From a virus (lineage: Duplodnaviria > Heunggongvirae > Uroviricota > Caudoviricetes), in the IMG/VR virus record IMGVR_UViG_3300042331_000303: 64,000 bases of DNA; one strand, given 5' to 3'. Below are positions 1-64,000 of the stretch, in pieces. Each line of letters begins with the position of its first letter. Position 1 is the first letter of the stretch. The notes beneath the pieces were generated by a model that saw nothing but the letters and a program-made list of their open reading frames with translations, made no database searches and had not been told where the DNA came from. A program made the position numbers and the translations under genes.

Positions 1-199
1 CGTCGAAGGTAGAAGAACCGCCGCCCGTGGTCAGGAACTGGACCCAGTTGAAGGCTCCGTCCGTGTTCTGGAACAGGCCAACCGTACCCGGAGCCGAGAC
101 GATGCCGAGGGAGCCGATGCCGGCGCTCGTCAAGCCGTCGTAGGGGGTGGACTGGTTGTGGACTTCGAGATCCGTGATCCACTGAACGATGAGTGCCAT
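1..199 (-). CDS. Hypothetical (probably late/structural) protein, truncated by window edge
   Basis: Manual translation from ATG at 199 gives MALIVQWITDLEVHNQSTPYDGLTSAGIGSLGIVSAPG..., open to the edge; preceded by the AGCACTCGATC element. Confidence 0.6.
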   Translation of the reverse strand, partial: MALIVQWITDLEVHNQSTPYDGLTSAGIGSLGIVSAPGTVGLFQNTDGAFNWVQFLTTGGGSSTFD

Positions 200-261
200 G
201 TTTGCAGGCTCCAGCGGACGAGGATACTGTGATGGTTGTTCCTTGCCCACCCGTAGCGCAA

Positions 262-272
262 GATCGAGTGCT
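262..272 (-). promoter_or_regulatory. AGCACTCGATC putative late-promoter activator site
   Basis: Exact motif copy; TATCCT 35 nt downstream, ahead of CDS 1..199. Confidence 0.7.
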
Positions 273-1835
273 ATGAACCAGCTTCGGACGTTCCAGCAAG
301 AAGACGTAGACAGCATCGCCCGCGCGGGTTTCCGTGCCCTACTCGCGAGTGCCCCGGGCGTCGGGAAGACCATCATCGCGTTGTCAGCGATGTCGAAGGG
401 CTACCCGAGTCTCACGCCAACGCTGGTTGTCGCGCCTTCCTCCGTGACGACCAACTGGGCCCGCGAGTCCCGAAAGTGGTCCCCTTGGGCCAAGCCCTTC
501 ATCGTGGAAGGGGAGACAGGACGAATCCCGCGAGACCGCCACCTCTACGTCTGCTCGTGGGCTCTCCTCGATGCTCGCCACGACGATCTGGTGTCTCTCG
601 GAATCAAGTGTGTGATCGCAGACGAGGCGCACTTCGCGAAGTCCCCTGACTCGAACCGGTCGATGGCGCTCGCTTCGCTCATGCACCAAGCGGATGGGCG
701 TCTCCTCCTCACGGGAACGCCCATCGTCAACCGCGAGGACGAGCTGCAAGTCCTGTACGACCTGCTCGGGGTCGCAAAGCCGCTGATGATCCGGCGGCTT
801 CTGGAGGACGTGGCGCCAGAGATTCCTCCGAAGACTCGCGGGTACGTCCACGTCCAGCTTCCGCCGAAGGTACTCGCCGAGTACCGGAAGATCGAGCGGG
901 ACTTTGCCGAGTGGCTGGAGGACCGCCTCGCCAAGCTCGCAGACGACGGGATGGACGAGCCCAGCCACGAGTTCGCCGAGCAGGCGCTCGCGGCTGAGGC
1001 CCTCGTGAAGATGGGCTACCTCCGGCGGACCCTCGCTGCGGGAAAGGTGCTGGCGGCCAGTGACTGGGCCGCACGCGCCGTCCGGTTGGGCGAGCCCGTC
1101 GTCCTCTTCGCCGAGCACCAGGAGGTCATCCAGAAGCTCTGCCGGCAGCTTCGGAAGCACCGTCTGCGCTACGTGCTGGTGGACGGCAACACGCCCCGGA
1201 AGGAACGGCAGGAAGCCATCGACGCTTTCCAGCGCGGCGACGTCCCGATCTTCGTTGGCTCGAAGGCTGCGAAGGAGGGCATCACCCTCACGCGCGCCGC
1301 GAACCTGCTCTTCTGCGAGCGCTGGTACACGGCGGCGGAGGAAGAGCAGGCCGAAGACCGCATCCGGCGCATCGGCCAGACTCGGCCGACCAAGATCTGG
1401 TTCCTCCACGCGCCCGACACCATCGACGACCGCCTCGCGGAGATCGTGGAGGGCAAGCGGCACATCGTGCGCGAGGCCATCGGAGCGGCGGACATCGAGG
1501 AGTCGGGCGTGCAGGCAGTGCGCCAGCTCCTGCGCGCGTGGGGGGCCAAGGCAGGCATCCCACAGGCGAGCCAAGCGGCGCCTCTGGTCGGCTACGGGGC
1601 GCCCGAGCTTCCCGCTCTCCCGAGCCCGCGGGTGACCTGCGCGGTCGACTTCCGCAGTACGCTGTCCCACGCCGCCTCGTGGGCGAAGATGAACGGCTAC
1701 CATCCGATCCGAGCGGTGCAAACGGCGCGAGGTGTACGCCTGTGGTGCCACGAGCAGACGCGGTTCATTCCTGGAAGTTTCCGTCGAGTGGTCTTGTCAA
1801 GTGACATTTCCATCGTTACAGGTGTGCGTTCCTGA
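273..1835 (+). CDS. SNF2-family (SF2) helicase with extra C-terminal domain
   Basis: SAPGVGKT (Walker A), DEAH, LLTGTPIVNR, EGITLTRA, QAEDRIRRIGQ; start moved from 189 to MNQLRTFQ. Confidence 0.9.
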   Translation: MNQLRTFQQEDVDSIARAGFRALLASAPGVGKTIIALSAMSKGYPSLTPTLVVAPSSVTTNWARESRKWSPWAKPFIVEGETGRIPRDRHLYVCSWALLDARHDDLVSLGIKCVIADEAHFAKSPDSNRSMALASLMHQADGRLLLTGTPIVNREDELQVLYDLLGVAKPLMIRRLLEDVAPEIPPKTRGYVHVQLPPKVLAEYRKIERDFAEWLEDRLAKLADDGMDEPSHEFAEQALAAEALVKMGYLRRTLAAGKVLAASDWAARAVRLGEPVVLFAEHQEVIQKLCRQLRKHRLRYVLVDGNTPRKERQEAIDAFQRGDVPIFVGSKAAKEGITLTRAANLLFCERWYTAAEEEQAEDRIRRIGQTRPTKIWFLHAPDTIDDRLAEIVEGKRHIVREAIGAADIEESGVQAVRQLLRAWGAKAGIPQASQAAPLVGYGAPELPALPSPRVTCAVDFRSTLSHAASWAKMNGYHPIRAVQTARGVRLWCHEQTRFIPGSFRRVVLSSDISIVTGVRS

Positions 1836-1844
1836 GAGACTCCT

Positions 1845-2231
1845 GTGCGCATCATCCTGTCCCACGAACTCACCATCGAAGAGATCGCCGAACTCCAGTC
1901 GAAGGGCCTCGACCCGATGGACTACGCCGCCATCCTCTGCCCCGCGCAGAACGTGCAGGCGGGGGTCCAGATTGATCCACGAGCGGGCCGCGTGGCCGTC
2001 TTCGCCGTGACGATCGTGCTGCCGAGTTCGCTCATGGAGCTGCCCACCGGCGGCGTGCTGGACGCGCAGGGCAACTCGGCGGCTTCGTCGAAGATCAAGA
2101 ACGCCATGCCCATCGCGCCCCTCGTGCGCATCCCGGTCTCCCGTTCGATCCTCGGCCCAGACGCCAAGAACCAGTTGGCGGCGTTGGAGGCCGGTCGTCC
2201 GCCTTCTTCTTCCGGTGCCCTTGACAGTTGA
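1845..2231 (+). CDS. Hypothetical protein
   Basis: ORF track; follows helicase; typical codon usage. Confidence 0.6.
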   Translation: MRIILSHELTIEEIAELQSKGLDPMDYAAILCPAQNVQAGVQIDPRAGRVAVFAVTIVLPSSLMELPTGGVLDAQGNSAASSKIKNAMPIAPLVRIPVSRSILGPDAKNQLAALEAGRPPSSSGALDS

Positions 2232-2249
2232 CAGACTGGTAGATACAAG
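2221..2249 (+). promoter_or_regulatory. Sigma70-type promoter (likely leaderless transcript)
   Basis: TTGACA-N17-TACAAG, ATG 6 nt after the -10. Confidence 0.65.
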
Positions 2250-2255
2250 TAGGGC

Positions 2256-3428
2256 ATGATTTCAGCTCCTACCCTGCCGCTCCTCCTCATCAAGATGGGG
2301 GTGCCTGTTCAGAGCTTCCCGTCGTGGCTCCGCGCCCCGCAGGGAGTGGAGGCGCACCAGTCGGCCACCAATGCCGAGATGCAGGAGCGGACGACCAGCG
2401 CTGTGTTGTTCGGCCTCACGTTGGCGGGGGAGGACAGCCTCTCCATCCTCTCACAGTACGCCCGAGTGGTTGGGCAGTTCTCGCCTGCCTTCCTTCGCGG
2501 GCTGGCAGACAGCGATTGGGCCATGGTCTGGTTCTCGGGCTCCCGAGTGCTGCTGGTCCACATGGAGCACCGCTGGCTTCTGGAGCTGATGGCGTTCCGC
2601 AGCGACGACGACCCAGGGCGAGTCACCCCCAAGGTGCATGGTCGCGCTGAACTCTACTTCCCGGTGCCCAGCTACGCGCACCCCGAGATCGAGAAGATTT
2701 CCAGCCGACTGACGACGCCGCGGGTTCGGCGGAAGGCTGAAGTTTGTGTCCTCGTCCGGACGCAGCATGGGCTCGCGTTCGCGGAAGTGAACATCAAGCC
2801 CAGCCGCGTCCCCGACCTCGACACCTTCTACGGCAAGGGCTTCACGAAGGACTTCCATGAGCCGCTGCTGACGCGGCTCCAGAACGAGCGGGGAGGGCTG
2901 GCCTTCCTGCACGGTCCGCCGGGTGGCGGCAAGACCACCTACGTGCGGCACCTTGCCGGGCTCCTCGGGAGCAAGAAGCGGCTCCTGATTGTCCAGCGAG
3001 CGCTCATTGCGGCGATGGGCGAGCCCGACTTCATCGACCTGCTCATGCGGATGGAGCGGCGCCCCACGGTGCTGCTGGTCGAGGATGCGGAGGACGTGGT
3101 GAGCATTGACGGACGGAGCCTCAGTGCGGCGACGGGGACGCTCCTCAACCTCTCGGACGGGCTCCTCAACGACATCTCCGGCGTGCAGGCCATCGTGACG
3201 TTCAACTGCCCCGTAGACAAGATCGACCCGGCGCTGGTTCGTGCGGGCCGCAACCTCGGCATGCACGAGTTCCGCGCCCTGACCGTCCCCGAGGCTCAGA
3301 AGCTGGCCACTGCGATGGGCCGACCGATCGACCACCTCACTGGACCCGGACCCTTCATGCTGGCCGACGTGCTCGCTGTTCCCCCCATCGGCCCCCCGCT
3401 CACTCCACGGAAAGGACGGTACTTCTGA
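2256..3428 (+). CDS. AAA+ ATPase (BCS1-like)
   Basis: LHGPPGGGKT, VLLVEDAE, LLNLSDGLL, IDPALVRAGR. Confidence 0.85.
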   Translation: MISAPTLPLLLIKMGVPVQSFPSWLRAPQGVEAHQSATNAEMQERTTSAVLFGLTLAGEDSLSILSQYARVVGQFSPAFLRGLADSDWAMVWFSGSRVLLVHMEHRWLLELMAFRSDDDPGRVTPKVHGRAELYFPVPSYAHPEIEKISSRLTTPRVRRKAEVCVLVRTQHGLAFAEVNIKPSRVPDLDTFYGKGFTKDFHEPLLTRLQNERGGLAFLHGPPGGGKTTYVRHLAGLLGSKKRLLIVQRALIAAMGEPDFIDLLMRMERRPTVLLVEDAEDVVSIDGRSLSAATGTLLNLSDGLLNDISGVQAIVTFNCPVDKIDPALVRAGRNLGMHEFRALTVPEAQKLATAMGRPIDHLTGPGPFMLADVLAVPPIGPPLTPRKGRYF

Positions 3429-3904
3429 TGCTTTCCCTGAAGGTGATTTCCGGAGGTCAGACGGGGGCCGACCAAGGCGCGCTCTTTGGGGCGCGTGCGG
3501 CGGGCTGGGAGACCGGCGGGACTGCTCCGAAGGGCTGGCGGACGGACGCCGGCCGGGCGCCGTGGTTGGCAGACTACGGCCTCGTGGAGCATGCCTCGTG
3601 GCAGTACGGTCCCCGGACCCTCGCCAACGTCCAGAACAGCCGTGGGACGCTGATCTTCGGCGACGCCACCTCCCCCGGTTGCACGCTCACCCGGAAGCAC
3701 GCTCGGACTTGCTTCAAGCCCGTCCAGGTCCTCCTGTGGCCCGGCGACCACGACTGGCTGGCTGAGGCCGAAGCAGTCGCCGACTGGATGGCCCGAATGG
3801 GCATCACCACGCTCAACGTCGCCGGAAACCGCGAGCGATCCAACCCGGGTATCGAAGCCGCGACGTCGGCCTTCATCCAACTTCTGGCGCAGAGGATTCC
3901 ATGA
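3428..3904 (+). CDS. SLOG-superfamily / 'molybdenum carrier'-like protein
   Basis: KVISGGQTGADQGAL...GGTAPKGW, RTLANVQNSRGTLIF, TLNVAGNRE. Confidence 0.8.
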   Translation: MLSLKVISGGQTGADQGALFGARAAGWETGGTAPKGWRTDAGRAPWLADYGLVEHASWQYGPRTLANVQNSRGTLIFGDATSPGCTLTRKHARTCFKPVQVLLWPGDHDWLAEAEAVADWMARMGITTLNVAGNRERSNPGIEAATSAFIQLLAQRIP

Positions 3905-4842
3905 CGTTCGATCGTGCCTACGGCGTGCTTCTCGGGCAGGCCATCGGCGACGCCCTCGGTATCCCCGCGGAGCACAAGACCCGTGAGTGGTGTCAGGCGC
4001 GGTACAAGGACGGAGGTCCGTACAGCTTCGAGCGGGTCGAGCGCCCGAGCCGCAACGAGGTCTTCGAGGCTGGTGAGTGGTCGGACGACACCGACCAAGC
4101 GTTCATCCTCGTGGATTCGTGGTTGGCTCATGGGCGCGTCCATCCACAAGATGTGGCTCGACGCCTCGTAGACTGGACGGCGACGCAGAAGGGACTCGGT
4201 TCGCACACGCGCGCAGTTCTGGCCGAGCCAGACTTCCTCGCGGATCCCGCGACTGCGGCTCTGCGAGTGTGGGAGCTGGGCGACCGCCAAGCGGCGCCGA
4301 ACGGCGCTGTCATGCGCTCTGCCGTCGTCGGCCTGTTCTCTCCCGACTTCGACGAAGTGTGGGGGATGGCTATGGCGTATTCGCGAATCACACATGCCGA
4401 CCCCCGCTGCCAGATCAGCTCGGCGATGGTCGCAGGGTTGGTCTGCCTTCTGCGGCAGGGGGCACGCATCGACGTAGCCATCGAAATGGTCCACGAGAAG
4501 CAGGAGCGCGATCCGCTCAAGTGCGGCGAAGTCTCAGAGGAGTTCATCATCTGGGACGGCTTGGCGCAGGGCTACACGTTCAAGCCGGTACAAGCTGCCA
4601 TCCGCGCGCTCCGCCTGCTGGACGAGCTTCGTCCGGGACAGGACGACATGCTTACGGTCGTTCCGCTCTTGCTGGCCCGCCAGATTCGAGAGGGCGGCGA
4701 CACGGACACCAACGCGGCCGTCGCAGGGGCGGTGCTCGGCGCGTACACCGGAGCAAGCGCGTTCCTCCTCTTGCGTGGAGGGCTTCTCCGGCTCGATGCC
4801 GTGCGCGAGCGCGCCGCCCGTCTCACTGGCTCGGAGGAGTAG
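3901..4842 (+). CDS. ADP-ribosylglycohydrolase
   Basis: GQAIGDALG, WSDDTDQ, NGAVMR, ITHADP, GGDTDTNAAVAGAVLGA. Confidence 0.9.
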   Translation: MTFDRAYGVLLGQAIGDALGIPAEHKTREWCQARYKDGGPYSFERVERPSRNEVFEAGEWSDDTDQAFILVDSWLAHGRVHPQDVARRLVDWTATQKGLGSHTRAVLAEPDFLADPATAALRVWELGDRQAAPNGAVMRSAVVGLFSPDFDEVWGMAMAYSRITHADPRCQISSAMVAGLVCLLRQGARIDVAIEMVHEKQERDPLKCGEVSEEFIIWDGLAQGYTFKPVQAAIRALRLLDELRPGQDDMLTVVPLLLARQIREGGDTDTNAAVAGAVLGAYTGASAFLLLRGGLLRLDAVRERAARLTGSEE

Positions 4843-5391
4843 ATGGCGACGTTCTTCACTTCCGACCTGCACTTCGGGCACGAGAACGTGATCCGCTACG
4901 CCAAGCGGCCGTTCAAGAACGCCGACGAGATGGACGCAGAGATGATCCGCCGCTGGAACAGCGTAGTCGGTCCGGCCGACGAGGTTTACGTGGTCGGCGA
5001 CTTCGCGCTGTGCAAGCGGGACCGTGCCTTGGAGATCGCCAAGCAGCTCAACGGCACGAAGTACCTCGTGCGGGGCAACCACGATCGAGAGCCACCGGGC
5101 GCGGCCTTCGCTTGGATCAAGGACATGCACACGGCGAAGGTGCAGCTTGGCGAGACGGTGCAGCGCATCGTCCTTTGCCACTACGCCCTCCGGGTCTGGG
5201 ACCGCTCCCACTATGGTGCCTGGATGCTCTACGGGCACAGTCATGGCAATCTCAAGGACGACCCCCACGCCCTCTCACTCGACATCGGCGTGGACTGCTG
5301 GAACTACACTCCCGTCAGCGTCGGGCAGATCGCAGACCGGATGGCCCTGAAGGACTGGAAGCCGGTCGACCACCATGGGGAAGAACGGTGA
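4843..5391 (+). CDS. Calcineurin-like metallophosphoesterase
   Basis: FTSDLHFGH, VVGDF, VRGNHD, LCHY, LYGHSH, IGVD. Confidence 0.9.
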   Translation: MATFFTSDLHFGHENVIRYAKRPFKNADEMDAEMIRRWNSVVGPADEVYVVGDFALCKRDRALEIAKQLNGTKYLVRGNHDREPPGAAFAWIKDMHTAKVQLGETVQRIVLCHYALRVWDRSHYGAWMLYGHSHGNLKDDPHALSLDIGVDCWNYTPVSVGQIADRMALKDWKPVDHHGEER

Positions 5392-5834
5392 GCACCCCCA
5401 AGACTCTCCACACGTTCACGGTGAACAACGTCACCTACCATCTGTGCCATTCGGAGTACGACATGCACAAGCTGGGGCTGTTCCGAGGACTTCACGACCC
5501 CTTCGGAACAGAGTACACAGAGCGAGTGGCCCCGGTAGACTACGCGCACGTCCTGCGCTCTATGGCCCGCCCCCCCGAACTCAAGGGGTTCCCTGGAGTT
5601 ACAGACTGGAGCGAGAAGTGGCGGCAGATCAGCACCGAAACGAACGGGATTCGTCATGTGCTATTGACGCCACATGCCGCTGTCGAGGTCGGCCCGGCCG
5701 TCAAGACGCTTCGACTGGATCCTGCGATCAACACCTGTCTGGAAACCACGCTACCTCGCTGGGGTGAGGTAGGCACTTTCGGGTCGAGTGCCTGGATTCT
5801 CGACGTTATCCGCATGATTCTGGAGGCCCCATGA
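5388..5834 (+). CDS. Hypothetical protein
   Basis: 3' part of ORF 4077..5834; GTG start overlaps upstream stop. Confidence 0.55.
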   Translation: MSTPKTLHTFTVNNVTYHLCHSEYDMHKLGLFRGLHDPFGTEYTERVAPVDYAHVLRSMARPPELKGFPGVTDWSEKWRQISTETNGIRHVLLTPHAAVEVGPAVKTLRLDPAINTCLETTLPRWGEVGTFGSSAWILDVIRMILEAP

Positions 5835-6310
5835 CGATCTGCACGCTCCGACTCAGTGACGCTCTTGCTGAGCTTCCCACCCACGCGGACCGACTCGCCG
5901 TGGGGGAGGAGATCCAGCGGCTCACGGACCAGTTCCCGTGGGGAGTCGCTGACGAAGCGAACGGGGACCGTCCGGACATCTCTGCGGCGGTGCTCGTCGC
6001 CGGCCTGCGCCGCGCCCGAGCTGGGCTCCCAGCGCTCGAAGACCTCATGGGTGAGTGGCGCGAGTGGACTACCCCAGCTCGTGTGTGGATGCGGGAGCCC
6101 ATCGGCCCGACGCTGGCCATCGCATCTGTGTTCTCCCGGACGCTCTCTGCCGGTGATGGCTGGATGGTTTGCCAGTCGTGGGGGTTGGGTGTCGGCCCCA
6201 GTCGAGGCCCCGCGCACTCAGAAGCAGGGAAGGTCGCTGCTGACACCTGCTTGATGGTCGAGCGGGGCCTCGCGGTACTCGACGGGGAGGAGATTCGCTA
6301 TGCCTGCTGA
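5831..6310 (+). CDS. Hypothetical protein
   Basis: ATGA-coupled ORF. Confidence 0.55.
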   Translation: MTICTLRLSDALAELPTHADRLAVGEEIQRLTDQFPWGVADEANGDRPDISAAVLVAGLRRARAGLPALEDLMGEWREWTTPARVWMREPIGPTLAIASVFSRTLSAGDGWMVCQSWGLGVGPSRGPAHSEAGKVAADTCLMVERGLAVLDGEEIRYAC

Positions 6311-6584
6311 CCTGTCCTACTACCTCATCTGGTACGTGCTGAGCCGCCTCGCGCTTGTCTACGCCCTTCACCGGCGCATGAAGAACAGCGCGGCCAGAAC
6401 CGGGGGCCGGGACATCCTCTCCAACGAGGATGGGTGTCTGTTTGTGCTGGGTTTCATCCCACTCCTTCCGGAGTTGGGGTGTGTCGCCGTCACCGGCTCG
6501 CTCATCCTGAGCGTAGCGATCGACGTGACTCTACGTGCGATCTACGACTTCTACGGCCACCGCTACGGAGGATCCAAGCCATGA
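6300..6584 (+). CDS. Small membrane protein
   Basis: Two to three hydrophobic segments. Confidence 0.55.
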   Translation: MPADLSYYLIWYVLSRLALVYALHRRMKNSAARTGGRDILSNEDGCLFVLGFIPLLPELGCVAVTGSLILSVAIDVTLRAIYDFYGHRYGGSKP

Positions 6585-6988
6585 TGTCGCCCGAGATCGC
6601 AGAGCTGGCCAAGAAGCTCGTGGTGCGCGAAGACTGGGAGTGGGCTCCGGGGATGCAGCCCTGTGTTGCTGGAAAGCCCGTCGAGCCTGCCTACCGCTGC
6701 GCCTTGACGTGCTACGAGGGCGACGAAGACGTTCGGCGCTACATGGGAATCGCCTACGCGGGGGCATTCCCTGCGTGGGGCTGGCCCGCGAAGGGCTCCG
6801 GGTGGATCCCCAACCTCCTCGATGCTGCGACCGGGGGCGTTCTGCTCACGCGCGTGAAGTTCGGGCCCGATGACCAGCTCTACCGCGTCGGTCGAGGCTG
6901 GCGTATCCGCCGCGCGGGCGGGGGGATCCTCGCCGGCATGACGCTGGGCGAGGTGGCGGCCAAGGCGATCCTGCTGGAGGAGCCGTGA
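6581..6988 (+). CDS. Hypothetical protein
   Basis: Start MMSPEIAELAK coupled to upstream stop. Confidence 0.55.
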   Translation: MMSPEIAELAKKLVVREDWEWAPGMQPCVAGKPVEPAYRCALTCYEGDEDVRRYMGIAYAGAFPAWGWPAKGSGWIPNLLDAATGGVLLTRVKFGPDDQLYRVGRGWRIRRAGGGILAGMTLGEVAAKAILLEEP

Positions 6989-7278
6989 AGATCGTACCCG
7001 GAGAGTTCTACGGGAAGTGCTGGGCGCTCGTGTCGCGGCCTCCGCTGTGCCCGCGCTGTGGCCAGTACCAGCACACCCATTACCGGGTCGAGGTCACCGA
7101 AGTGGTCGTCGAGGCGTGGACGTCGTGGCGCGGGGGTGAGTGGACCGCGACCGTGGACGCGGAAGACCCGCAGGATCGGATCTGTCGTATCCGGTTGACG
7201 GTCCCGCTCAGCTACCTGTTCGAGACGCGCAAGGCAGCAAAGGCGGCGGCCCTGACCGCACGAGAGGAGGAAGGATGA
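6985..7278 (+). CDS. Hypothetical protein, CxxC motif
   Basis: CPRCGQYQHTH; GTGA coupling. Confidence 0.5.
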   Translation: MKIVPGEFYGKCWALVSRPPLCPRCGQYQHTHYRVEVTEVVVEAWTSWRGGEWTATVDAEDPQDRICRIRLTVPLSYLFETRKAAKAAALTAREEEG

Positions 7279-7514
7279 TGGCGCACCAGCTCGGGGATGG
7301 CGGCTTGTGCGTTCTGTGCGGGCGTTGGCCCGTCGTCGGTGACGGGGGCTACTGTCGTCCATCCATGCCCGTCACGGGGCGACTCCGGTGCTCTGAACCT
7401 TCGATGCAGAACCTTCCGATCCGAACGCCAGAGGGAGCGCGCATCCGCCGGCTGGTCTCGGCACAGGCCGAGCCCTCCTCCTACGGAGGAGACCCTCCCG
7501 AGGAGCCCGAGTAG
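7275..7514 (+). CDS. Small hypothetical protein
   Basis: GGAGG RBS, ATGA coupling, CVLC motif. Confidence 0.45.
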   Translation: MMAHQLGDGGLCVLCGRWPVVGDGGYCRPSMPVTGRLRCSEPSMQNLPIRTPEGARIRRLVSAQAEPSSYGGDPPEEPE

Positions 7515-7787
7515 CGCCTCGCGGCTGGACCCCTCGATCCCTCTGGGATCGAACCCCCCAAGATGGCAGACCGGCACAACAGCCGCAACACCACAAACGC
7601 ACGGGCATCGCGTGGCGCGTCCACGACATCGCCATTTCGCGAAAGTTGCGGTTGAACCTACGCTTTCCGGGGCTCCATAGGGGGGTACAGGAAATAGATA
7701 TTTCCCGTTCTCGTTCTGGACGGGGTTCGGCGATTCGTCAGATTGAAGCTCCAATACGCGCGTGTAGGGCCTTCTGGCTGACCGAGG

Positions 7788-7808
7788 CTCTCTACCTTCG
7801 GTAGAGAG
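7788..7808 (+). terminator. C(UUCG)G hairpin in intergenic gap
   Basis: CTCTCTAC-C-TTCG-G-TAGAGAG type stem-loop; no clear U-tract. Confidence 0.35.
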
Positions 7809-7902
7809 TGGGATGCAGTGCTCCGGTCATGCCCTACGTGCGTGGCGGCGCAGGAGACTACGTCTCCTGCCAGCCGCCCGGCCCGCAGTTCGGGAAGATT
7901 TC

Positions 7903-7931
7903 TTGACAGCCGGCAATCTCTGCGATACAAG
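7903..7931 (+). promoter_or_regulatory. Sigma70-type promoter (likely leaderless)
   Basis: TTGACA-N17-TACAAG, ATG 6 nt later at 7938. Confidence 0.65.
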
Positions 7932-7937
7932 TCTGGT

Positions 7938-8186
7938 ATGCCATCCTTCTCCGTCAATCTCTGGCTCCAGGAAGAGCTGGAACGCGCGGCCTGCGTTTAC
8001 GTGCAGAACCTCGTCCGCAACCAGCATCCGGAGCTGGAGGGGAGGATCTGCGCCAAGTTCGAGCGCTTCGCCTACGGGCAGTTCGAGGTCTCTTGGGATG
8101 CGGAGCCTGGCCTCGAAGAGAGTGGGTGGGAGTACGTCTCTCTTGCGGCCCTCCTCCGTGACTACCTCGGGAAGGTGCCGTCGTGA
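7938..8186 (+). CDS. Hypothetical protein
   Basis: MPSFSVNLWLQEELE..., directly after promoter. Confidence 0.6.
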   Translation: MPSFSVNLWLQEELERAACVYVQNLVRNQHPELEGRICAKFERFAYGQFEVSWDAEPGLEESGWEYVSLAALLRDYLGKVPS

Positions 8187-8463
8187 GTCGGAAGCTGCCG
8201 AAGAAGAAGCCGGGGCAGGGCTGGGCGGCTGGCTGTACGAGTCCTACTCCTACGTGATCCAACACGGAACCGCTGTAGACGCGAAGATCACCTCGACGTT
8301 CGTACCCGACCTCCGACCAGATCGGTTCGAGGGGGCTGTCGATGCGGTGCTGGACGATCTACGTGGTCGCCGCGGCTTCCGGCAGACGTGGGAGGGGATC
8401 GCCCCCGACACTCGGGCGGAGATCCGTTCGGCTCTGCTAAGCAAGATCAAGGAGCTGGCGTGA
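8183..8463 (+). CDS. Hypothetical protein, start uncertain (possible 1-nt frameshift near 8215)
   Basis: The coupled GTG start reads MSRKLPKKKPGQG, but the coding-like body LGGWLYESY... is in another frame. Confidence 0.4.
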
Positions 8464-8927
8464 CTCCTCTGCCCGCTGCTGTCCTGTCTGCTTTCCCTCA
8501 GCCCCGAGACCGGGTTGAAGACCGTCCGTGGTGGCGCTTTGGGGAGATGCGCAAGTTTGAAACGGTGGAGTGGGTTCGGACTGACGGGTGCCGCGTGTCG
8601 CTCGCACCGCGGCGCAAGTTCTTCGTTTACGGCGATGGGTCCCCGCCCGACATCGGAGGAGGGCCTGATCTCACTCAGCCTGTCGGCGATCTGCTGGCAG
8701 AGATCGACAGGCGGTGGCCCGTCCCTGTGCCAGGCTTTCGAGCAGGGCAGGTGTGGGCCAACCGTCATGGAGGCGCTGTGGTCCTGCTCAGCTCCCACCC
8801 GATGATGCGCGAGGCTGTCGTAGACGAATCGGACCGGCCCCTCACCCTGTCTGAGTTCTGCCGAGGCGTCTATCCCTACCTCGTGGCCGACCCGGCGTGC
8901 CCGCATCTCGCTCCGTGGGGCCCGTGA
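8460..8927 (+). CDS. Hypothetical protein
   Basis: GTGA-coupled ORF. Confidence 0.55.
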   Translation: MTPLPAAVLSAFPQPRDRVEDRPWWRFGEMRKFETVEWVRTDGCRVSLAPRRKFFVYGDGSPPDIGGGPDLTQPVGDLLAEIDRRWPVPVPGFRAGQVWANRHGGAVVLLSSHPMMREAVVDESDRPLTLSEFCRGVYPYLVADPACPHLAPWGP

Positions 8928-9094
8928 TCCTCCGGCTCGTCCTCCAGATGCAGTTCCCTCCACTGCCATTCTGGGCGGCAGGGCCGAGCTTCGGCCCTGA
9001 CGTTCTCTACGTGGATCGGGAGACATGGCAGGACTTCCAGAAGTGGGCTTGTCGGCTGCACAAGGCCGAGCGCTACGACGCTCCCGTTCGTTGA
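8924..9094 (+). CDS. Small hypothetical protein
   Basis: GTGA-coupled short ORF. Confidence 0.4.
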   Translation: MILRLVLQMQFPPLPFWAAGPSFGPDVLYVDRETWQDFQKWACRLHKAERYDAPVR

Positions 9095-9104
9095 CGCCGG
9101 GGCG

Positions 9105-9911
9105 TCAACGAAACGCGGCCTCGACGACGTCGGCTGCGGTGTCGAGCTTCGTACGGCTCGCCTGCGCGTAGATCGCGGTGGTAGCGATGGACGTGTGGCC
9201 GAGGAGCTTCTGGATCTCGTTGAGCTGCCACCCGGCGTCGAGCAGCGCCTCCGCGTAGTTGTGCCGGAGCTGGTGCGGGTGGAAGTCGGCAAGCTCTTCG
9301 TGCCGCTTCCGCAGCTTCTTGATCCAGTTCCAGAGTCCGCTCTCCGAGAGCGAGCCCCCGAAGCGCCCCGGGAACACGAACTCGGCACCATCCTCGTGCC
9401 GTGCCGCCAGACGCTTGCGTAGGCCGCCGGAGAGGGGCACCACGCGGTCCTTGTCACCCTTCCCGGTGACGTGCAGCCCGTTGGCCCGAACCGCGCTCCA
9501 CGGCAAGCTGCGGGCCTCCTCCGAGCGCAGGCCGCAGCCGAGCATGAGGTCGAGGCAGAGCCGGATGTCCGCGGGCATGTCCGCGTTGCGGAGCACGGCG
9601 AGCTGCATGCGGTTGAGGCCCGAGACCAGCGCGTTGTGCCGGGCCTTGATCTTCACGTCGTCGTCGAGCAGCGACTTGAGCGCTCCGACGCCGCCTTGGT
9701 CCCCGAGGTACGCCGCGGCGTAGTGCATCGCCGTGGCCTTCCGCACGCACACGGTGCCCACCGGGCGCCCTTGGCACGCGGCTTGGAGGTCGGCGGCAAG
9801 CTCCTCAACGGTCTCGGCGCCATCGACGTGCTTGACCGCGTGCCGGTAGGTCTTGCGGCTCCCGTCCGCGAGCGCGCGTCGGTGGAACCGGGTTTCGAGC
9901 TTGTCTGCCAT
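9105..9911 (-). CDS. Tyrosine recombinase (XerC/D-like)
   Basis: Catalytic set GLRSEE (R), VTGKGDK (K), HPHQLRH, LLGH, IYA (Y); start MADKLETRF. Confidence 0.9.
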   Translation of the reverse strand: MADKLETRFHRRALADGSRKTYRHAVKHVDGAETVEELAADLQAACQGRPVGTVCVRKATAMHYAAAYLGDQGGVGALKSLLDDDVKIKARHNALVSGLNRMQLAVLRNADMPADIRLCLDLMLGCGLRSEEARSLPWSAVRANGLHVTGKGDKDRVVPLSGGLRKRLAARHEDGAEFVFPGRFGGSLSESGLWNWIKKLRKRHEELADFHPHQLRHNYAEALLDAGWQLNEIQKLLGHTSIATTAIYAQASRTKLDTAADVVEAAFR

Positions 9912-9977
9912 GGGCCTCGATCCTACCGCGGCTCCCTGCGGAGAGCAAGAACTCTGGCAGTTGACCACATTCCTGCC

Positions 9978-10006
9978 TTGACAGGTTCGACATACCCTGA
10001 TAGGCG
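9978..10006 (+). promoter_or_regulatory. Possible sigma70-type promoter
   Basis: TTGACA-N17-TAGGCG, ATG 7 nt later. Confidence 0.45.
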
Positions 10007-10013
10007 GGGTGAG

Positions 10014-10391
10014 ATGAACTCCTCGCTCTTGACCATCGAGTGGCGGCCGAACCCCGCCGACCGCAAACAGCGTGGCTGGCCCGCCGCCGTGTGGATCCGC
10101 CACAGCACCTACGGCACCTCCGCGCTCCGCGATGCTGCCTTGGCCACCCTCTCGGCGGAGGGTCGGGCTCAGTTCCGCGCGACGGACGTTCCTCTGATCA
10201 CACGGGAGTACATCGAGCGGGTACGGGGCGAGCTGGGAGAGCTGGACGAGCGCGAGTTCATCGTGTTCGACAGCATCAGCCCCCTGAGCCAGAAGCCAGT
10301 CAAGCAGCCTACGTGGGCGGAGTACAACGCACGCATGGAAGGGCTGAAGGCGCTCGTCCGTGGCTGGCAGAAGGGAGAGTCCCATGGATGA
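10014..10391 (+). CDS. Hypothetical protein
   Basis: MNSSLLTIEW..., 3' part of ORF 9471..10391. Confidence 0.55.
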   Translation: MNSSLLTIEWRPNPADRKQRGWPAAVWIRHSTYGTSALRDAALATLSAEGRAQFRATDVPLITREYIERVRGELGELDEREFIVFDSISPLSQKPVKQPTWAEYNARMEGLKALVRGWQKGESHG

Positions 10392-10890
10392 CCTGTTCCG
10401 ACTGACGGTGCAGGACGATCCCCGCGGCGTCTACGCGCGGCTCGTCCTCTTCGCGGGGCCTCCCAATGGGGTGGACGTTGCGACGGTTGCGCAGTCGATG
10501 TTCAAGGTTTGGGGGCAAGACAAGAAGATCGAACCGCACATGAGCTGGATCCGAGCGTGGGTTGAGCGGGGCCTCCTTCCTCAGATCGAACAGACCTACC
10601 GCGAGATGCGCGCTGTGCCCTACCCAGAGCCTCACCCAGACCTGCCGTGGAGCCACGAGGAGCTGGAGTTCGGCTGCGACTACGCGGCGATGGGGTACCC
10701 CGGATGGATGGACGACCGGGCCATCCGAGCTGCACGAAGCAGGTTCTCCCGGCCGGTTCCGGAGACCGAAGCGGAACAGGCGGCGCTGTTCGATGCGCTG
10801 ATCTCCTACTTCGACATGAACCCCTGCGCTGACGGCTGGGCACTGGACATCCACAACCACTGGTTCAAGCGCTCTGGAGGTTCTTCGTGA
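10384..10890 (+). CDS. Hypothetical protein
   Basis: GGGAG RBS, MDDLFRLTV... Confidence 0.6.
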   Translation: MDDLFRLTVQDDPRGVYARLVLFAGPPNGVDVATVAQSMFKVWGQDKKIEPHMSWIRAWVERGLLPQIEQTYREMRAVPYPEPHPDLPWSHEELEFGCDYAAMGYPGWMDDRAIRAARSRFSRPVPETEAEQAALFDALISYFDMNPCADGWALDIHNHWFKRSGGSS

Positions 10891-11369
10891 CAGTCACGCC
10901 CAAGTACAACATCGGGAACAAGCTCTTCTTCTTGCTGAGTCGAGACGCGCGTGTGGACCCTGTCTGCGGTGCCTGCGAAGGCGCCAAGGTCTTCCTTGTG
11001 CCGCACTTGGACGGCGAGACGCACGAGTTGCCCTGCGCCAAGTGCAAGGGCAAGGGCTCGATCTACAGCGGGAAGTCGGTGACTGTCTACGATGTGAAGT
11101 CCCTCCTCATCACGGGTTTCACCATCGAGGTTGGGTGGATCAATGAGGTCGTCTCCTACGTTGAGCCGAAAGTCTCCTACCACGGGAAGAGTGGCGGAAA
11201 GACCTACAAGCTGACCCGCGAAGGCAGCCCCGAGGAAGTATGGAACAGCCGCACGAATGACACCTTCTTCTGGACCGACAAGGAGATCTCGGGGGCTATC
11301 GCCGAGGCGTGGACGAAGGCCGCACAGGCCGACGCGGCTTCGCGGGCGGGGTATCGCGGATACCGTTGA
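10887..11369 (+). CDS. Hypothetical protein with DnaJ-type CxxCxGxG zinc motifs
   Basis: CGACEGAK and CAKCKGKG. Confidence 0.6.
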   Translation: MTVTPKYNIGNKLFFLLSRDARVDPVCGACEGAKVFLVPHLDGETHELPCAKCKGKGSIYSGKSVTVYDVKSLLITGFTIEVGWINEVVSYVEPKVSYHGKSGGKTYKLTREGSPEEVWNSRTNDTFFWTDKEISGAIAEAWTKAAQADAASRAGYRGYR

Positions 11370-11700
11370 TCCAGTGGAGGAGACGGGCTGGCTCAGGGGA
11401 GTACGCCCACGCCACGAGCGCGAGGTGCCGGTCGGTTGGGCTGCCGTCCGGCCTCCAGAGAGGCTCCGCGTTCTTCTCGACCTGAGCGAGGTGGCGGGCA
11501 AGGAAACCAGCCCGGCGCTGCGCCCACGTCTCACCCGGCCGAGCAGGAAACGACCCCCACGGGCGACCCCAGCGCAGATAGCCCTCCATGAAGCCGTAGA
11601 GCGTGGCCCCGCGCTTCGCTCCTCGGGCTACTGCTGCGACGCCTCGCCGGGCCATCTCCGCCTCGCAGGCGGCCACCGTGCTCGGCCGCAGCCACTTCAT
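11296..11700 (-). CDS. Conserved-looking hypothetical viral protein
   Basis: MKWLRPSTV...RRAGFLARH...PTDRHLALVAWAYSP. Confidence 0.6.
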   Translation of the reverse strand: MKWLRPSTVAACEAEMARRGVAAVARGAKRGATLYGFMEGYLRWGRPWGSFPARPGETWAQRRAGFLARHLAQVEKNAEPLWRPDGSPTDRHLALVAWAYSPEPARLLHWINGIRDTPPAKPRRPVRPSSTPRR

Positions 11701-12350
11701 CGAGCGGGCGTCCGGAGAAGCAGGATAGCGCGCTGGGCTGCCTTGGGGAGCCCGATGCCGTCGCTGCCCCAAGTGAACGGAGGATCGACCTTCGCGATGT
11801 GGTTAGCGCGAAGCTGGTCCCCCACCCCTTCGGGGAGGTCATCGTTCGGCGTCGCGATGATCTTCAAGGCCCACGCGAGCTTCCGAGAAGCTCCCTGCGC
11901 GTCGTCGAGGAGCACGAACCGCCGGCCCTTCTCCAGCACCGACCAGTCGTTGAGGGCATCTCGGGTCGAGTAGAGCCGCTTGAAGTACCGGGCGAGGCCG
12001 AAAGCGTGGAGCGCGCCCTCGGCGTAGTCTCGCTTCGCTGCCGTGAAGACGCACAGCTCGCCGTACTTGGCCAGCTCGGCCAGGACGGCCTCGGCGTAGG
12101 GGTTCACGACGAAGTCGTAGGTCACGTCGCCGAACTGGATCGTCTCAGCCTCTCGCGCCTGTTCGATCTCGCGCTGGATCGACGGAATGCGCCGAGCCAG
12201 CAGCGCCGCGATGCGATCGTTGGAGACCTCCATCTTCTGGGTCGTGTGCGCAAGCTCCCACTCAGCCTGCTGGAGCATGTTCCAGCCGTTCTGCATGCGC
12301 GAGGCCCAGAGGGTCTCGTCGAGGTCGATGAAGATGAGCGGGCGCTTCAT
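11697..12350 (-). CDS. HAD-superfamily phosphatase (NIF/FCP1-like)
   Basis: IFIDLDETL (DxDxT), VFTAAKRDYA, VLLDD. Confidence 0.8.
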   Translation of the reverse strand: MKRPLIFIDLDETLWASRMQNGWNMLQQAEWELAHTTQKMEVSNDRIAALLARRIPSIQREIEQAREAETIQFGDVTYDFVVNPYAEAVLAELAKYGELCVFTAAKRDYAEGALHAFGLARYFKRLYSTRDALNDWSVLEKGRRFVLLDDAQGASRKLAWALKIIATPNDDLPEGVGDQLRANHIAKVDPPFTWGSDGIGLPKAAQRAILLLRTPAR

Positions 12351-13120
12351 GGGCCGGTTCGGGGGTTGGCTCGCTTGGCCGCGGCGACGGTATGATAGCC
12401 GATGGGCTGCTCTACGTCGGGAGCGACCGCGTCGAGCTGTTCGAGGTAGCGGTTGAGCTTCTCTGCATAGCCCATCCCGAACGACTTCACCAAGGCGTTG
12501 TACGCACGGCCGACTTCGTCCCGCTGCGCGGCGAACGCCCGCGACTCGGGGGAGTCGAGCCACTCCATCCAGTTGGAGCCCGGCGGCTTGTCCCAGACCT
12601 TCGCGTACAGGACGTCGTAGGTTCGCTTCAGTGCGGCGGCGGCCGCCAAGTCCGAGGGGCTTGCCTGCGCGACGTGCAGCGCGTTCGGGAGCGCCTGGAG
12701 AGCCTTCTGGGCGGCGGCCGGCGTGCGGCCCAGCGCAGCGCCCAGAGCGGCTTCCACGGCGTCGTACTTGGCCACGCGCTTGCCTTCGTAGGGCTTGATG
12801 AACCACCCGTTCGAGCTGATGCCGCCGAAGAGGTTCCACGAGCCCGCGGGCGTGTGGCCTCCGGTCCCCGTGCTCATGTAGAACGCCCGCCGCTTGCCAG
12901 GGGAGACCTCGACTACGGCAAAGGGCCGGACGGCATCCCCTGTCGTGGTGATCGTACCTCCGCCAAGCAGGAACCCGACGACCGTCGAGCGGGGCGCAGC
13001 CGCGCCGGCCGCGCCAGCCGGGCCCGCGGCCCGCTCAGCCTTCTCGCGGGTGTAGAACCACCGGTCGCCGACCATGTAGATCGTCCTACCTCGGGCGTCC
13101 TTGCCTTCTTGTATCATCAT
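12347..13120 (-). CDS. Hypothetical late protein, C-terminal KRANP motif
   Basis: Coupled ORF; N-terminal GRTIYMVGDRWFYTREKA module. Confidence 0.6.
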   Translation of the reverse strand: MMIQEGKDARGRTIYMVGDRWFYTREKAERAAGPAGAAGAAAPRSTVVGFLLGGGTITTTGDAVRPFAVVEVSPGKRRAFYMSTGTGGHTPAGSWNLFGGISSNGWFIKPYEGKRVAKYDAVEAALGAALGRTPAAAQKALQALPNALHVAQASPSDLAAAAALKRTYDVLYAKVWDKPPGSNWMEWLDSPESRAFAAQRDEVGRAYNALVKSFGMGYAEKLNRYLEQLDAVAPDVEQPIGYHTVAAAKRANPRTGP

Positions 13121-13692
13121 GACTCGTACTCCGGGTTGCACTCACCCGCGAACCGCTCCCACGAGTCCTCGCCCTTGTCCAGCTCGACCTGTAGGTTGTA
13201 GAGGTAGGTTCCAGCCATGTCGAAGTCCTGCCGACCGAGCGCGATAGCAGCTCCTCGGGCCCACGCCTGCGCCTTGTTGTAGACACGGAGCTTGGAATGC
13301 GCCATGGCGTAGGCCCGCCCGAGGGCGTAGAGCTTGTCCTCGGCTTCTGCAACAGTCTTGGGATACTTTGGATCGTCTCCCTGTTCCGCCACGTAAGCCA
13401 CGTTGCTGCGGATCTGGCGGTCCATGTTGACAGCGGCTCGCTGAAGCACTCGGAGGGTCTTGTCGACCTTGTTTCCGACGTTGTGGTAGTTACCCTTGAA
13501 CCAAGAGAACTTCTCTGACATGCGGTGAGTCAGGTCTCCAACATGCTCACAGAGCCAGCCGTACTCTTGGGCGATCTGCGAGTGTTGGAGCTTCAGCATC
13601 GCCTCTTCTGGCTTGTACCGCTGAGCGGCGGCCAGCTCTTCGAAGAGCCTGTCTCGCTCCTTGGTCGAGCAGTGAGAGTTCTTGCGGATCAC
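13117..13692 (-). CDS. Hypothetical protein
   Basis: GGAGG RBS, GTG start VIRKNS... Confidence 0.55.
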   Translation of the reverse strand: MIRKNSHCSTKERDRLFEELAAAQRYKPEEAMLKLQHSQIAQEYGWLCEHVGDLTHRMSEKFSWFKGNYHNVGNKVDKTLRVLQRAAVNMDRQIRSNVAYVAEQGDDPKYPKTVAEAEDKLYALGRAYAMAHSKLRVYNKAQAWARGAAIALGRQDFDMAGTYLYNLQVELDKGEDSWERFAGECNPEYES

Positions 13693-13991
13693 CGCCCAAC
13701 CTCCTTGAACGTCCGCGCTCCGAGGTGAACAGGTCGAAAGGATACCTGAAGGATGTCGAGGCACCCCTCCACCTCTGGAACCTCGTCCTCCACGTAGTCT
13801 GCGGCGTCTACCGCGTCCTGATACTCTATGAACAGCTCAGGCTCGTTCGAGAAGCCAAGTCCAGCGATCCAACGAGAGTAGAGGTGACCGTTCCAGAGCC
13901 CGATGACGTAGAACGTGTCGGTCTTTCGAGCGTACCCCCGGCGCTCTGGGTACTCAGCGCGAGGTGGCTGGATGGGGTTCCGTCGGCTCAT
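13689..13991 (-). CDS. Hypothetical protein
   Basis: Start MSRRNP, ATGA-coupled. Confidence 0.55.
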   Translation of the reverse strand: MSRRNPIQPPRAEYPERRGYARKTDTFYVIGLWNGHLYSRWIAGLGFSNEPELFIEYQDAVDAADYVEDEVPEVEGCLDILQVSFRPVHLGARTFKEVGR

Positions 13992-14200
13992 GGGCTTCGT
14001 TCCTGGTACGATCGGAGGAGGAGTTCGACGTCGTTGTAGTCGTTCTTGATCGAGTCGATGGTGCGGTAGACCTCCTCGTCTTGGTCGATTCCGTGCGCGG
14101 CGCACAGATCGAACAGGCGGGAGAGGTCCGCATACAGTGGGACGAGTTGGTTGCGCAGGTCGGCGATCAGCCGATCGTGCTTTCCCGTGCATGGATTCAT
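13988..14200 (-). CDS. Small hypothetical protein
   Basis: ATGA-coupled. Confidence 0.5.
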   Translation of the reverse strand: MNPCTGKHDRLIADLRNQLVPLYADLSRLFDLCAAHGIDQDEEVYRTIDSIKNDYNDVELLLRSYQERSP

Positions 14201-15195
14201 GCGATGCCTGCGAGCTTCATGGCCTTCTCCTTGGAGTAGGCGTACTTGGTGGTCTTCTTGCCGTCGCGGTAGACGAAGAACGCTGGGCGGCCGTATGGAT
14301 CGTTCTCACGGCGAATCTCGACTGCCTTCTGCTGAGCCCCGAGCTTCTTCTTCTGGACCGCGGCTGCGAGCGCGGAACGCAGCTCATCGCCGCGGGGTCG
14401 ACGCTGCGGGTAGAGCTGGCGGTGCGCAGCTTCCTTCGCTGCTGCCGCCTCGTCGGCTGCCTTCAGGAACTCTGCGGCAGCGATCTTCAGGCCATGCCTG
14501 TACTTCTCGGGGGCATGGGCCTTCCAGTGCAGGAAGGTCAGGCTACGTTCGACCAGCTCCATCGCACCGCTAACCGAGCCCGTTCGGCGCCGGATGCGGT
14601 CAGCCAGCGGCTCAAGCTCATCGCCGAGTCGCGTGTGGAACTCGATGTCCCGCACAGCGTGGGCGTGGGGGACGGAATACTCAGTGCCACCCGGCACCTG
14701 CGACAGTTCGTCCTTTCCTCGCACCTTCCGCGGAGGCATCCCGCGCGCTCGCTTCGACGACTCCCACCGAAGCGTTGCACCGTCAAGGGTCAACCGTGAC
14801 CCACGCCCACCGAGTGCGAACTGGACGAGGTGCCGAAGCTCGTGGCGAACGGTCTCTCGGAGGCTGGCGGAGATCGTCCGATCCTCGTAGAACCGGACCT
14901 TGTGAGGGTCGATCGCAACGGTGCCCGGAGCCTCGAACCAGGCTGCTGCCCCTTCGGGGAGATACTTGACAACTACCCTCAGAGCGCTCACGATCGGCTT
15001 GAGCCCGTACGGAAGCTCTACGCCAGGATGGAAGATCACGAACCCCTCTCCGACAGGACCCGTTGACTCTGGGTAGCCCCCGCGGGCGCGAAGGCTGTCG
15101 TACTCGACCCACGCTTCGATTGCGGCCTTGCACGTCGCCTCGACCAGCGGTTCAGGGAGCTTGATGAGCCCGTTCTTCTTCGTGCGCCGGATCAT
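14197..15195 (-). CDS. Zincin-like HExxH metallopeptidase, paralog A
   Basis: VRHELRHLVQ...HAVRDIEF; aligns with 15192..16202. Confidence 0.65.
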   Translation of the reverse strand: MIRRTKKNGLIKLPEPLVEATCKAAIEAWVEYDSLRARGGYPESTGPVGEGFVIFHPGVELPYGLKPIVSALRVVVKYLPEGAAAWFEAPGTVAIDPHKVRFYEDRTISASLRETVRHELRHLVQFALGGRGSRLTLDGATLRWESSKRARGMPPRKVRGKDELSQVPGGTEYSVPHAHAVRDIEFHTRLGDELEPLADRIRRRTGSVSGAMELVERSLTFLHWKAHAPEKYRHGLKIAAAEFLKAADEAAAAKEAAHRQLYPQRRPRGDELRSALAAAVQKKKLGAQQKAVEIRRENDPYGRPAFFVYRDGKKTTKYAYSKEKAMKLAGIA

Positions 15196-16202
15196 CCCTT
15201 CCCCCGGTTGAGCTTCTCCACGAGAGCCTGCGCCTTCTCCTTGGTGTAGGCGTACTTGTCGGTTCGGAGGCCGTCCTTGGTGTAGACCCGGTAGATCGGG
15301 CGGTTGTGGGCATCGAAGTCCGCGCGGGACTGACCGAGCGCTTGGTTGCCGGCCGCCTTCTGCTTGATCTTCGACTGGAGCTGCTCTCGCAGCGGCGTGA
15401 GGGGGCGCCCGAGCCAATCCTTCTTGACGGGGGCATTCTTGGCTGCAATGGCGTGGAACTCAGCCGCAGCGCTCTTCATTCCTGCACGGAACTTCTCGGG
15501 AGCATGCTCGCGCCAGACACGGAAGGAAGGCGTGTTCGACAGCTTCCGGAGAGCGTCCTCGGGCGTGTAATCGCCGCTCGCGACCGAGTCAGCGTACAGC
15601 TCGACCTCGTCGCCGAGGCGCGTCTGGAACTCGATGTCTCGGACAGCATGCTCCCAGGGCACGCTTTGCGCCACTCCCCCAAACACCTGCGACTCGGCAC
15701 TCTTGCCCCGGGCCTTCCGCGGCGGCATGCCCCGAGTTTCCTTGGGCTTGCCCCACCGCCCGAACTGCACCAGATACTTCCGGTCTCGATCTGGGACGGT
15801 CTTGAAGAACCGATCCTTCTGCCCCAGCGCGAACTGGATGAAGTGTCGAAGCTCGTGGCGGAGCACGTAGAGCAGCGTTGGCATGCTGTGCGGGTGGAAA
15901 CGAGTACCAGGGTCGATTTCGATCAGACCGGGAGCCACGAACCAGCCGCCCGCACCTCCCAGGGGCCGAACGGTGATGTGCAACAAGCCAATCCCCAACA
16001 GCCCATAGGGCATGTCCTGATCGGTGAGGAGCGCCGATGCCTCGCCTCGCGGGTCCGCGTTCCGCAGGGCCCGCTCTTCCTGGTACCCCCGGAGAGCTTC
16101 GACCAAGAGCTTCACCGCCTTCTTGGACAAGGCATCGGGAATCTTGATGATCCCGTTCTTGCGGCAGCGCGAGCAGGTGATCTTGGGGCGGCGCTTCAGC
16201 AT
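15192..16202 (-). CDS. Zincin-like HExxH metallopeptidase, paralog B
   Basis: LRHELRHFIQ...HAVRDIEF. Confidence 0.65.
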   Translation of the reverse strand: MLKRRPKITCSRCRKNGIIKIPDALSKKAVKLLVEALRGYQEERALRNADPRGEASALLTDQDMPYGLLGIGLLHITVRPLGGAGGWFVAPGLIEIDPGTRFHPHSMPTLLYVLRHELRHFIQFALGQKDRFFKTVPDRDRKYLVQFGRWGKPKETRGMPPRKARGKSAESQVFGGVAQSVPWEHAVRDIEFQTRLGDEVELYADSVASGDYTPEDALRKLSNTPSFRVWREHAPEKFRAGMKSAAAEFHAIAAKNAPVKKDWLGRPLTPLREQLQSKIKQKAAGNQALGQSRADFDAHNRPIYRVYTKDGLRTDKYAYTKEKAQALVEKLNRGKG

Positions 16203-16798
16203 CCCTTCCCCGCTCGGATTCGTTGGATCGAAGCCATGCTGAACACGACATCGAGCAGGATCATGGTGCCGTTCTTGTCTACGCCGAGATTGCGCGGAGC
16301 AAACTCGAAGGTGTAGTCGCTGCCGTAGTCTGAAGCGTAGTCCCGCAAGGTCTCCAGAGCCTCGAACACCCCGGGCGAAACGACGCCCTCAGCGCATTCG
16401 AGCACCTTCTCCATCGCAACGTAGCCGAACTGCCGGTCGGCCCAATGGAGGCCACGCCAGCAGCGCTCCAGCGTGCGGTAGTCCGCCCACGCGACCTTGT
16501 TGGCCGCTCGGAGGGGGACTTGGTACCGCGGCATGACGAAAGCCTCACTGTCCGGCAAGCTGCCCAGCCGGCGCACGTAGGGGATGTGCGGATTCCCGCG
16601 CTCGTCCTCCCAGATGCGGGCGAGCAGCTCCTTGCTGAAGTCCTGCTTGCAGTCCGGGACGATAGCGACTACTCGATCGGGCTTGCCGACGACTTCGTAG
16701 ACCGTGGCGAACGCGCCCTTTCCGATCTGTCGCAGAGGCGCCGTGTCGCCGGAGTCCAGATCGGTCAGCACGCCGCGATGGAGAGTCATGTTGCCCAT
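16196..16798 (-). CDS. Protein-kinase-like (PKL fold) protein
   Basis: IGKGAFATVY Gly loop, HIPYV, FAPRNLGV, MILLDVVF. Confidence 0.65.
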   Translation of the reverse strand: MGNMTLHRGVLTDLDSGDTAPLRQIGKGAFATVYEVVGKPDRVVAIVPDCKQDFSKELLARIWEDERGNPHIPYVRRLGSLPDSEAFVMPRYQVPLRAANKVAWADYRTLERCWRGLHWADRQFGYVAMEKVLECAEGVVSPGVFEALETLRDYASDYGSDYTFEFAPRNLGVDKNGTMILLDVVFSMASIQRIRAGKGC

Positions 16799-17283
16799 CA
16801 GCGAGACGCCTCCTGCGCGTAGTCCAGCATGGCGACGCGCCCATCATAGATACCCCAGTTCTGCGGCATCCAAGCGTCATCGACGAACCACATGACCTCC
16901 TGCGCCGCCGCCAGCTTCCGCACCCAGCCGCGAGGGGCGCCCCCCGCATAGAAGGGCTTTGCTCGACGCATGATGAGTAGGCGCCCGTCGGCGTAGGTCC
17001 CCACGACCGGCACGAGCAGATCTCGCAGCTTCCACCAGTCACGGTAGTTCTGCTCTTCGAGCAGGTTCGCACTTCCCTCCGGATCGAGGTCGATCTTGCC
17101 TACATGAGCTGCGTCCACGCTCACTACGATCCGCTGACCCCCTGCGCCAATGATGGGGAAGCCTACGTCCGCGAAGATGGTCTGCATCGTGTGTGGCTGG
17201 TATCGCCCAAGCGACTTCCCTGCGAACGTGCTGACCAACTCTTCGAGAGCGTACACCTTGGCCATGTCGAGGTGCGCGCGCAT
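16798..17283 (-). CDS. Minimal kinase-like protein
   Basis: IGAGGQRIV, VGKID, NLLE, DAWMPQNWG, AMLDYA. Confidence 0.55.
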   Translation of the reverse strand: MRAHLDMAKVYALEELVSTFAGKSLGRYQPHTMQTIFADVGFPIIGAGGQRIVVSVDAAHVGKIDLDPEGSANLLEEQNYRDWWKLRDLLVPVVGTYADGRLLIMRRAKPFYAGGAPRGWVRKLAAAQEVMWFVDDAWMPQNWGIYDGRVAMLDYAQEASR

Positions 17284-18866
17284 CAGATGACCCAGATGCG
17301 AACGTCTTCGACGGCGCGGGTGACTGCGGTGTAGGCCCACTCGCGGGCGAACTGACGGTCGTCCTCGTCCGTGCTGGTCCACTTCCGCTGCATGCTGTAC
17401 TCCCAGACTACCCCGACCTTCTTCCACTGGCTGCCCTGACTCTTGTGGCAGGTCAGGCACTCGCCGTACTCGGCCCACAGCGCCACGTCCGGACGGATGG
17501 CGCCGTACTGGTCGAACAGCTCCTCGTCGGACAGCTCCTGCATCTCCAGTGGCTCTTCCCACGGGGGCGTCGTCTCGTCCATAGGGTCGCGCATGTCTTC
17601 CACCGCCTCCTTGTAGGCTTCGAAGTACGGAGCCATGCCAGCGTCCCAGTCGTTGCGCTTGTCGATGTTCAGGGCGCGCATCTGAACGAGGAACGGCCCC
17701 TTGTCCTTCCAGAGCTGGACGTACTGGAAGCCAGCCTCGCCGAGCCCGCCCTTCGGGCGCCAGCCCTTCTGGACGATGAACACCTCGCCGTTCATCACGC
17801 CCGCGCCGCGGTTGTTGGCCAGCACCACGAGGCGGTCCGCCTGCACGAACGCGAGGTTTGCCTTCTCGGCGATCTTGTCCAGCCCGCGGAGGCGGCGCAC
17901 CGCGTGGTTCAGCTCACGCCGGGTCTTGTTGGTGAAGCAGAGCAGAGTGCAGTCCTCTCGCCGCTCGCGCAGCTCGGCCAGCCACTTCGCCGGCTGGGCC
18001 ATCACTGCGCGCCGGTTCACCAGTACGTGCTGGGCCGGATCAGGTACCGCGGTGTAGAACGGGTCCTTGTCGTTCTCGCCGAGTCGGATGCGCGTAGCGA
18101 GGTTGATGATCGGATTGTCGGCCGCCTGCCGGTGGACCTTCTCCAGCGTCGCGGTCGGATGGTCGAAGTCCGGCCCCCACGCCCCTCCGACGGGGCGGAG
18201 CTGGCCCTTGTCCCCGACGTAGAGCACCGAGAAGTTCGCGGGAAGGCGCCCCATCACGCGGTCGTGAAGGGCCTTGTCGATCATGGACGCCTCGTCCACG
18301 ATGAGCACGACCGAGCCCGCCTGCTCCTTGCCCTTCTTGTCAGCGAACACGACCTGAGTTTCGATCGTATCGGCCCGATCCAACGGAACGCGAGCGCTAC
18401 AGTGCGGGCAGGTCCAGTCCGTATCCCCCTTGCGGCGAAGCGTGACGATGGAGCGGCCCATCTCGGGGCTGAACTCCTTGCACTTCGGGCACTTCCCGAC
18501 CGTCTTGCCCTGTCCGAGCACCGCACTGTGGACCGTCGAGGTCTCGCGCCGGGTCGTCTCCTTCAGGCGGCTCGCGGCCTTGCCCGTCGGCGCTGCGAGC
18601 ACGACGCCCACACCGACCGCTTCCAGCCGCTCAATCAGGAGCCGCATGACGGTGGACTTGCCGGACCCGGCGTAGCCGGCGAGAACCAGCACGGTTCGCT
18701 TGCCGTCCGCGCTCCGGTTGGTCAGCAGGTCGAAGATCTTGTCGAGGGCTGCGGACTGGTCGGGGGAGGGCTGGAACGCACCCGCAGGGTTCCGTCGGGC
18801 TGGAGCAAACGCCGCGCAGTCGATGACAACGGCGAGGTCTTCGGGCTTGCGGAACTTGGTCGTCAT
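17283..18866 (-). CDS. RecD/Dda-like SF1B helicase with Zn-finger insertion
   Basis: LAGYAGSGKS, AAPTGKAA, IVDEASM, VGDKGQLRPV, LTCHKSQGSQW, YTAVTRA; CPKC...CPHC insert. Confidence 0.9.
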   Translation of the reverse strand: MTTKFRKPEDLAVVIDCAAFAPARRNPAGAFQPSPDQSAALDKIFDLLTNRSADGKRTVLVLAGYAGSGKSTVMRLLIERLEAVGVGVVLAAPTGKAASRLKETTRRETSTVHSAVLGQGKTVGKCPKCKEFSPEMGRSIVTLRRKGDTDWTCPHCSARVPLDRADTIETQVVFADKKGKEQAGSVVLIVDEASMIDKALHDRVMGRLPANFSVLYVGDKGQLRPVGGAWGPDFDHPTATLEKVHRQAADNPIINLATRIRLGENDKDPFYTAVPDPAQHVLVNRRAVMAQPAKWLAELRERREDCTLLCFTNKTRRELNHAVRRLRGLDKIAEKANLAFVQADRLVVLANNRGAGVMNGEVFIVQKGWRPKGGLGEAGFQYVQLWKDKGPFLVQMRALNIDKRNDWDAGMAPYFEAYKEAVEDMRDPMDETTPPWEEPLEMQELSDEELFDQYGAIRPDVALWAEYGECLTCHKSQGSQWKKVGVVWEYSMQRKWTSTDEDDRQFAREWAYTAVTRAVEDVRIWVI

Positions 18867-19549
18867 CCCAACACCACCTTGTCGATCACAGAAATCTCGT
18901 ACAGCTTGAGCGTCTGCTCATGCTCTCGCCAGTGCTCAGGATAGTCTACGAAGATCGCACGAGCAGGAAGGTTCTTCACGATCACTCGCGCTCGTTCGAC
19001 TGGGTCCGTAATGAAGGGGATGCTCGTGATGATGCGGTGACGGCGATCGAGTAGCAAGACACCAGCACGCTTTGGGACGTCCGAAGGGCCAGACACAAGC
19101 GGCTGGTCAGAGCGTGAGACCTTCAACTCGACGAAGGGGATGGCCCGGCCCCCATTGAAGCGGATGTGTGCGATGTCGTCGGCCACTACGTAGGAGGCGG
19201 AGAATCCGACACCGATGCCCTCAAACGCCCGATCAAGCCGGGCCATAGCTCGTGCATCGTCTACAGAGGGCGCGGAGTCTCCCGAAGGGTGATTGTGGAC
19301 CGCAACAGCGTAGGCCGCGTCAAGCAAGACGGCCGCCGTGCAGCACTCCAAGACAGGTACGATCGTCGCTGACACAGCTCCCTGGGTCCGGAAGATTCCG
19401 ATGGGCTTGAGCTTCTTGTCCAGGTAGATGCACCAGAACTCCTCCCGTGCGAGATCGCACAGGGAGCGAGCGAACTCGAACACCTCCTCGTGGCTCCGGA
19501 GCGGACCGGACCATCGCACAGCTTCGCGATCGGTCACTACCGAGATCAT
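18863..19549 (-). CDS. radC: RadC-like JAB-domain protein
   Basis: REEFWCIYLD, AVAVHNHPSGDSAPSVDD. Confidence 0.8.
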   Translation of the reverse strand: MISVVTDREAVRWSGPLRSHEEVFEFARSLCDLAREEFWCIYLDKKLKPIGIFRTQGAVSATIVPVLECCTAAVLLDAAYAVAVHNHPSGDSAPSVDDARAMARLDRAFEGIGVGFSASYVVADDIAHIRFNGGRAIPFVELKVSRSDQPLVSGPSDVPKRAGVLLLDRRHRIITSIPFITDPVERARVIVKNLPARAIFVDYPEHWREHEQTLKLYEISVIDKVVLG

Positions 19550-19965
19550 GCCTTCTTCCGGCATTCGGGGCCGAGCCCGATTGCGAGGGAGAGGGGTTCG
19601 GTCAGCTCGCGGCGGCAGCGGCCGCAGACCCCGGCGTGGCTGAACTCTACCTGCCGAGCGTCGATCACATCCTCCCCGCGCGCCTTGAGGTGCTCGATGA
19701 GCCAGAGCAGACCCTGCACGCTCGGGGCTCCCGTAAATCGGCTGGCGGGCAGGAATGGCTTGGAGGCGAAGGCCGTGCCAAGGTAGTCGTAGCGGTCAGG
19801 GCCAGTGAGAAGCTCTACCCCCCACCGAGTCGGCTTGTCCTTGTTGTCCGCCTTGATGTGGTACGTGAAGTGCTTGCCCGTTCGGACAGACTTCACGGTG
19901 AACGTAGCGGAACCCGCGGTGATGAACCGCAAGATGTCGTCCGCCTTTCGCATGTTTCCGGCCAT
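19546..19965 (-). CDS. DUF6011-like Zn-ribbon protein
   Basis: C-terminal CGRCRRELTEPLSLAIGLGPEC; start placed 6 nt after TACACT. Confidence 0.65.
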   Translation of the reverse strand: MAGNMRKADDILRFITAGSATFTVKSVRTGKHFTYHIKADNKDKPTRWGVELLTGPDRYDYLGTAFASKPFLPASRFTGAPSVQGLLWLIEHLKARGEDVIDARQVEFSHAGVCGRCRRELTEPLSLAIGLGPECRKKA

Positions 19966-20012
19966 TCTCACAGTGTAGTGGGGGCCTCGAACGGAGGCCA
20001 CACGACGGTCGA

Positions 20013-20025
20013 TTTCGAGTGCTAT
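20013..20025 (-). promoter_or_regulatory. Variant AGCACTCGA element
   Basis: ATAGCACTCGAAA with TACACT 35 nt downstream. Confidence 0.6.
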
Positions 20026-20033
20026 CGTGACGG

Positions 20034-20062
20034 TTGACAAAGCCGGTCAGTACAGTTAGATC
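20034..20062 (+). promoter_or_regulatory. Sigma70-type promoter (likely leaderless)
   Basis: TTGACA-N17-TAGATC, ATG 6 nt later. Confidence 0.5.
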
Positions 20063-20068
20063 CGCTCC

Positions 20069-20362
20069 ATGGACTATCCCCGCCCCCAGCCCAATCCCAT
20101 CCCCCAGATCCTCCTCTTCCTCGCCGCCCTTCTCGCTGCGCTGATCTTCCTCAACTCGAAGGCGTGCGTTGCGCCCGAGCGCGCAGAGGAAACCTTGGAG
20201 GCCAGCGGCTTCACCGACATTGAGGTCGGAGGTCATGCGTGGTTCGAGTGTGCAGAGGGGGACTCGTTCACCAACACGTTCACGGCGACGAGCCCGAAGG
20301 GAACGGAGGTTTCCGGCTCTGTTTGCTGCGGCGTGCTCAAGGGCTGCACCGTCCGGTTCTGA
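20069..20362 (+). CDS. Small membrane/secreted protein with paired Cys
   Basis: N-terminal hydrophobic helix, C-terminal CCGVLKGC. Confidence 0.65.
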   Translation: MDYPRPQPNPIPQILLFLAALLAALIFLNSKACVAPERAEETLEASGFTDIEVGGHAWFECAEGDSFTNTFTATSPKGTEVSGSVCCGVLKGCTVRF

Positions 20363-20405
20363 GCTGAGGGTTGACAAGTTGTAATAGGATGTGATAGGAG
20401 ACGGC

Positions 20406-21281
20406 ATGCCTCCACGGAACTCTTCTGTCACCTCGTTCAGTCTTCATCCGGGGGCGCTCGTGCTCCTCCAGCTCTTGGCGCCGGCCTACGGCAACAACCG
20501 CAGCACGGTCGTGAACGAGGCGATCAAAGGACTTGCGGAGGCTCACGGCATCACCCTTCCCCCCGAGAATCACATGCTCCTCGACATCCTGGACAGCAGC
20601 GGCAAGTCCCTCCGCATCATCAACCACGAAGGCCAGCACTACGCGGTAGCCCCTCCGAGCGGGTCGTTCAAGCTGCGCCTGAACAACACGCACTCCACGA
20701 CTCGGAGCGAGTTCGTCGTCTCGGTCGACGGCATCGACATCATCGACGGCGAGGCCGCGAGCCAGACCAAGCGGGGCTACGTCTTGCAGGCCCGTGCCTC
20801 TTCTGTGATCTCGGGGTGGCGCCGCTCGGACAGCAAGGTCGCCGCGTTCGAGTTCGTTTCGGCCTCCACCGGTGAGAGCTACGCGGCGAAGACCGGACGC
20901 CCGGCGAACCAGGGCGTCATCGCGGTGGCCTGCTACCGCGAGTACACGTCCCGCCAGAACGTCTCGTGGGATGGCCGCTACAAGAGCGTCCTGCGCTCGG
21001 CGGGCAGCGGCCTCGGCAACCTCAGCGGCTCCATCGGCGGGCACGAGATCAAGACGTCGGGCGGCCTGAACCTCGGCACCGGATACGGCAAGGAGGTCGA
21101 GATGCAGACGCTCCAGACCAGCTTCCAGCGCGCGGCGGGAGAGGCGCAGGTCCTCGTGGTCTACTACGCCACCGCGGAGGCCCTCCGCGCGATGGGCGTT
21201 CCGGTGGACAGCTCGCCGGGAGTCAACCCGTGGCCGGCGGATGGCCCGAGCGTGAAGGCTCCCCCCGGATGGACTCCGTAG
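20406..21281 (+). CDS. Hypothetical protein: RHH-like N-terminus plus beta-rich domain
   Basis: RSTVVNEAIKGLA helix; SVDGIDIIDG...KRGYVL...GWR...VAAFEF. Confidence 0.65.
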   Translation: MPPRNSSVTSFSLHPGALVLLQLLAPAYGNNRSTVVNEAIKGLAEAHGITLPPENHMLLDILDSSGKSLRIINHEGQHYAVAPPSGSFKLRLNNTHSTTRSEFVVSVDGIDIIDGEAASQTKRGYVLQARASSVISGWRRSDSKVAAFEFVSASTGESYAAKTGRPANQGVIAVACYREYTSRQNVSWDGRYKSVLRSAGSGLGNLSGSIGGHEIKTSGGLNLGTGYGKEVEMQTLQTSFQRAAGEAQVLVVYYATAEALRAMGVPVDSSPGVNPWPADGPSVKAPPGWTP

Positions 21282-21290
21282 CACTCAATC
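21279..21290 (+). promoter_or_regulatory. Variant AGCACTC(A)ATC element
   Basis: TAGCACTCAATC with TAGGAT 35 nt downstream, GTG 5 nt after. Confidence 0.6.
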
Positions 21291-21336
21291 TTGCCGGTCG
21301 AGTAGCTCTACGGGGGCCCATCCGGTAGGATGGTCG

Positions 21337-21621
21337 GTGATGCTGCCCGTTCCCTTCCAAGACCAGCCAGCGCTTCTCGCAGCCTACCTCGCGGACCCGA
21401 AGACCCGCGGGCCGCTCCTTGCGTCCGCAGCGCTCGGCATCGCCAGCTCGGTAGCTGCGAGCTACGCCGTCTCGGAGATCACTCCGGAGGAGGACGACAC
21501 CAAGCGCGTGCTCTGGGCGACCGGTACGGGGCTGGCTTCCGCTCTGCTCTCGATCCTCTTCCTCGCCAACCGCGCAGAGTACATTCGACAAGCGCGTGGC
21601 GGCTCCTCTTCCTGGGTGTGA
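21337..21621 (+). CDS. Small membrane protein
   Basis: Two hydrophobic helices. Confidence 0.6.
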   Translation: MMLPVPFQDQPALLAAYLADPKTRGPLLASAALGIASSVAASYAVSEITPEEDDTKRVLWATGTGLASALLSILFLANRAEYIRQARGGSSSWV

Positions 21622-21623
21622 TC

Positions 21624-21812
21624 ATGTACGGATGTGGCTGTAACGGCACCGCAGGGCTCGGCAGCCCCTTCCCCGCCAGCCCGGTGGGGCAGCCTCCCTA
21701 CCTGCTCATCGCTCTGGCCGCCATCGGGGTATTCGGATTCTGGGCGAAGGACTCGGCCGAGCGCCCGCGGACCAACCCGCGCCGGAAGGGGCGGAAGGGC
21801 CGCCGCCGGTGA
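21624..21812 (+). CDS. Small MYG-start membrane protein with basic RTNPRR tail
   Basis: MYGCGCNG...YLLIALAAIGVFGFW...RTNPRRKGRKGRRR. Confidence 0.6.
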   Translation: MYGCGCNGTAGLGSPFPASPVGQPPYLLIALAAIGVFGFWAKDSAERPRTNPRRKGRKGRRR

Positions 21813-22192
21813 ACCAGGTCCTCCGGCTCTGCCTGCCCATCATCGAGGACGTGCGGCGCCACGAGCCGGCGTTCGAGGTCGAGGTGCGCATGGGTCGGGC
21901 GGAGGAGTTCCCCGCCCCGCGGAACTTCGCCTACTGCGTGTCCGAGTCGCCGCCGGTGGTGGTCTACGCTCCCAAGCTCGCGCGGCAGGACCCCGAGCGC
22001 ATCCTCGGCGTGATGATGCACGAGATCGCAGGGCATGCCCTGTTCTTCTGGCGTGGACGGGAGGAGCACTCCGAGCGCGCGGCTGACACGCTCGCGGAGA
22101 AGGTCTGTCGGGCCCGCATCTCCTACGACCGGGATCTGCTCGTGCAGACGACCGGAGAAGGAATCCGTCCTCGGCCTGCGGAGTTGGGCTGA
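21809..22192 (+). CDS. Possible minimal metallopeptidase
   Basis: MMHEIAGHA and ERAADTLA. Confidence 0.5.
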   Translation: MNQVLRLCLPIIEDVRRHEPAFEVEVRMGRAEEFPAPRNFAYCVSESPPVVVYAPKLARQDPERILGVMMHEIAGHALFFWRGREEHSERAADTLAEKVCRARISYDRDLLVQTTGEGIRPRPAELG

Positions 22193-22200
22193 GGCTTCGA

Positions 22201-22216
22201 TAGATAGCACTCGATC
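22201..22216 (+). promoter_or_regulatory. TAGATAGCACTCGATC element
   Basis: 16-nt match to the copies at 33670 and 50611; TATCCC 36 nt downstream. Confidence 0.7.
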
Positions 22217-22259
22217 GGGGGCTGGAGAGTTGTAATCTTTGAGCTGGAGAGGTATCCCC

Positions 22260-22751
22260 ATGGGCATGGCTCCTACCTTCCCTCAGAACGACGACGAGCT
22301 GGAACTTCCGGCCGATCCCCCCATCCCCGCAGACCTGCCGCCGGCAGTTCGCTTCCAGCTCGACATGCTGCGCTGGCAGACTGCGACGATCGTCACGCAG
22401 CTCCGCGTGAACTCGCGCCGAGCGTCAGAGGAGCGCAAGGAAGTCGCGAACCAGCTCGCCGAGCAGGAAGAGAAGAGCGTAGAGCGCCACACCGTCCTGC
22501 TCGCAGCCGTGCGGGGGCCCACGGAGCGGCCTGTTCCTGTCGGCCCGCTGTCCAAGCTGTTGGACCGAGTCGGGGCGATGCCGCAAGCCGCCCAGCTTGC
22601 GCTCGCCGTTGTTGCCGCGAACATCTTGCTCCAGCTCTCCGGCGTGCTCTACACGAAGGTCGTGGGGACTCCTCCGCCCCAGACGACGGTTCCGGTCGAC
22701 ATCGTCGCGCCGGCCATCGTCCCCACGAGCCACGCCGCCTCCCCAGGCTGA
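22260..22751 (+). CDS. Coiled-coil protein with one TM helix
   Basis: LALAVVAANILLQLSGVLY. Confidence 0.55.
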   Translation: MGMAPTFPQNDDELELPADPPIPADLPPAVRFQLDMLRWQTATIVTQLRVNSRRASEERKEVANQLAEQEEKSVERHTVLLAAVRGPTERPVPVGPLSKLLDRVGAMPQAAQLALAVVAANILLQLSGVLYTKVVGTPPPQTTVPVDIVAPAIVPTSHAASPG

Positions 22752-22761
22752 GCCCGAGAGA

Positions 22762-23388
22762 TCAGCCGCCAGCCCCTGACAGGGCATCGGCCGAACCGAC
22801 CTCGGGGCTCAGCACCGAAGGCAGGTACTGCGCCCACTCCGCCGGCAGGACCCGGTGGCGCCAGAGCGTCATGCGGAGCACGTCCGCCTGCGTAGGGCGC
22901 CGCGGGAGCCAGCGCAGGGCCATGTTGGCCTGCACGGGCGTCCGGTCGGCCTTCTGCTGGTTGCACCGCTTGCAGGCACAGACGCAGTTCTCCCAGGTGG
23001 TCACGGGAGCCCAGCGCTTGGTCCAGTAGAGGTAGACCTTGCCGTCCTTCGACTGCGCCCGGGGCACGACGTGGTCTGCCGTGAGCTGCTCGCGGTCTGG
23101 GCGCCCGTCCGGGTGGGTCGGGCGCACGCCGCAGTAAGCGCAGGTGAACCCGTCCCGAGCGACAACCGACCGGGTCGAGAACTTCACGCGATCCGGCCGA
23201 CCGGACTTGTACCGCCGAAGGGCGATCACGCTCGGCCACGGGATGACGAGCTTCTCCGAGCGGATGAACCTGCCCGTGATGGTCTCGACCAAGTACGCCT
23301 TGTCGTCCAGGATCAGCTCGACGGCACGCTCGTGCGTGGTGAGCTTCATGGGTGTGTAGTCAGCGTTGAGCTGGAGAACCTGTTGCAC
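22762..23388 (-). CDS. HNH endonuclease (McrA-like) directly downstream of tRNA array
   Basis: VLQLNADYTP, RDGFTCAYCG, TADHVVPRAQ, NCVCACKRCNQQKADR. Confidence 0.88.
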   Translation of the reverse strand: MQQVLQLNADYTPMKLTTHERAVELILDDKAYLVETITGRFIRSEKLVIPWPSVIALRRYKSGRPDRVKFSTRSVVARDGFTCAYCGVRPTHPDGRPDREQLTADHVVPRAQSKDGKVYLYWTKRWAPVTTWENCVCACKRCNQQKADRTPVQANMALRWLPRRPTQADVLRMTLWRHRVLPAEWAQYLPSVLSPEVGSADALSGAGG

Positions 23389-23408
23389 GAGATCACCATG
23401 AGTTGAAG

Positions 23409-23483
23409 TGGAGCCCACGCCCGGACTCGAACCGGGACGACCTGCTTAGGACGCGGGGGCTCTATCCGTTGAGCTACGCGGGC
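23409..23483 (-). tRNA. tRNA-Arg(CCT)
   Basis: Cloverleaf, loop GT-CCT-AA, TTCGA T-loop, encoded CCA. Confidence 0.8.
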
Positions 23484-23490
23484 GGAGAGG

Positions 23491-23567
23491 TGGAAGATCG
23501 GACGGGACTTGAACCCGCATCGTCCGGGTTGAATGCCCGGTGTCCTGTTCCGTTAGACGACCGATCC
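23491..23567 (-). tRNA. tRNA-Glu(TTC)
   Basis: Loop CA-TTC-AA, CCA. Confidence 0.85.
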
Positions 23568-23573
23568 ACGAAG

Positions 23574-23649
23574 TGGTACGCACGCAGGGACTCGAACCCC
23601 GGACCCGCTGCTTGTGGGGCAGCCGCTCTTGCCGCTGAGCTACGCGCGC
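23574..23649 (-). tRNA. tRNA-Val(CAC)
   Basis: Loop CC-CAC-AA, CCA. Confidence 0.85.
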
Positions 23650-23653
23650 ATGA

Positions 23654-23729
23654 TGGTTGCGGATCCATGAGTTGAACATGGGTGTCCGGGGTATGAGCCC
23701 GTGCTGGTGCCACTCCAGTCTAATCCGCG
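23654..23729 (-). tRNA. Initiator tRNA-fMet(CAT)
   Basis: C1:A72 mismatch, GGG/CCC anticodon stem, loop CT-CAT-AC. Confidence 0.8.
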
Positions 23730-23735
23730 TCACGA

Positions 23736-23810
23736 TGGTCGCACAGGAGGGACTCGAACCCCCGGCTCGCTGGGTATGAACCAGCCGCTCTGCCGCTGAG
23801 CTACTGTGCG
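23736..23810 (-). tRNA. tRNA-Met(CAT) elongator (or Ile2)
   Basis: Loop TT-CAT-AC, CCA. Confidence 0.8.
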
Positions 23811-23818
23811 TTCTTGGG

Positions 23819-23894
23819 TGGTGGAGGCAACAGGAATCGAACCTGCGACCGTCGGCTTGCAAAGCCGCTGCTCTCCCAACTGAGCTATGCCCCC
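23819..23894 (-). tRNA. tRNA-Ala(TGC)
   Basis: GGGGGCATAGCTCAGTTGGGAGAGC, loop TT-TGC-AA. Confidence 0.9.
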
Positions 23895-23895
23895 A

Positions 23896-23915
23896 TGGTG
23901 CCCGCCGAAGCGGGC
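23896..23915 (-). ncRNA. UUCG microhelix ending in ACCA
   Basis: GCCCGC-TTCG-GCGGGC-ACCA between Thr and Ala tRNAs. Confidence 0.4.
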
Positions 23916-23921
23916 GTGAAG

Positions 23922-23997
23922 TGGTGCCGATCTCGGGACTCGAACCCGAAACCTCGCCCATACCAAGGGCGCGTTCTCCCGTGTGAACTTGACCGGC
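23922..23997 (-). tRNA. tRNA-Thr(GGT)
   Basis: Loop TT-GGT-AT, CCA. Confidence 0.85.
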
Positions 23998-24003
23998 CAG
24001 AAG

Positions 24004-24080
24004 TGGAAGGGACACTCGGACTCGAACCGAGAAGGAGGAGGGTCAAAGCCTCCCGCGTCTACCAGTTCCGCCATGTCCCC
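24004..24080 (-). tRNA. tRNA-Gln(TTG)
   Basis: Loop CT-TTG-AC; Leu-like D arm. Confidence 0.8.
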
Positions 24081-24092
24081 GCGGAGATTGAG

Positions 24093-24167
24093 TGGAGCGC
24101 ACTGGGGGAGTCGAACCCCTCTGATTCTGCTTGGAAGGCAGGTGCCTGACCGATCGGCATAGTGCGC
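24093..24167 (-). tRNA. tRNA-Gly(TCC)
   Basis: Loop CT-TCC-AA, U73. Confidence 0.85.
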
Positions 24168-24171
24168 GTAG

Positions 24172-24247
24172 TGGTGCCGCCGAGAGGAATCGAACCCCTG
24201 GCCTCTTGAGTACGAAACAAGCGCTCTCCCAACTGAGCTACGACGGC
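24172..24247 (-). tRNA. tRNA-Thr(CGT)
   Basis: Loop TT-CGT-AC. Confidence 0.85.
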
Positions 24248-24253
24248 AAGAAG

Positions 24254-24329
24254 TGGAGCGCCCACCGGGAGTCGAACCCGGAACCTGGACCTTGGCAAGG
24301 TCCCATGCTACCACACGCACTCTGGGCGC
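24254..24329 (-). tRNA. tRNA-Gly(GCC)
   Basis: Loop TT-GCC-AA. Confidence 0.85.
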
Positions 24330-24337
24330 AACGGAAG

Positions 24338-24413
24338 TGGTCGGAACGACAGGGATTGAACCTGCGACCTCTGGCCCCCCAGACCAGCGCTCTCCCAACT
24401 GAGCTACGTCCCG
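24338..24413 (-). tRNA. tRNA-Pro(GGG)
   Basis: Loop CT-GGG-GG. Confidence 0.88.
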
Positions 24414-24419
24414 ATGAAG

Positions 24420-24495
24420 TGGTCGAGGTGGCGAGAGTCGAACTCGCAAGCTCCTGTTCCCGAAACAGGCGGCTTACCAACAAGCCTTCACCTCG
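24420..24495 (-). tRNA. tRNA-Pro(CGG)
   Basis: Loop TT-CGG-GA. Confidence 0.85.
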
Positions 24496-24500
24496 ATGAG

Positions 24501-24576
24501 TGGACACCCGCGCCAGAATCGAACTGGCGATACTCGGCTTTGCAGGCCGGACCCTTACCACTCGGGCCAGCGGGTG
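24501..24576 (-). tRNA. tRNA-Cys(GCA)
   Basis: Loop CT-GCA-AA, U73. Confidence 0.88.
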
Positions 24577-24578
24577 AA

Positions 24579-24654
24579 TGGTTGACGAGGAAGGGGTCGA
24601 ACCCTCAACATCCGGCTTCAGAGGCCAGCGCTCTACCAGTTGAGCTACTCGTCA
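24579..24654 (-). tRNA. tRNA-Gln(CTG)
   Basis: Loop CT-CTG-AA. Confidence 0.85.
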
Positions 24655-24655
24655 G

Positions 24656-24753
24656 TGGCGCGGAGCCGGTATCTCGGCCTTCTCCGCTGGTTTGCCCGAT
24701 GTGCAGGTGGAGAACGTCCACAGGCCGAGCGGGCCGCTCCGGTTCCTACGCGC
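24656..24753 (-). ncRNA. Unidentified ~98-nt structured RNA in the tRNA array, ending ...GCCA
   Basis: Nested stems GCGCG/CGCGC, CCGG/CCGG, CTCGGCCT/AGGCCGAG closing two hairpins; no T-loop. Confidence 0.5.
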
Positions 24754-24785
24754 AGGTCCCGGTGGCGATTCGGCCGAAGCCGAAG

Positions 24786-24861
24786 TGGTAGGGGAAACAG
24801 GGCTTGAACCTGTGACCTCTTGCATATCAGGCAAGTGCTCTCCCAACTGAGCTATTCCCCC
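24786..24861 (-). tRNA. tRNA-Ile(GAT)
   Basis: Loop CT-GAT-AT. Confidence 0.88.
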
Positions 24862-24868
24862 AAAGATG

Positions 24869-24942
24869 TGGAGGGGATGCTGGGAGTTGAACCCAGGCCC
24901 GGACGTTAACAGCGTCCCGTACTACCGTTGTACTACATCCCC
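24869..24942 (-). tRNA. tRNA-Asn(GTT)
   Basis: Loop CT-GTT-AA. Confidence 0.85.
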
Positions 24943-24946
24943 GGAG

Positions 24947-25022
24947 TGGTGCGCGAACGGGGGATTGAACCCCGATTTCCGGGTTGAGGGCCCGGCGGCC
25001 TGTCCCGTTAGCCGATTCGCGC
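24947..25022 (-). tRNA. tRNA-Glu(CTC)
   Basis: Loop CC-CTC-AA. Confidence 0.85.
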
Positions 25023-25026
25023 AAAG

Positions 25027-25102
25027 TGGTCGGATAGGCCCGACTCGAACGGGCGGCCTTCTGCTCCCAAAGCAGACGTTCTTCCGGCTGAACTACTACC
25101 CG
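25027..25102 (-). tRNA. tRNA-Pro(TGG)
   Basis: Loop TT-TGG-GA. Confidence 0.88.
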
Positions 25103-25106
25103 CTGG

Positions 25107-25183
25107 TGGGGTGAACGACGGGACTCGAACCCGCTTTGGCTTGCAGTCACAATGCAAGGGCTCGACGCTTCGCCCTCGTTCAC
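25107..25183 (-). tRNA. tRNA-His(GTG)
   Basis: Loop TT-GTG-AC, C73; encoded -1 base is T, not G. Confidence 0.8.
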
Positions 25184-25185
25184 AG

Positions 25186-25259
25186 TGGTGGTCCCGGAGA
25201 GAATCGAACTCTCACCGCGTGCTTAAGAGGCACATGCTCTACCTTCGAGCTGCGGGACC
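25186..25259 (-). tRNA. tRNA-Lys(CTT)
   Basis: Loop CT-CTT-AA. Confidence 0.85.
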
Positions 25260-25263
25260 AAGG

Positions 25264-25338
25264 TGGCGGGGTATCCGGGACTTGAACCCGGTTTCTCTGC
25301 GAGACAGGCAGACGTCGTATCCTATGGACCAATACCCC
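25264..25338 (-). tRNA. tRNA-Asp(GTC)
   Basis: Loop CT-GTC-TC, G73. Confidence 0.8.
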
Positions 25339-25341
25339 AAG

Positions 25342-25420
25342 TGGTGTTCGCGGCCGGACTTGAACCGGCGGCCTCAGCCTTCGGAGGGCTGCGCTCTGGA
25401 TCCGTCTGAGCTACGCGAAC
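25342..25420 (-). tRNA. tRNA-Arg(CCG)
   Basis: Loop CT-CCG-AA. Confidence 0.85.
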
Positions 25421-25426
25421 GAGAAA

Positions 25427-25504
25427 TGGTGTACCCAGGAGGACTTGAACCTCCAACCTTCGGCTTCGTAGACCGACACTCTAATCCAGTTGAGCTATGG
25501 GTAC
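25427..25504 (-). tRNA. tRNA-Arg(ACG)
   Basis: Loop CT-ACG-AA. Confidence 0.88.
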
Positions 25505-25509
25505 ATGAG

Positions 25510-25551
25510 TGGGGCGCCGCCAACCCCTGCGTCAGCAGGGAGCGGCACCCC
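25510..25551 (-). ncRNA. Hairpin RNA ending in CCA at head of array 1
   Basis: GGGGTGCCGC...CCTGC-TGAC-GCAGG...GCGGCGCCCCA. Confidence 0.35.
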
Positions 25552-25574
25552 CGTTTGGTGATCTCACGAACAGG

Positions 25575-25650
25575 TTGTCAAAGAGGCGGGCGGAGCCCGA
25601 AATCGGGGGCCTGAAACGCCGAGAGCCCGGTCTTTCGGCCGGGCTCTCGG
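25575..25650 (-). promoter_or_regulatory. boxB-like GAAA hairpin plus boxA-like element, leader of tRNA array 1
   Basis: CCGAGAGCCCGG..GAAA..CCGGGCTCTCGG then CCTCTTTGACAA. Confidence 0.5.
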
Positions 25651-25793
25651 TGGGGGGACCTGTGTTGGTCTTCCTACGTCGAGAGCCCCTTGGCAGGGAT
25701 GTGGGTGCCCGGCTTCTGCGCGCACGTTTCCCCGGCGACCTGTCGGTCGGCTCGGTTGGCGGCATTGGCGGGATTCATCATCATGGCTTTCCA

Positions 25794-25822
25794 AATGTGC
25801 ATCGTTTATTCTCTGCCGTCAA
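25794..25822 (-). promoter_or_regulatory. Possible promoter of tRNA array 1
   Basis: TTGACG-N17-CACATT. Confidence 0.4.
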
Positions 25823-25879
25823 GAAGATTCTCAAACTTTGCCAATCTGCGAGGTTCTTCCTGCTATACTTGCATATCCA

Positions 25880-26260
25880 CTACAGCGGCTTCCAGCAGGG
25901 CTTGGACAGGAGCGTGGCCGCCTGCTCCAACCGGCCTTCCGCCAGCGCCGCGTGCGCCGCGGAGAGACGGCGGGACTGCATGAGGCCCTCGTCGTAGAGA
26001 AGGGCGATCCAGAGGAACTCGCGGGCGTGCGCGATCTGCCCCGCCTCCAGTGCCTTCTTCGCGATCTTGCGGGCCGACTCCGCCGGCCCCCACTTCCGTA
26101 CATGCTGGAGGATGTCCTGATTTCCAGCAGCACCATCGAGGAGATTCACGATCCGATCTCGGAGGGTCGTGGGGACCTCCTCGCCCGTGGTCAGCACGTA
26201 CAGGCGCCCGCCGTGGCACAGCTCCATCAGCTCATCGTACTCAGCGTCAGTCAGGGCCAT
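25880..26260 (-). CDS. Helical hypothetical protein
   Basis: ORF track; downstream of a minus-strand promoter. Confidence 0.6.
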   Translation of the reverse strand: MALTDAEYDELMELCHGGRLYVLTTGEEVPTTLRDRIVNLLDGAAGNQDILQHVRKWGPAESARKIAKKALEAGQIAHAREFLWIALLYDEGLMQSRRLSAAHAALAEGRLEQAATLLSKPCWKPL

Positions 26261-26283
26261 GCGTGTGTATCTCTACTTGGCGC

Positions 26284-26344
26284 AAGCTAATCGGTACTGT
26301 CAGGTTTGTCAAGCCTTGACTTCTATTGACTGCCGTGTTACGGT
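26284..26344. promoter_or_regulatory. Back-to-back sigma70-type promoters
   Basis: Minus: TTGACA-N17-TAGCTT; plus: TTGACT-N17-TACGGT, ATG 5 nt later. Confidence 0.7.
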
Positions 26345-26349
26345 GTTCC

Positions 26350-26685
26350 ATGGCGCTTTCTTTCACCGCTCTCAGCTATGCGTCGGCGACGGTCGTGACG
26401 CCTGGCGTGGCGGTTGCGGTGTCTCTCCAGCCGCCGGACAACTGCGCTCGCATCGTCGTGTTCAACAAGGACTTCACCAACGACCTTCTTGTGGGGCAGG
26501 GGGCTGCGGGGGCACCGCTGGTGGCTGGGGCCAGTGCCAGTACCGTGCCACCTCGGATGACGCTTGACATGCCGATTCGCGCTTACCCTCACCGGCCGAT
26601 GATTTCCGACCTCGCCTGTGATGCGGTCGATGGGGGCGCTGTAGCTGAGATCACATACTACAACGAGCTGGGATCGGTGATGTGA
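26350..26685 (+). CDS. Small beta-rich (structural-like) protein
   Basis: Alternating hydrophobic strands RIVVFN, LLVG, MTLDM, AEITYY. Confidence 0.6.
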   Translation: MALSFTALSYASATVVTPGVAVAVSLQPPDNCARIVVFNKDFTNDLLVGQGAAGAPLVAGASASTVPPRMTLDMPIRAYPHRPMISDLACDAVDGGAVAEITYYNELGSVM

Positions 26686-27491
26686 TGGCAGGTCTCGGCG
26701 GCGGCTTTGCGCCTGTAGAAGAGCCCGACTTCGTCGCGGCCTTGTTCGGGAAGGTCAGCGGCAAGGAGGCTCGCTCCATTCTCGTACAGGGCCGGCGCGA
26801 CATGGGCTGGTCGAGCACGTCTGCCTACGGGGATGTCGCCAACTACCTCGACACGTCTCAGCCTCGCATCAACGACGTAGTCCTCGGGACCACGTACTAC
26901 CTGCGGAGTTCGAGCGCGAGTGACGCTGCCGCGGGGACAGGAGCACGGACCGTCCGTATCTACTATCTGGACGGGTCCGGTGTCTTGCAGGCGATGACAG
27001 CGACGCTGAACGGGACGACCGGCGTCTCGCTCGGGAATGCGATCAGCTACATAGAGGCGGCAGAGGTCGCGAGCGTTGGATCGACAGAGGCTGCGGTCGG
27101 GAACATTACGATCTCCAGCGTGGCTGGCGCTCCGACGACGGCGCAGACGGTCGAGTTCATCCCGGCGAACGAGACGCAGAGCCGCTCTGCTCGTTACAAG
27201 ATCCCCACTGGGTTTGACGGGTACCTTCACACCTGGGCCGTATCTGCGATCGGACAATCACAGGACATGGTACTGCGGGCGAAGGTGTTCACCGGTGACC
27301 GCACGCCTTCCACTGTGTTCCATGCACAGGATGCCACCTTCCTGCCGGGAAACACATCCGGAGGAGAACTCACGCTGCACTGGGTGAAGTGCCCCGAGGG
27401 GACTGAGATCAAAGTCAGCTCCATCCCAGGCGCGGCGGGTGCGGGGAATCGGGCAGATGTGACGGTTCATCTGCTGCTCGTTGAACGGTGA
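26682..27491 (+). CDS. Beta-rich phage structural-like protein
   Basis: SSSASDAAAGTGARTVRIYYLD...ATLNGTTGV; Thr/Ser/Gly rich. Confidence 0.6.
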   Translation: MMAGLGGGFAPVEEPDFVAALFGKVSGKEARSILVQGRRDMGWSSTSAYGDVANYLDTSQPRINDVVLGTTYYLRSSSASDAAAGTGARTVRIYYLDGSGVLQAMTATLNGTTGVSLGNAISYIEAAEVASVGSTEAAVGNITISSVAGAPTTAQTVEFIPANETQSRSARYKIPTGFDGYLHTWAVSAIGQSQDMVLRAKVFTGDRTPSTVFHAQDATFLPGNTSGGELTLHWVKCPEGTEIKVSSIPGAAGAGNRADVTVHLLLVER

Positions 27492-27492
27492 G

Positions 27493-27580
27493 TGGCGGAA
27501 GCCGGAGGTCCTGATCCCCACACCCGGAGGTGCCTGCCGCTTTCGAGGCGGTGCCGGCGCGCTTGTCCGGTTCAGCTTCC
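27493..27580 (-). tRNA. tRNA-Ser(CGA)
   Basis: Loop CT-CGA-AA, long variable arm, atypical T-loop ATCAGGA. Confidence 0.7.
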
Positions 27581-27584
27581 AAGT

Positions 27585-27657
27585 TGGTGGTCCTGCCCGG
27601 TTCGACGCGGGACATCCGGGGTTTCAAGCCGGTGCTCTTCACTTGAGCTACAGGACC
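27585..27657 (-). tRNA. tRNA-Phe(GAA)
   Basis: Loop TT-GAA-AC, atypical T arm. Confidence 0.7.
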
Positions 27658-27658
27658 G

Positions 27659-27744
27659 TGGAGGATCGCCCCGGAGTTGAACCGGGCTGGGTGTTACCCC
27701 GCACCTGCATAGCAAGCAGGCTCTGCACCTCGCAGTCGCGATCC
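27659..27744 (-). tRNA. tRNA-Ser(GCT)
   Basis: Loop TT-GCT-AT, long variable arm. Confidence 0.78.
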
Positions 27745-27748
27745 GAAG

Positions 27749-27824
27749 TGGCACACGGGGTGGGGGTCGAACCCACAGCCGGCGGGTTTGGAATCCGCTG
27801 CTCGACCAGTTGAGCTTCCCGTGT
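27749..27824 (-). tRNA. tRNA-Trp(CCA)
   Basis: Loop TT-CCA-AA. Confidence 0.88.
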
Positions 27825-27830
27825 ACGTAG

Positions 27831-27919
27831 TGGTGCGATCGGAGGGGCTTGAACCCTCACGGCCCTTGCGAGCCCTCTGGTCCTCAACCAGAGCTGTATG
27901 CCAGTTCCAGCACGATCGC
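27831..27919 (-). tRNA. tRNA-Leu(GAG)
   Basis: Loop TT-GAG-GA, long variable arm. Confidence 0.88.
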
Positions 27920-27924
27920 ATGAG

Positions 27925-28013
27925 TGGTGCGCAAGGTGGGACTTGAACCCACAAGTGGGGCGAACCCCTCCGGCTTCTGAGACCGGCGCCTATTCCAGTT
28001 CGGCTACCTGCGC
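27925..28013 (-). tRNA. tRNA-Leu(CAG)
   Basis: Loop CT-CAG-AA, long variable arm. Confidence 0.88.
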
Positions 28014-28017
28014 GTAG

Positions 28018-28105
28018 TGGCGGATCGCCGGGGACTCGAACCCCGCAGGCCCGAGGGCCAACTCGCTTTCCAGACGAGCGCCCCCACCACGGGGGCTTGC
28101 GATCC
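28018..28105 (-). tRNA. tRNA-Ser(GGA)
   Basis: Loop CT-GGA-AA, long variable arm, G73. Confidence 0.88.
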
Positions 28106-28129
28106 ATGCCCCCGCCGAGACGGGGGAGG

Positions 28130-28214
28130 TGGTGCCAAGAGCTGGACTCGAACCAGCAGGACTCTAAGGTGTCGGCTTTACAGGCCGGAGGGGCCGCCCT
28201 TCCCCATTCTTGGC
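28130..28214 (-). tRNA. tRNA-Tyr(GTA)
   Basis: Loop CT-GTA-AA, long variable arm. Confidence 0.82.
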
Positions 28215-28221
28215 GTTGAAG

Positions 28222-28299
28222 TGGTGCGATCGGCAGGAGTTGAACCTGCAAGCCCGGAGGTTTGAGCCCCAGAGGTATACCCATTCCCTTCACGATCGC
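28222..28299 (-). tRNA. tRNA-Leu(CAA), short variable region
   Basis: Loop CT-CAA-AC; acceptor stem identical to the Leu(GAG) gene. Confidence 0.7.
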
Positions 28300-28306
28300 A
28301 TGGAGG

Positions 28307-28369
28307 TTGTCGAAGAACGAGTGCCAGAAACGGCGAGAGGCCCGCGGGGGTTTCCCGTGGGCCTCTCGG
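28307..28369 (-). promoter_or_regulatory. boxB-like GAAA hairpin plus boxA-like element, leader of tRNA array 2
   Basis: CCGAGAGGCCCACGG-GAAA-...GGGCCTCTCG then GTTCTTCGACAA. Confidence 0.5.
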
Positions 28370-28489
28370 AGTTTCCTTGGTGGAGGAGAACTACTCGTCG
28401 AGACCCACAACGCCCGAAAGCAGGAACAGCGAATAGCTGGACCAGCTCAAGGAGGCGGTAAAGGACGACGAAAGGAACATCACGAATCA

Positions 28490-28518
28490 ACCCTATGCAC
28501 TCCAACCCCGACCGTCAA
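28490..28518 (-). promoter_or_regulatory. Promoter of tRNA array 2
   Basis: TTGACG-N17-TAGGGT with T-rich UP-like tract. Confidence 0.65.
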
Positions 28519-28551
28519 GCCGAAACAGAAAGAAAGTTGAAGGACCGCCGG

Positions 28552-28580
28552 TTGACAATCTCGCGGGGGGTGGATACTCC
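28552..28580 (+). promoter_or_regulatory. Promoter of lysis genes
   Basis: TTGACA-N17-TACTCC, ATG 7 nt later. Confidence 0.55.
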
Positions 28581-28587
28581 CCTGTGC

Positions 28588-28806
28588 ATGAAGATCGGAA
28601 CCGTTACCATCCCCCTCTTCGCGGTCATGGCCGCGCTCCCCCGTGCCATCCGTGCCGCCGCGAAGGCTGCCGCAGATGACCGTGACGCCGACTCCCCCGG
28701 GGGTGAGAAGGTCCTCGCCAGCGAGGTCGCCGAAGTCGTCGCCGTGTTCATCGCCAAGCTCGGCGAGGAGATCCTGCCGGTGGTGATGCGGGCGAATGGC
28801 CACTGA
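28588..28806 (+). CDS. Small protein upstream of endolysin (possible holin-like)
   Basis: Position; hydrophobic N- and C-terminal segments. Confidence 0.45.
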   Translation: MKIGTVTIPLFAVMAALPRAIRAAAKAAADDRDADSPGGEKVLASEVAEVVAVFIAKLGEEILPVVMRANGH

Positions 28807-29350
28807 GTTCGACCACATCCAGCGGCTCCACCCGTGGTTGCGCTCTCGTGCTGAGGGTGTGATTGCGGCGTGGCGTGCGGGGGCTGCACCCGACGAGGTG
28901 CTCCGCGTTGTCGAGTCGGTACGTTCTACCGAGACGCAGCAGGAATACTACGCGCGCGGCGCCAGCGACAAGAACGGGGTCACCAAGTTCAGCCTGCACC
29001 AGTACAGCCCCGCGCTGGCGATGGACTGCATCCTTCTGCGTGCGGGCAAGGTCATCAAGTCCGTGACCGACCCAGCGTGGCAGCGCTACGGTCAGCTCGC
29101 CGAGGCCGAAGGACTGGAGTGGGGTGGTCGGTGGAAGCGCCGTGACGGTCCGCACATCCAGGTGCCGCTGGTCCAACGCATCCGCCTCCTACAGGAAGAG
29201 CTGCACCTCACCGTCGATGGCGTCTGGGGCCCGAAGAGCCGCGCTGCGCTGGCCGCCTTCGTGGCCAAGACCAAGACGCCCTCGCACACCAAGGACGCCT
29301 TCCCCGTCCATCCCCAGACGTGGGCGCTCCTCTGCGGCGGGCTCCTGTGA
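28796..29350 (+). CDS. Endolysin, peptidase M15 (L-Ala-D-Glu type) with C-terminal PG-binding-like segment
   Basis: SVRSTETQQEYYARG, SLHQY...AMD, LEWGGRW...DGPHIQ, VDGVWGPKS. Confidence 0.85.
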   Translation: MATEFDHIQRLHPWLRSRAEGVIAAWRAGAAPDEVLRVVESVRSTETQQEYYARGASDKNGVTKFSLHQYSPALAMDCILLRAGKVIKSVTDPAWQRYGQLAEAEGLEWGGRWKRRDGPHIQVPLVQRIRLLQEELHLTVDGVWGPKSRAALAAFVAKTKTPSHTKDAFPVHPQTWALLCGGLL

Positions 29351-29379
29351 GCGGGCGGGGCTTCCCCAGCTCGGTCGAG

Positions 29380-29847
29380 ATGCCGGATGCCCGGACGATC
29401 GAACGCTACCAGAAGCTCGCCCGCATGGCTGCTGTAGACAGCGGGGGCACGCCCAACGAGATGGCCTCCGCTCGTCGCGAGATGGAGAAGCTCGACTCGC
29501 AGTACCCCTCGCTCCGCTCCATCACGGCTGCGGGGAACGCAGCGGCCAGTGGCGCAGGGACGCCGAACAGCGACACCGTCTACGACTGGCTCCGCCGCGC
29601 CGACCAGTTCGTTCAGAACCTCCACGGGGCAGTCACCGCACGGACGCTCGCGCTCAAGTCCACCGAGATCACCGCACGGGTCCTCTCTGACGACCGGCTC
29701 CGGTTCTCGGTGACGCTCCCGGCCAACGTGCTGGAAGACCTCATCGAGATGCACGCCGCCGACCGCGCGCTGTTCGCCGCCGCCGTGGGCGAGATGCTCA
29801 CGAAGCACATCACCGATACGATCAGGAACATCGACGAGAATGGATGA
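29380..29847 (+). CDS. Hypothetical protein, DUF2786-like N-terminus
   Basis: KLARMA...GGTPNEMASARREMEKL. Confidence 0.55.
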   Translation: MPDARTIERYQKLARMAAVDSGGTPNEMASARREMEKLDSQYPSLRSITAAGNAAASGAGTPNSDTVYDWLRRADQFVQNLHGAVTARTLALKSTEITARVLSDDRLRFSVTLPANVLEDLIEMHAADRALFAAAVGEMLTKHITDTIRNIDENG

Positions 29848-30091
29848 TCCGTACAAGCCCCGCTTCCGCATCCTGATCGAACCCATCTCTGGTGACGACT
29901 ACCGCTGCGCCATCCAGCCGCTCGTCGCGGGGGTGACGCACGCCGAAGTGGCCGCCGGCTTGGCGAAGGTGATGACCCACCTGCTGACCGCGCCCGAGGC
30001 CAACGTCCTGACCGTGCTTGCGACGGGCTCTGCGGCCCCTACGCCTCCAAAGAAGCGCCACCGGGGCCGCATCAAGCACCTGCCTCTCTGA
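29840..30091 (+). CDS. Small hypothetical protein
   Basis: Coupled ORF. Confidence 0.5.
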   Translation: MDDPYKPRFRILIEPISGDDYRCAIQPLVAGVTHAEVAAGLAKVMTHLLTAPEANVLTVLATGSAAPTPPKKRHRGRIKHLPL

Positions 30092-30094
30092 GGG

Positions 30095-30781
30095 CTACGA
30101 GATGTTCTGGAACTGCGACAGCTCGAAGAGCTGAACACGCAGGCTGCGGGCCGCCGCGCCGAGCGCCTTGATCCCGCCGTACACCACGCCCTGTGCCGTC
30201 TCGCGGAGCGCCGCAGAGAAGATGTAGATCGGAGCCCCGGAGTCCGTCTGGCCCGAGCGGATCGTACAGGTCACGATGAGGGAGATCGGATCAACGGCGA
30301 ACGTCACGAAGTACGCCGTGTTCACCGCGATGGTCACGCCCGTAGGCGTGAGCGCGTCGACGTTGTTGTTGCTCGTGAGCACCTGGAACGTCGGGCCGAC
30401 CGAGCTGTCGAACACGAGGCAGAACTTGTCGTTGTCGGTCGCGTCGTCGAACGCGGTCGGGGTCGCCCGCACACCGAGTTCGATGCGGCAGTTGGAGACC
30501 GAGGCGCCGGTGATGAACTCGAAGCGCACCACGGGCGATTCAGCCGGGTTGACAGTGACAGCCTGCCACGAGGTCTGGTTGGTGTCCAGATGCGGCCGCG
30601 CCACGATGGAGTCGTTGGCGAGCGCCCCCGTCGTGAGCGCGCATCCGCTGCTCAGGTACGGGACTGAGCCGCCGTCCACCGCGTTGGTGCCGAGGATCTC
30701 GAAGTTGAGATTCGCGGCCACGCCGATGCTGGCGTTGAGAAGGGGCGGCTGCCGGAAGAACTCACGAAGGTTGACGCGCAT
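30095..30781 (-). CDS. Beta-sandwich (lectin/jelly-roll-like) structural protein
   Basis: Strand patterns VVRFEF, RIELGV, FCLVFD, FQVLT, YFVTFAV. Confidence 0.55.
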   Translation of the reverse strand: MRVNLREFFRQPPLLNASIGVAANLNFEILGTNAVDGGSVPYLSSGCALTTGALANDSIVARPHLDTNQTSWQAVTVNPAESPVVRFEFITGASVSNCRIELGVRATPTAFDDATDNDKFCLVFDSSVGPTFQVLTSNNNVDALTPTGVTIAVNTAYFVTFAVDPISLIVTCTIRSGQTDSGAPIYIFSAALRETAQGVVYGGIKALGAAARSLRVQLFELSQFQNIS

Positions 30782-30790
30782 GGGGGACTC

Positions 30791-32278
30791 CTACCGGCGG
30801 GGGTTGGCAGTGAACAGGGACAGTGGGAAGGGGCGGTTCGCAGAGACGTCGATCTGCTTGGATGCACGGCGCACAGGGGCGCTGCCGAGCTGGTCGTCGA
30901 TCCAAGCACGCGCCTCGGCTGCCGTCTTGAACGGCTCCTTGTACGCTTCGACGATGTAGACGCCGCCGCAGCTCAGGACGCGGAGGCCGCGGTAGACCTG
31001 ACCACGCGGGCGGCCCTTTCCGTTGGTGCGAAGGGCGAGCGGGTTCCGGGTCGGCTTGGTCATCTCGCGCTTGACGTGGCGGCCGAGCCAAGCCTTCGCG
31101 GAGGCGAGCTTGGTGAACTCGCGGCCGTAGGGGCGCACCACGAACTTCGTGCCGACACGCTCGATCGCGTGACCTGCATGGATGAGCATCTCGCCCTCGC
31201 GGAGCACCTTGCCGGGGTTCCGGGTCGGCTTGGTCATCTCGCGCTTGACGTGGCGGCCGAGCCAAGCCTTCGCGGACGAGAGCTGGGAGAACTCGCGCCC
31301 GTAGGGCTGGACGACGAACTTCGAGCCGGACCGCTGGATCGAGTGTCCGGCGTGGATGAGCATCTCGCCCTCGCGGAGCACCTTGCCGGGGTTCCCCGTC
31401 GCCGAGCGACGGGGATTCTCGCGGAGGTCGCCCTGGTGCTCGCGGACCGGCTCGCCGTTGGCGAAGAGCGTGACGTCCTCACCGGCTGCACGCCCGCGAC
31501 CGCTCTTGCTCTGGCCGCGGTAGAGTGCGAAGACGGCGTCGGCCGCCTTGCGGTTGGAGCCGCGGTGGACCGTGCCGATGTTGCCGACGAGGACTTCGTA
31601 CAAGGCTGCGCGACCGGAGTTGCGTCGGAGTCCCGCGCTCTCGGCAGCGGCGCGGGTCTTGTAGCGGGTCACCTGCTGGATCGTCTGGCTGGCTGGCGAG
31701 TAGATCTGGAGGACGAAGCTCTTGCCGTGCGCGTAGACGTATCCGCGGTTGCCCGAGCGGGTAGCGAAGGACGAGACCTGCTCGGCATCGCCGTACTTCC
31801 GGACATCCGTCGACCAGAAGTCGGCTCGCGGGTTCTCCTTGTAGCGATCCTCCTGCCGGAGGTTGTCCTCGGAGGTGTGCTGGGCATGGCGGCGGAGCAG
31901 CGTGGTGCCCGCACCGGCGCCGCCGAGTCCGACGGTCGAGCCCATCGGCATCGGGACGCGCGTACGGTAGCTGTCCTGCCCCGGCTTGAGGTAGCTGTCC
32001 TTGGTGGCGTACTTCGCGCCGCGGGCGTCCGGGTTCCGGTCGAGCCACGCCAGCACTTCGCGCAGGGCGGAGCCCGCCGTCGCAGTCGTCGGCTGGATGC
32101 GGACGTGGGGCACGTAGCGGACCTCGATGGTGTCGCCCATCGGCTTGTAGCTGATGGCGATCTTCGACTGTGCCTTCCGTGCATGCTCGCCGATGTAGAC
32201 GCCGAGCGTGTTGCCGGCCTTGACGATCTCGCCGAAGCGGAACGGTTCGGGGTTCTTGCGGGTGCGACGCTTGGCCAT
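30791..32278 (-). CDS. Multi-module basic late protein with repeated RxN(P) linkers
   Basis: MAKRRTRKNP...; nine xxN(P/S/G) sites; internal 58-aa duplication. Confidence 0.7.
   Translation of the reverse strand: MAKRRTRKNPEPFRFGEIVKAGNTLGVYIGEHARKAQSKIAISYKPMGDTIEVRYVPHVRIQPTTATAGSALREVLAWLDRNPDARGAKYATKDSYLKPGQDSYRTRVPMPMGSTVGLGGAGAGTTLLRRHAQHTSEDNLRQEDRYKENPRADFWSTDVRKYGDAEQVSSFATRSGNRGYVYAHGKSFVLQIYSPASQTIQQVTRYKTRAAAESAGLRRNSGRAALYEVLVGNIGTVHRGSNRKAADAVFALYRGQSKSGRGRAAGEDVTLFANGEPVREHQGDLRENPRRSATGNPGKVLREGEMLIHAGHSIQRSGSKFVVQPYGREFSQLSSAKAWLGRHVKREMTKPTRNPGKVLREGEMLIHAGHAIERVGTKFVVRPYGREFTKLASAKAWLGRHVKREMTKPTRNPLALRTNGKGRPRGQVYRGLRVLSCGGVYIVEAYKEPFKTAAEARAWIDDQLGSAPVRRASKQIDVSANRPFPLSLFTANPRR
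31041..31394 (-). repeat. Tandem duplication, 174-bp period (two copies)
   Basis: NPGKVLREGEMLIHAGH...AKAWLGRHVKREMTKPTR twice; period 31041/31215/31389. Confidence 0.85.
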
Positions 32279-32280
32279 GA

Positions 32281-33054
32281 CTACTTCTCCTTGCGCAGGT
32301 AGGCGGTTGCCCGTGCCCGCATGCTGAACCACTTGTTCGTGCCGTTGATGTAGAAGCGGCCGTCCTTCTCGGTGATGCCGCCGATGCTCTTTGGAGCCTT
32401 GAGATGCAGTTCGAGCGAGAGCTGCTTCGCTTCCCGCTTGACCTGCGCCTCGATGGCCTTGCGCTCGCCCCGGGCGAGCTGGGCGGCGCGCTGGACGCGC
32501 TCTCCGATGCCCGTGTCAACCTGGCCGAGCGAAGCAGCGTAGGCGTACGCCTTCTCCTCGGAGCGGAACCGCTTGCCGCCAGGGCGGACCTCGTACATTC
32601 CTCCCGTGCGGGCGGGAGGAACAACGCGGTAACCCTTGGCCTTGCGGCCATCCGCGAGCATGAACTCGATGGCCTCGCGCCGGATGACGGCGTCGGGCTC
32701 CATCGCCTTCTTCTGCGCCTGAGCGAGCCCCTTCGAGGTGAGGGTCCGCGTTCCGGGCTCCAGGTAGCCGTGCTTCTGGAGCTGCTTCGTGGCGATCATA
32801 AACGCCGTGCGGAGCGGCATGTCCTTCCCCCGCTCCGCGGAGGACTCCATGATGCCGTGAGCCACGATGGTGACGTACTCACTCGCTGCGTCCTTCAGGC
32901 GGTCGCCTGTAGGGTTGGTGCGGAGCAGCGCCGTTGACCGTCGCTCGATGGGCCCTCGACCGAAGCGGAGGTCCACCATGCCTTGCGGGCGCAGGGCGAC
33001 CACGGTGCCGGAACGGCCCCCGAGGGTCACGCGCTGGCCCACCCGCACAGACAT
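32281..33054 (-). CDS. Late protein: SH3/KOW-like N-domain, LRTNP linker, further modules
   Basis: VRVGQRVTLGGRSGTVV; TGATG coupling. Confidence 0.6.
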   Translation of the reverse strand: MSVRVGQRVTLGGRSGTVVALRPQGMVDLRFGRGPIERRSTALLRTNPTGDRLKDAASEYVTIVAHGIMESSAERGKDMPLRTAFMIATKQLQKHGYLEPGTRTLTSKGLAQAQKKAMEPDAVIRREAIEFMLADGRKAKGYRVVPPARTGGMYEVRPGGKRFRSEEKAYAYAASLGQVDTGIGERVQRAAQLARGERKAIEAQVKREAKQLSLELHLKAPKSIGGITEKDGRFYINGTNKWFSMRARATAYLRKEK

Positions 33055-33602
33055 CAACGGCGGCCGTTACGCCGAGGGTTGGCGGAGATGCGCGCTTCGG
33101 ACCGGACGCCCGACTTGAAGACGACCGCGTACTTGTCGCCGAAGTAGATCGCCATGTAGTGCTTCAGCGCCTTGAGCGTGTCGAACCGGACAACTCCATC
33201 GGTAGAGGGGCGGCAGGCATAGCCGTCAGAGGTCTTCCAGTAGTAGACCGTCTTGGTCGGGGCGCGCTTGGCTCCGCGGTTCCAGCGGAGCGTGGCGCCG
33301 TCGTCACCGGCCTCGTCCATCTTGATGTAGTGCGCCGCCGCGCTCCAGGCGAGCTTGAAGCCCTCTCGGAACGCCTTGCCGGCCTCCGAGGTCGACTTCC
33401 ACCACGCGGCGGGGACAGACGCCTTGGCCTGCGTCAGCGTGCGGGCGTTCTTGTCGTAGAACGCCGACTTCGCCGCTTCGTACCCCTTGAGGTAGAAGAT
33501 GTTCATCGGGTGCGCGGTGTCCTTGTACGCGGCGCTCTTGACCTTGGAGCCCCCGTAGTTGGCGCGAAGGCGGCGGGTAGAGGTGCGATGGCTGGAACGC
33601 AA
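33054..33602 (-). CDS. Basic late protein
   Basis: TTG start with GGAG; LRANY and SANPRRNGRR. Confidence 0.55.
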   Translation of the reverse strand: MRSSHRTSTRRLRANYGGSKVKSAAYKDTAHPMNIFYLKGYEAAKSAFYDKNARTLTQAKASVPAAWWKSTSEAGKAFREGFKLAWSAAAHYIKMDEAGDDGATLRWNRGAKRAPTKTVYYWKTSDGYACRPSTDGVVRFDTLKALKHYMAIYFGDKYAVVFKSGVRSEARISANPRRNGRR

Positions 33603-33669
33603 GGGGACTCCGAGGATTGCTTGTGCCCACTCTACCGTGTGCTCACGGAGAAGCTACCCGAGCACCCAA

Positions 33670-33685
33670 GATCGAGTGCTATCTA
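33670..33685 (-). promoter_or_regulatory. TAGATAGCACTCGATC element
   Basis: TAGAGT 35 nt downstream. Confidence 0.72.
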
Positions 33686-34501
33686 TGCCTGCCGCTGCCG
33701 GTTCCGGGTTGCAAGATCTCGCATCTCGCGGAGCTGGCTGAGCGTGCCGTAGGTCGAGCCCCGAATCTCTGCGCGCTCCATCAGCTCGTCGGCGCGGAGG
33801 CGGAGCATGGACTTTGCCGGCGCGAGCGCCGTGATGTCCCAGTAGACCTCTTCGATCTGAACTTGGAGGCTGCGGTTCTTGCGGAGCTTCCCGCGGTACC
33901 CCTTGTGCGATCCCTTGCGCCCCTTCTTCCGCTTGGGGTTGGTCCGTGCGAGCGCGGTCGAGGACGCGGAGGGCCGCTTGAACTTCTTGTAGGCGTACAG
34001 GCCCAAGAGCGCGACGCCGCCGAGAGCGGCGCTCCACAGCCAGACCTTGACGCTGGACTCGACCCCCGTCTGAATGACGGAGGCTGCCGTGTACGTCGCA
34101 GGCAGATCGACGTGCAGGTGGTCCTGCTCCATGAGCGCCCGGCCGCCGGTGGACGTGACTGCCGCCACGAGCTGGTCCCGCTGGGCTTGGCTCAGGGTGT
34201 TGGTGTGGAGGTCGAGGGCACCGCCCCACAAGTGGCGCGAGAGGCGCATCCCCTCTCGCTCGATGAGAGAGGTCCACGCAGCCTTGTCTTGCGGCAGCGC
34301 GAGCAGCTTGGAGATCAACGCCTTGTCACCGTAGATGTCCAGCGCGGAAGCGCCGTACTTCTGGACCTTGTAGAGCATCGCCGACGCCTGTTCGGCAGCA
34401 GTGCGGCCAGCGCTGGTCACGCGCACAGGGAACCCCGACGGCAACGCCGACTGGAGCTTGCTGAAGTAGGCCGACTGGCCCGCGGTCATTGCCGTACCCA
34501 T
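33683..34501 (-). CDS. Membrane-anchored M15-like peptidase (candidate virion entry lysin)
   Basis: VTSAGRT, SRHLWGGALDL, DHLHVD; TM WLWSAALGGVALLGLYAY; RTNPKRKK. Confidence 0.7.
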   Translation of the reverse strand: MGTAMTAGQSAYFSKLQSALPSGFPVRVTSAGRTAAEQASAMLYKVQKYGASALDIYGDKALISKLLALPQDKAAWTSLIEREGMRLSRHLWGGALDLHTNTLSQAQRDQLVAAVTSTGGRALMEQDHLHVDLPATYTAASVIQTGVESSVKVWLWSAALGGVALLGLYAYKKFKRPSASSTALARTNPKRKKGRKGSHKGYRGKLRKNRSLQVQIEEVYWDITALAPAKSMLRLRADELMERAEIRGSTYGTLSQLREMRDLATRNRQRQA

Positions 34502-34516
34502 GCGGACGCCCCTCGC

Positions 34517-34936
34517 TTACTGCGAGCCGCCGTAGGCCAGCTCGACGGTCTCGGTCCCAACGCCTACGCCTGCGGCCATGATGATCTGCATGCGCACGGC
34601 CTTCGCCGGAAAGGTGAAGTTCAGAAGGAGCGGCTGGTTGAAGACCGCAGCGGTAGCCGCAGAGAGGTCCAGCCACTCGAACTCGACGACGGTACCGCCC
34701 GGCCCAGGGACACCGATGGAGGCGACCGCGAACTGCGGAATGACCGTCAGACCGTTGCCCGTCGCAGAGGCCGTCTTGCGGAGCCAGAAGCAAAGGAGCT
34801 TGAGATCGCCAACGATCACAGGTGGCGTCGTGTACGTCACGCCCTGATCCAGGCCCGAGAGCGTGAACCGAGTGACGGTCGACGCGGCGGACGACGTCGA
34901 GCTGCCAGTGGTATCGACACGGGACTGGCCAGCCAT
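34517..34936 (-). CDS. Small beta-rich structural-like protein
   Basis: LLCFWL, LTVIPQFAV, AVRMQI, VELAY strands. Confidence 0.6.
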   Translation of the reverse strand: MAGQSRVDTTGSSTSSAASTVTRFTLSGLDQGVTYTTPPVIVGDLKLLCFWLRKTASATGNGLTVIPQFAVASIGVPGPGGTVVEFEWLDLSAATAAVFNQPLLLNFTFPAKAVRMQIIMAAGVGVGTETVELAYGGSQ

Positions 34937-35560
34937 TTAGTAGAAGCTCCCCTGAACCGCCAACTCCAGCGCTGCGAGGCTCGGGTTGAGGTTCTTGATC
35001 TTCTCGAAAGTCAGGACGACACGCCAGTAGCGGATCGGATAGCCGTCACCCGTCGGGTAGAACTGGAGGATGCGGCTGTCGACGCCACCGTTGTGCGTGA
35101 GGTCGCGGGTGATGTCCACCGGGGGATCGGTAGCCACCACGAGCTGCGCGTTGTTCACATGCGCAAACGCCTGTGCCGTAACCCGAAGGGCCTCGATGGC
35201 GGCCTGCCGAGGCGGACCGTCCGTGCCCTTGTTGAGGCCCGTCACTTGCGCCCACAGCTTGGTTCCAGCCTGGTAGCCCGCCTTCCAGATGGGAACGCCG
35301 TTCGCGATGCCTTGACCAGAGCCACGAAGCTCGGGCCGCAGATCGAACAAAGGGCTCTGCCACTGAGCGCGCCAGTACACCGGGTTGTTGACCGCGATGG
35401 GCAACGGCTGCGGCGTCCACACGATGGCCGTCCGCTCGCCCGACCACCACGCCGTGTTGGACAGAGACGGCCAAGGCCCCGGGACCGAGGACCCGGGGTT
35501 GTTGGTGTAGCCGTCCGGGTTGTAGGGCCCGAACGGGGGCTTGGGCTGGTCGAAGTACAT
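34937..35560 (-). CDS. Beta-rich structural-like protein with Pro-rich N-arm
   Basis: MYFDQPKPPFGP..., YWRVVLTFE, ELAVQGSFY. Confidence 0.6.
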   Translation of the reverse strand: MYFDQPKPPFGPYNPDGYTNNPGSSVPGPWPSLSNTAWWSGERTAIVWTPQPLPIAVNNPVYWRAQWQSPLFDLRPELRGSGQGIANGVPIWKAGYQAGTKLWAQVTGLNKGTDGPPRQAAIEALRVTAQAFAHVNNAQLVVATDPPVDITRDLTHNGGVDSRILQFYPTGDGYPIRYWRVVLTFEKIKNLNPSLAALELAVQGSFY

Positions 35561-35565
35561 GAGCC

Positions 35566-36237
35566 TCAGCGCGGCATGTAGTTGCGGGGACCGCGCATCT
35601 CCAAGCACTGGAAGGTCACGTCGATCCGGAGGTTGGCCAGAAGCGGCGTGATGCCGACCTGAACCGACGCACCCTGATCGAACGTCCAGCCAGTTCCGCC
35701 CAGCTCACCGGGCTGCTCCGAGGTCCCGCACACGGTGGAAGCGAGGCGGGAGTTGACCATCAGGCGGTCGCCGTTGGTGTACTCGACGCGGAGCAGCCAG
35801 CAGTCGCGAGGTCCGACGCCGACCGGGAGGGCGTTGCCGCCAGCCGCGGACGTGTTGAACGCGGAGCCGTTGATCGCGATGAGTCGGACCGGGATGTCGA
35901 ACTGAAGCGGGCGGATCGTCTCGGAGTTGAGCACGAAGTCCGAGTCAGCCGAGGTGAGGCTCACCGAGTAGTACCGGGTCTGGTACCCGACGTTCGGATC
36001 GGTCGAGAGGAACGGGGAAGTCGGGAAGTACGGCTGCCGGACCCAGGCAGGCGTGCCGGGTTCCTTGCCGCCCATCTGGTTGGCGAACGGCATCTGGAGG
36101 ACGGCTGGACGAGGGTTTGCCGGGTCGCTGCCGTAGGGAGTCACTTGGGGGCCCATGCCTCCGCCGACGTAAGCGTCGCTGGGGACGCCGTAGCCCGGGT
36201 GGCCAGGGGGAAACGGGCGACCGTACTGGTCGTACAT
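35566..36237 (-). CDS. Candidate minor capsid/penton protein (single jelly-roll-like)
   Basis: Pro/Gly arm then strands YYSVSL, VRLIAI, WLLRVEY, SVQVGI, IDVTFQCLE. Confidence 0.5.
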   Translation of the reverse strand: MYDQYGRPFPPGHPGYGVPSDAYVGGGMGPQVTPYGSDPANPRPAVLQMPFANQMGGKEPGTPAWVRQPYFPTSPFLSTDPNVGYQTRYYSVSLTSADSDFVLNSETIRPLQFDIPVRLIAINGSAFNTSAAGGNALPVGVGPRDCWLLRVEYTNGDRLMVNSRLASTVCGTSEQPGELGGTGWTFDQGASVQVGITPLLANLRIDVTFQCLEMRGPRNYMPR

Positions 36238-36302
36238 GCAGACACTCCGCGTAGGAGCAGAGTGTAGTATGAGGAGATCGGCTACGCGAGGATTGCCCAC
36301 GT

Positions 36303-36313
36303 AATCGAGTGCT
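36303..36313 (-). promoter_or_regulatory. AGCACTCGAT(T) element
   Basis: TACACT 36 nt downstream. Confidence 0.68.
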
Positions 36314-36356
36314 CCCCCTAACTCTGCCGGGTCAAGGTTAGAAGTTCAACGGCAGA

Positions 36357-36382
36357 AGCCGCCCCGGTTGCCCGAGGCGGCT
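36357..36382 (-). terminator. GCAA-loop hairpin after capsid-like gene 2
   Basis: AGCCGCCTCGG-GCAA-CCGGGGCGGCT-TCT. Confidence 0.5.
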
Positions 36383-36410
36383 GCTGGTCGAACCGAGGTC
36401 CGAGGTCGGC

Positions 36411-37115
36411 TTAGCCGATCTCGATCACGTTCTTGTAGTAGCCGAGCAGGATCACGCGGATCACGATGGGCTGGGTCTGGACGGCGGCGGCGCGGGAACC
36501 CCAGCGGAGCAGCATCGCGAAGGTGCTGTTGCCCGGGAGCGCGACGGGGTGCTTGCGGTAGAGCCACAGAGCGCCGTTGCCGTTGTTCAGGTTGCCCGAG
36601 CCGGCTTCCGCACCGGACGAGTTGATGGCCTCGGCGCCGAACACACCACCACCGGCACCGATCAGGTGCGCGGGGGCCACGTCCACCTGGGTCTGGGTGA
36701 AGTCCCAGGTCAGCACGCAGTTGTTGATGAAGTTCTGGAGGTTGGTCACCGAGTTCGCGATGGCGGTGTCGTTGACCGGCACCGAGAGCGTTCCCGCCGC
36801 GTCGGTGTTGGTGTCCTGGAGGAACTGGGCCGCGATGCCGAAGACGTCGTAGGCGACGCCCGAGGGGATACGACCGCCCTCCTTCAGGTTGGTCTCCGAG
36901 ATCGAGAGCGCGTTCGCGAAGCCCTGGCCGACCTGACCGAGCGGGGTGGTGAAGACCCGGTTGGTGTTGTTGGCCACGGCTGCGGCCGCGTAGAACTGGG
37001 AGGACCAGATCGTCTGCTCGCCGTAGCGGAAGAGGTTCTTGGGCTGCTCCAGGGGGAACGCCATCGAGGCGCCGTCGCTGGGACCGAGAAGAGGGACGCC
37101 GGGGACACCGTACAT
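36411..37115 (-). CDS. Candidate major capsid protein, copy 2 (single jelly-roll-like)
   Basis: Beta-rich, no TM; VFTTPLGQ..ETNLKEGGRIPSGVAYDVFG..LTWDF..LPGNSTFAMLL..VILLGYY; strong GGAG RBS; fold is inferred. Confidence 0.5.
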   Translation of the reverse strand: MYGVPGVPLLGPSDGASMAFPLEQPKNLFRYGEQTIWSSQFYAAAAVANNTNRVFTTPLGQVGQGFANALSISETNLKEGGRIPSGVAYDVFGIAAQFLQDTNTDAAGTLSVPVNDTAIANSVTNLQNFINNCVLTWDFTQTQVDVAPAHLIGAGGGVFGAEAINSSGAEAGSGNLNNGNGALWLYRKHPVALPGNSTFAMLLRWGSRAAAVQTQPIVIRVILLGYYKNVIEIG

Positions 37116-37116
37116 G

Positions 37117-37164
37117 GGAAACTCCGTGACGAGAGACGAGGAAGAAGGGCGGATGGTTGAGAGA
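37117..37164 (-). repeat. 48-bp 5' leader identical to 37951..37998
   Basis: TCTCTCAACCATCCGCCCTTCTTCCTCGTCTCTCGTCACGGAGTTTCC before both paralogs. Confidence 0.9.
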
Positions 37165-37170
37165 GGGACT

Positions 37171-37205
37171 CAGCTCGTCCGACCGGGAACCGCCCGGACG
37201 AGCTG
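37171..37205 (-). terminator. Hairpin between the two paralogs
   Basis: CAGCTCGTCCG...CGGACGAGCTG. Confidence 0.5.
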
Positions 37206-37217
37206 GGGGAGGTCGGC

Positions 37218-37949
37218 TTAGCCGATCTCGATCACGTTCTTGTAGTAGCCGAGCAGGGAGACCTTCACGGCCGCGGAGAACTGGTTCGCCGCGAGGGTGC
37301 CGGCGCGGCTGCCGAAGCGGAGCAGCATCGCGAAGGTGCTGTTGCCCGGGAGCGCGACGGGGTGCTTGCGGTAGAGCCACAGAGCGCCGTTGCCGTTGTT
37401 CTCGGCACCACGCTGGAGGGCCACGGCGTCGTCGTCGCTGACGGCGATCGAACCGAAGATGCCACCACCGGCGCCGACGAGGGAGGCGGGGGCGATGTCG
37501 ACCTGCGTCTGGGTGAAGTCCCAGGTCAGGACGAGGTTGTTGGTCAGGTTGACCACGACCTGGGTACCCGAGTTGGTACCACCGAGGATGGCGCCGTTCA
37601 TCGGGGGCGACAGGGTGCCGGTGTCACCGACTGCCGTGGCCACCATGATGTGGCAGGACACGCCGAAGACGTCGTAGGCGACGCCCGAGGGGATACGACC
37701 GCCCTCCTTCAGGTTGGTCTCCGCGATCGAGAGGGCGTTGCCGAAGCCCTGGCCGACCTGACCGAGCGGGGTGGTGAACACGCGGAACGTGCCGTTGGAG
37801 ATCGTGAGACCGCCCGCCGCGCCCTGGAACATCTGAGTGCTCCAGATCGTCTGCTCGCCGTAGCGGAAGAGGTTCTTGGGCTGCTCCAGGGGGAACGCCA
37901 TCGAGGCGCCGTCGGGGGGAAGCATGGGAACACCGGGGATGCCGTACAT
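37218..37949 (-). CDS. Candidate major capsid protein, copy 1 (paralog of 36411..37115)
   Basis: Long identical blocks with neighbour; differs in a few loops. Confidence 0.5.
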   Translation of the reverse strand: MYGIPGVPMLPPDGASMAFPLEQPKNLFRYGEQTIWSTQMFQGAAGGLTISNGTFRVFTTPLGQVGQGFGNALSIAETNLKEGGRIPSGVAYDVFGVSCHIMVATAVGDTGTLSPPMNGAILGGTNSGTQVVVNLTNNLVLTWDFTQTQVDIAPASLVGAGGGIFGSIAVSDDDAVALQRGAENNGNGALWLYRKHPVALPGNSTFAMLLRFGSRAGTLAANQFSAAVKVSLLGYYKNVIEIG

Positions 37950-37950
37950 T

Positions 37951-37998
37951 GGAAACTCCGTGACGAGAGACGAGGAAGAAGGGCGGATGGTTGAGAGA
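37951..37998 (-). repeat. 48-bp 5' leader, second copy
   Basis: Identical to 37117..37164. Confidence 0.9.
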
Positions 37999-38010
37999 AG
38001 AGGCAGTCCG

Positions 38011-38036
38011 GAGCGCGCCCCTTACGAGGCGCGCTC
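38011..38036 (-). terminator. GTAA-loop hairpin
   Basis: GAGCGCGCCTC-GTAA-GGGGCGCGCTC. Confidence 0.45.
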
Positions 38037-38047
38037 TGGAGGTTGGA

Positions 38048-39616
38048 TCAGGCGTGGCCAGCGAACATCAGGGCCCCGTAGCCGCCGAGACCGGCGGTGC
38101 TGGAGTCGTGCTGCATGTAGGCGGTCGCGGTGATCGCGGAGGGGATGGCGATCTGAGACTCGCTGAGGAGGACCGGGAGGCTCTCCAGCGCCTGCTTGCG
38201 CAGGCCCATGATGACCGCCACGCGCTCCTGCGGGGGAAGAGCGGCGATCTTCTGGAAGTTCTGGAATCCGACGAGGCGGATCAGCCAGCCCCACTTGTGA
38301 CCTTCGCGGCCGGCGTGGCGGGAGTTCGGGCCACCCTGACGACGGACCGCACGCACCGCCGGGACGCCGAAGGTGCCGAACCACGCGCCTTCGCCGTTGA
38401 GGGCGGCGGTGCCTTCGTAGTTCGAGAGGTCCGCACCGGAGTAGGCGGCGTCGGCGTTGGCGGCGTCGGAGTAGTGGCTGCCCGCGAGGGAGGCCACACC
38501 GCTCAGCTCGTACGCACCACCGTCACCGTAGCCGGAGAGGGCGAGGCCGTTCATCGAGGCGATCCCGTTCATCGAGGCGATCCCGTTCATCGAAGCGATG
38601 CCCGAGAGGCCGGAGATGAGGCCCTTGCTCTCCGCGAACTTCGCGGCGTCGGAGAGAACACCGGCGAGGGCCGAAGCCGCCGCGATGGTCTTGGCGACGG
38701 TGCCGAGCGTACCCGGGAGGAAGCGAGCTGCCACGAAGGCTGCCGCTGCCACCGCACCGCCGGTGAGGGTACCGCTGATGGCGGTGACGTGTGCCGGGAT
38801 GTACTTGGCCACGTAGGGGGACACGAACTTGGCGTTGATGTACGCACCACCGAGGGCGAGGAGCGCGACGGGGACCGCGGCGGCGATGGTCGGGCCGATG
38901 CCGAACGGCACGCGGCTGATGAGGCCGGTGACGGTGCTCATGCCGGGGATCTCCATGACGCCGGTGTTGTGGCGGAGACCGGTGTTGCGGCGACGGGCGC
39001 CACGGTTGCGGCGAGCCACGGCGCTCTTGGAGACGCCGTAGTACGAAGCGAGCGCGGAGGTCTTGGCCGCACCGTGGGTACGGTGGATCGTGGCGACCTT
39101 GCGCTTGCGAACGCCGCGCTTCGACATGCTGCGGAGCTTGGCCATGTGCGCCTTGGCCTCGGCCGAGCCCTTCACGAGGCGGGGGTTGCGACGACGGCGG
39201 CGGGGGTTCGCGGCGAGGGCGGGGGCGCCCGCCGGGATCTGGTAGAACGCGCCCCGAGCCTGACGGCGACGGAGGCGGGTCGGAGACATCTTGGACTCGC
39301 GGCGAGCCACGCGGGCCGAGCGACGGGTCACGCCACCGCGCTTGGCGGAGCGAGCCTTCATCTTGCTGCGGAGCGAGCGGTTCGAGGCGCGGTGGGAAGC
39401 CGAAGCCTTCGCGGCGGCTGCCTTGGCGGCCTTGCGGCGCTCGGCATACGCCGACTTGGTGCCGCCCTTGATCTTGTGCGAGCGGTAGAACGCCTTCTTG
39501 GCGCGGCTGTAGGACGCGCTGGCACGGTTCTTGCGGATGCCGCTGTTGCGGCGAGCCTTGCGGCGAACCTTCGAGCGACGGGGGTTGGTGACGAACAGGG
39601 CGCCGGTAAGGGGCAT
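38048..39616 (-). CDS. Arg/Lys-rich core/membrane protein (candidate DNA-condensing precursor)
   Basis: Very basic N-terminal ~230 aa with many RxN sites, hydrophobic helices, (GIASMN)x3 then LSGYG, globular C-terminus. Confidence 0.65.
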   Translation of the reverse strand: MPLTGALFVTNPRRSKVRRKARRNSGIRKNRASASYSRAKKAFYRSHKIKGGTKSAYAERRKAAKAAAAKASASHRASNRSLRSKMKARSAKRGGVTRRSARVARRESKMSPTRLRRRQARGAFYQIPAGAPALAANPRRRRRNPRLVKGSAEAKAHMAKLRSMSKRGVRKRKVATIHRTHGAAKTSALASYYGVSKSAVARRNRGARRRNTGLRHNTGVMEIPGMSTVTGLISRVPFGIGPTIAAAVPVALLALGGAYINAKFVSPYVAKYIPAHVTAISGTLTGGAVAAAAFVAARFLPGTLGTVAKTIAAASALAGVLSDAAKFAESKGLISGLSGIASMNGIASMNGIASMNGLALSGYGDGGAYELSGVASLAGSHYSDAANADAAYSGADLSNYEGTAALNGEGAWFGTFGVPAVRAVRRQGGPNSRHAGREGHKWGWLIRLVGFQNFQKIAALPPQERVAVIMGLRKQALESLPVLLSESQIAIPSAITATAYMQHDSSTAGLGGYGALMFAGHA

Positions 39617-39742
39617 CAGTCGATCCTCGCGGTGGAGATGGTGCAGCAACCTTCGCACGTCTACTGGAGATGTGCAATGCGCGAGATCGTGTTACAGTGC
39701 TCCCCTTAGTGCTCCCCCGATCCATTTCGCAGGAAGGCAATC

Positions 39743-39970
39743 ATGGCAAACACCGGCCCGATCCACGAGAACTTCCATTTGTTCCGCTTGCGAGTGCCTC
39801 TCGCCTTGTGGGAAGAGCTTGGCGTTATCGCTGAGCTGGAGTCCAAGCGCCGCGGCGAATACGTCTGCCGCAGCGACATCGCACGCTTCGCGCTCAAGGA
39901 CTGGGTGGAAGGATGGCGGGCGAGCGAGCGGCTCGGAGCGCTGTCGCCCCCGGACCGTCAGCCGAGCTGA
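39743..39970 (+). CDS. Ribbon-helix-helix / Arc-like regulator
   Basis: FRLRVPLALWEEL...RSDIARFALKDW; divergent from capsid operon. Confidence 0.6.
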   Translation: MANTGPIHENFHLFRLRVPLALWEELGVIAELESKRRGEYVCRSDIARFALKDWVEGWRASERLGALSPPDRQPS

Positions 39971-39973
39971 GCG

Positions 39974-40858
39974 TCAGTCCGTGATTCGCCGGACGCGAAG
40001 CTCGGTAGAGTGCGTGAAGAGCTGCTCGCGGAGTTGTTCAGCCTCGGCGATCGCATCTTCAAGGCGGGCGTGGCGATGACCGACACGCTTTCCGTTCAAG
40101 GTAACGATCACTCGATAGAGCTTCTTCTTCGGATCATAGTTGATGTTCCGATGCCCCGTCAGGCTGTCCGACCGAACGCCCCGATTCTGTGCGTTCTCCG
40201 CGTGGATGACGATGCGGAGGTTCGATCGTCGGTTATCCAGACGGTTGCCGTTGATGTGATCGACTTCGACATCGGGCCCGACGTCGAGGATCATCCGGTG
40301 CATCAGAACCCGCTTCCTGTTGATCTTCGTCACAGCGTAGCCATCAGCTTCTCTCCATCGGTACGCTTGAACGCGCGGGACGTCCTCGGGGCTAAGAACA
40401 CACAGTTCAGCTTCAAGTGAAGCTCCGGGCCGGCCATTCTCGTCTGCGCCATAGAGCGTCACTCGCCAGACTCCCTCGCACAGCTCCTCGACCGGGCTCG
40501 GGAGCGCCGTACTACGACGAAGCTCCTTTCCAGCACGCTGCTGCGCGTAGTGGGTCGCGCACAAGCCCTTCGCATCATGTGGCTGCGTGCAACCGGGGAA
40601 AGTACAGGTATCGTGGCCGATCTGGAGCGGAGCCAGCTCCTTCCCTGCCCGGATCTGCTGGTAGTGCCCGTCGCAGTAGCCCTTGCTGGCGTGCTCTCGC
40701 GCGCAGCCCGGAAACGCGCAACCCCGCGCCCCGTTCCGCGCTTGCCGGGCCTGTACCGGGGTGAACGGCTTCCCCTTCCGCAGTTGCTGGTAGTGGCCTG
40801 TGCAGAAGCCCTTCACGGACGACGGGGACGAACAGGCAGGCACGTAGCAGGTAGACAT
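39974..40858 (-). CDS. HNH homing endonuclease with three CCCH-type repeats and AP2-like tail
   Basis: CxxxxC..KGxCxxHY x3; LMHRMI..EVDHINGNRLDNRRSNLR; GHRNINY..LYRV. Confidence 0.85.
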   Translation of the reverse strand: MSTCYVPACSSPSSVKGFCTGHYQQLRKGKPFTPVQARQARNGARGCAFPGCAREHASKGYCDGHYQQIRAGKELAPLQIGHDTCTFPGCTQPHDAKGLCATHYAQQRAGKELRRSTALPSPVEELCEGVWRVTLYGADENGRPGASLEAELCVLSPEDVPRVQAYRWREADGYAVTKINRKRVLMHRMILDVGPDVEVDHINGNRLDNRRSNLRIVIHAENAQNRGVRSDSLTGHRNINYDPKKKLYRVIVTLNGKRVGHRHARLEDAIAEAEQLREQLFTHSTELRVRRITD

Positions 40859-40864
40859 GCGCGT

Positions 40865-40893
40865 AACGTACGCGCGGGAGCCTCATCTGTCAA
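40865..40893 (-). promoter_or_regulatory. Promoter of HNH gene (likely leaderless)
   Basis: TTGACA-N17-TACGTT, ATG 6 nt later. Confidence 0.7.
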
Positions 40894-40904
40894 GCTATTC
40901 TACC

Positions 40905-41531
40905 CTAATCGGTGATCCCGGGGGTCGGTGAGGTATAGTTCCCGCCAGCAATCCAGAACCGACCGCGGGCGTCGGAGGACAGGATCGGCATGATGCCGGA
41001 CTCCTCGCCGCACTTGTGGATGTAGGTCGAGCCGGCATTGAGCGGGTCCGGGTGGTCGTCGTCGCCCTTCTTCCAAGTGTGGTAGAGGACGTGGGTCAGG
41101 ATGCCCACCGGCTTGACCGCGATGGGCGGGTAGTCTTCCGTGGCGTGGCGGCCGCCCGTCGTGGCCGCAAGGTCGTTGAGGTCCCAGACCTTCGCCTTAT
41201 TGCCCTGCCAGTGGAGGATGCGGGTGTCGTTCCGCAGATCCGGGCTGGAGCAGATGTAAAGGCGCTCAGACGGGTGGTCCTTGTCGAAGACGAGATGGGA
41301 GACTGCGCTGGCCTTCTCGCCAACGTGCCAGTGAGTCGTGCGGCGCTGCCCCGGAAGGCGGACGCGCAGCTCGACGAGACGCCCGCACTCGATGAGGTTG
41401 TCGGGGTAGTCCGCGTCGTTCCACTCGATGACCTTGCCGGGCTTGACGCCCCAGTGCCACTCCGTGAACGCCTTGTACCCCGGGTGGTCCGCTAGTCGAG
41501 CGAGGTTGGTCGATCCACGATTCTGGCGCAT
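40905..41531 (-). CDS. Hypothetical late protein
   Basis: MRQNRG..., FTEWHWGVKP, YIHKCGEE. Confidence 0.6.
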   Translation of the reverse strand: MRQNRGSTNLARLADHPGYKAFTEWHWGVKPGKVIEWNDADYPDNLIECGRLVELRVRLPGQRRTTHWHVGEKASAVSHLVFDKDHPSERLYICSSPDLRNDTRILHWQGNKAKVWDLNDLAATTGGRHATEDYPPIAVKPVGILTHVLYHTWKKGDDDHPDPLNAGSTYIHKCGEESGIMPILSSDARGRFWIAGGNYTSPTPGITD

Positions 41532-41857
41532 CAGCGGCTCCGACGGCGACGGCGAGGGTTGGGCCGAACGCTCTTGTAGTTCTTGTACGCGAAGGAGGCC
41601 CCCACGATCGCTGCGATGACGACGCCGACCATGAGGTACGGCTTGAAGGAGTCCGTGGCTTCCTGCTTGGTCTGCTCCACGTACTGCTGGGCAGCAGCCT
41701 GCGTGGTCTGCGCGGTAGCGCGGCCAGGCGCGAAGGGGTTGAGCCACGTCAGGGGGTTCGGCACCCAGCTCGGCAACCACGAGTCCGACGTCCGCGACGT
41801 CTGCGTGTACTGGTTGGCGAGGGTCGACTGCGTCGATGGGGTACCGAAGGGAAGCAT
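41531..41857 (-). CDS. Tail-anchored membrane protein
   Basis: YLMVGVVIAAIVGASFAY then VRPNPRRRRSR. Confidence 0.65.
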   Translation of the reverse strand: MLPFGTPSTQSTLANQYTQTSRTSDSWLPSWVPNPLTWLNPFAPGRATAQTTQAAAQQYVEQTKQEATDSFKPYLMVGVVIAAIVGASFAYKNYKSVRPNPRRRRRSR

Positions 41858-41879
41858 GGGCGCCTCGAAGCGAGGAAGG

Positions 41880-42266
41880 TCAGTTCTTGCGGAGGATCAG
41901 AACGCCACCAAGTAGCACGACAATCCCGAGAACGGCGGCAGGGGGGAACCATTCCTTCTTGTAGAAGGGCACCGCAGTGACAGCCGCGGAAGCCGACGTC
42001 AGGGCAGTAGGTGCCGCGGCCGCGGAGGAGGACGAGGAGGACCGGGTGGGCTTCATCAGCGCGTCGAGCTGCGCCTGCGTCACAGGGCGAAGCCCCTGGA
42101 TCGTCCGGTAGATGGCCGAGTAGGACGCGGAGCCCTTGGTCACGACCGTGTCACTCGCCCCTCGGGGCGAGAACATGATCTTGATGAGCCCGGTGACGGC
42201 GTCGAAGAAGTAGGCGTAGCCTCCTTCGATGTAGAAGCCCGTCGCTGGGACTGCCGCTCCGTACAT
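41880..42266 (-). CDS. MYG-start tail-anchored membrane protein
   Basis: MYGAA..GGYAYFFD; C-terminal TM + RKN. Confidence 0.65.
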   Translation of the reverse strand: MYGAAVPATGFYIEGGYAYFFDAVTGLIKIMFSPRGASDTVVTKGSASYSAIYRTIQGLRPVTQAQLDALMKPTRSSSSSSAAAAPTALTSASAAVTAVPFYKKEWFPPAAVLGIVVLLGGVLILRKN

Positions 42267-42763
42267 CACACGCCCCCGGAGGACTTCTTGCTGTTCTTGT
42301 AGAGGTAGTAGCCGCCACCGAGGACAGCGAGACCGCCAAGCGCGTACAACCAGGTGGGCGTTGCTGCCGCCGTAGACGCCGCAGCAGCCGCCGAAGCCGA
42401 GGTCTGGAAACCAGGATCGGTAGGAGAGGTGCCGGGCATGGCCGAGATCTTCCCCCCCGCCTTCGTGGACGGCTGGAAGGACGTGGTCTGCGTGCGGGGC
42501 GTCGTCGTCGCGGCAGTCGAGGCGGCCGGGATGAACGGCTTGCCCTGCGTTGACGAGTTGGAGGAGCGCCCGCTCGACGTGGAGCTGGACCGCCCCGCGA
42601 CCTTGCAGCCCTCGACGATGGCGGCCCACTTGTTGGCCTTCTTCTCGTACTCGACGCGCTTCTCGGTGAAGACAGGCGTGGCCCACATCTTGGTGAGGAA
42701 GACCTGATGCTGGATCTCGGCCTTCTTGCAATACGCCGCCGTGTAGTTTGCTGCACCGTACAT
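42266..42763 (-). CDS. MYG-start tail-anchored protein, MWATP family
   Basis: MYGAA..MWATPVFTEKRVEYEKKAN; TM + KNSKK. Confidence 0.65.
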   Translation of the reverse strand: MYGAANYTAAYCKKAEIQHQVFLTKMWATPVFTEKRVEYEKKANKWAAIVEGCKVAGRSSSTSSGRSSNSSTQGKPFIPAASTAATTTPRTQTTSFQPSTKAGGKISAMPGTSPTDPGFQTSASAAAAASTAAATPTWLYALGGLAVLGGGYYLYKNSKKSSGGV

Positions 42764-42773
42764 GGGAAACCCC

Positions 42774-43199
42774 TTACTTGGACTTGAAGGTTTGGACGAG
42801 GAGAAGGCCGACGACCGCGATGCCGACGACCGCCCCGATGGCGAGGCCCGTCTGGCCGAGGTTGCGCCAGTCGGAGGTGGCCTGCGCGGCAGCACTCTCC
42901 TCTCCGGCCTTGACCTTCAAGACGGCAAGGCGAGCCTGCATCTTTGCGATCTCGTTCTCGTAGAAGAGCCGGCCTGGGATCACGCTGTAGGGGGGCGTGA
43001 CCATCATCCGCTTGTAGTTGGCGATCTGCGCTTGAATGAGCGCCGATTCCTCCCGAGCGTCCTTGCCCATGAATGCCTGAACGGCGGTCGGGGCGAACTG
43101 CTGGAAGATGTCAGTGAACGACTGCGGCGAAGAGGAGGTAGCCGCAGCCGCCTGCTCTGCGCCATAGGGAAGGGTTCCGTAGAAGGGGGGACGGTACAT
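42774..43199 (-). CDS. Tail-anchored membrane protein
   Basis: MYRPPFYG..; TM LAIGAVVGIAVVGLLLV + KSK. Confidence 0.6.
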   Translation of the reverse strand: MYRPPFYGTLPYGAEQAAAATSSSPQSFTDIFQQFAPTAVQAFMGKDAREESALIQAQIANYKRMMVTPPYSVIPGRLFYENEIAKMQARLAVLKVKAGEESAAAQATSDWRNLGQTGLAIGAVVGIAVVGLLLVQTFKSK

Positions 43200-43582
43200 C
43201 ACGACTTCTTCCGGGTCAGGAGCGCAGCGGCGCCGCCAAGGAGGACGATTCCACCGATCGCGAGTGCGATCTGGGTTCCAGAGATGCCCGGACCGGCTGC
43301 ACTGGTTGCGGCGGCTGCCGCGGCGTCGATGTCTGCCTGGGTCGAAGCCTCGAAGCTCTTCTTGCTCTTCTTGCTCTTCTTGGTGCTCACGCTCGTGCTC
43401 GCGGAGCCCTCTCGGCTGCACGCCCGCGCGGCACTGTCGGCCATGCTCTGGTACTCGTTGGCCTTCTTCTCGTGCGCAACACGGGCTTCCGTGAAGATGG
43501 GGGTCGCCCACATCCGGGCGCGGTACTGCTCCGCAAGCTGCGTGTAGGTCTCGGAAGCAGAACAGGCGGTGGATCCGTACAT
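43199..43582 (-). CDS. MYG-start tail-anchored protein, MWATP family
   Basis: MWATPIFTEARVAHEKKAN; TM + RKKS. Confidence 0.65.
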   Translation of the reverse strand: MYGSTACSASETYTQLAEQYRARMWATPIFTEARVAHEKKANEYQSMADSAARACSREGSASTSVSTKKSKKSKKSFEASTQADIDAAAAAATSAAGPGISGTQIALAIGGIVLLGGAAALLTRKKS

Positions 43583-43968
43583 CAGCGACTCCGCGCGAGG
43601 TAGATGCCCATGCCCACGAGCGCGGCGAGCCCGAGGCCCCCGACAAGGTAGGTGAGCGTGTTGTCAGTGGCCGGAGGAGTGATCGCCATGTCCGCTGGGA
43701 TCTGGTCGCTTGCCTTCGCGGGGCATCCCTTGATCCGAGCCTCGTCGGCCTTCTTCTGCCAGGCGTTCGCCTTGCCCTCGTATTCCACGCGCTCGGCCGT
43801 GAAGATGGGGGTCGCCCACATCTTCTCACGGTACTTGTTCGCCTTCTTCTCGTAGTCGAACACGCAGGTGTTCGCCCGCTGGAACTCCTTGTCCTTCTCG
43901 GCTGCGGTGATACCAGTGGAGACCAGCGAGGTCGTAGCAGTGATGGCGGCTGCGATGGCTTCAACCAT
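43582..43968 (-). CDS. Tail-anchored protein, MWATP family
   Basis: MWATPIFTAERVEYEGKAN; TM + RSR. Confidence 0.65.
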   Translation of the reverse strand: MVEAIAAAITATTSLVSTGITAAEKDKEFQRANTCVFDYEKKANKYREKMWATPIFTAERVEYEGKANAWQKKADEARIKGCPAKASDQIPADMAITPPATDNTLTYLVGGLGLAALVGMGIYLARSR

Positions 43969-43971
43969 GGC

Positions 43972-44430
43972 TCACCCCTTCCGCGTGGCGAAGAACAGTA
44001 CGAGCATCGTGCTGACGAGGACGCCGCCGCCAAGGAGGAGCGTCTGCTGCGTCCGCATGCTCTGCTCGGCCTCCTGCTTGGCCTTGGCTACCTCGGCCTT
44101 GCTGGTCCACTTGGCCAGAGCCGCGTCGCGATTTGCCATCGTCTGCGCCGTGGCGGTCGCGTTGGCCGAGTCGACGAGCGACTGAATGAAACTCGTGCCC
44201 TGCGAAACGAAACTTGCCACGTCAAGAGGGGAGCTGGGCGCGGCCTCGCCGTAGCCCGAGAAGGGCAGGAAGCTCGACCCGTGCGAGAACGGGATGAACT
44301 TGGGCGGGTTCTTGGGCTGCTCGCGGCGCTGCTGGGCCCACGCGGGCGTGACCGGGTAGGGGCTCGAAGGAACGAACGCCGTCAGCCACGCATAGGCGTT
44401 TCGCTGCGTCCGTCGAGGAGCCCCGTACAT
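43972..44430 (-). CDS. MYG-start tail-anchored membrane protein
   Basis: MYGAP..FSGYGEA; TM LLLGGGVLVSTMLVLFF + RKG. Confidence 0.6.
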   Translation of the reverse strand: MYGAPRRTQRNAYAWLTAFVPSSPYPVTPAWAQQRREQPKNPPKFIPFSHGSSFLPFSGYGEAAPSSPLDVASFVSQGTSFIQSLVDSANATATAQTMANRDAALAKWTSKAEVAKAKQEAEQSMRTQQTLLLGGGVLVSTMLVLFFATRKG

Positions 44431-44432
44431 GA

Positions 44433-45065
44433 TCAGTCCCCCTTGCGGGAGAGGGAGAAGAGGACGACCGCGCCGACGACGAGCACGCCACCACCGAGGA
44501 TCCAGTAGGGCAGGTTCGAGCCGGTCGAGGGTGCCGTGACGCCGCCTCCCGCCGAGTATTCGGAGGGGGCGAACGTCGGCGCGGCAGCCGCAGCCGGAGT
44601 GGCAGGGGCCAGCGCAGCCGTGAAGGCCGAGACTACACTCGGCACTGCCGACTGGAGCATGGACTGCGTCTGCGTCTTGGCCTGCATCTCGTAGGTGCCG
44701 AACTTCGAGACGATGGACGACCACGCCGAATCCTTCTTCGTCAGGACCCGCCCGATGGGCATGATCTTGGCGTTTCCGGTTGCGATGATGACGATGTCGC
44801 CCGACTTGTAGAACCGGTAGGCGTACCCGCCGGTATCGGTCTTGTCGATGTAGGGGCCGGAGGGGGCGCTGGCTGCACCGTAGCCATGCGCTCCCGAAGT
44901 CTCCCAGCCCGGACCAGCGCCACCGCCCGATCCAGGGACGCTGGACGGGCGCAGGTTCGGCCCGCCACGGTCGGGAACGCCCGAGGGGTAGGGGTAGTTC
45001 GCCGGGGCCTCCGGCTCACCGTAGCCTACGGGAAGAACGTCAGGAAGTCCTTGGTCGCCCCACAT
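44433..45065 (-). CDS. Tail-anchored membrane protein, paralog of 41880..42266
   Basis: GGYAYRFYKSGDIVI; two GYG sites; TM + RKGD. Confidence 0.62.
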   Translation of the reverse strand: MWGDQGLPDVLPVGYGEPEAPANYPYPSGVPDRGGPNLRPSSVPGSGGGAGPGWETSGAHGYGAASAPSGPYIDKTDTGGYAYRFYKSGDIVIIATGNAKIMPIGRVLTKKDSAWSSIVSKFGTYEMQAKTQTQSMLQSAVPSVVSAFTAALAPATPAAAAAPTFAPSEYSAGGGVTAPSTGSNLPYWILGGGVLVVGAVVLFSLSRKGD

Positions 45066-45067
45066 GG

Positions 45068-45319
45068 TCAGGTCCCCTTGGCGAAGTTGGAGGCGATGCC
45101 CGCCAGGAAGCGGGCACCAGCGATACGGGTGTCGGAGTCGAGGAGCCGGCGGCTCTTGATCTCGGGGTGCCAGTCCGCCATCTGGTCGGCCAGATACGCT
45201 GCGATGAGGTCGGGCGTCACGGAGATGCCACTGGCCTTGAGCATTGCGTACTGGTCAACGCCAGACTTGAGGTAGGAGCCGATCTTGGTCGCCAGCGGCA
45301 GAAGGTCTGCGAGGTTCAC
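45068..45319 (-). CDS. Small late protein
   Basis: GTG start, operon context. Confidence 0.5.
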   Translation of the reverse strand: MNLADLLPLATKIGSYLKSGVDQYAMLKASGISVTPDLIAAYLADQMADWHPEIKSRRLLDSDTRIAGARFLAGIASNFAKGT

Positions 45320-45322
45320 GGA

Positions 45323-45748
45323 TCAGCTCCGACGAGTGAGAAGGAACACCGCGCCAGCGGCTGCGGCGACCATGAACCACGTCTGCTTCCAGAAAGGTCC
45401 CCCGGAAGGGAGGCCCACCGGCGCGAGTGCGGAGGCGGCCTGCGCCTCGACCGAGGTAGCCGTCACGGCAGCGGCCGCGGGGGGCTGGTCCGAGGTCGCA
45501 GGGCCGATCACCGGCTGGATGTAGGCGGTGCTCGGCGTGGGGATCGACGAGTGGATCGTGGAGAGCTGCGCCAGCTCCGTCTGGTAACGGAAGATGAGGG
45601 CCTCGGCGCGCTCGGCGTAGCGGATGTCCATGCTGTCGGCCACGCTGACCGATCCGGGACGTCCGCGGACGAGCGCCCGACGGCGGTACTCGTGTGAGAG
45701 AGCGGTGAGCCGTGCGATTTCGGCACGGAGCCATGCGATTCGAGCCAC
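45323..45748 (-). CDS. Tail-anchored membrane protein
   Basis: GGAGG RBS; PFWKQTWFMVAAAAGAVFLL + RRS. Confidence 0.62.
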   Translation of the reverse strand: MARIAWLRAEIARLTALSHEYRRRALVRGRPGSVSVADSMDIRYAERAEALIFRYQTELAQLSTIHSSIPTPSTAYIQPVIGPATSDQPPAAAAVTATSVEAQAASALAPVGLPSGGPFWKQTWFMVAAAAGAVFLLTRRS

Positions 45749-45816
45749 TAAGCCTCCAAAGGTATTCGGTCCGGAGAGTAGCTGAGGTAGATCGAGCAGG
45801 CTACCTCGTGAGCCCA

Positions 45817-45827
45817 GATCGAGTGCT
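45817..45827 (-). promoter_or_regulatory. AGCACTCGATC element
   Basis: TACTCT 36 nt downstream. Confidence 0.72.
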
Positions 45828-45841
45828 CCCCTGACTCCTGA

Positions 45842-46060
45842 CTACTTCCCCGTGAGGCGGCCGAGCTGCTTCTCGCCTGCGCGGACGAGCTGGTAGCCAC
45901 CCGAAGGGCGGTTGAGCGCTGCGGTGTAGGCCACGACACCGACCGCGGGCACGACGAGCATGGTCCCGGCGACGGGGATCTTCTTCACAGCCCACGCGGT
46001 GCCAACGGCAGCGGCTGCGATCAGAGCGGCTTCGAGAAGGGTAGGACGTTCCATGCTCAC
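45842..46060 (-). CDS. Small two-TM membrane protein
   Basis: Two hydrophobic helices; start 6 nt after TACGCT. Confidence 0.55.
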   Translation of the reverse strand: MSMERPTLLEAALIAAAAVGTAWAVKKIPVAGTMLVVPAVGVVAYTAALNRPSGGYQLVRAGEKQLGRLTGK

Positions 46061-46101
46061 AGCGTACCGTGGGTACGATCCAGCGCAAGACCCCCAACCG
46101 G

Positions 46102-46112
46102 GATCGAGTGCT
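46102..46112 (-). promoter_or_regulatory. AGCACTCGATC element
   Basis: TACGCT 35 nt downstream. Confidence 0.72.
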
Positions 46113-46122
46113 CCCTCTTGTG

Positions 46123-46410
46123 CTACTTGGAGAGCTTGGTCTGCAAGGCTCGTTCGAGCTTCCCCCGGTACTCAGGGTAGACATGGAAGTGGGCCGAGCG
46201 CGAGTATTCGTCCCTGTGGAGGCTGACCTGCCCGCCTGCAACGAGGAACTCTGCGAACCACGGGGTCGGGTAGCCCTTGTCGAACTGGTTTCCTTCCGCG
46301 AGGAGGATCGGAACGGTCTGCTTCTTCCCGTCGGCGTACACGCCAAGACCTGCCCCCGTGGAGGTGATCTTCACGGTGCCGAAGTCGCCAAGCTCGACCG
46401 TCTTGGCCAT
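46123..46410 (-). CDS. Hypothetical protein
   Basis: ATG 6 nt after TACACT. Confidence 0.6.
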   Translation of the reverse strand: MAKTVELGDFGTVKITSTGAGLGVYADGKKQTVPILLAEGNQFDKGYPTPWFAEFLVAGGQVSLHRDEYSRSAHFHVYPEYRGKLERALQTKLSK

Positions 46411-46458
46411 GAGGGGAGTGTACGAAGACCGGGCGCTTGGGGCAAGTCGCCCCTGTTC

Positions 46459-46469
46459 GATCGAGTGCT
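46459..46469 (-). promoter_or_regulatory. AGCACTCGATC element
   Basis: TACACT 36 nt downstream. Confidence 0.72.
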
Positions 46470-46479
46470 CCCCTCGGGG

Positions 46480-46857
46480 CTACGCCACGTACCCGGCCGC
46501 CAAGGCAGCCGCGCCGTAGATCCAGCAGAGCTGCGCGAGCGGCTCCCCCTTGTCCGCGAACTCGTAGGCCCGCTTGACGAGCTGGACCTCCGTGTACTCG
46601 ACCTTGTCGCCTTCGCGGGTGGGCGTGGATTCCCGGCGCGTGCGGCCCTGCTGGTCCTCCGCCGCCTTGTCCATGATGTTCGCGGCCTGTTCGAGGATCT
46701 TCAGGAGCTTGCCGTCACGGGCCTTCGCGGCGCGCATCCCGGTAGCTGCCACGATCTGCCGGTCGGACTCACGCGCCCGCTCCATGCACTTCCAGGCGTG
46801 CTCCCAGCGGGCGAAGGTCAGCGTGTCTTCCAGTTCGATGGGCGAGGAGTGGTTCAT
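46480..46857 (-). CDS. Helical hypothetical protein
   Basis: ORF track. Confidence 0.55.
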   Translation of the reverse strand: MNHSSPIELEDTLTFARWEHAWKCMERARESDRQIVAATGMRAAKARDGKLLKILEQAANIMDKAAEDQQGRTRRESTPTREGDKVEYTEVQLVKRAYEFADKGEPLAQLCWIYGAAALAAGYVA

Positions 46858-46897
46858 CCGATCTGCGTAGCTCGAACATCGTCAGTTGACAAGGGCT

Positions 46898-47158
46898 TCA
46901 ACGCTTGAACCAGTTCGAGACCTGCTCCTTGTGCGTGTAGGCGTAAGCGAGAGCGACCAAAGCCCCGAGAGCGGGAGCCGAGCCGAGCACTGCGCCTACC
47001 GTGCGGGCCTTCGGGTGGACCTGAAGCCCTACTTCATCTCCCACGAGTGCGCCACCCGCAGCTCCGACGAGGAGAACGGTGACGAGAGCGCCCGTAGCCA
47101 GCTTCTGGTCAGTTGAGCTGCTGGTACCAGTCATGGTGCCATATGATGGTTGAAACAT
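46898..47158 (-). CDS. Small two-TM membrane protein
   Basis: MFQPSYG..., GGAG RBS, two hydrophobic helices. Confidence 0.55.
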   Translation of the reverse strand: MFQPSYGTMTGTSSSTDQKLATGALVTVLLVGAAGGALVGDEVGLQVHPKARTVGAVLGSAPALGALVALAYAYTHKEQVSNWFKR

Positions 47159-47174
47159 GGAAACTCTCCTGATT

Positions 47175-47969
47175 CTACTTGGAGGGATAGCGGAGCTGGC
47201 CCCGCGGGTTGACGAGCGGGACGGTCGTGGGGGGAGACTCGGCCAGCCCGAGATCGACGAACTTGAGCGCGCCCTTCTTTCCGTGGAACGCGGGGTCACG
47301 CATGACGTTCCCGCCGTGGACGTCGTGGAAGTCGATCCCAGCCTTGCGGAGCTTGCTGTACGCATCCACCAGCCCGTCGATCTCCGCTCGGCCAATGCCC
47401 ACGTCTTGGGCGCTCCGCACGAGGGTGTCGTAGGCGCACTTGATGAAGGGGGCGCCGTCGAGAGGCTTGCACGCCGTGTAGTAGCTGCCCACCTCGCCCC
47501 GGGTCATCTTGTGCGTCTGGCCGCCTGCGGCCTGCACGAGGTCGGGCACGTTGTTCTCGTTGAGCCAGTTCCTCTCGCGGTTGGGGAGCGGGTCGAGCCG
47601 CTGAGTGATGATGGCGTAGAGGACGGGGCGGTACCCGCCAGTGTCGATCGCAAACGCACAGGGGACATCAGGAAGACCGGGGCTTCGGACCTTCCGCTCG
47701 TGGATGTTCCGCCACACGCCAGCTTCAGTGGCGTCGCCGGTGAGCTTCATCACGTAGTCGGGCTCGCCGTCGAGGGCGAAGACCTGTGCGAACGTCCCCG
47801 TCCCGATGCAGCGCCCGAGCTTGTAGCCGTGCCGCGCCAGCACGTCCTTGGCGAGGGGGTACGCCCGAGACCACGGGTAGTCCCGCATCTCGACGTTGAG
47901 CATCGTGTCCATCACCGATGGGATCGACTTCTTCACGGCAGGGCAGGCGGGGCGGTTCTGTCGCAGCAT
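47175..47969 (-). CDS. Ser/Thr protein kinase-like
   Basis: IGTGTFAQVF, VMKLT, FHDVHGGNVM, KFVDLG; N-terminal MLRQNR, C-terminal LVNP. Confidence 0.82.
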   Translation of the reverse strand: MLRQNRPACPAVKKSIPSVMDTMLNVEMRDYPWSRAYPLAKDVLARHGYKLGRCIGTGTFAQVFALDGEPDYVMKLTGDATEAGVWRNIHERKVRSPGLPDVPCAFAIDTGGYRPVLYAIITQRLDPLPNRERNWLNENNVPDLVQAAGGQTHKMTRGEVGSYYTACKPLDGAPFIKCAYDTLVRSAQDVGIGRAEIDGLVDAYSKLRKAGIDFHDVHGGNVMRDPAFHGKKGALKFVDLGLAESPPTTVPLVNPRGQLRYPSK

Positions 47970-48844
47970 CACGCAACTCGGTGGGGCATCATCGTGCCGT
48001 AGCTCTCGTAGCGGGGGTAGCGTTCGAGGCGCTTCTTGGGGCTCTCGGCGTACCAGAGGTCCGCCGCGGCGTGCGCCTGCTCGCAGGTGCGGTGCTTGCT
48101 GCGTGGGTGGCCCAGCACGTACAGCACGGCGACTCCGGTACCGCACCAGATCAGCACGCCGTCCTTCGCCGCCGCGGTGACCCCATCCGGGGCGCGGTCG
48201 TCCGGGAAGGGCTTGCCTTGGAATCCGCCACGGCGAGCTGCCGAGGCGGCCCGCTCAGCGGCTGCGAGGCGCTCCTCGTCCTCGCGCGTCCAGCCTTCCG
48301 GCCGGCGCCGAGCCCACGCCGGCTTCGGCTCCTTGGGCGGACGCTTGGCCCGGCGGGCGCGCTCCTTGGCGGCCTCGCGCTTCTCGGCCGCGCGCTCCTC
48401 CGCAGCCTCGCGCTTGACCTTCTCGGCGTCGAAGCCGAAGCCGAAGCCGTAGTCGAACGCGCTGGCCTTGTACCCGGCGGGTTCTGGCTCGACTGCCTTC
48501 AGCTCTTCCGGCGGAGAATCGCCAGCAATCGGACCAACAACGAGCCAGAGCTTCGGAAACTGCCGAAGCATGCTCCGGGCGAGGTTCTTCGCCGCGGCCT
48601 GCTCGCCCTCGGGCGCGTTCGCCGAGGGCTTCAGGAGCGCGAGGGCCTTCCGGTAGAGGGACTCGGCCTTCTCGTAGGGCGGGTTCTTGCGGATCGTGGT
48701 GCGGACCTTCTCAGGCCGGAGGCTGAACTTCGCCCCGGGAGCACCGCAGCGGTAGCACGGCATGGCATAGGCGGCCTGCTTGGACAGGTCCACCTTCACC
48801 GTGATCGGCTTGCGGCAGCGGGGGCAGGAGCCTTGGACGGTCAA
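47969..48844 (-). CDS. Zn-ribbon + IRKNP linker + DUF2786-like domain protein
   Basis: CPRC...CYRC; KALALL...EGEQAAAKNLA. Confidence 0.6.
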   Translation of the reverse strand: MTVQGSCPRCRKPITVKVDLSKQAAYAMPCYRCGAPGAKFSLRPEKVRTTIRKNPPYEKAESLYRKALALLKPSANAPEGEQAAAKNLARSMLRQFPKLWLVVGPIAGDSPPEELKAVEPEPAGYKASAFDYGFGFGFDAEKVKREAAEERAAEKREAAKERARRAKRPPKEPKPAWARRRPEGWTREDEERLAAAERAASAARRGGFQGKPFPDDRAPDGVTAAAKDGVLIWCGTGVAVLYVLGHPRSKHRTCEQAHAAADLWYAESPKKRLERYPRYESYGTMMPHRVA

Positions 48845-48848
48845 GAAC

Positions 48849-49382
48849 TCAGTCCTCCGAGCTGTGGTGCTTGCGGCGGCGGGCGTACTTGGTCTTGTCC
48901 TTGTGCGCGCCGGCCTTCCGCTTGACGCGGAGGGCGAACTCCGTGCCGCGGCGGGGTTCGATCTCAGCGAGAGCGGCCCGGAACTGAGCCTCCGTGCGCG
49001 GAGCCCGCTTCTTCTTGCCGCGGTTCTTCCGGGCCGCCTTCACGCCCGAGATGACTGCGCCTGCCGCGACCCCCTTCGGGCCGAGCAGCGCGAGCAGCTC
49101 CGGGTGGTTGTAGGCCAGCTCGATGGGGAGCGTGGTCGAACGAACCATCCGACGCGGACCCGCCTTCATCTGCTCGATGGTGAAGCGCTTCGCTTGGTCC
49201 CAGGTCGGGTTTGCCCGGATGCCGCGGCGCGCCTCCCGACGCTCCAGCTCGCGTTCGTACACGTCCAGCTTGGCCAGCAGCGAGTGCTCTTCTCGGCGAG
49301 AGGCCACCGCGAGAGCGTCCTCCACCTTAGCGATGGCTCGCAGGATCTGGTCGGTCGTAGCCTTGGAGAGGGGGATGGCCAT
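48849..49382 (-). CDS. Basic late protein
   Basis: GIRANP and ARKNR motifs; GGAG RBS. Confidence 0.55.
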   Translation of the reverse strand: MAIPLSKATTDQILRAIAKVEDALAVASRREEHSLLAKLDVYERELERREARRGIRANPTWDQAKRFTIEQMKAGPRRMVRSTTLPIELAYNHPELLALLGPKGVAAGAVISGVKAARKNRGKKKRAPRTEAQFRAALAEIEPRRGTEFALRVKRKAGAHKDKTKYARRRKHHSSED

Positions 49383-49383
49383 G

Positions 49384-50562
49384 TCAGGAACTCCGAGAAG
49401 AGCCGTGGCGGTACCCGAGCTTGTCCAGGACTACCTGCGTGGAAACGGAAACGGCGACACCTGCGAGGACGGCGACGCCGACCTGCTTCCAGTTGACGCC
49501 GAAGAACTCCAGACTGTCCGACGAGGTGTCGCGCTCGCTCAGCGAGGCTGCCACCTGACCACCAGCCTCGGCCGCACCGGCGAGGCCATTGAGGGGGGCC
49601 GGACCGAGCGTAGCCACCAGAGACTTCCGCAGGTCCCGGACAGCCTGCGCAATCGCCTGTGGCGGCGCGAGACGCCGCTCGTACACCACCGAGATGCGCT
49701 GAGCCGCCTGTGCCAGGGTGCCCGCGATGTGCGCCCACTCGTTTCGCACGTCGAGCTGGACAGCTTCCTCCGCGAGCGCCTCCACCTTGAGCAGGTGCTT
49801 GCGGATGCAGTCAGGGCAGCGACGGTTGGGGAACGCGAGGTGGTCTTCGAGCAGGAGCAGCTCCTTGACCGCATCGCGGAGATCGAGCGCCGGGTCGCGG
49901 ATGTCATGCCGGATCGGACTCGGGGTGTCAGCCAGCATGGGGCCAGCGAGGCCCGCCGTGGCCATCTCCGGCAGCGCCTGAGATCGAGCGCTGACCACGT
50001 CCCAGCCGAGCGGCGCCCCCTTGAGCGTCGGCTCCGCGAACGTCCAGCTCGTGGGCGTGAAGGGCTTGTCGCCGACCGCGATGTAGATGTGCGACCACTG
50101 CACGCCACGGATCAGAGGCTCGCCCTCGACCCAACGCACCTGCTGCTTGTCCTTCCCGACTCCGGAGAGCACGAAGCGCCAAGGCATGCGGACGCACTCC
50201 AACAGCGCGCCCAGCAAGATCGCAAGGTCGTCACAATCGCCACCGCCGATCTTGATCGTGTAGTCCGGGGCTTGCAGGCGTTCGCCGGGTTCATTTCGGT
50301 AGTAGAGGCCCTGAACGTAGCGGAGGAAGGCGGCAGCCTGCCCGCGGTAGTCCCGCGGCTGAGCGCCGGCCTGCACGAGAATCCTCTGAGCCAGCTCGGC
50401 AATCCGGGGGTCGCGCCCATAGGTGAGAACGATCCGACGAAGGACAGCGATGCGCTCTGCGTCGTTGATGTTGCCCCAGTTGGGCAGGTGGAAGGTCTGC
50501 GGCGGCTTGTAAGCCACCGGTACCACCGCGGTTCCGAGGATCTGGGACAGGTTAGGCGCCAT
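49384..50562 (-). CDS. Transglutaminase-like (papain-fold) cysteine enzyme with C-terminal TM
   Basis: GGDCDDLAILLGALL (Cys), WSHIYI (His), FAEPT; C-terminal hydrophobic helix. Confidence 0.78.
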   Translation of the reverse strand: MAPNLSQILGTAVVPVAYKPPQTFHLPNWGNINDAERIAVLRRIVLTYGRDPRIAELAQRILVQAGAQPRDYRGQAAAFLRYVQGLYYRNEPGERLQAPDYTIKIGGGDCDDLAILLGALLECVRMPWRFVLSGVGKDKQQVRWVEGEPLIRGVQWSHIYIAVGDKPFTPTSWTFAEPTLKGAPLGWDVVSARSQALPEMATAGLAGPMLADTPSPIRHDIRDPALDLRDAVKELLLLEDHLAFPNRRCPDCIRKHLLKVEALAEEAVQLDVRNEWAHIAGTLAQAAQRISVVYERRLAPPQAIAQAVRDLRKSLVATLGPAPLNGLAGAAEAGGQVAASLSERDTSSDSLEFFGVNWKQVGVAVLAGVAVSVSTQVVLDKLGYRHGSSRSS

Positions 50563-50610
50563 CTGCCCAGCTTGACCTACGCGCGCGCTCTCGACCAGCA
50601 GGAAGCTGAA

Positions 50611-50626
50611 GATCGAGTGCTATCTA
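50611..50626 (-). promoter_or_regulatory. TAGATAGCACTCGATC element
   Basis: Exact 16-nt copy; the -10 spacing is less clear here. Confidence 0.62.
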
Positions 50627-50938
50627 CACGTCGGATGGCTCGACGTGAGGGCCGAGAAGGCGGGAGCCCATCTCGAACATCGCCCCCATGATGGCCTGTT
50701 GCTTCGCGGCCACCTGCTTTCCGACCTCCGAGAAGTGCTGGTCGTAGAGGAAGTCGATCTCCTCGTCGGTGTACGTCGTGCGGAACAGGTCGTAGGCTTC
50801 GTCCGCCATCGAGCCCCACGCCCGATCCAGCGCAGTGGAGTCCTTGGACGGCATCATGCCGAGAAGGGGAACGACGCTGGTCTTGGTCGTGACCAGCGCG
50901 TTCTCCAGCACGGCGGCGAGCTTCTCCTCCGGGCTCAC
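50624..50938 (-). CDS. DUF2059-like small helical protein
   Basis: YTDEEIDFLYDQHFSEVGKQV. Confidence 0.5.
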   Translation of the reverse strand: MSPEEKLAAVLENALVTTKTSVVPLLGMMPSKDSTALDRAWGSMADEAYDLFRTTYTDEEIDFLYDQHFSEVGKQVAAKQQAIMGAMFEMGSRLLGPHVEPSDV

Positions 50939-51393
50939 TTCGCACCGTCCTTCTTCTTCTTGCGGACGATCTTGGCCGGCTCGGGCGCTTCGGCTTCGTC
51001 GGCGACCAGACCGAGGGTCTCGCGGAAGCTCTTGTGCGCTTCAGCGATGTCCTTGTCGAGCGCGCCGGGGGCGAGGAAGACCTCGTCCTCTTCGAGCAGG
51101 AAGGGCTCCAAGGTCGATTCGTAGGCGTGGTACTGGACGCGCACCTGCATCTCCAACAGGGGCTCGGCTTCCGCGCGCTGGGCTTCCGGAACCTGCTGGA
51201 GGAGCTGCTGGAGCGTGCCAGCCTTCAGGCCCTGAAGGATGGCGTACTCGGGGTTGGGGATGCAGCGGGCGACCGTGACGCGCGTCCAACCGACCGGGAC
51301 GCCATCGCTGCCATCGTCGTCGTCGGTGTAGGCTTCGTCAGCGGGCGTCAGCCCCGAGAAGGCGCAGGTGATTTCGTCGTTGTCGAGGGGCAT
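50935..51393 (-). CDS. Acidic hypothetical protein
   Basis: ORF track. Confidence 0.55.
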   Translation of the reverse strand: MPLDNDEITCAFSGLTPADEAYTDDDDGSDGVPVGWTRVTVARCIPNPEYAILQGLKAGTLQQLLQQVPEAQRAEAEPLLEMQVRVQYHAYESTLEPFLLEEDEVFLAPGALDKDIAEAHKSFRETLGLVADEAEAPEPAKIVRKKKKDGAK

Positions 51394-51396
51394 GGC

Positions 51397-52041
51397 TCAG
51401 GTCTCCGAGATGATAGGGGTGCGGGGGGCCGGTTCGAGCATGTTGCTCAGGTCGGTGTACTGGAGGGCGCTCGCGACCTGCGCGATGTTCTCCGCGAGCT
51501 TGTCTACCAGCGGCGCTGGGACGTAGCGGGGCTCGGTCACAGCGCGAATGCCGGCGCGCAGGCCGCCCATCTGCTGGAGCCAGCCGAGCGTGCGGCCGTA
51601 GACGGGCGCGTCACACAGCCGGCGGAGCGCTTCCACCCGATCGGGCTGCGGCAGGTCGAGGCCGAAGTTGTGCTGCCACTCGTGGAGGAGCGCGATGAAC
51701 GCTTCGTAGCCCTGCGTGAGCTTCTGCTGGCGCGACAGCTCCTGCGAGGCGTGCAGGTTGGTCTCCACCGTGGCCGGCGCGGGGCCCGGCCCTGCGACCG
51801 ACTGGTCGGGGTGGAACGGGTGGTCGGGCTCGGCATCGAACGCGCGCGCCGCGGGCGGCGGGGGCGTGTAGAGCGGAGCCGCAGGAGCCGCTACGGGCGT
51901 CGGCTCGGCATGGTCGCTCGGGAACATCTCCTTGTAGGCCGACAGGAACCGCGGCAGCATGGTCTGGAGCTGGTCTGCCACCGGCTGCCGCGGAGCTTCC
52001 GCGGAGCCGGAGGGCTCGATGAAGATGGTGATCTTGAGCAT
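51397..52041 (-). CDS. Hypothetical protein, Pro-rich linker
   Basis: Start MLKITIFIEP. Confidence 0.55.
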   Translation of the reverse strand: MLKITIFIEPSGSAEAPRQPVADQLQTMLPRFLSAYKEMFPSDHAEPTPVAAPAAPLYTPPPPAARAFDAEPDHPFHPDQSVAGPGPAPATVETNLHASQELSRQQKLTQGYEAFIALLHEWQHNFGLDLPQPDRVEALRRLCDAPVYGRTLGWLQQMGGLRAGIRAVTEPRYVPAPLVDKLAENIAQVASALQYTDLSNMLEPAPRTPIISET

Positions 52042-52045
52042 GTGG

Positions 52046-52930
52046 TCAGTCCTGTGGGGGGTCGGGAAGGGTGGGAGGGGCCGGAGGGGCGGAGCGCTGG
52101 ATGGAGTCGAGGCGGTAGGATCGGATCCACCCCTCCACGTACCAAGGGATGCTGGGGACATCCTCGCGGAGGAAGATGTAGGTGTAGGCGCGCGCGACCT
52201 TGTTGTAGCCCTTCGCCACCATGACGAAGGTGCGATCTTCGAGCTGGAAGGTCCGTTCCGGCGAGAGGTTCTCAGGGGATTCGTAGATGATCTTCGCGAA
52301 GGTGTCGCTCGCCCAGGGCGGTAGCGTGATTTCTGCCCCGTCGTCCAGCGTGACGGGGAGAGGCTTGTTGCGGATCGGCCACAAGAGTGCCGCGCTCTCC
52401 TCCTCGCGCATGGCCGCAGGGTACATATCGTGGAGCATGTCTTCGATCTCGTCCGCTGCTGGGTGCCAGCCTTCTCCCATCTCGTTGATCTCAGGCTCGT
52501 AGCCTTCTTCCCGCAGGCGATAGTCTGCATGCCCCTTGGATCGCCAGAGTGAGAGGCAGGCCGCCGTGACAGGAGAGTCGGCGAGCATCTCCAGCGTGTA
52601 GGGGGCCTCTGAGGCGAGGCTCGGCTCCGCTGGGCGGACTTCGGCGACAGGAACGGGCCCAAGGAGCCCTTCTCCGATCCGCTGCCAGATGCTGCCTCCC
52701 AGCCGCGTCCATGCACTGACCTTCCGGCTCGTGAGCGTCCGCGCCAGCCGGGCGTCCACGAGAGACTTCACCTCGGCTACCGTGTCCTCCTCGAACGAGA
52801 AGGTCCCCCCCGCTACACGGGCTTCGCCGTGCCAGCGGCCTTCCAGTGTCGGCTTGACCATCCCGGCGATGGTGCGCGTCCCGCGGACAAGGCGGTAGGC
52901 GGCGTCCGCGGTGGTGTACTCCCCGTACAC
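52046..52930 (-). CDS. Hypothetical protein (GTG start gives MYGE...)
   Basis: 3' part of ORF 52046..53056; start uncertain. Confidence 0.5.
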   Translation of the reverse strand: MYGEYTTADAAYRLVRGTRTIAGMVKPTLEGRWHGEARVAGGTFSFEEDTVAEVKSLVDARLARTLTSRKVSAWTRLGGSIWQRIGEGLLGPVPVAEVRPAEPSLASEAPYTLEMLADSPVTAACLSLWRSKGHADYRLREEGYEPEINEMGEGWHPAADEIEDMLHDMYPAAMREEESAALLWPIRNKPLPVTLDDGAEITLPPWASDTFAKIIYESPENLSPERTFQLEDRTFVMVAKGYNKVARAYTYIFLREDVPSIPWYVEGWIRSYRLDSIQRSAPPAPPTLPDPPQD

Positions 52931-52944
52931 GGGGGACCAGTCGG

Positions 52945-53343
52945 TCAGGCTTCCTCGAAAGGGGGGGCCGTGCTCGACGGGGCCTCCCCCGCCACCGGCG
53001 GAGTAGACGACGGCTCGAACGGATCGACGTTGCTTTCGCCGGGGTAGGGCGGGCAAGTGTCGACCGGGCGCTGCCCCGCGTTCATGTTGGAGAGGTACTC
53101 GGTGACGAGCGGCGCGAGGTACGGAAGGATCAGGGAGATCAGCTCGCGCTGGCTTTCCCCGCGGAGCCGAGCCACGTCGAGCTTGTCGGCCTGCACCTTC
53201 TCCAGCCGCTTCCAGAACATGGCTTCCCGCGCGGCGTCCCGCTCGTTGGACTCGCGCCAGACGCGCTCCATCCGGTCGAGAGTGGCTTGCATGATCTGGA
53301 GCTGAAGATTCACCAGTTCGCGTTCGTGAGAGGAGCTATCCAT
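52945..53343 (-). CDS. Coiled-coil hypothetical protein
   Basis: ORF track. Confidence 0.55.
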   Translation of the reverse strand: MDSSSHERELVNLQLQIMQATLDRMERVWRESNERDAAREAMFWKRLEKVQADKLDVARLRGESQRELISLILPYLAPLVTEYLSNMNAGQRPVDTCPPYPGESNVDPFEPSSTPPVAGEAPSSTAPPFEEA

Positions 53344-55324
53344 AGTTCGTGTCTCCGGGGAGCATGCCCGACAGCTTCAAGCCGTCGATGAGGCGGGTGG
53401 TGATCTCGGCGTCCAGACCGGCTTCGAGGAAGGCGCGGCGGATGGTGATGGCTTGGCAGTAGTGCGTCACGGTCGGCTCGTTGGCCACAGTGACGAGGAT
53501 GATCTCCTGCCACTTCTCGGGGGCGGAGTTGCGGACCTTCGTGGCCGCCTCTCGGAGCGCCACGCGGCAGCGCTTCTGCGCGTCGAGAGGCAATCCGGCG
53601 TTGCGGGCGTCGGAGACGGTCGCCGAGCCTTCTGCCGTGGGTGCCGCCCCCGCAGCCTGCGTGTCAGCCGGGTTGGCCGCCGCTTCCGTGTCGGTCGGCG
53701 CGTTGGCCGGTACCATCGCGGTTCCGGGCTGCGGCGCGTACTGCGGCGGCAGCATCGACATCATCGGCAGTTGGAGCTGCGACGCCTGCTGATCTGCGCG
53801 AGCCTTCATGCCCGTGGTCACGACGTCGCCAATCACCTTGATGACGGCGGGAACGGCCTCGGCCCATGCGGAGCCTCCCCCGCCTTCCTCTCCACCGCCA
53901 CCGAGTCCGCGCTGGATGATCTCGGTCGGGTCGATGCCCAAGGTCTTGGCGAACTGGAGGCCGTTCTTGATGGTGTCCATGAGGTTGCCGCCGGTCTCGG
54001 CCTTCTGCTGGGCAGCCGTGATCTGCATCATGCGCTCGGCGTGCTCGCGCTGCTGCGTGGCAGCCAAGTCCATCTCCTTGAGCATGCGGTCGTGCTGACG
54101 CTGGCGCTCGGCCTCGCGGCTCGCCGCCATCTCGCGCTCCAGCTTCTCCTTGCGCTCGACCTCCGCGGCATCGCGGCGACGCCGGTCTTCCATGTCTTCG
54201 CGCCAGAGACGCTCCTTGCGCTCCTGCTCCTCGCGGTACTGGCGCTCCTTTCGCTCCAGCTCGTCTCGCTCGCGCTGGAGCTTGGCCTGGATCTCCTCCT
54301 GCTCGCGGCGGAGACGGACTTCGTTCTCCTGACGCTCGCGGAGGCGCCGCTCTTCGGACTCGGAGAGATCGCGCTTGCGGCGCTCTTCGGAATCGAGCCG
54401 TTCGCGCTCAGCGCGCAGTCGCTCCTGCTCCAGGCGGTACTCGTCCGCGCGGCGCTGCTGTTCGGCGAAGCTCGACTGGGCTGACGCCTGCTGCGAGAAC
54501 AGTGCCGTGATGGTCGTGAGCATGGTGCTGCTCTGGCCGGCAAGCTGCTGCTGAGCGGCCTCCATGACCGTGCGCTGCTGCTCCAGTGCCATGGACGCGC
54601 GCCGGCTCTCGTCGTTCATCATGCGCTCGGTGAGCGCGTGGACGCCAGAGGCGGCCGAGGTGGCGAGGTCGATCCGCTCGCGCGCCCGCTCCTCGTCCTG
54701 ACGCTGGATGCGCTCTCGTTCGGAGGCGAGCTGGAGTTCGAGGGCTCGGGCGCGCTGCTCGGCCAGCTCCGCTTGGCGCTCCATGAGGCGCATGAGCCCA
54801 GGGTCCATGCCGCCGAGCATGGTGATGGGCGCCCCGTTCGGGCCCGTCGGGCCGGCGGCGGCCAGCCGCAGACGGCGGATTTCCTGATGCTCCTCGCCGA
54901 TGATGTGCGTGATCTCCTGCCCCATCTCGACGCCGTTGATGTCGATAGGGCGGAGCTTGAACTGGCTCTTTCCCTCACCGACCTTCGGCATGGAAGGGTA
55001 GCACGCCCGCACGAGGTCTTCCTCGGTGGCCTGCGCGTCGATGACGCCGAGGCCGACGCGCACTCCGTTCTCGACCTTCCACACGCGGAGCTGCTGGCAG
55101 TTCGGGTAGTTCGCGGCCTGCGCATACAGCCGGGGGCTGGTCGCGCGGCCCATGAGGCTCACTGCGTCGTCGGGCATGCCGAACGAGGGCGCCTGAGCAG
55201 CGGATCCGTGCAGGATGGGCGCCGGGTCGAGCGATTCGATGCTGGGATCGTTGAAGTCCCCCGCGTCGGGATCGTTGAAGTCAGCGGGGTCGAAAGCGGG
55301 TTGTCCGCGGCGGGTCTTTGCCAT
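53336..55324 (-). CDS. Large protein with long charged (E/R/Q) coiled coil
   Basis: Start MAKTRRGQP; ~250 aa ER-rich helix; globular ends. Confidence 0.7.
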   Translation of the reverse strand: MAKTRRGQPAFDPADFNDPDAGDFNDPSIESLDPAPILHGSAAQAPSFGMPDDAVSLMGRATSPRLYAQAANYPNCQQLRVWKVENGVRVGLGVIDAQATEEDLVRACYPSMPKVGEGKSQFKLRPIDINGVEMGQEITHIIGEEHQEIRRLRLAAAGPTGPNGAPITMLGGMDPGLMRLMERQAELAEQRARALELQLASERERIQRQDEERARERIDLATSAASGVHALTERMMNDESRRASMALEQQRTVMEAAQQQLAGQSSTMLTTITALFSQQASAQSSFAEQQRRADEYRLEQERLRAERERLDSEERRKRDLSESEERRLRERQENEVRLRREQEEIQAKLQRERDELERKERQYREEQERKERLWREDMEDRRRRDAAEVERKEKLEREMAASREAERQRQHDRMLKEMDLAATQQREHAERMMQITAAQQKAETGGNLMDTIKNGLQFAKTLGIDPTEIIQRGLGGGGEEGGGGSAWAEAVPAVIKVIGDVVTTGMKARADQQASQLQLPMMSMLPPQYAPQPGTAMVPANAPTDTEAAANPADTQAAGAAPTAEGSATVSDARNAGLPLDAQKRCRVALREAATKVRNSAPEKWQEIILVTVANEPTVTHYCQAITIRRAFLEAGLDAEITTRLIDGLKLSGMLPGDTNYG

Positions 55325-55412
55325 GCCGCACAAGTATGGTCCGATCCCCGCCCGGTCAAGTGCGCCTGCGCGACCTACGTGGTATATAAAGGAAACATCG
55401 GAGATCGGCCGG

Positions 55413-55787
55413 ATGGCAGCCAAGAATCCAGATCGTGTGTCGCCCGCAGAAATCAGCGAAGCTGGAAAGTCGGCCAAGAACGCCGGTATTTCTCGGGTGT
55501 GGCTCCCGAAGGCTCCGACACCCGAACCGGAAAGCGCAGGTCGAACGCCCGCTCCCCTGCAATCTGATGATTGTATTGCGCCAGAACCGACGAAGCGTTG
55601 CAGGTCCCGGAAGGTCGCGCGGGAGGCTCGACGTCACACCGTTGCGCTGACGGTCACGTACAGCGAGGAGGAGGATCTCCGCGCGTGGGCCGAGCGTCGG
55701 GGCCTCACGTTCAGTACGTGGGCGCGCAAGGCGCTCCTCAACGCCTACGAGATCCAGAAGCGGCGGACCGACAACGACGTCGGTTAG
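55413..55787 (+). CDS. RHH/CopG-like DNA-binding protein
   Basis: HTVALTVTYSEEEDLRAWAERRGLTFSTWARKALL. Confidence 0.55.
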   Translation: MAAKNPDRVSPAEISEAGKSAKNAGISRVWLPKAPTPEPESAGRTPAPLQSDDCIAPEPTKRCRSRKVAREARRHTVALTVTYSEEEDLRAWAERRGLTFSTWARKALLNAYEIQKRRTDNDVG

Positions 55788-55972
55788 CAGACGAAGGGAA
55801 GGCCCGCGAGCATGATGACGAGGCACCACTTCTCGATCGCACGCGAGTAAGGCGACACTGGCTTCAACCGGCGTCGCCCCTGTGCGATCATACGCCCGGA
55901 AGTTCGCGCCGCCTTCCGGGCGATCTGGTAGTCCTCGTCGGTCACGAAGAAGACATCGCAAAGGAACTTCAC
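55784..55972 (-). CDS. Small hypothetical protein
   Basis: GGAG RBS, GTG start VKFLCDVFF. Confidence 0.4.
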   Translation of the reverse strand: MKFLCDVFFVTDEDYQIARKAARTSGRMIAQGRRRLKPVSPYSRAIEKWCLVIMLAGLPFVC

Positions 55973-55974
55973 GG

Positions 55975-56118
55975 CTACTCCGTGATGGTGACGTACAGCT
56001 CGCCGGAGCGGGTACGTTCTTCGGTCGGGTCGGTGGAGAGGATGATGTCTCCCGCGGAGAGATCGGCCACCGTCAGGTGGCTGGGGGAGCAGGCGAGAAG
56101 GAAGATGAACGAGAGCAT
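55975..56118 (-). CDS. Tiny lipoprotein-like peptide
   Basis: Manual: MLSFIFLLACSPSHL..., GGAGG RBS, LLAC lipobox-like. Confidence 0.4.
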   Translation of the reverse strand: MLSFIFLLACSPSHLTVADLSAGDIILSTDPTEERTRSGELYVTITE

Positions 56119-56145
56119 GAGAGCCTCCAAGCAGGTGAGTATAGC

Positions 56146-56421
56146 CTAAGCGGGGGGAAGGTCCTTGAACAGGAACGCGGGGAGGTTGATCTCCACGCCG
56201 ACGACCGTGATGGAGCCGTCGTCGTTCGGGATGAACCGAGCTTCGTGGGGGATGCGGACGGCTTCGTACACTTCCCACTGCTCGGAGGCGATGTCGCGGA
56301 TGCGCTGCTCACGGCGGGCGGCCGAGAAGTCGGCGACGAAGAGGGCCGGTTCAGGCGCGGGGGCGTTGTAGGTGTCGAGGTTGGTGTCGGGGGTAGACGG
56401 GAACGAGACGACGTTGCTCAT
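56146..56421 (-). CDS. Hypothetical early protein
   Basis: GGAG RBS, MSNVVSFP. Confidence 0.55.
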   Translation of the reverse strand: MSNVVSFPSTPDTNLDTYNAPAPEPALFVADFSAARREQRIRDIASEQWEVYEAVRIPHEARFIPNDDGSITVVGVEINLPAFLFKDLPPA

Positions 56422-56666
56422 GCGGACTCCGGGAGTGAGAGGACCAAGCAGCCCTCGTGGAAGGCGCGGGCCGCGAGCGCCCGCTTGTGGTGGATGAAGA
56501 GGCGGGCTTGAAGCTCGGCGGCGATGCGGGCTTGCGCCGGGGTGTCGAACCGGACGACCGTCGAAGTCTTGTCGATCTCGTAGACCATCGCCCAGTCCTC
56601 GCCGGTGAAAGCGGTCCAGACGTCCACGGACGCAACGGGAGCGGCAGGGGTGCTGTAGACGTTCAT
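56418..56666 (-). CDS. Hypothetical early protein
   Basis: GGAG RBS. Confidence 0.55.
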   Translation of the reverse strand: MNVYSTPAAPVASVDVWTAFTGEDWAMVYEIDKTSTVVRFDTPAQARIAAELQARLFIHHKRALAARAFHEGCLVLSLPESA

Positions 56667-56669
56667 GGG

Positions 56670-57152
56670 CTACTCCAAGGGGGTGGGGGTGCAGGCCCGG
56701 AGGGTTTCGACGAGCGATGCGTCGGGACCGACGCCTTGCCCGTTGATCGTGGCCTCCATCGCGGCGGCAGCCTGCCGCATGTGGCCGATCCGCTGGTTGG
56801 CGCCTTCTACGGTGTCGAGCACATAGACCAGAGGCTTGTCTGCGTACTTGCCGGTGGACAGGTTGCTCCACGGGCCGTTCGTCGCGAGGAGGCTTTCGAC
56901 ATCCACCATGTTGATCGCCTCCATCGCCGTTACGACGGTCGGCTCGCCGCACCGGGAGACGAGCACCTGAGTGTAGGGCCTCATCAACTTGGCATAGGTG
57001 CCGTGCTTCGTGGTCGTAAACCCTACGATCGTGCAGTCGGAGTGGGCCTCGGCACGGGCCCCGTTGGTGAACCCGAGCCGGAAGACCATCCCGGTCCGGA
57101 GGGTCGTACCGCCTTTCGTGGTGGCAGAGAGCGCAGTGTAGGCGTTGTCCAT
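56670..57152 (-). CDS. Hypothetical early protein
   Basis: First gene after repeat A1. Confidence 0.6.
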   Translation of the reverse strand: MDNAYTALSATTKGGTTLRTGMVFRLGFTNGARAEAHSDCTIVGFTTTKHGTYAKLMRPYTQVLVSRCGEPTVVTAMEAINMVDVESLLATNGPWSNLSTGKYADKPLVYVLDTVEGANQRIGHMRQAAAAMEATINGQGVGPDASLVETLRACTPTPLE

Positions 57153-57157
57153 GGAAG

Positions 57158-57258
57158 CTCCGTTGTGGGGGCAGAGGGTTCGTCGGTGGCCCCAACAAGT
57201 TAGCAGGTCGGCAAACTTGTGGAGGCCGGAAAGTTGTCACGAAATGTCCCGTAGGGAC
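57158..57258 (-). repeat. Early regulatory repeat, type A copy 1
   Basis: 41-bp identity with 61056 plus shared CCGGAAAG(T/A)TGTCACG core and GTCCC-GTA-GGGAC palindrome. Confidence 0.85.
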
Positions 57259-57268
57259 TCTCTTCGCG

Positions 57269-57493
57269 TTAGCCGCGCAGTCCGCTCGAACGCTCGACGT
57301 AGCGGGTGAGGCCCAGCGCGAGGTTTAGCCGGCCGAGCAGGCCCCGCAAGCGAAGCACGTCTTCGGGGGGAGGGGCCGAAGGGCCCATGCTCTCCCACAG
57401 GGCATGATCCTCGGAGGTGAACACCGCTTCCTTCCCGGCATAGACCCAAGAGTAATCGCAGATGATCGTTTCGATCTGGCTGATGATGTCCAT
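57269..57493 (-). CDS. Small hypothetical early protein
   Basis: Single gene between repeats B1 and A1. Confidence 0.55.
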   Translation of the reverse strand: MDIISQIETIICDYSWVYAGKEAVFTSEDHALWESMGPSAPPPEDVLRLRGLLGRLNLALGLTRYVERSSGLRG

Positions 57494-57538
57494 GGAGCCT
57501 CTTTGTCAAGCGGCGGGTTTGAGGGAGGGAAGCGAGGT

Positions 57539-57663
57539 CGCCGTTGACCCCAACAATGTGACATGGCGGCAAACCGGTAGGGGCCGGAAAGATGTCACGG
57601 ATTGTATCCCGTAGGGATATTATTATCGCGTAGCGTAAACGCGCGCGTAATGCGGGATGCGCT
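57539..57663 (-). repeat. Early regulatory repeat, type B copy 1
   Basis: CGCCGTTGACCCCAACAATGTG...GGAAAGATGTCACGGATTGTATCCCGTAGGGATATTATTATCGCGT matches 62979. Confidence 0.85.
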
Positions 57664-57698
57664 ACGTGATGCGCGAGGCGCGTACAGCTCGCGGTGCG

Positions 57699-58217
57699 CT
57701 ACGCGATGCGCCACATGCGAACGAGCGCCGCGTACGGGATGCGCGCACCCATGACTCGCAAGAGGTACGTGATGTCCGCTTCGCTCGCGCCGCCCGCCCG
57801 CAGGTCCTCCGAGAAGGTGGCCCGCATCGCGGCGGGATCGACCGTCGGCCCCGCTCCGCGCGCGTAGCTCTCGATTCGATCCGCGAGGCTTTGCGCGTGT
57901 TCCCCCAGCGTGTACGTGAGCTGCGGGCCCTCGAACGCGCCGTAGATGAATCCGGCGTGCGAGTTGGTCAGGAACTCGTGACGGCGCAGCATGTCCAGCA
58001 GGGCCTCGCGCCCGTACTTCCCAGGAGAGAGCATGTCTGCCCGCATCGCAGCCGCCCAGCCTCGTGGGTCGGACTGCGATTCGCCGTGAGCCCTGCGGCA
58101 CTCCCGCACCTCCTCGTCGGTCAGATGCGCGAGCGCCGCGATGGCTTGGAGGGCTTGGGTCAACTGCTCGATGGCAGCTTCGTACAGTTCGCGAGGGACA
58201 GAGTCGTGGGAGGGCAT
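57699..58217 (-). CDS. Hypothetical early protein
   Basis: GGAG RBS, MPSHDSVP. Confidence 0.5.
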   Translation of the reverse strand: MPSHDSVPRELYEAAIEQLTQALQAIAALAHLTDEEVRECRRAHGESQSDPRGWAAAMRADMLSPGKYGREALLDMLRRHEFLTNSHAGFIYGAFEGPQLTYTLGEHAQSLADRIESYARGAGPTVDPAAMRATFSEDLRAGGASEADITYLLRVMGARIPYAALVRMWRIA

Positions 58218-58222
58218 GAGGG

Positions 58223-58813
58223 CTACTCCTTGCTCGGGTTCGTGGTGTTCGTGGCGGCGCCCCCCACAGGCGGAAGGCCCCGCGCGCCGTCTCGGATGGC
58301 CTCCGTGAAGGTCGCCCCGGAGAGGTCCGCATCCGTGAAGTCCGCTCCCGTGAGGTCGGCATGGCTGAAATCGGCGCCGCACAGAGCCGTCCGGCTGAAG
58401 ATCGCCCCGGAGAGGTCGGCCCCCATGAACTCCGCGCCCTTCATGTTGGCCCCCGTAAAGTTCGCGCGGGTAAGGTCGGCCCCCATGAAGCGGGCGCAAG
58501 CAATGTGCGCCCCAATGAGGTAAGTGCCCCAGAGGGTCGCCCCGACGAGAGAGGCGCCCGTAAGGTCGGCTCCGTTGAGGCGGGAGTTCGTGAGGTTCAT
58601 CCCGTTGAGGTTGGCGTGGCCGAGGTCGGCTCGCCGGCCGTTCGCCTGATCTATCCACAGTCCATGCTCTACGATCACCCGACTCAGCGCTGCCGGCATG
58701 AGCTGGGACCCGCGGAATGGCGTCGGCTGGTCGAGGTCGAGCATCTTGCATCCCGGCGGCGGGGCGCGGAAGTCGATGACGTTGGGCGTGAGAAGGCAGA
58801 AGGTGGGGGTCAT
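58223..58813 (-). CDS. Pentapeptide repeat protein
   Basis: ADLGH/ANLNG/MNLTN/SRLNG/ADLTG/ASLVG... about 20 repeats. Confidence 0.9.
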   Translation of the reverse strand: MTPTFCLLTPNVIDFRAPPPGCKMLDLDQPTPFRGSQLMPAALSRVIVEHGLWIDQANGRRADLGHANLNGMNLTNSRLNGADLTGASLVGATLWGTYLIGAHIACARFMGADLTRANFTGANMKGAEFMGADLSGAIFSRTALCGADFSHADLTGADFTDADLSGATFTEAIRDGARGLPPVGGAATNTTNPSKE

Positions 58814-58827
58814 TGGTACTCCGAGGG

Positions 58828-59193
58828 CTATGCGGGGCTCGACGTGGACTCGCTGTCGTGGTGGGCTCGCCACGACTTCCAAGAAGGGCTGAGGGTGCGA
58901 TCGTCGTTCTGGTGGTCGAAGCACGTCTTCGCCGTGAGACGCCAACGGATACCTCCGCCGAAGCGACTCGTACCGTCCGGGACCTGTTCGATGTAGCCAT
59001 GGGCCGCGAGGGCATCTCGCGTCTTCTGGTGGGCGGAGACCCGGAAGACGTGAACGTACAGGCGTGGCCGGGCAAAGGTGCCCGCATCCATCGTCCGGAC
59101 CTTCTCGAAGTCGCCCGCGACCCACTCGAACGATTCGGTCTGGAAGGCGGCCCACAGGTCCGCCACAAGGGGGGTGTAGTCCTTCGTGCTCAT
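58828..59193 (-). CDS. Hypothetical early protein
   Basis: GGAG RBS, MSTKDYTP. Confidence 0.55.
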   Translation of the reverse strand: MSTKDYTPLVADLWAAFQTESFEWVAGDFEKVRTMDAGTFARPRLYVHVFRVSAHQKTRDALAAHGYIEQVPDGTSRFGGGIRWRLTAKTCFDHQNDDRTLSPSWKSWRAHHDSESTSSPA

Positions 59194-59195
59194 AC

Positions 59196-59573
59196 CTACT
59201 CCGAGGTGGGTTTGGGTTCGAGCTTGTGCGTTCTGCTGAACCACCAGCCGTACTGCTTGTCGGCCTCGTCGGGCTCGAACACGTCCTTGGGCACGGGGTC
59301 GATGAACACGAAGTCCACGTAGGGGTCGAGGAACTCGCTGTCCATCCACCGGTCGACATCTACGCTGTAGATGCGGGCTCGAACGGGAGGGTCGAACTTG
59401 TGATCTCCCGTGGGGCACCCACTCCAGCGGACGTAGACGACTTGGCCTTCGAGCCAGCGGGCGTCCTCTACCGCCGCCGCCTCGGCCTCTTCCTCCGTTG
59501 CATGGAGAACGTCCTCCCCGTCCGCCCACTTGGCGAGGTCGAGGATCGCGTCGGCGCGGATTCGGGGGATCAC
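59196..59573 (-). CDS. Acidic hypothetical protein
   Basis: GTGA-coupled. Confidence 0.5.
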   Translation of the reverse strand: MIPRIRADAILDLAKWADGEDVLHATEEEAEAAAVEDARWLEGQVVYVRWSGCPTGDHKFDPPVRARIYSVDVDRWMDSEFLDPYVDFVFIDPVPKDVFEPDEADKQYGWWFSRTHKLEPKPTSE

Positions 59574-60340
59574 TGTGCCCCCGCTTCGGTGTAGCCGCAG
59601 AACTGGCACCAGCCATCGTGGCGGTGCGGGGCGCCGTGGATGCCGGGGCAGGTCTCCGGGGTCGGACGCTCGTCCATGGTTTCCCACCAGGCCCCCACGG
59701 GGGGAAGGTCGCGGTAGGCGCCAAGGCTGAGGCTCGGCGTCCAGTCTGGGTAGACCTCGCGGATGGTCTTCACTCCGCGGTGGTTGTCCACCGTGGCGAT
59801 CTTGGCCGCTCGTGCCTCCTCGAAGGCATTGTGGGCCCGCGCGGCGCGCTGCTCGGCACTCTGAACCCGGATGTCGAGGTGGGTAGAGGTGGTGGTGCGC
59901 ATCTTGTAGGACGGGATCGGATAGATCAGCGTCCCCGGCTGGCCATACTCCGGCCGCTCCACATCTTCGTAGCAGGTGTGGAAGTGGGTCATGGTCTGGA
60001 CAACCCACGCCTGCACACGGGGGTTCTCCAGCGGGAGGGGGCTGTAGAGCCGGCGGAAGAAGGCGGCACGGTCGGAGTGTGGCGGGAGCGCCCGGAGAGT
60101 GCCATCGGGGTGGAGCAGGACGTAGTCCGGGCACTTGGAGTTGCGCGGCGGCGAGTTGCCGTGGCTCGTGTAGACGGGCCGCACGAAGTAGCTTGGGTAC
60201 CCGGGAGGGTCGCCGAAGCAAGCCGAGCCGGGTCCGCCGAGGGAGTAGCTTGGCGGGAGCTTGACGATGGGCCTCTTGGCCAGCACGTCGGCACGGAGGG
60301 TCGCGGGGAAGGTGTCGGGGGTGTACTTGCGCATGTTCAC
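59570..60340 (-). CDS. Hypothetical protein with C-terminal C/H cluster
   Basis: CPGIHGAPHRHDGWCQFCG. Confidence 0.55.
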   Translation of the reverse strand: MNMRKYTPDTFPATLRADVLAKRPIVKLPPSYSLGGPGSACFGDPPGYPSYFVRPVYTSHGNSPPRNSKCPDYVLLHPDGTLRALPPHSDRAAFFRRLYSPLPLENPRVQAWVVQTMTHFHTCYEDVERPEYGQPGTLIYPIPSYKMRTTTSTHLDIRVQSAEQRAARAHNAFEEARAAKIATVDNHRGVKTIREVYPDWTPSLSLGAYRDLPPVGAWWETMDERPTPETCPGIHGAPHRHDGWCQFCGYTEAGAQ

Positions 60341-60792
60341 TCCAGCTCGGAGAGCTTGTCGAGGATGGTGGCGTCAGCGAGAGCGCCGCAGAGGCGGCAA
60401 GCCGCGGCGATGTCAGCGGCAGAAGCCTTGCGCGGGGTTCGAAGAGCGCGGAGCGCCCCGTTGAGGGTCTCGCGCACATTGCCGAGCGCATCCACGACGT
60501 CATCGAGGTTCGCCAGCATGTCCCTGACGCTCTCCTCCGCGTTCCTGTCGCGACCCACGTCACAGCCCTCGCGGAGGACAATGAGCGCTGCCAGCGCAGA
60601 GTGCTCGGCGAGGTTGGCGAGGGTGACGCCTCCCCGGAGGTTCAGCGCTTCCGGGGCGCCGGCACCGACGACTCCCCGCTCCCAGCTCTCCGGGGGGGTG
60701 TAGATGGCGCCATGCCACCGGAAGTAGGGGTCGGCGTCAGGCGCCTTGGCACTCGACCAGATGATGTCGAGGAGCGCGGATTCGGTGTTCAT
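60337..60792 (-). CDS. Hypothetical protein
   Basis: GGAG RBS, MNTESALL. Confidence 0.55.
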   Translation of the reverse strand: MNTESALLDIIWSSAKAPDADPYFRWHGAIYTPPESWERGVVGAGAPEALNLRGGVTLANLAEHSALAALIVLREGCDVGRDRNAEESVRDMLANLDDVVDALGNVRETLNGALRALRTPRKASAADIAAACRLCGALADATILDKLSELE

Positions 60793-60794
60793 GG

Positions 60795-61049
60795 TTAGCT
60801 CCAGTGTGCGAGAGGGATGGAAACGTCGGCGTGCTCGGTGACCTTGCCGCCGAGCACGGAGAAGGCGGTCTCGAACAGGTAGCGCGGCTCCCCACTCGAC
60901 CAGACTTCCCCGGTGAGCTTGAACGCTCGGACGAGGGTGTCGTGGCCTCGGGCGGCGCACTCCTCCGCGTGGCGCCGGACCTCTTCGAGGGTCGGCATGT
61001 TCGGGAGCATGATGCTGCTCGACTTGTGCATGGACTGGACGACGTACAT
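60795..61049 (-). CDS. Small hypothetical early protein
   Basis: First gene after repeat A2. Confidence 0.55.
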   Translation of the reverse strand: MYVVQSMHKSSSIMLPNMPTLEEVRRHAEECAARGHDTLVRAFKLTGEVWSSGEPRYLFETAFSVLGGKVTEHADVSIPLAHWS

Positions 61050-61055
61050 GGTGGG

Positions 61056-61160
61056 CTCCGTTGTGGGGGCAGAGGGTTCGTCGGTGGCCCCAACAATATG
61101 CCACGGTGGCAAACTTGGAGGGGCCGGAAAGTTGTCACGAAATGTCCCCCTTTAGGGGGA
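61056..61160 (-). repeat. Early regulatory repeat, type A copy 2
   Basis: Matches 57158..57258. Confidence 0.85.
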
Positions 61161-61176
61161 GGAGAATCGCCTGCGC

Positions 61177-62052
61177 TCAGTCGGGGCACACACGGGAGAT
61201 CGCCGTGTTGAGCGCCTCCGCAGCGGATTCGACCGCCTCGAAGGAGATCACCTCACCACGAGGCGAGCCCGCGATGCCGTCGTGGCCCCCCGCAAGCGGC
61301 CCGAACAGGCTCTGCACGACCTTCCGGCACGAGACACCTTCGATCGGCTCCGCGAGGGAGACCGTGACGGTCCCCACCTTGCTGTTGTAGACCGCGAGCG
61401 CAGCGAATCGCACTCCATCCGGAGAGGTGTAGAGGTGGTTCACGAACTCGCCGTCCGTGCTCCGCACGAAGACCCGTCCCACCGCCCGAACGGCAGTCGC
61501 CGCGTTGAGTGCCGCCTCCGCTTCCCGCCGCTGCTCGCCAGCGGCAAGCATGCCCGCGTCTCCCGAAAGGATCAGCCGAACCGCATCCCCCGCTGCCCGG
61601 ACGTTCTCGGACACGTCGTGGACCTTGTCCCGGTCGAACCGCGGGGCCTCGGCGGCCCATGCCCAGTAGGCTCGGAGCGCCGGGAGGCTCGGCTGGAGAT
61701 CCTCCGGAGCCTCACCGATCCGGTGGGGGCCTCGGGTGTCTACCCACTCCGCGAGCCGCCAGAACGACTCATTGGCGGCGCCGAAGAGATCGTCGAACTC
61801 GGGCAAGAGGCGCAGCGCGCCCCCAAAGCTGTCGAGGTCGACATGGGACAGGAGGGCCACCCCCTCCGGCCTGCGGAGCGCCGTAAGAGCCTTGTCCATG
61901 CAGGGCGCAGGCCAGTCCCGCATGTGCGGCTGGTGGTGCGCCGAAGTGTGGACGGCCCCTTCCACCACCTCCGACCCGTACTCGGCTTCGATGGTGAAGT
62001 CGGGGGCGACGGTGCGGGCGAGAGCGGCAGTGGGTGCGAGGAGGAAGATCAT
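61177..62052 (-). CDS. DHH-family-like phosphoesterase
   Basis: SAHH, SHVDLDSFGG, C-terminal GGHDGIAGSPR (DHHA1-like). Confidence 0.6.
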   Translation of the reverse strand: MIFLLAPTAALARTVAPDFTIEAEYGSEVVEGAVHTSAHHQPHMRDWPAPCMDKALTALRRPEGVALLSHVDLDSFGGALRLLPEFDDLFGAANESFWRLAEWVDTRGPHRIGEAPEDLQPSLPALRAYWAWAAEAPRFDRDKVHDVSENVRAAGDAVRLILSGDAGMLAAGEQRREAEAALNAATAVRAVGRVFVRSTDGEFVNHLYTSPDGVRFAALAVYNSKVGTVTVSLAEPIEGVSCRKVVQSLFGPLAGGHDGIAGSPRGEVISFEAVESAAEALNTAISRVCPD

Positions 62053-62146
62053 GGGAAGCTCCAGTAAGCGGGAAGGGGGGAGGTGGGAGAGAAGGTGATA
62101 CCCTTCGGGTGCAGCGCACAACCGCCGCACCAGAAGGGCTCACGGC

Positions 62147-62944
62147 TCAGTAGGTGGGGAGGGCGTCCACGTCGCCCGTCGCGCCGGGGGTGCGGGGGTC
62201 GTTCCCATCGGCGCGCTCCTTGGCGAGGTCGGCGTGGTAGTGCTTGTCGAGGCACTTGGCCATGCTCCGCGCTTCCGCGAGGCAGTCCTTGCCGTCCCAG
62301 TCGTCGCAGTAGAAGCCCCAGCAGGACTCCTCGTCGCCCGAGATCGTGTGCTCGATCATGTACCCGAACACACGCCCTTCGAGGTACGTGTTCCACTCGG
62401 CAACGAGGCCCTCGGCGATCTCCTCGCAGCGCTTGTCGTCGGGGAGCGTGCCGTCTTCTGCCTTGAACGCTTCCCGATCGACCACGATGTAGCCGATGTT
62501 GCCGCTGTCCCAGTCGCGCTCCACGCCTCCGGCGCAGAGCGCCACTCCACCGTGGATGTGAGCGCCGAGCGGCGAGAGGTAGTAGCGCTTGGAGTTGGCC
62601 ACCCGCGCATCCCATTCTTCCTGCCGCTCGCGGAGGTCGTCGCCGGCGGCTCGGACCGCCAGTCCGGAGTCGGCGTCCCCATAGTAGCGCTTCGCGTTGT
62701 CGTATGCTTCTCGGTACTTCGCGTCCCAGCGCTTGGGGCGCGCCTCGTCGGGCGCCGTGAAGGCCCGGAAGGTCTCGCCGTCGCAGGCCCAGTCGGACCG
62801 GCGCACCGTGAAGGATCGGTGGTTCGCCACGAGGAACACGTCTTCGTTCCCCCACGTATCGGGAGACTCGGCGTCATAGTCCGGGATGATGCGGATCGTG
62901 CAGTTGGCGAACGTCTCTTCGTGAACCGGGGAAGGCTTGGACAT
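62147..62944 (-). CDS. Hypothetical early protein
   Basis: GGAG RBS; first gene after repeat B2. Confidence 0.65.
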   Translation of the reverse strand: MSKPSPVHEETFANCTIRIIPDYDAESPDTWGNEDVFLVANHRSFTVRRSDWACDGETFRAFTAPDEARPKRWDAKYREAYDNAKRYYGDADSGLAVRAAGDDLRERQEEWDARVANSKRYYLSPLGAHIHGGVALCAGGVERDWDSGNIGYIVVDREAFKAEDGTLPDDKRCEEIAEGLVAEWNTYLEGRVFGYMIEHTISGDEESCWGFYCDDWDGKDCLAEARSMAKCLDKHYHADLAKERADGNDPRTPGATGDVDALPTY

Positions 62945-62978
62945 GGGAGGCTCCTGTTGTGAGGGGCGGAAGGTGAAG

Positions 62979-63103
62979 CGCCGTTGACCCCAACAATGTG
63001 CCATGCTGGGAAACTTGCCGGGGCAGGAAAGATGTCACGGATTGTATCCCGTAGGGATATTATTATCGCGTGGTACGGGAGCGCGCGTAATGCGTGATGC
63101 GCT
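62979..63103 (-). repeat. Early regulatory repeat, type B copy 2
   Basis: Matches 57539..57663. Confidence 0.85.
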
Positions 63104-63125
63104 GCGCGGCGCGTTGCGGGGTGCG

Positions 63126-63473
63126 CTACGTGTCGCAGTGCGCGCAGCGCAGGCTCGCGCCCACGACGCGCGCACCGCACACGACGCATGCGTCGCGGAT
63201 AGGTGAGCGGCGAGTGGGCGGTGCGGGGGCTGTGCATGCTGTAGGGGGCGGGCCGGGCAGCGAGCCACGAGCCCCGTTGCAGGCAGCGCAAGCCAGCACG
63301 AGGTTGCTGAGGGCATACGTGCCCCCGCGCGACTTCGCGTGCAGGTGTTCGATCGTAGCTCGGGCTGGATCGCCCTTGGAGGTCGTCTCGTGCAAGATGC
63401 GCGCGCACCAGTGGCATCCCCAGCCGTCACGAGCCGCGAGCGTGAAGCGGAGCTGGCGCCGACTACGGGGCAT
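63126..63473 (-). CDS. HNH endonuclease
   Basis: RDGWGCHWC, TIEHLHAKSRGG, NLVLACAACNGARG. Confidence 0.82.
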   Translation of the reverse strand: MPRSRRQLRFTLAARDGWGCHWCARILHETTSKGDPARATIEHLHAKSRGGTYALSNLVLACAACNGARGSLPGPPPTACTAPAPPTRRSPIRDACVVCGARVVGASLRCAHCDT

Positions 63474-63999
63474 CCGCGCGAGCTTCCATCCGGTCCGAGT
63501 TGACGATTCGATCGACGACGATGAGGAGGCGCTCCGCAGCTACCGACCAATCGTAGGTGTGAACCAGCCCGTACGTGTGGGTGTCGGCGCACTCAGGAAA
63601 GAGGTCGCCGAGTTCGGAGCGCCACTCGATGCTGATGACGCTCTTCCGCGGCCCGATGGTGATCTTCTCGCCGTTCAGGAGCGTGACCTCGAACCAGTCG
63701 GCGTAGTGCGCGTAGCTGGGGAGCTTCGGCCAGTAGGCGTTCGGGATGTGCGCGAGCTTGTAGAGCTTGCCGTCGAGGGCCTTCTGGAGCTTGTTGCGGA
63801 ACGACTCCGTGCGTCGGACGTTCTCACACGTCGGATGCACAAGCTCTCCGGACTCTTCCTGTGTGGAGCGGACAGCGAACGGGGCGGAGAGCGTCCAGCC
63901 CTCGCCGAAGATGCAGCAGGTGTGCTCTGCCGGGGGCAGGGTACGCAGCTCGTAGGTGTAGTAGCTGCCCTTGATGAAGCGCTGGCCTCCTACAATCAC
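63463..63999 (-). CDS. Hypothetical protein (may extend beyond window)
   Basis: ORF reaches window edge. Confidence 0.5.
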   Translation of the reverse strand: MIVGGQRFIKGSYYTYELRTLPPAEHTCCIFGEGWTLSAPFAVRSTQEESGELVHPTCENVRRTESFRNKLQKALDGKLYKLAHIPNAYWPKLPSYAHYADWFEVTLLNGEKITIGPRKSVISIEWRSELGDLFPECADTHTYGLVHTYDWSVAAERLLIVVDRIVNSDRMEARADAP

Positions 64000-64000
64000 G

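What the first reader, a model, noticed from the sequence alone, without database searches (positions are those of the whole stretch)
12347..49382. R-x-N-(P/G/S/R) motif marks termini and domain boundaries in about 17 late proteins
Seen: MSRRNP, VIRKNS, TKKNG, CRKNG, KRANP, RTNP (21624, 32281, 33683), RKNP/RENP/TRNP/RRNS (30791), VTNP/RRNS/RKNR/RRNP/RHNT (38048), MRQNR, VRPNP, LRQNR (kinase), IRKNP and IRANP. It sits at N-termini, just before basic C-tails or exactly between modules; the duplicated 58-aa unit starts and ends on NP. It is nearly absent from the early-type genes (one case, WRPNP at 10014). Inference: a shared maturation-cleavage site or cargo tag that loads enzymes (kinase, metallopeptidases, lysin) and basic proteins into the particle. 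Asn-Pro and Asn-Gly bonds are also known autocleavage-prone bonds (FlhB/YscU N|P). I know of no described phage system with this signature.
Basis: partly seen in the sequence, partly recalled or inferred. Interest (0 to 1): 0.85.

Follow-up and report, generated by a model that had tools for sequence, protein, structure and literature searches.

The report
Arginine-flanked Asn-Pro seam motif
A short arginine-flanked Asn-Pro signature really does mark the flexible joints and ends of many otherwise unrelated proteins in a large uncultured group of bacterial viruses, and it most likely marks where precursor proteins are cut or tethered during particle assembly, though neither has been shown.

Summary
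The motif is real. In the claimed region, R-x-N-P occurs 13 times against 1.3 expected. It is the most over-represented of 48,000 gapped tripeptides. It survives shuffling within 10-residue windows and is specific to the reading frame.

It recurs in six related metagenomic loci (37 vs 4.3) and in a 150-member protein family (158 vs 15). Arg and Asn are specifically required: Lys, Ser, Thr and Asp do not substitute. Instances cluster at protein termini (25 of 85 vs 10.4 expected).

In one family, N and P are about 95% conserved. They lie exactly in the only low-confidence linker between two confidently folded domains.

The "late proteins only" claim fails, because a helicase/RadC/phosphatase block is also enriched. 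Two unrelated high-GC phages show a mild R.NP background of about 2–4x.

The function is unproven. My best reading (about 0.4) is a targeting-and-processing signal like the T4, giant-phage or adenovirus protease motifs. The main rival (about 0.3) is an uncleaved DNA- or core-anchoring hook.

A core transglutaminase-fold enzyme with an invariant Cys-His-Glu triad is the only candidate reader, and nothing links it to the motif yet. This scan had already noted the same signature on other DNA (e1-5312744, e1-1089494).

The parts
39575..39592 (-). VTNPRR. It ends the N-terminal leader MPLTGALFVTNPRR of the 522-aa basic/TM protein (38048-39616).
   Evidence: The leader element is conserved in more than 55 of 92 family members, with Asn invariant. 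The same leader sits on 3 unrelated proteins in relatives.
39176..39214 (-). Paired sites AANPRR and RRNPRL in the basic arm of 38048-39616.
   Evidence: The arms of orthologues carry up to 13 copies 6-7 residues apart.
32905..32922 (-). RTNPTG. This is the linker between the N-terminal beta module and the helical module of the 257-aa protein (32281-33054).
   Evidence: L43/R45/N47/P48 are invariant in 3 orthologues. N is conserved in 149/159 and P in 152/160 of 150 homologues. Residues 45-53 are the only low-pLDDT stretch between two confident domains.
32243..32260 (-). RKNPEP near the N-terminus of the 495-aa modular protein (30791-32278).
31406..31423 (-). RENPRR. It precedes the two 58-aa units of 30791-32278, each of which is bounded by N-P.
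   Evidence: Unit copy number varies exactly from N-P to N-P in a near-identical variant.
31823..31840 (-). KENPRA, an internal site in 30791-32278.
30794..30811 (-). TANPRR-stop, the extreme C-terminus of 30791-32278.
33069..33086 (-). SANPRR(NGRR-stop), the C-terminal tail of the 182-aa protein 33054-33602.
33929..33946 (-). RTNPKR. It follows the TM helix of the weakly M15-like protein 33683-34501 and starts a poly-basic stretch.
   Evidence: An analogous tail sits on a Peptidase_M23 protein in L003.
21768..21785 (+). RTNPRR(KGRKGRRR-stop), a TM helix plus basic tail on the 64-aa protein 21618-21812.
41549..41566 (-). RPNPRR(RRRSR-stop), a TM helix plus basic tail on the 108-aa protein 41531-41857.
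47199..47216 (-). LVNPRG near the C-terminus of the kinase-like 264-aa protein 47175-47969. That protein also begins MLRQNR.
   Evidence: The kinase assignment rests only on reading the sequence (GxGxF..V, VMK, HDVHGGN); Pfam gave no hit.
48674..48691 (-). RKNPPY, after the N-terminal Cys4 zinc-ribbon-like segment of 47969-48844.
49200..49217 (-). RANPTW in the 177-aa Arg-rich protein 48849-49382.
12356..12373 (-). RANPRT(GP-stop), the C-terminus of 12347-13120 in the replication-type block.
13968..13985 (-). (MS)RRNPIQ, the N-terminus of 13689-13991.
18780..18797 (-). RRNPAG in the 30-residue N-terminal extension of the Dda-like helicase 17283-18866.
   Evidence: (the helicase domains start near residue 31).
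16583..16600 (-). RGNPHI, internal to 16196-16798. This may be a chance instance.
49384..50562 (-). Transglutaminase/papain-fold protein with a C-terminal TM helix. It is the only candidate reader or processing enzyme, and it is unlinked to the motif so far.
   Evidence: Pfam Transglut_core, weak. Atlas look-alikes. 269+ homologues. C110/H158/E177 invariant in 50. Core syntenic gene of the group.
21809..22192 (+). Small HExxH (HEIAGH) protein next to a motif carrier.
   Evidence: Read directly from the sequence. No Pfam or PHROG match.

Best explanation
The feature is a short linear motif with an invariant Asn-Pro core (sometimes Asn-Gly or Asn-Ser). An Arg sits two residues upstream and/or Arg-Arg directly downstream, and often a Leu or Val four residues upstream. 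It lies in flexible segments at protein termini and between folded modules, in a large uncultured phage group.

My preferred reading is that it is a targeting-and-processing signal. A virus-encoded endopeptidase would recognise it. That enzyme would release modules from polyprotein-like precursors, trim short N-terminal leaders such as MP-x-x-FVTN|PRR, and detach or fragment the Arg-rich arms and tails. The logic would match the consensus-site proteases of T4 and the giant phages, and of adenovirus, whose substrates are also DNA-bound basic precursors.

Shown: the motif exists, is specific, is conserved, lies in a linker, and is biased to termini.
Inferred: that it is cleaved, which bond is cut, and which enzyme does it.
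For: 1. Rank-1 enrichment in three independent genomes, and a pooled count of 52 vs 6.3.
2. Residue specificity of the kind seen in enzyme sites. R.NP is 8.3x, against K.NP 2.7x, R.SP 0.5x, R.TP 0.6x and R.DP 1.1x.
3. In 150 homologues sharing 25-35% identity, N is 94% and P 95% conserved, R/K at -2 is 80%, and L/V at -4 is 79%. Yet AlphaFold2 with a 97-row alignment puts exactly these residues in the only low-pLDDT stretch between two confident domains. A conserved sequence in a disordered linker implies something reads it.
4. Homologues break at the motif (profile 1-54 or 48-140). The downstream module is reused inside 1,000-2,767-aa multi-domain proteins, with further sites at junctions and C-termini.
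5. N-P is present in 91/107 proteins where the module follows another module, but in 5/21 where it starts the protein. The basic flank is kept in both.
6. The same N-terminal leader, ending in the motif, sits on at least 4 unrelated proteins. [quoted passage not shown]
7. Closely spaced multiple sites have a precedent: SPN3US propeptides carry several AXE sites and are cut into small fragments, with a P4 Val preference.
8. Adenovirus precursors are DNA-binding proteins cut near both termini by a papain-like protease that slides on DNA (PMC4246237).
9. A transglutaminase/papain-fold enzyme with an invariant Cys-His-Glu triad is a core gene of the same module.
Against: - No cleavage has been observed, and no recognisable maturation protease family was found by Pfam or PHROGs.
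- Pro directly after the presumed P1 Asn is unfavourable for most endopeptidases (established knowledge), so the cleavage register is unknown.
- Some sites are 2-6 residues from the N-terminus or 2-3 from the C-terminus, for example ...TANPRR-stop. Cutting there achieves little.
- The basic residues can lie on either side of N-P. That mirror grammar is odd for a directional active site.
- Arrays every 5-7 residues in the basic arms look more like a DNA-binding repeat.
- Carriers include a helicase and other non-virion-type proteins.
- On a tree, the junction-dependence test rests on only 2 supported independent contrasts and is not significant.
- The transglutaminase-fold enzyme could equally be a cell-wall peptidase, and some relatives fuse it to NUDIX.
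Confidence: 0.4

Rival explanations
1. The motif is an uncleaved anchoring hook or tag. It would be a small Arg/Asn/Pro unit in disordered arms that binds DNA, or a core or membrane component, non-covalently. It would tether enzymes, membrane-protein tails and core proteins to the genome, so that they are co-packaged or held in place. Functionally this resembles AT-hooks or arginine-rich viral arms.
For: - The motif is always embedded in, or next to, basic residues.
- C-terminal instances are all body-x-N-P-(R/K)n, several directly after a TM helix.
- The protamine-like arms of the 38048 family carry tandem arrays.
- Sites at the extreme termini are conserved.
- The mirror arrangement of the basic flank suits electrostatic or turn binding.
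- Carriers include DNA enzymes, such as the helicase N-terminus.
- Arg over Lys, and an essential Pro, are also properties of the AT-hook (established knowledge).
Against: - Asn is irreplaceable, and S/T-P-basic (SPKK-type) is not enriched at all (SPR 0.6x, TPR 0.7x).
- In the 32281 family the linker site has few basic neighbours, yet N-P is about 95% conserved.
- N-P tends to be lost when the module is N-terminal, while the basic residues stay (weak after tree correction).
- No known DNA-binding motif has this core.
Confidence: 0.3
2. The motif is a passive structural punctuation. Asn-Pro would act merely as a helix or strand stop and N-cap that insulates neighbouring modules, with no reader.
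For: - Junction and terminal location.
- Asn as N-cap with Pro at N1 is a classic helix start (established knowledge).
- Several sites are followed by helices (NPTWDQAKRF, NPPYEKAESL).
Against: - A passive cap tolerates Ser, Thr or Asp, but here these are not enriched.
- Arg at -2 and Leu/Val at -4 are conserved too.
- In the model, the site is 8 residues before the next helix and has low confidence, so it is not a cap.
- Unrelated phages lack the terminal and junction grammar.
Confidence: 0.08
3. The motif undergoes protease-independent Asn chemistry. This would be self-cleavage of Asn-Pro (or succinimide formation at Asn-Gly), acting as a slow or assembly-triggered switch, as in asparagine peptide lyases.
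For: - Asn is invariant, and the next residue is Pro or Gly, the two residues with special Asn chemistry.
- Five lyase families are viral coat proteins that cleave inside assembled particles, and FlhB cuts at N|PTH (PMC3207474).
Against: - Every known lyase needs a folded active site with a partner residue.
- Here the site is in a disordered linker and occurs in dozens of unrelated contexts.
- There is no similarity to any lyase family.
- Uncatalysed Asn-Pro cleavage is very slow (established knowledge).
Confidence: 0.05
4. The motif is a translational signal. R-x-N-P has the same spacing as the SecM-type arrest core R-A-G-P (Arg at -2 of the P-site residue, Pro-tRNA in the A site). It could pause ribosomes at module boundaries.
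For: Only the geometry of the motif (recalled knowledge of SecM/RAPP-type arrest peptides) and its junction location support this. One instance reads GIRANP (49200-49217), against SecM's GIRAGP.
Against: - It does not explain NPRR without an upstream Arg, the C-terminal tails, or the N-G/S variants.
- Arrest peptides need a long upstream context.
- There is no experimental hint.
Confidence: 0.03
5. The motif is an artefact of composition, paralogy or a DNA-level word, such as a recombination scar at module junctions.
For: - Arg-rich, GC-rich genome.
- Mild R.NP excess also in phages L5 and phiC31.
- AACCC is frequent outside genes.
Against: - Local-window shuffles.
- Frame specificity, 15 vs 1-3.
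- Synonymous codon variation.
- Carriers are unrelated by BLAST.
- Conservation at 25-35% identity.
- The non-genic AACCC copies are tRNA T-arms.
Confidence: 0.01

Closest known systems
Consensus cleavage motifs of phage prohead proteases (T4 gp21 L/I-x-E; phiKZ/SPN3US A/S/G-x-E) together with T4-type capsid-targeting propeptides
   Same: - A 3-4 residue consensus recurs in many unrelated head or internal proteins.
- Sites lie near N-termini and in propeptides.
- Several sites occur in close succession.
- There is a hydrophobic preference at P4.
- Short shared N-terminal leaders end in the motif (PMC10052503).
   Different: - The residues differ (Arg/Asn/Pro rather than Glu at P1).
- Sites also occur at extreme C-termini and in replication-type proteins.
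- No S78/U9-type prohead protease, portal, terminase or HK97 capsid gene was recognised here.
- Cleavage is unproven.
Adenovirus protease (AVP) sites, (M/I/L)-x-G-x|G type, in DNA-bound core and cement precursors
   Same: - Basic, DNA-binding precursors are cut near both termini and internally.
- Small basic peptides are released.
- The enzyme has a papain-like catalytic arrangement and works along the DNA (PMC4246237).
- The 38048-39616 protein resembles a pVII/pVI-like precursor.
   Different: - There is no sequence relationship, and the consensus differs.
- The candidate enzyme here has a transglutaminase-core fold and a TM anchor.
- The virion architecture of this phage group is unknown (the capsid-like model has pLDDT 47).
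Polyvalent (multi-domain, virion-delivered) proteins of phages and conjugative elements (Iyer et al. 2017, PMC5512222)
   Same: - The module downstream of the motif is reused inside 1,000-2,767-aa multi-domain phage proteins.
- That paper predicts release of domains by embedded peptidases and packaging into capsids.
   Different: - That work describes no junction motif.
- The giant homologues here show only a 2H-phosphoesterase-like domain and DUF7831 by Pfam.
- No zincin-like MPTase was detected in them.
AT-hook (R-G-R-P core) and SPKK-type minor-groove motifs
   Same: - A very short Arg- and Pro-dependent unit in disordered, basic segments.
- It is often repeated, and it is used as an accessory on many unrelated proteins.
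   Different: - The core is Asn-Pro, not Gly-Arg-Pro or Ser/Thr-Pro.
- S/T-P-R is depleted here.
- DNA binding is untested.
Asparagine peptide lyases (FlhB/YscU N|PTH; reovirus mu1; noda-, tetra- and picornavirus coat proteins)
   Same: Asn is the essential residue, the Asn-Pro bond is scissile in FlhB/YscU, and several families act during virion maturation (PMC3207474).
   Different: Those enzymes need a specific fold and a catalytic partner residue. Here the site is a portable 4-6 residue element in disordered linkers.

Membership tests
Viral maturation-protease cleavage motif (T4 / giant-phage / adenovirus type) | Short consensus recurring in several unrelated proteins of the virus, above chance | tested here: met
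   Rank 1 of 48,000 patterns in the window region and in L001. NPR is rank 1 in L003. Pooled count 52 vs 6.3.
Viral maturation-protease cleavage motif (T4 / giant-phage / adenovirus type) | Sites lie in accessible, flexible segments (propeptide junctions, linkers, termini) | tested here: met
   Residues 45-53 of the 32281-33054 protein are the only low-pLDDT stretch between two confident domains. Terminal bias is 25/85 vs 10.4. Only one family could be modelled.
Viral maturation-protease cleavage motif (T4 / giant-phage / adenovirus type) | A cognate protease encoded by the virus | tested here: inconclusive
   No protease family was detected by Pfam or PHROGs. A core transglutaminase-fold protein has an invariant Cys-His-Glu triad, but nothing links it to the motif.
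Viral maturation-protease cleavage motif (T4 / giant-phage / adenovirus type) | Peptide bond demonstrably cut in virions | not testable with these tools
   The lineage is uncultured. No deposited relative exists, and no proteomic data were reachable.
Asparagine peptide lyases | Essential Asn at the scissile bond | tested here: met
   N is conserved in 149/159 of one family and is invariant in the leader of another. D, S and T do not substitute.
Asparagine peptide lyases | Asn held in a folded active site with a catalytic partner residue, and homology to families N1-N11 | tested here: not met
   The site is in a disordered linker. No Pfam similarity was found. The family's requirements are taken from PMC3207474.
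AT-hook / SPKK DNA-binding motifs | Core G-R-P or S/T-P-K/R-K/R | tested here: not met
   The core is N-P. SPR is 0.6x, TPR 0.7x and GPR 0.9x of expectation.
AT-hook / SPKK DNA-binding motifs | Binds DNA (minor groove) | not testable with these tools
   No DNA-binding assay or DNA-complex prediction was available.
Polyvalent proteins (PMC5512222) | Large proteins that concatenate many conflict-related domains, with an embedded releasing peptidase | tested here: inconclusive
   Giant homologues of 1,000-2,767 aa exist. Pfam recognises only tRNA_lig_CPD-like and DUF7831 domains and no peptidase. The window's own carriers are 64-522 aa.
2A / StopGo recoding peptides | D(V/I)ExNPG|P consensus | tested here: not met
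   Sites read R-x-N-P-(R/A/G/T...), with no NPGP core. 2A is also known only from eukaryotic translation (established knowledge).

The most novel reading that the evidence does not exclude
The core transglutaminase-fold Cys-His-Glu enzyme of this uncultured virus group acts on the motif's Asn. It would either be an Asn-specific endopeptidase that cuts the normally resistant Asn-Pro bond, or it would attack the Asn side-chain amide to form enzyme-made isopeptide cross-links. In either case one four-residue code would both address proteins to the particle and govern their covalent maturation, in a phage lineage whose virion lacks every recognisable tailed-phage assembly gene.
Probability: 0.1. 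Interest if true: 0.85.

Novelty: new variant of a known kind. Interest (0 to 1): 0.62.

Why it matters
Almost every protein in this widespread, uncultured virus group is an orphan. The group has hundreds of metagenomic homologues on contigs of 40-175 kb and no cultured relative.

A conserved four-to-six residue code at joints and ends gives a rare sequence-only handle on these proteins. It predicts domain boundaries, nominates a set of co-regulated (probably particle-associated) proteins, and defines clean constructs for expression.

If it is a processing site, it adds a new specificity (Arg-x-Asn-Pro) to the small list of viral maturation codes, and it points to an unrecognised protease.

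If it is an uncleaved hook, it is a new nucleic-acid or core-anchoring motif. In both cases a few simple experiments would decide.

Tried and rejected
- One search suggested that the distant relatives L003 and L004 lack the motif. This was an artefact of my simplified gene caller picking antisense shadow ORFs. With the database gene coordinates they are strongly enriched.
- AlphaFold2 of the capsid-like protein with 6 sequences gave pLDDT 47. That is unusable, so I did not establish the virion type. A Terminase_6N search of the 105-kb relative found nothing, which proves little.
- Complex prediction of the transglutaminase-fold core with the motif-bearing linker of 32281-33054 gave no verdict, with the score under the mark. 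It counts neither way.
- The co-occurrence test of the transglutaminase-fold enzyme with the motif failed to discriminate, because the enzyme is a core gene of the same virus group.
- The strict bipartite pattern (R-x-N-P, 4-11 residues, N-P-R/K) is significant in relatives but absent from the window, so it is not the common denominator.
- The Fisher test of junction dependence (P 6e-8) does not survive phylogenetic correction: there are only 2 supported contrasts.
- A search for stand-alone copies of the 58-aa unit found only fragments or variants of the same protein.
- A DNA pattern scan for the MP-x-x-FVTNPRR leader in IMG/VR found nothing.
- Foldseek of the 32281-33054 model found nothing significant, only a Tudor/SH3-like lead for the first 45 residues.
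- Profile searches of the 40905 and 49384 families against PDB sequences found nothing.
- The ESM Atlas gave no usable lead for 40905-41531.
- Literature searches found no described phage motif of this kind.
- The DNA-scar idea was rejected, because the non-genic AACCC copies are tRNA T-arms.

Full report
**Setting.** The window is 65% GC and has no close relative among deposited phages. Earlier notes of this scan place it in a large uncultured phage. I called 96 genes with a codon model trained on ORFs with high GC3. The tiling shows the usual 1- and 4-base operon overlaps.

Most proteins are orphans in Pfam and PHROGs. The recognisable ones are:
- an SNF2 helicase, an AAA ATPase and an ADP-ribosylglycohydrolase (1-5 kb);
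- a tyrosine integrase (9105-9911);
- a NIF/HAD phosphatase, a Dda-like helicase and a RadC-like protein (11.7-19.5 kb);
- 29 tRNA genes (23.4-28.3 kb);
- an M15 endolysin (28796-29350);
- an HNH endonuclease (39974-40816);
- a pentapeptide-repeat protein (58223-58813);
- a weak transglutaminase-core match (49384-50562).

- Per-protein shuffles give R.N[PGSR] 29 vs 6.4 and R.NP 13 vs 1.3 inside 12347-49382. There is no excess outside that region.
- To avoid cherry-picking, I ranked all 48,000 tripeptide patterns with up to two gaps. R.NP is first (P 9e-10), NPR is second, and LR.N is close behind.
- Shuffling only within windows of 10-40 residues, which preserves the basic patches, still gives 13 vs 1.3-1.8.
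- Codons vary synonymously at each position.
- The DNA word CG-N4-AAY-CC occurs 15 times in frame, 1-2 times in each other frame, 3 times antisense and once between genes. The signal is therefore in the protein.
- AACCC is common outside genes only because it is the T-arm of the tRNA array.

**Controls.** The same pipeline on the unrelated high-GC phages L5 and phiC31 gives NPR at expectation. R.NP is mildly high there (6 vs 1.5, rank 148; 4 vs 1.1, rank 747). The control sites that fall in annotated genes sit inside folded enzymes, including a shared ThyX motif, and none is terminal or next to a basic tail. So R.NP has a background of roughly 2-4x. Per residue, this group carries about 2.5x more R.NP and about 7x more NPR.

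**Relatives.** I fetched related loci from several sources:
- The capsid-like protein found two IMG/VR relatives, L001 and L002.
- The 522-aa basic/TM protein has 89 unnamed homologues, which led to L003 and L004.
- The transglutaminase-fold protein led to L006 and L007, which are syntenic members of the same group.

With reliable gene sets:
- R.NP is rank 1 in L001.
- NPR is rank 1 and R.NP rank 3 in L003.
- R.NP is rank 7 in L004.
- In the relatives alone, R.NP is 37 vs 4.3 (P 3e-22). Pooled over 54,678 aa it is 52 vs 6.3, NPR is 45 vs 6.3, and R.NG is 38 vs 9.8.

An earlier impression that L003 and L004 lack the motif came from bad gene calls and was corrected.

**Anatomy of the motif.**
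- Specificity is sharp: K.NP is 2.7x, R.SP 0.5x, R.TP 0.6x, R.DP 1.1x, SPR 0.6x and TPR 0.7x.
- The profile over 97 Arg-flanked N-P sites shows basic residues at -2 (61%), -1 (34%), +2 (56%) and +3 (38%). Acidic residues are depleted at -2 and +2, and hydrophobic residues are enriched at -3.
- Twenty-five of 85 instances lie within 15 residues of a terminus, vs 10.4 expected.
- C-terminal instances are all body-x-N-P-(R/K)n, several directly after a TM helix.
- N-terminal instances are either M-(basic)-N-P-body or MP-x-x-FVT-N-P-RR.
- In the basic arms of the 38048 family, the unit repeats every 5-7 residues, with up to 13 copies.

**Conservation.**
- In the 38048 family, the N-terminal element R-x-N-[PG]-[AM]P[LT][ST]GA[LI][FY][VI]-x-N-[PG]-RR is found in more than 55 of 92 members. 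Asn is never replaced by Ser, Thr or Asp.
- Three orthologues of 32281-33054 share only 27-32% identity, yet L43, R45, N47 and P48 are invariant.
- A full HMM search with that alignment found 153 proteins. At the motif columns N is 149/159, P is 152/160, R/K at -2 is 109/137, and L/V at -4 is 94/119.
- Across those proteins R.NP is 158 vs 15.1 and NPR is 104 vs 15.1.

**Structural context.** AlphaFold2 with a 97-row alignment gives a confident N-terminal beta module (pLDDT 79-89) and a confident helical module (pLDDT 95-98). The only low-confidence stretch between them is residues 45-53, RTNPTGDRL. The conserved motif is therefore not part of either fold. It behaves as a linear motif that something reads.

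**Modularity.** Many homologues match only up to the motif, or only from it. The downstream module also occurs inside proteins of 1,000-2,767 aa.
- N-P is present in 91/107 proteins where that module follows another module.
- N-P is present in only 5/21 proteins where the module starts the protein, while the upstream basic residues are kept.
- On a tree of the module, architecture changes 13 times, but only 2 contrasts lie on supported branches. N-P follows the predicted direction there, but significance cannot be reached. This result is suggestive only.

**Portable leader.** The leader MP(T/M)(Q/K)F(V)TNPRR occurs on three proteins that are unrelated to each other, and to the 38048 family, beyond residue 18.

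**The 'late protein' claim.** The replication-type block 11697-19965 is enriched (4 vs 0.27). The 22 genes at 50624-63999 have none. The motif is thus not a simple late-gene marker.

**Mechanism.** Cleavage, packaging and binding are all untested. I favour a targeting-and-processing signal (about 0.4). The reasons are:
- residue-specific conservation inside a disordered linker;
- the hydrophobic -4 position;
- architectural breaks at the motif;
- paired and multiple sites;
- the shared leader.

These features parallel two known systems. Prohead-protease systems have AXE sites with a P4 Val preference, propeptides cut into small fragments, and T4 propeptides that target proteins to the core (PMC10052503). 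In adenovirus, DNA-bound basic precursors are cut near both ends by a papain-like enzyme sliding on DNA (PMC4246237).

The points against this reading are:
- Pro directly after Asn;
- sites too close to termini for cutting to matter;
- the mirror arrangement of the basic flank;
- the dense arrays in the arms;
- carriers that are not virion-type proteins;
- the lack of a recognisable protease.

Those same points favour the main rival, an uncleaved DNA- or core-anchoring hook (about 0.3). That rival in turn struggles to explain why Asn is irreplaceable, and why the 32281-family linker keeps N-P with few basic neighbours.

Self-cleavage of the asparagine-lyase type is unlikely, because the known lyases need a folded active site (PMC3207474). 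A passive cap is unlikely, because Ser, Thr and Asp do not substitute and the site is not adjacent to the helix.

**Candidate reader.** The protein 49384-50562 belongs to a family of 269+ members. Cys110, His158 and Glu177 are invariant in 50 of them. It is a core, syntenic gene of the group. In L007 it carries the motif on its own C-terminus. Some relatives fuse it to NUDIX, and it could be a cell-wall peptidase. A complex prediction with the linker gave no verdict.

**Novelty.** Literature searches found no described phage system with this signature, and the polyvalent-protein paper gives no junction motif. Earlier notes of this scan report the same signature on other genomes (e1-5312744, e1-1089494). 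Those are AI notes and not independent evidence, but they agree with the breadth I measured here.

Noticed in passing
window 23409-28299 (- strand): An array of 29 tRNA genes in two blocks. It includes tRNA-Asn(GTT), three tRNA-Pro and four tRNA-Arg.
   Followed up: partly
window 34937-37949 and 41880-45065; also 21618-21812 and 52046-52930: Many structural-module proteins begin with MYG (or MYD, MYF, MYR, MWG). A run of 8-9 small proteins (41880-45748) each ends in a TM helix plus a short basic tail. This is the subject of other notes of this scan.
   Followed up: no
window 40905-41531 (-); orthologues L001 7491-8057, L002 7386-8021, L003 5486-6070, L004 7641-8234, L006 9639-10268, L007 20034-20633: This is one of the most conserved proteins of the group (42-51% identity). 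It has invariant H26, D83, H86, H129, D157, S168, H172 and E176, and a C-terminal GGxY...PxxGIT motif. It looks like an enzyme, but Pfam, PHROGs, PDB and the Atlas give no match.
   Followed up: partly
window 39974-40816 (-): An HNH_3 endonuclease gene with repeated C-x-x-H-Y motifs sits between the 40905 and 38048 genes. It is absent from that position in all related loci, so it is probably a recent mobile insertion.
   Followed up: no
window 30791-32278 (-), residues 296-411: The 58-aa unit is present twice here. A near-identical metagenomic variant (P0365) has it once. The difference is exactly one unit, from N-P to N-P.
   Followed up: partly
L007 10001-11638, and homologues P0260, P0275, P0285 and others: In several relatives the transglutaminase-fold core protein is fused to a NUDIX hydrolase domain.
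   Followed up: no
L002 16611-19247: An 878-aa protein reads like a GHKL-type ATPase N-terminus (E-x-x-x-N-S-x-D) followed far downstream by an HExxH site. It has R-x-N-P/G sites near its N-terminus. This was read by eye only.
   Followed up: no
window 57180 and 61078 (- strand): The same 24-base stretch (GGGCCACCGACGAACCCTCTGCCC) occurs in two intergenic gaps about 3.9 kb apart. It may be a repeated regulatory element.
   Followed up: no
window 53336-55324 (-); L007 6799-8889: A 662-aa core protein of the group (38% identity over 695 residues to L007) has a long Arg/Glu-rich coiled-coil centre and no family match.
   Followed up: no
L008 (phage L5) 31607-32338 and L009 (phiC31) 32588-33301: The ThyX-like proteins of both control phages share an R-x-N-P-A-T-A segment. 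It accounts for part of the mild R.NP background in unrelated phages.
   Followed up: no
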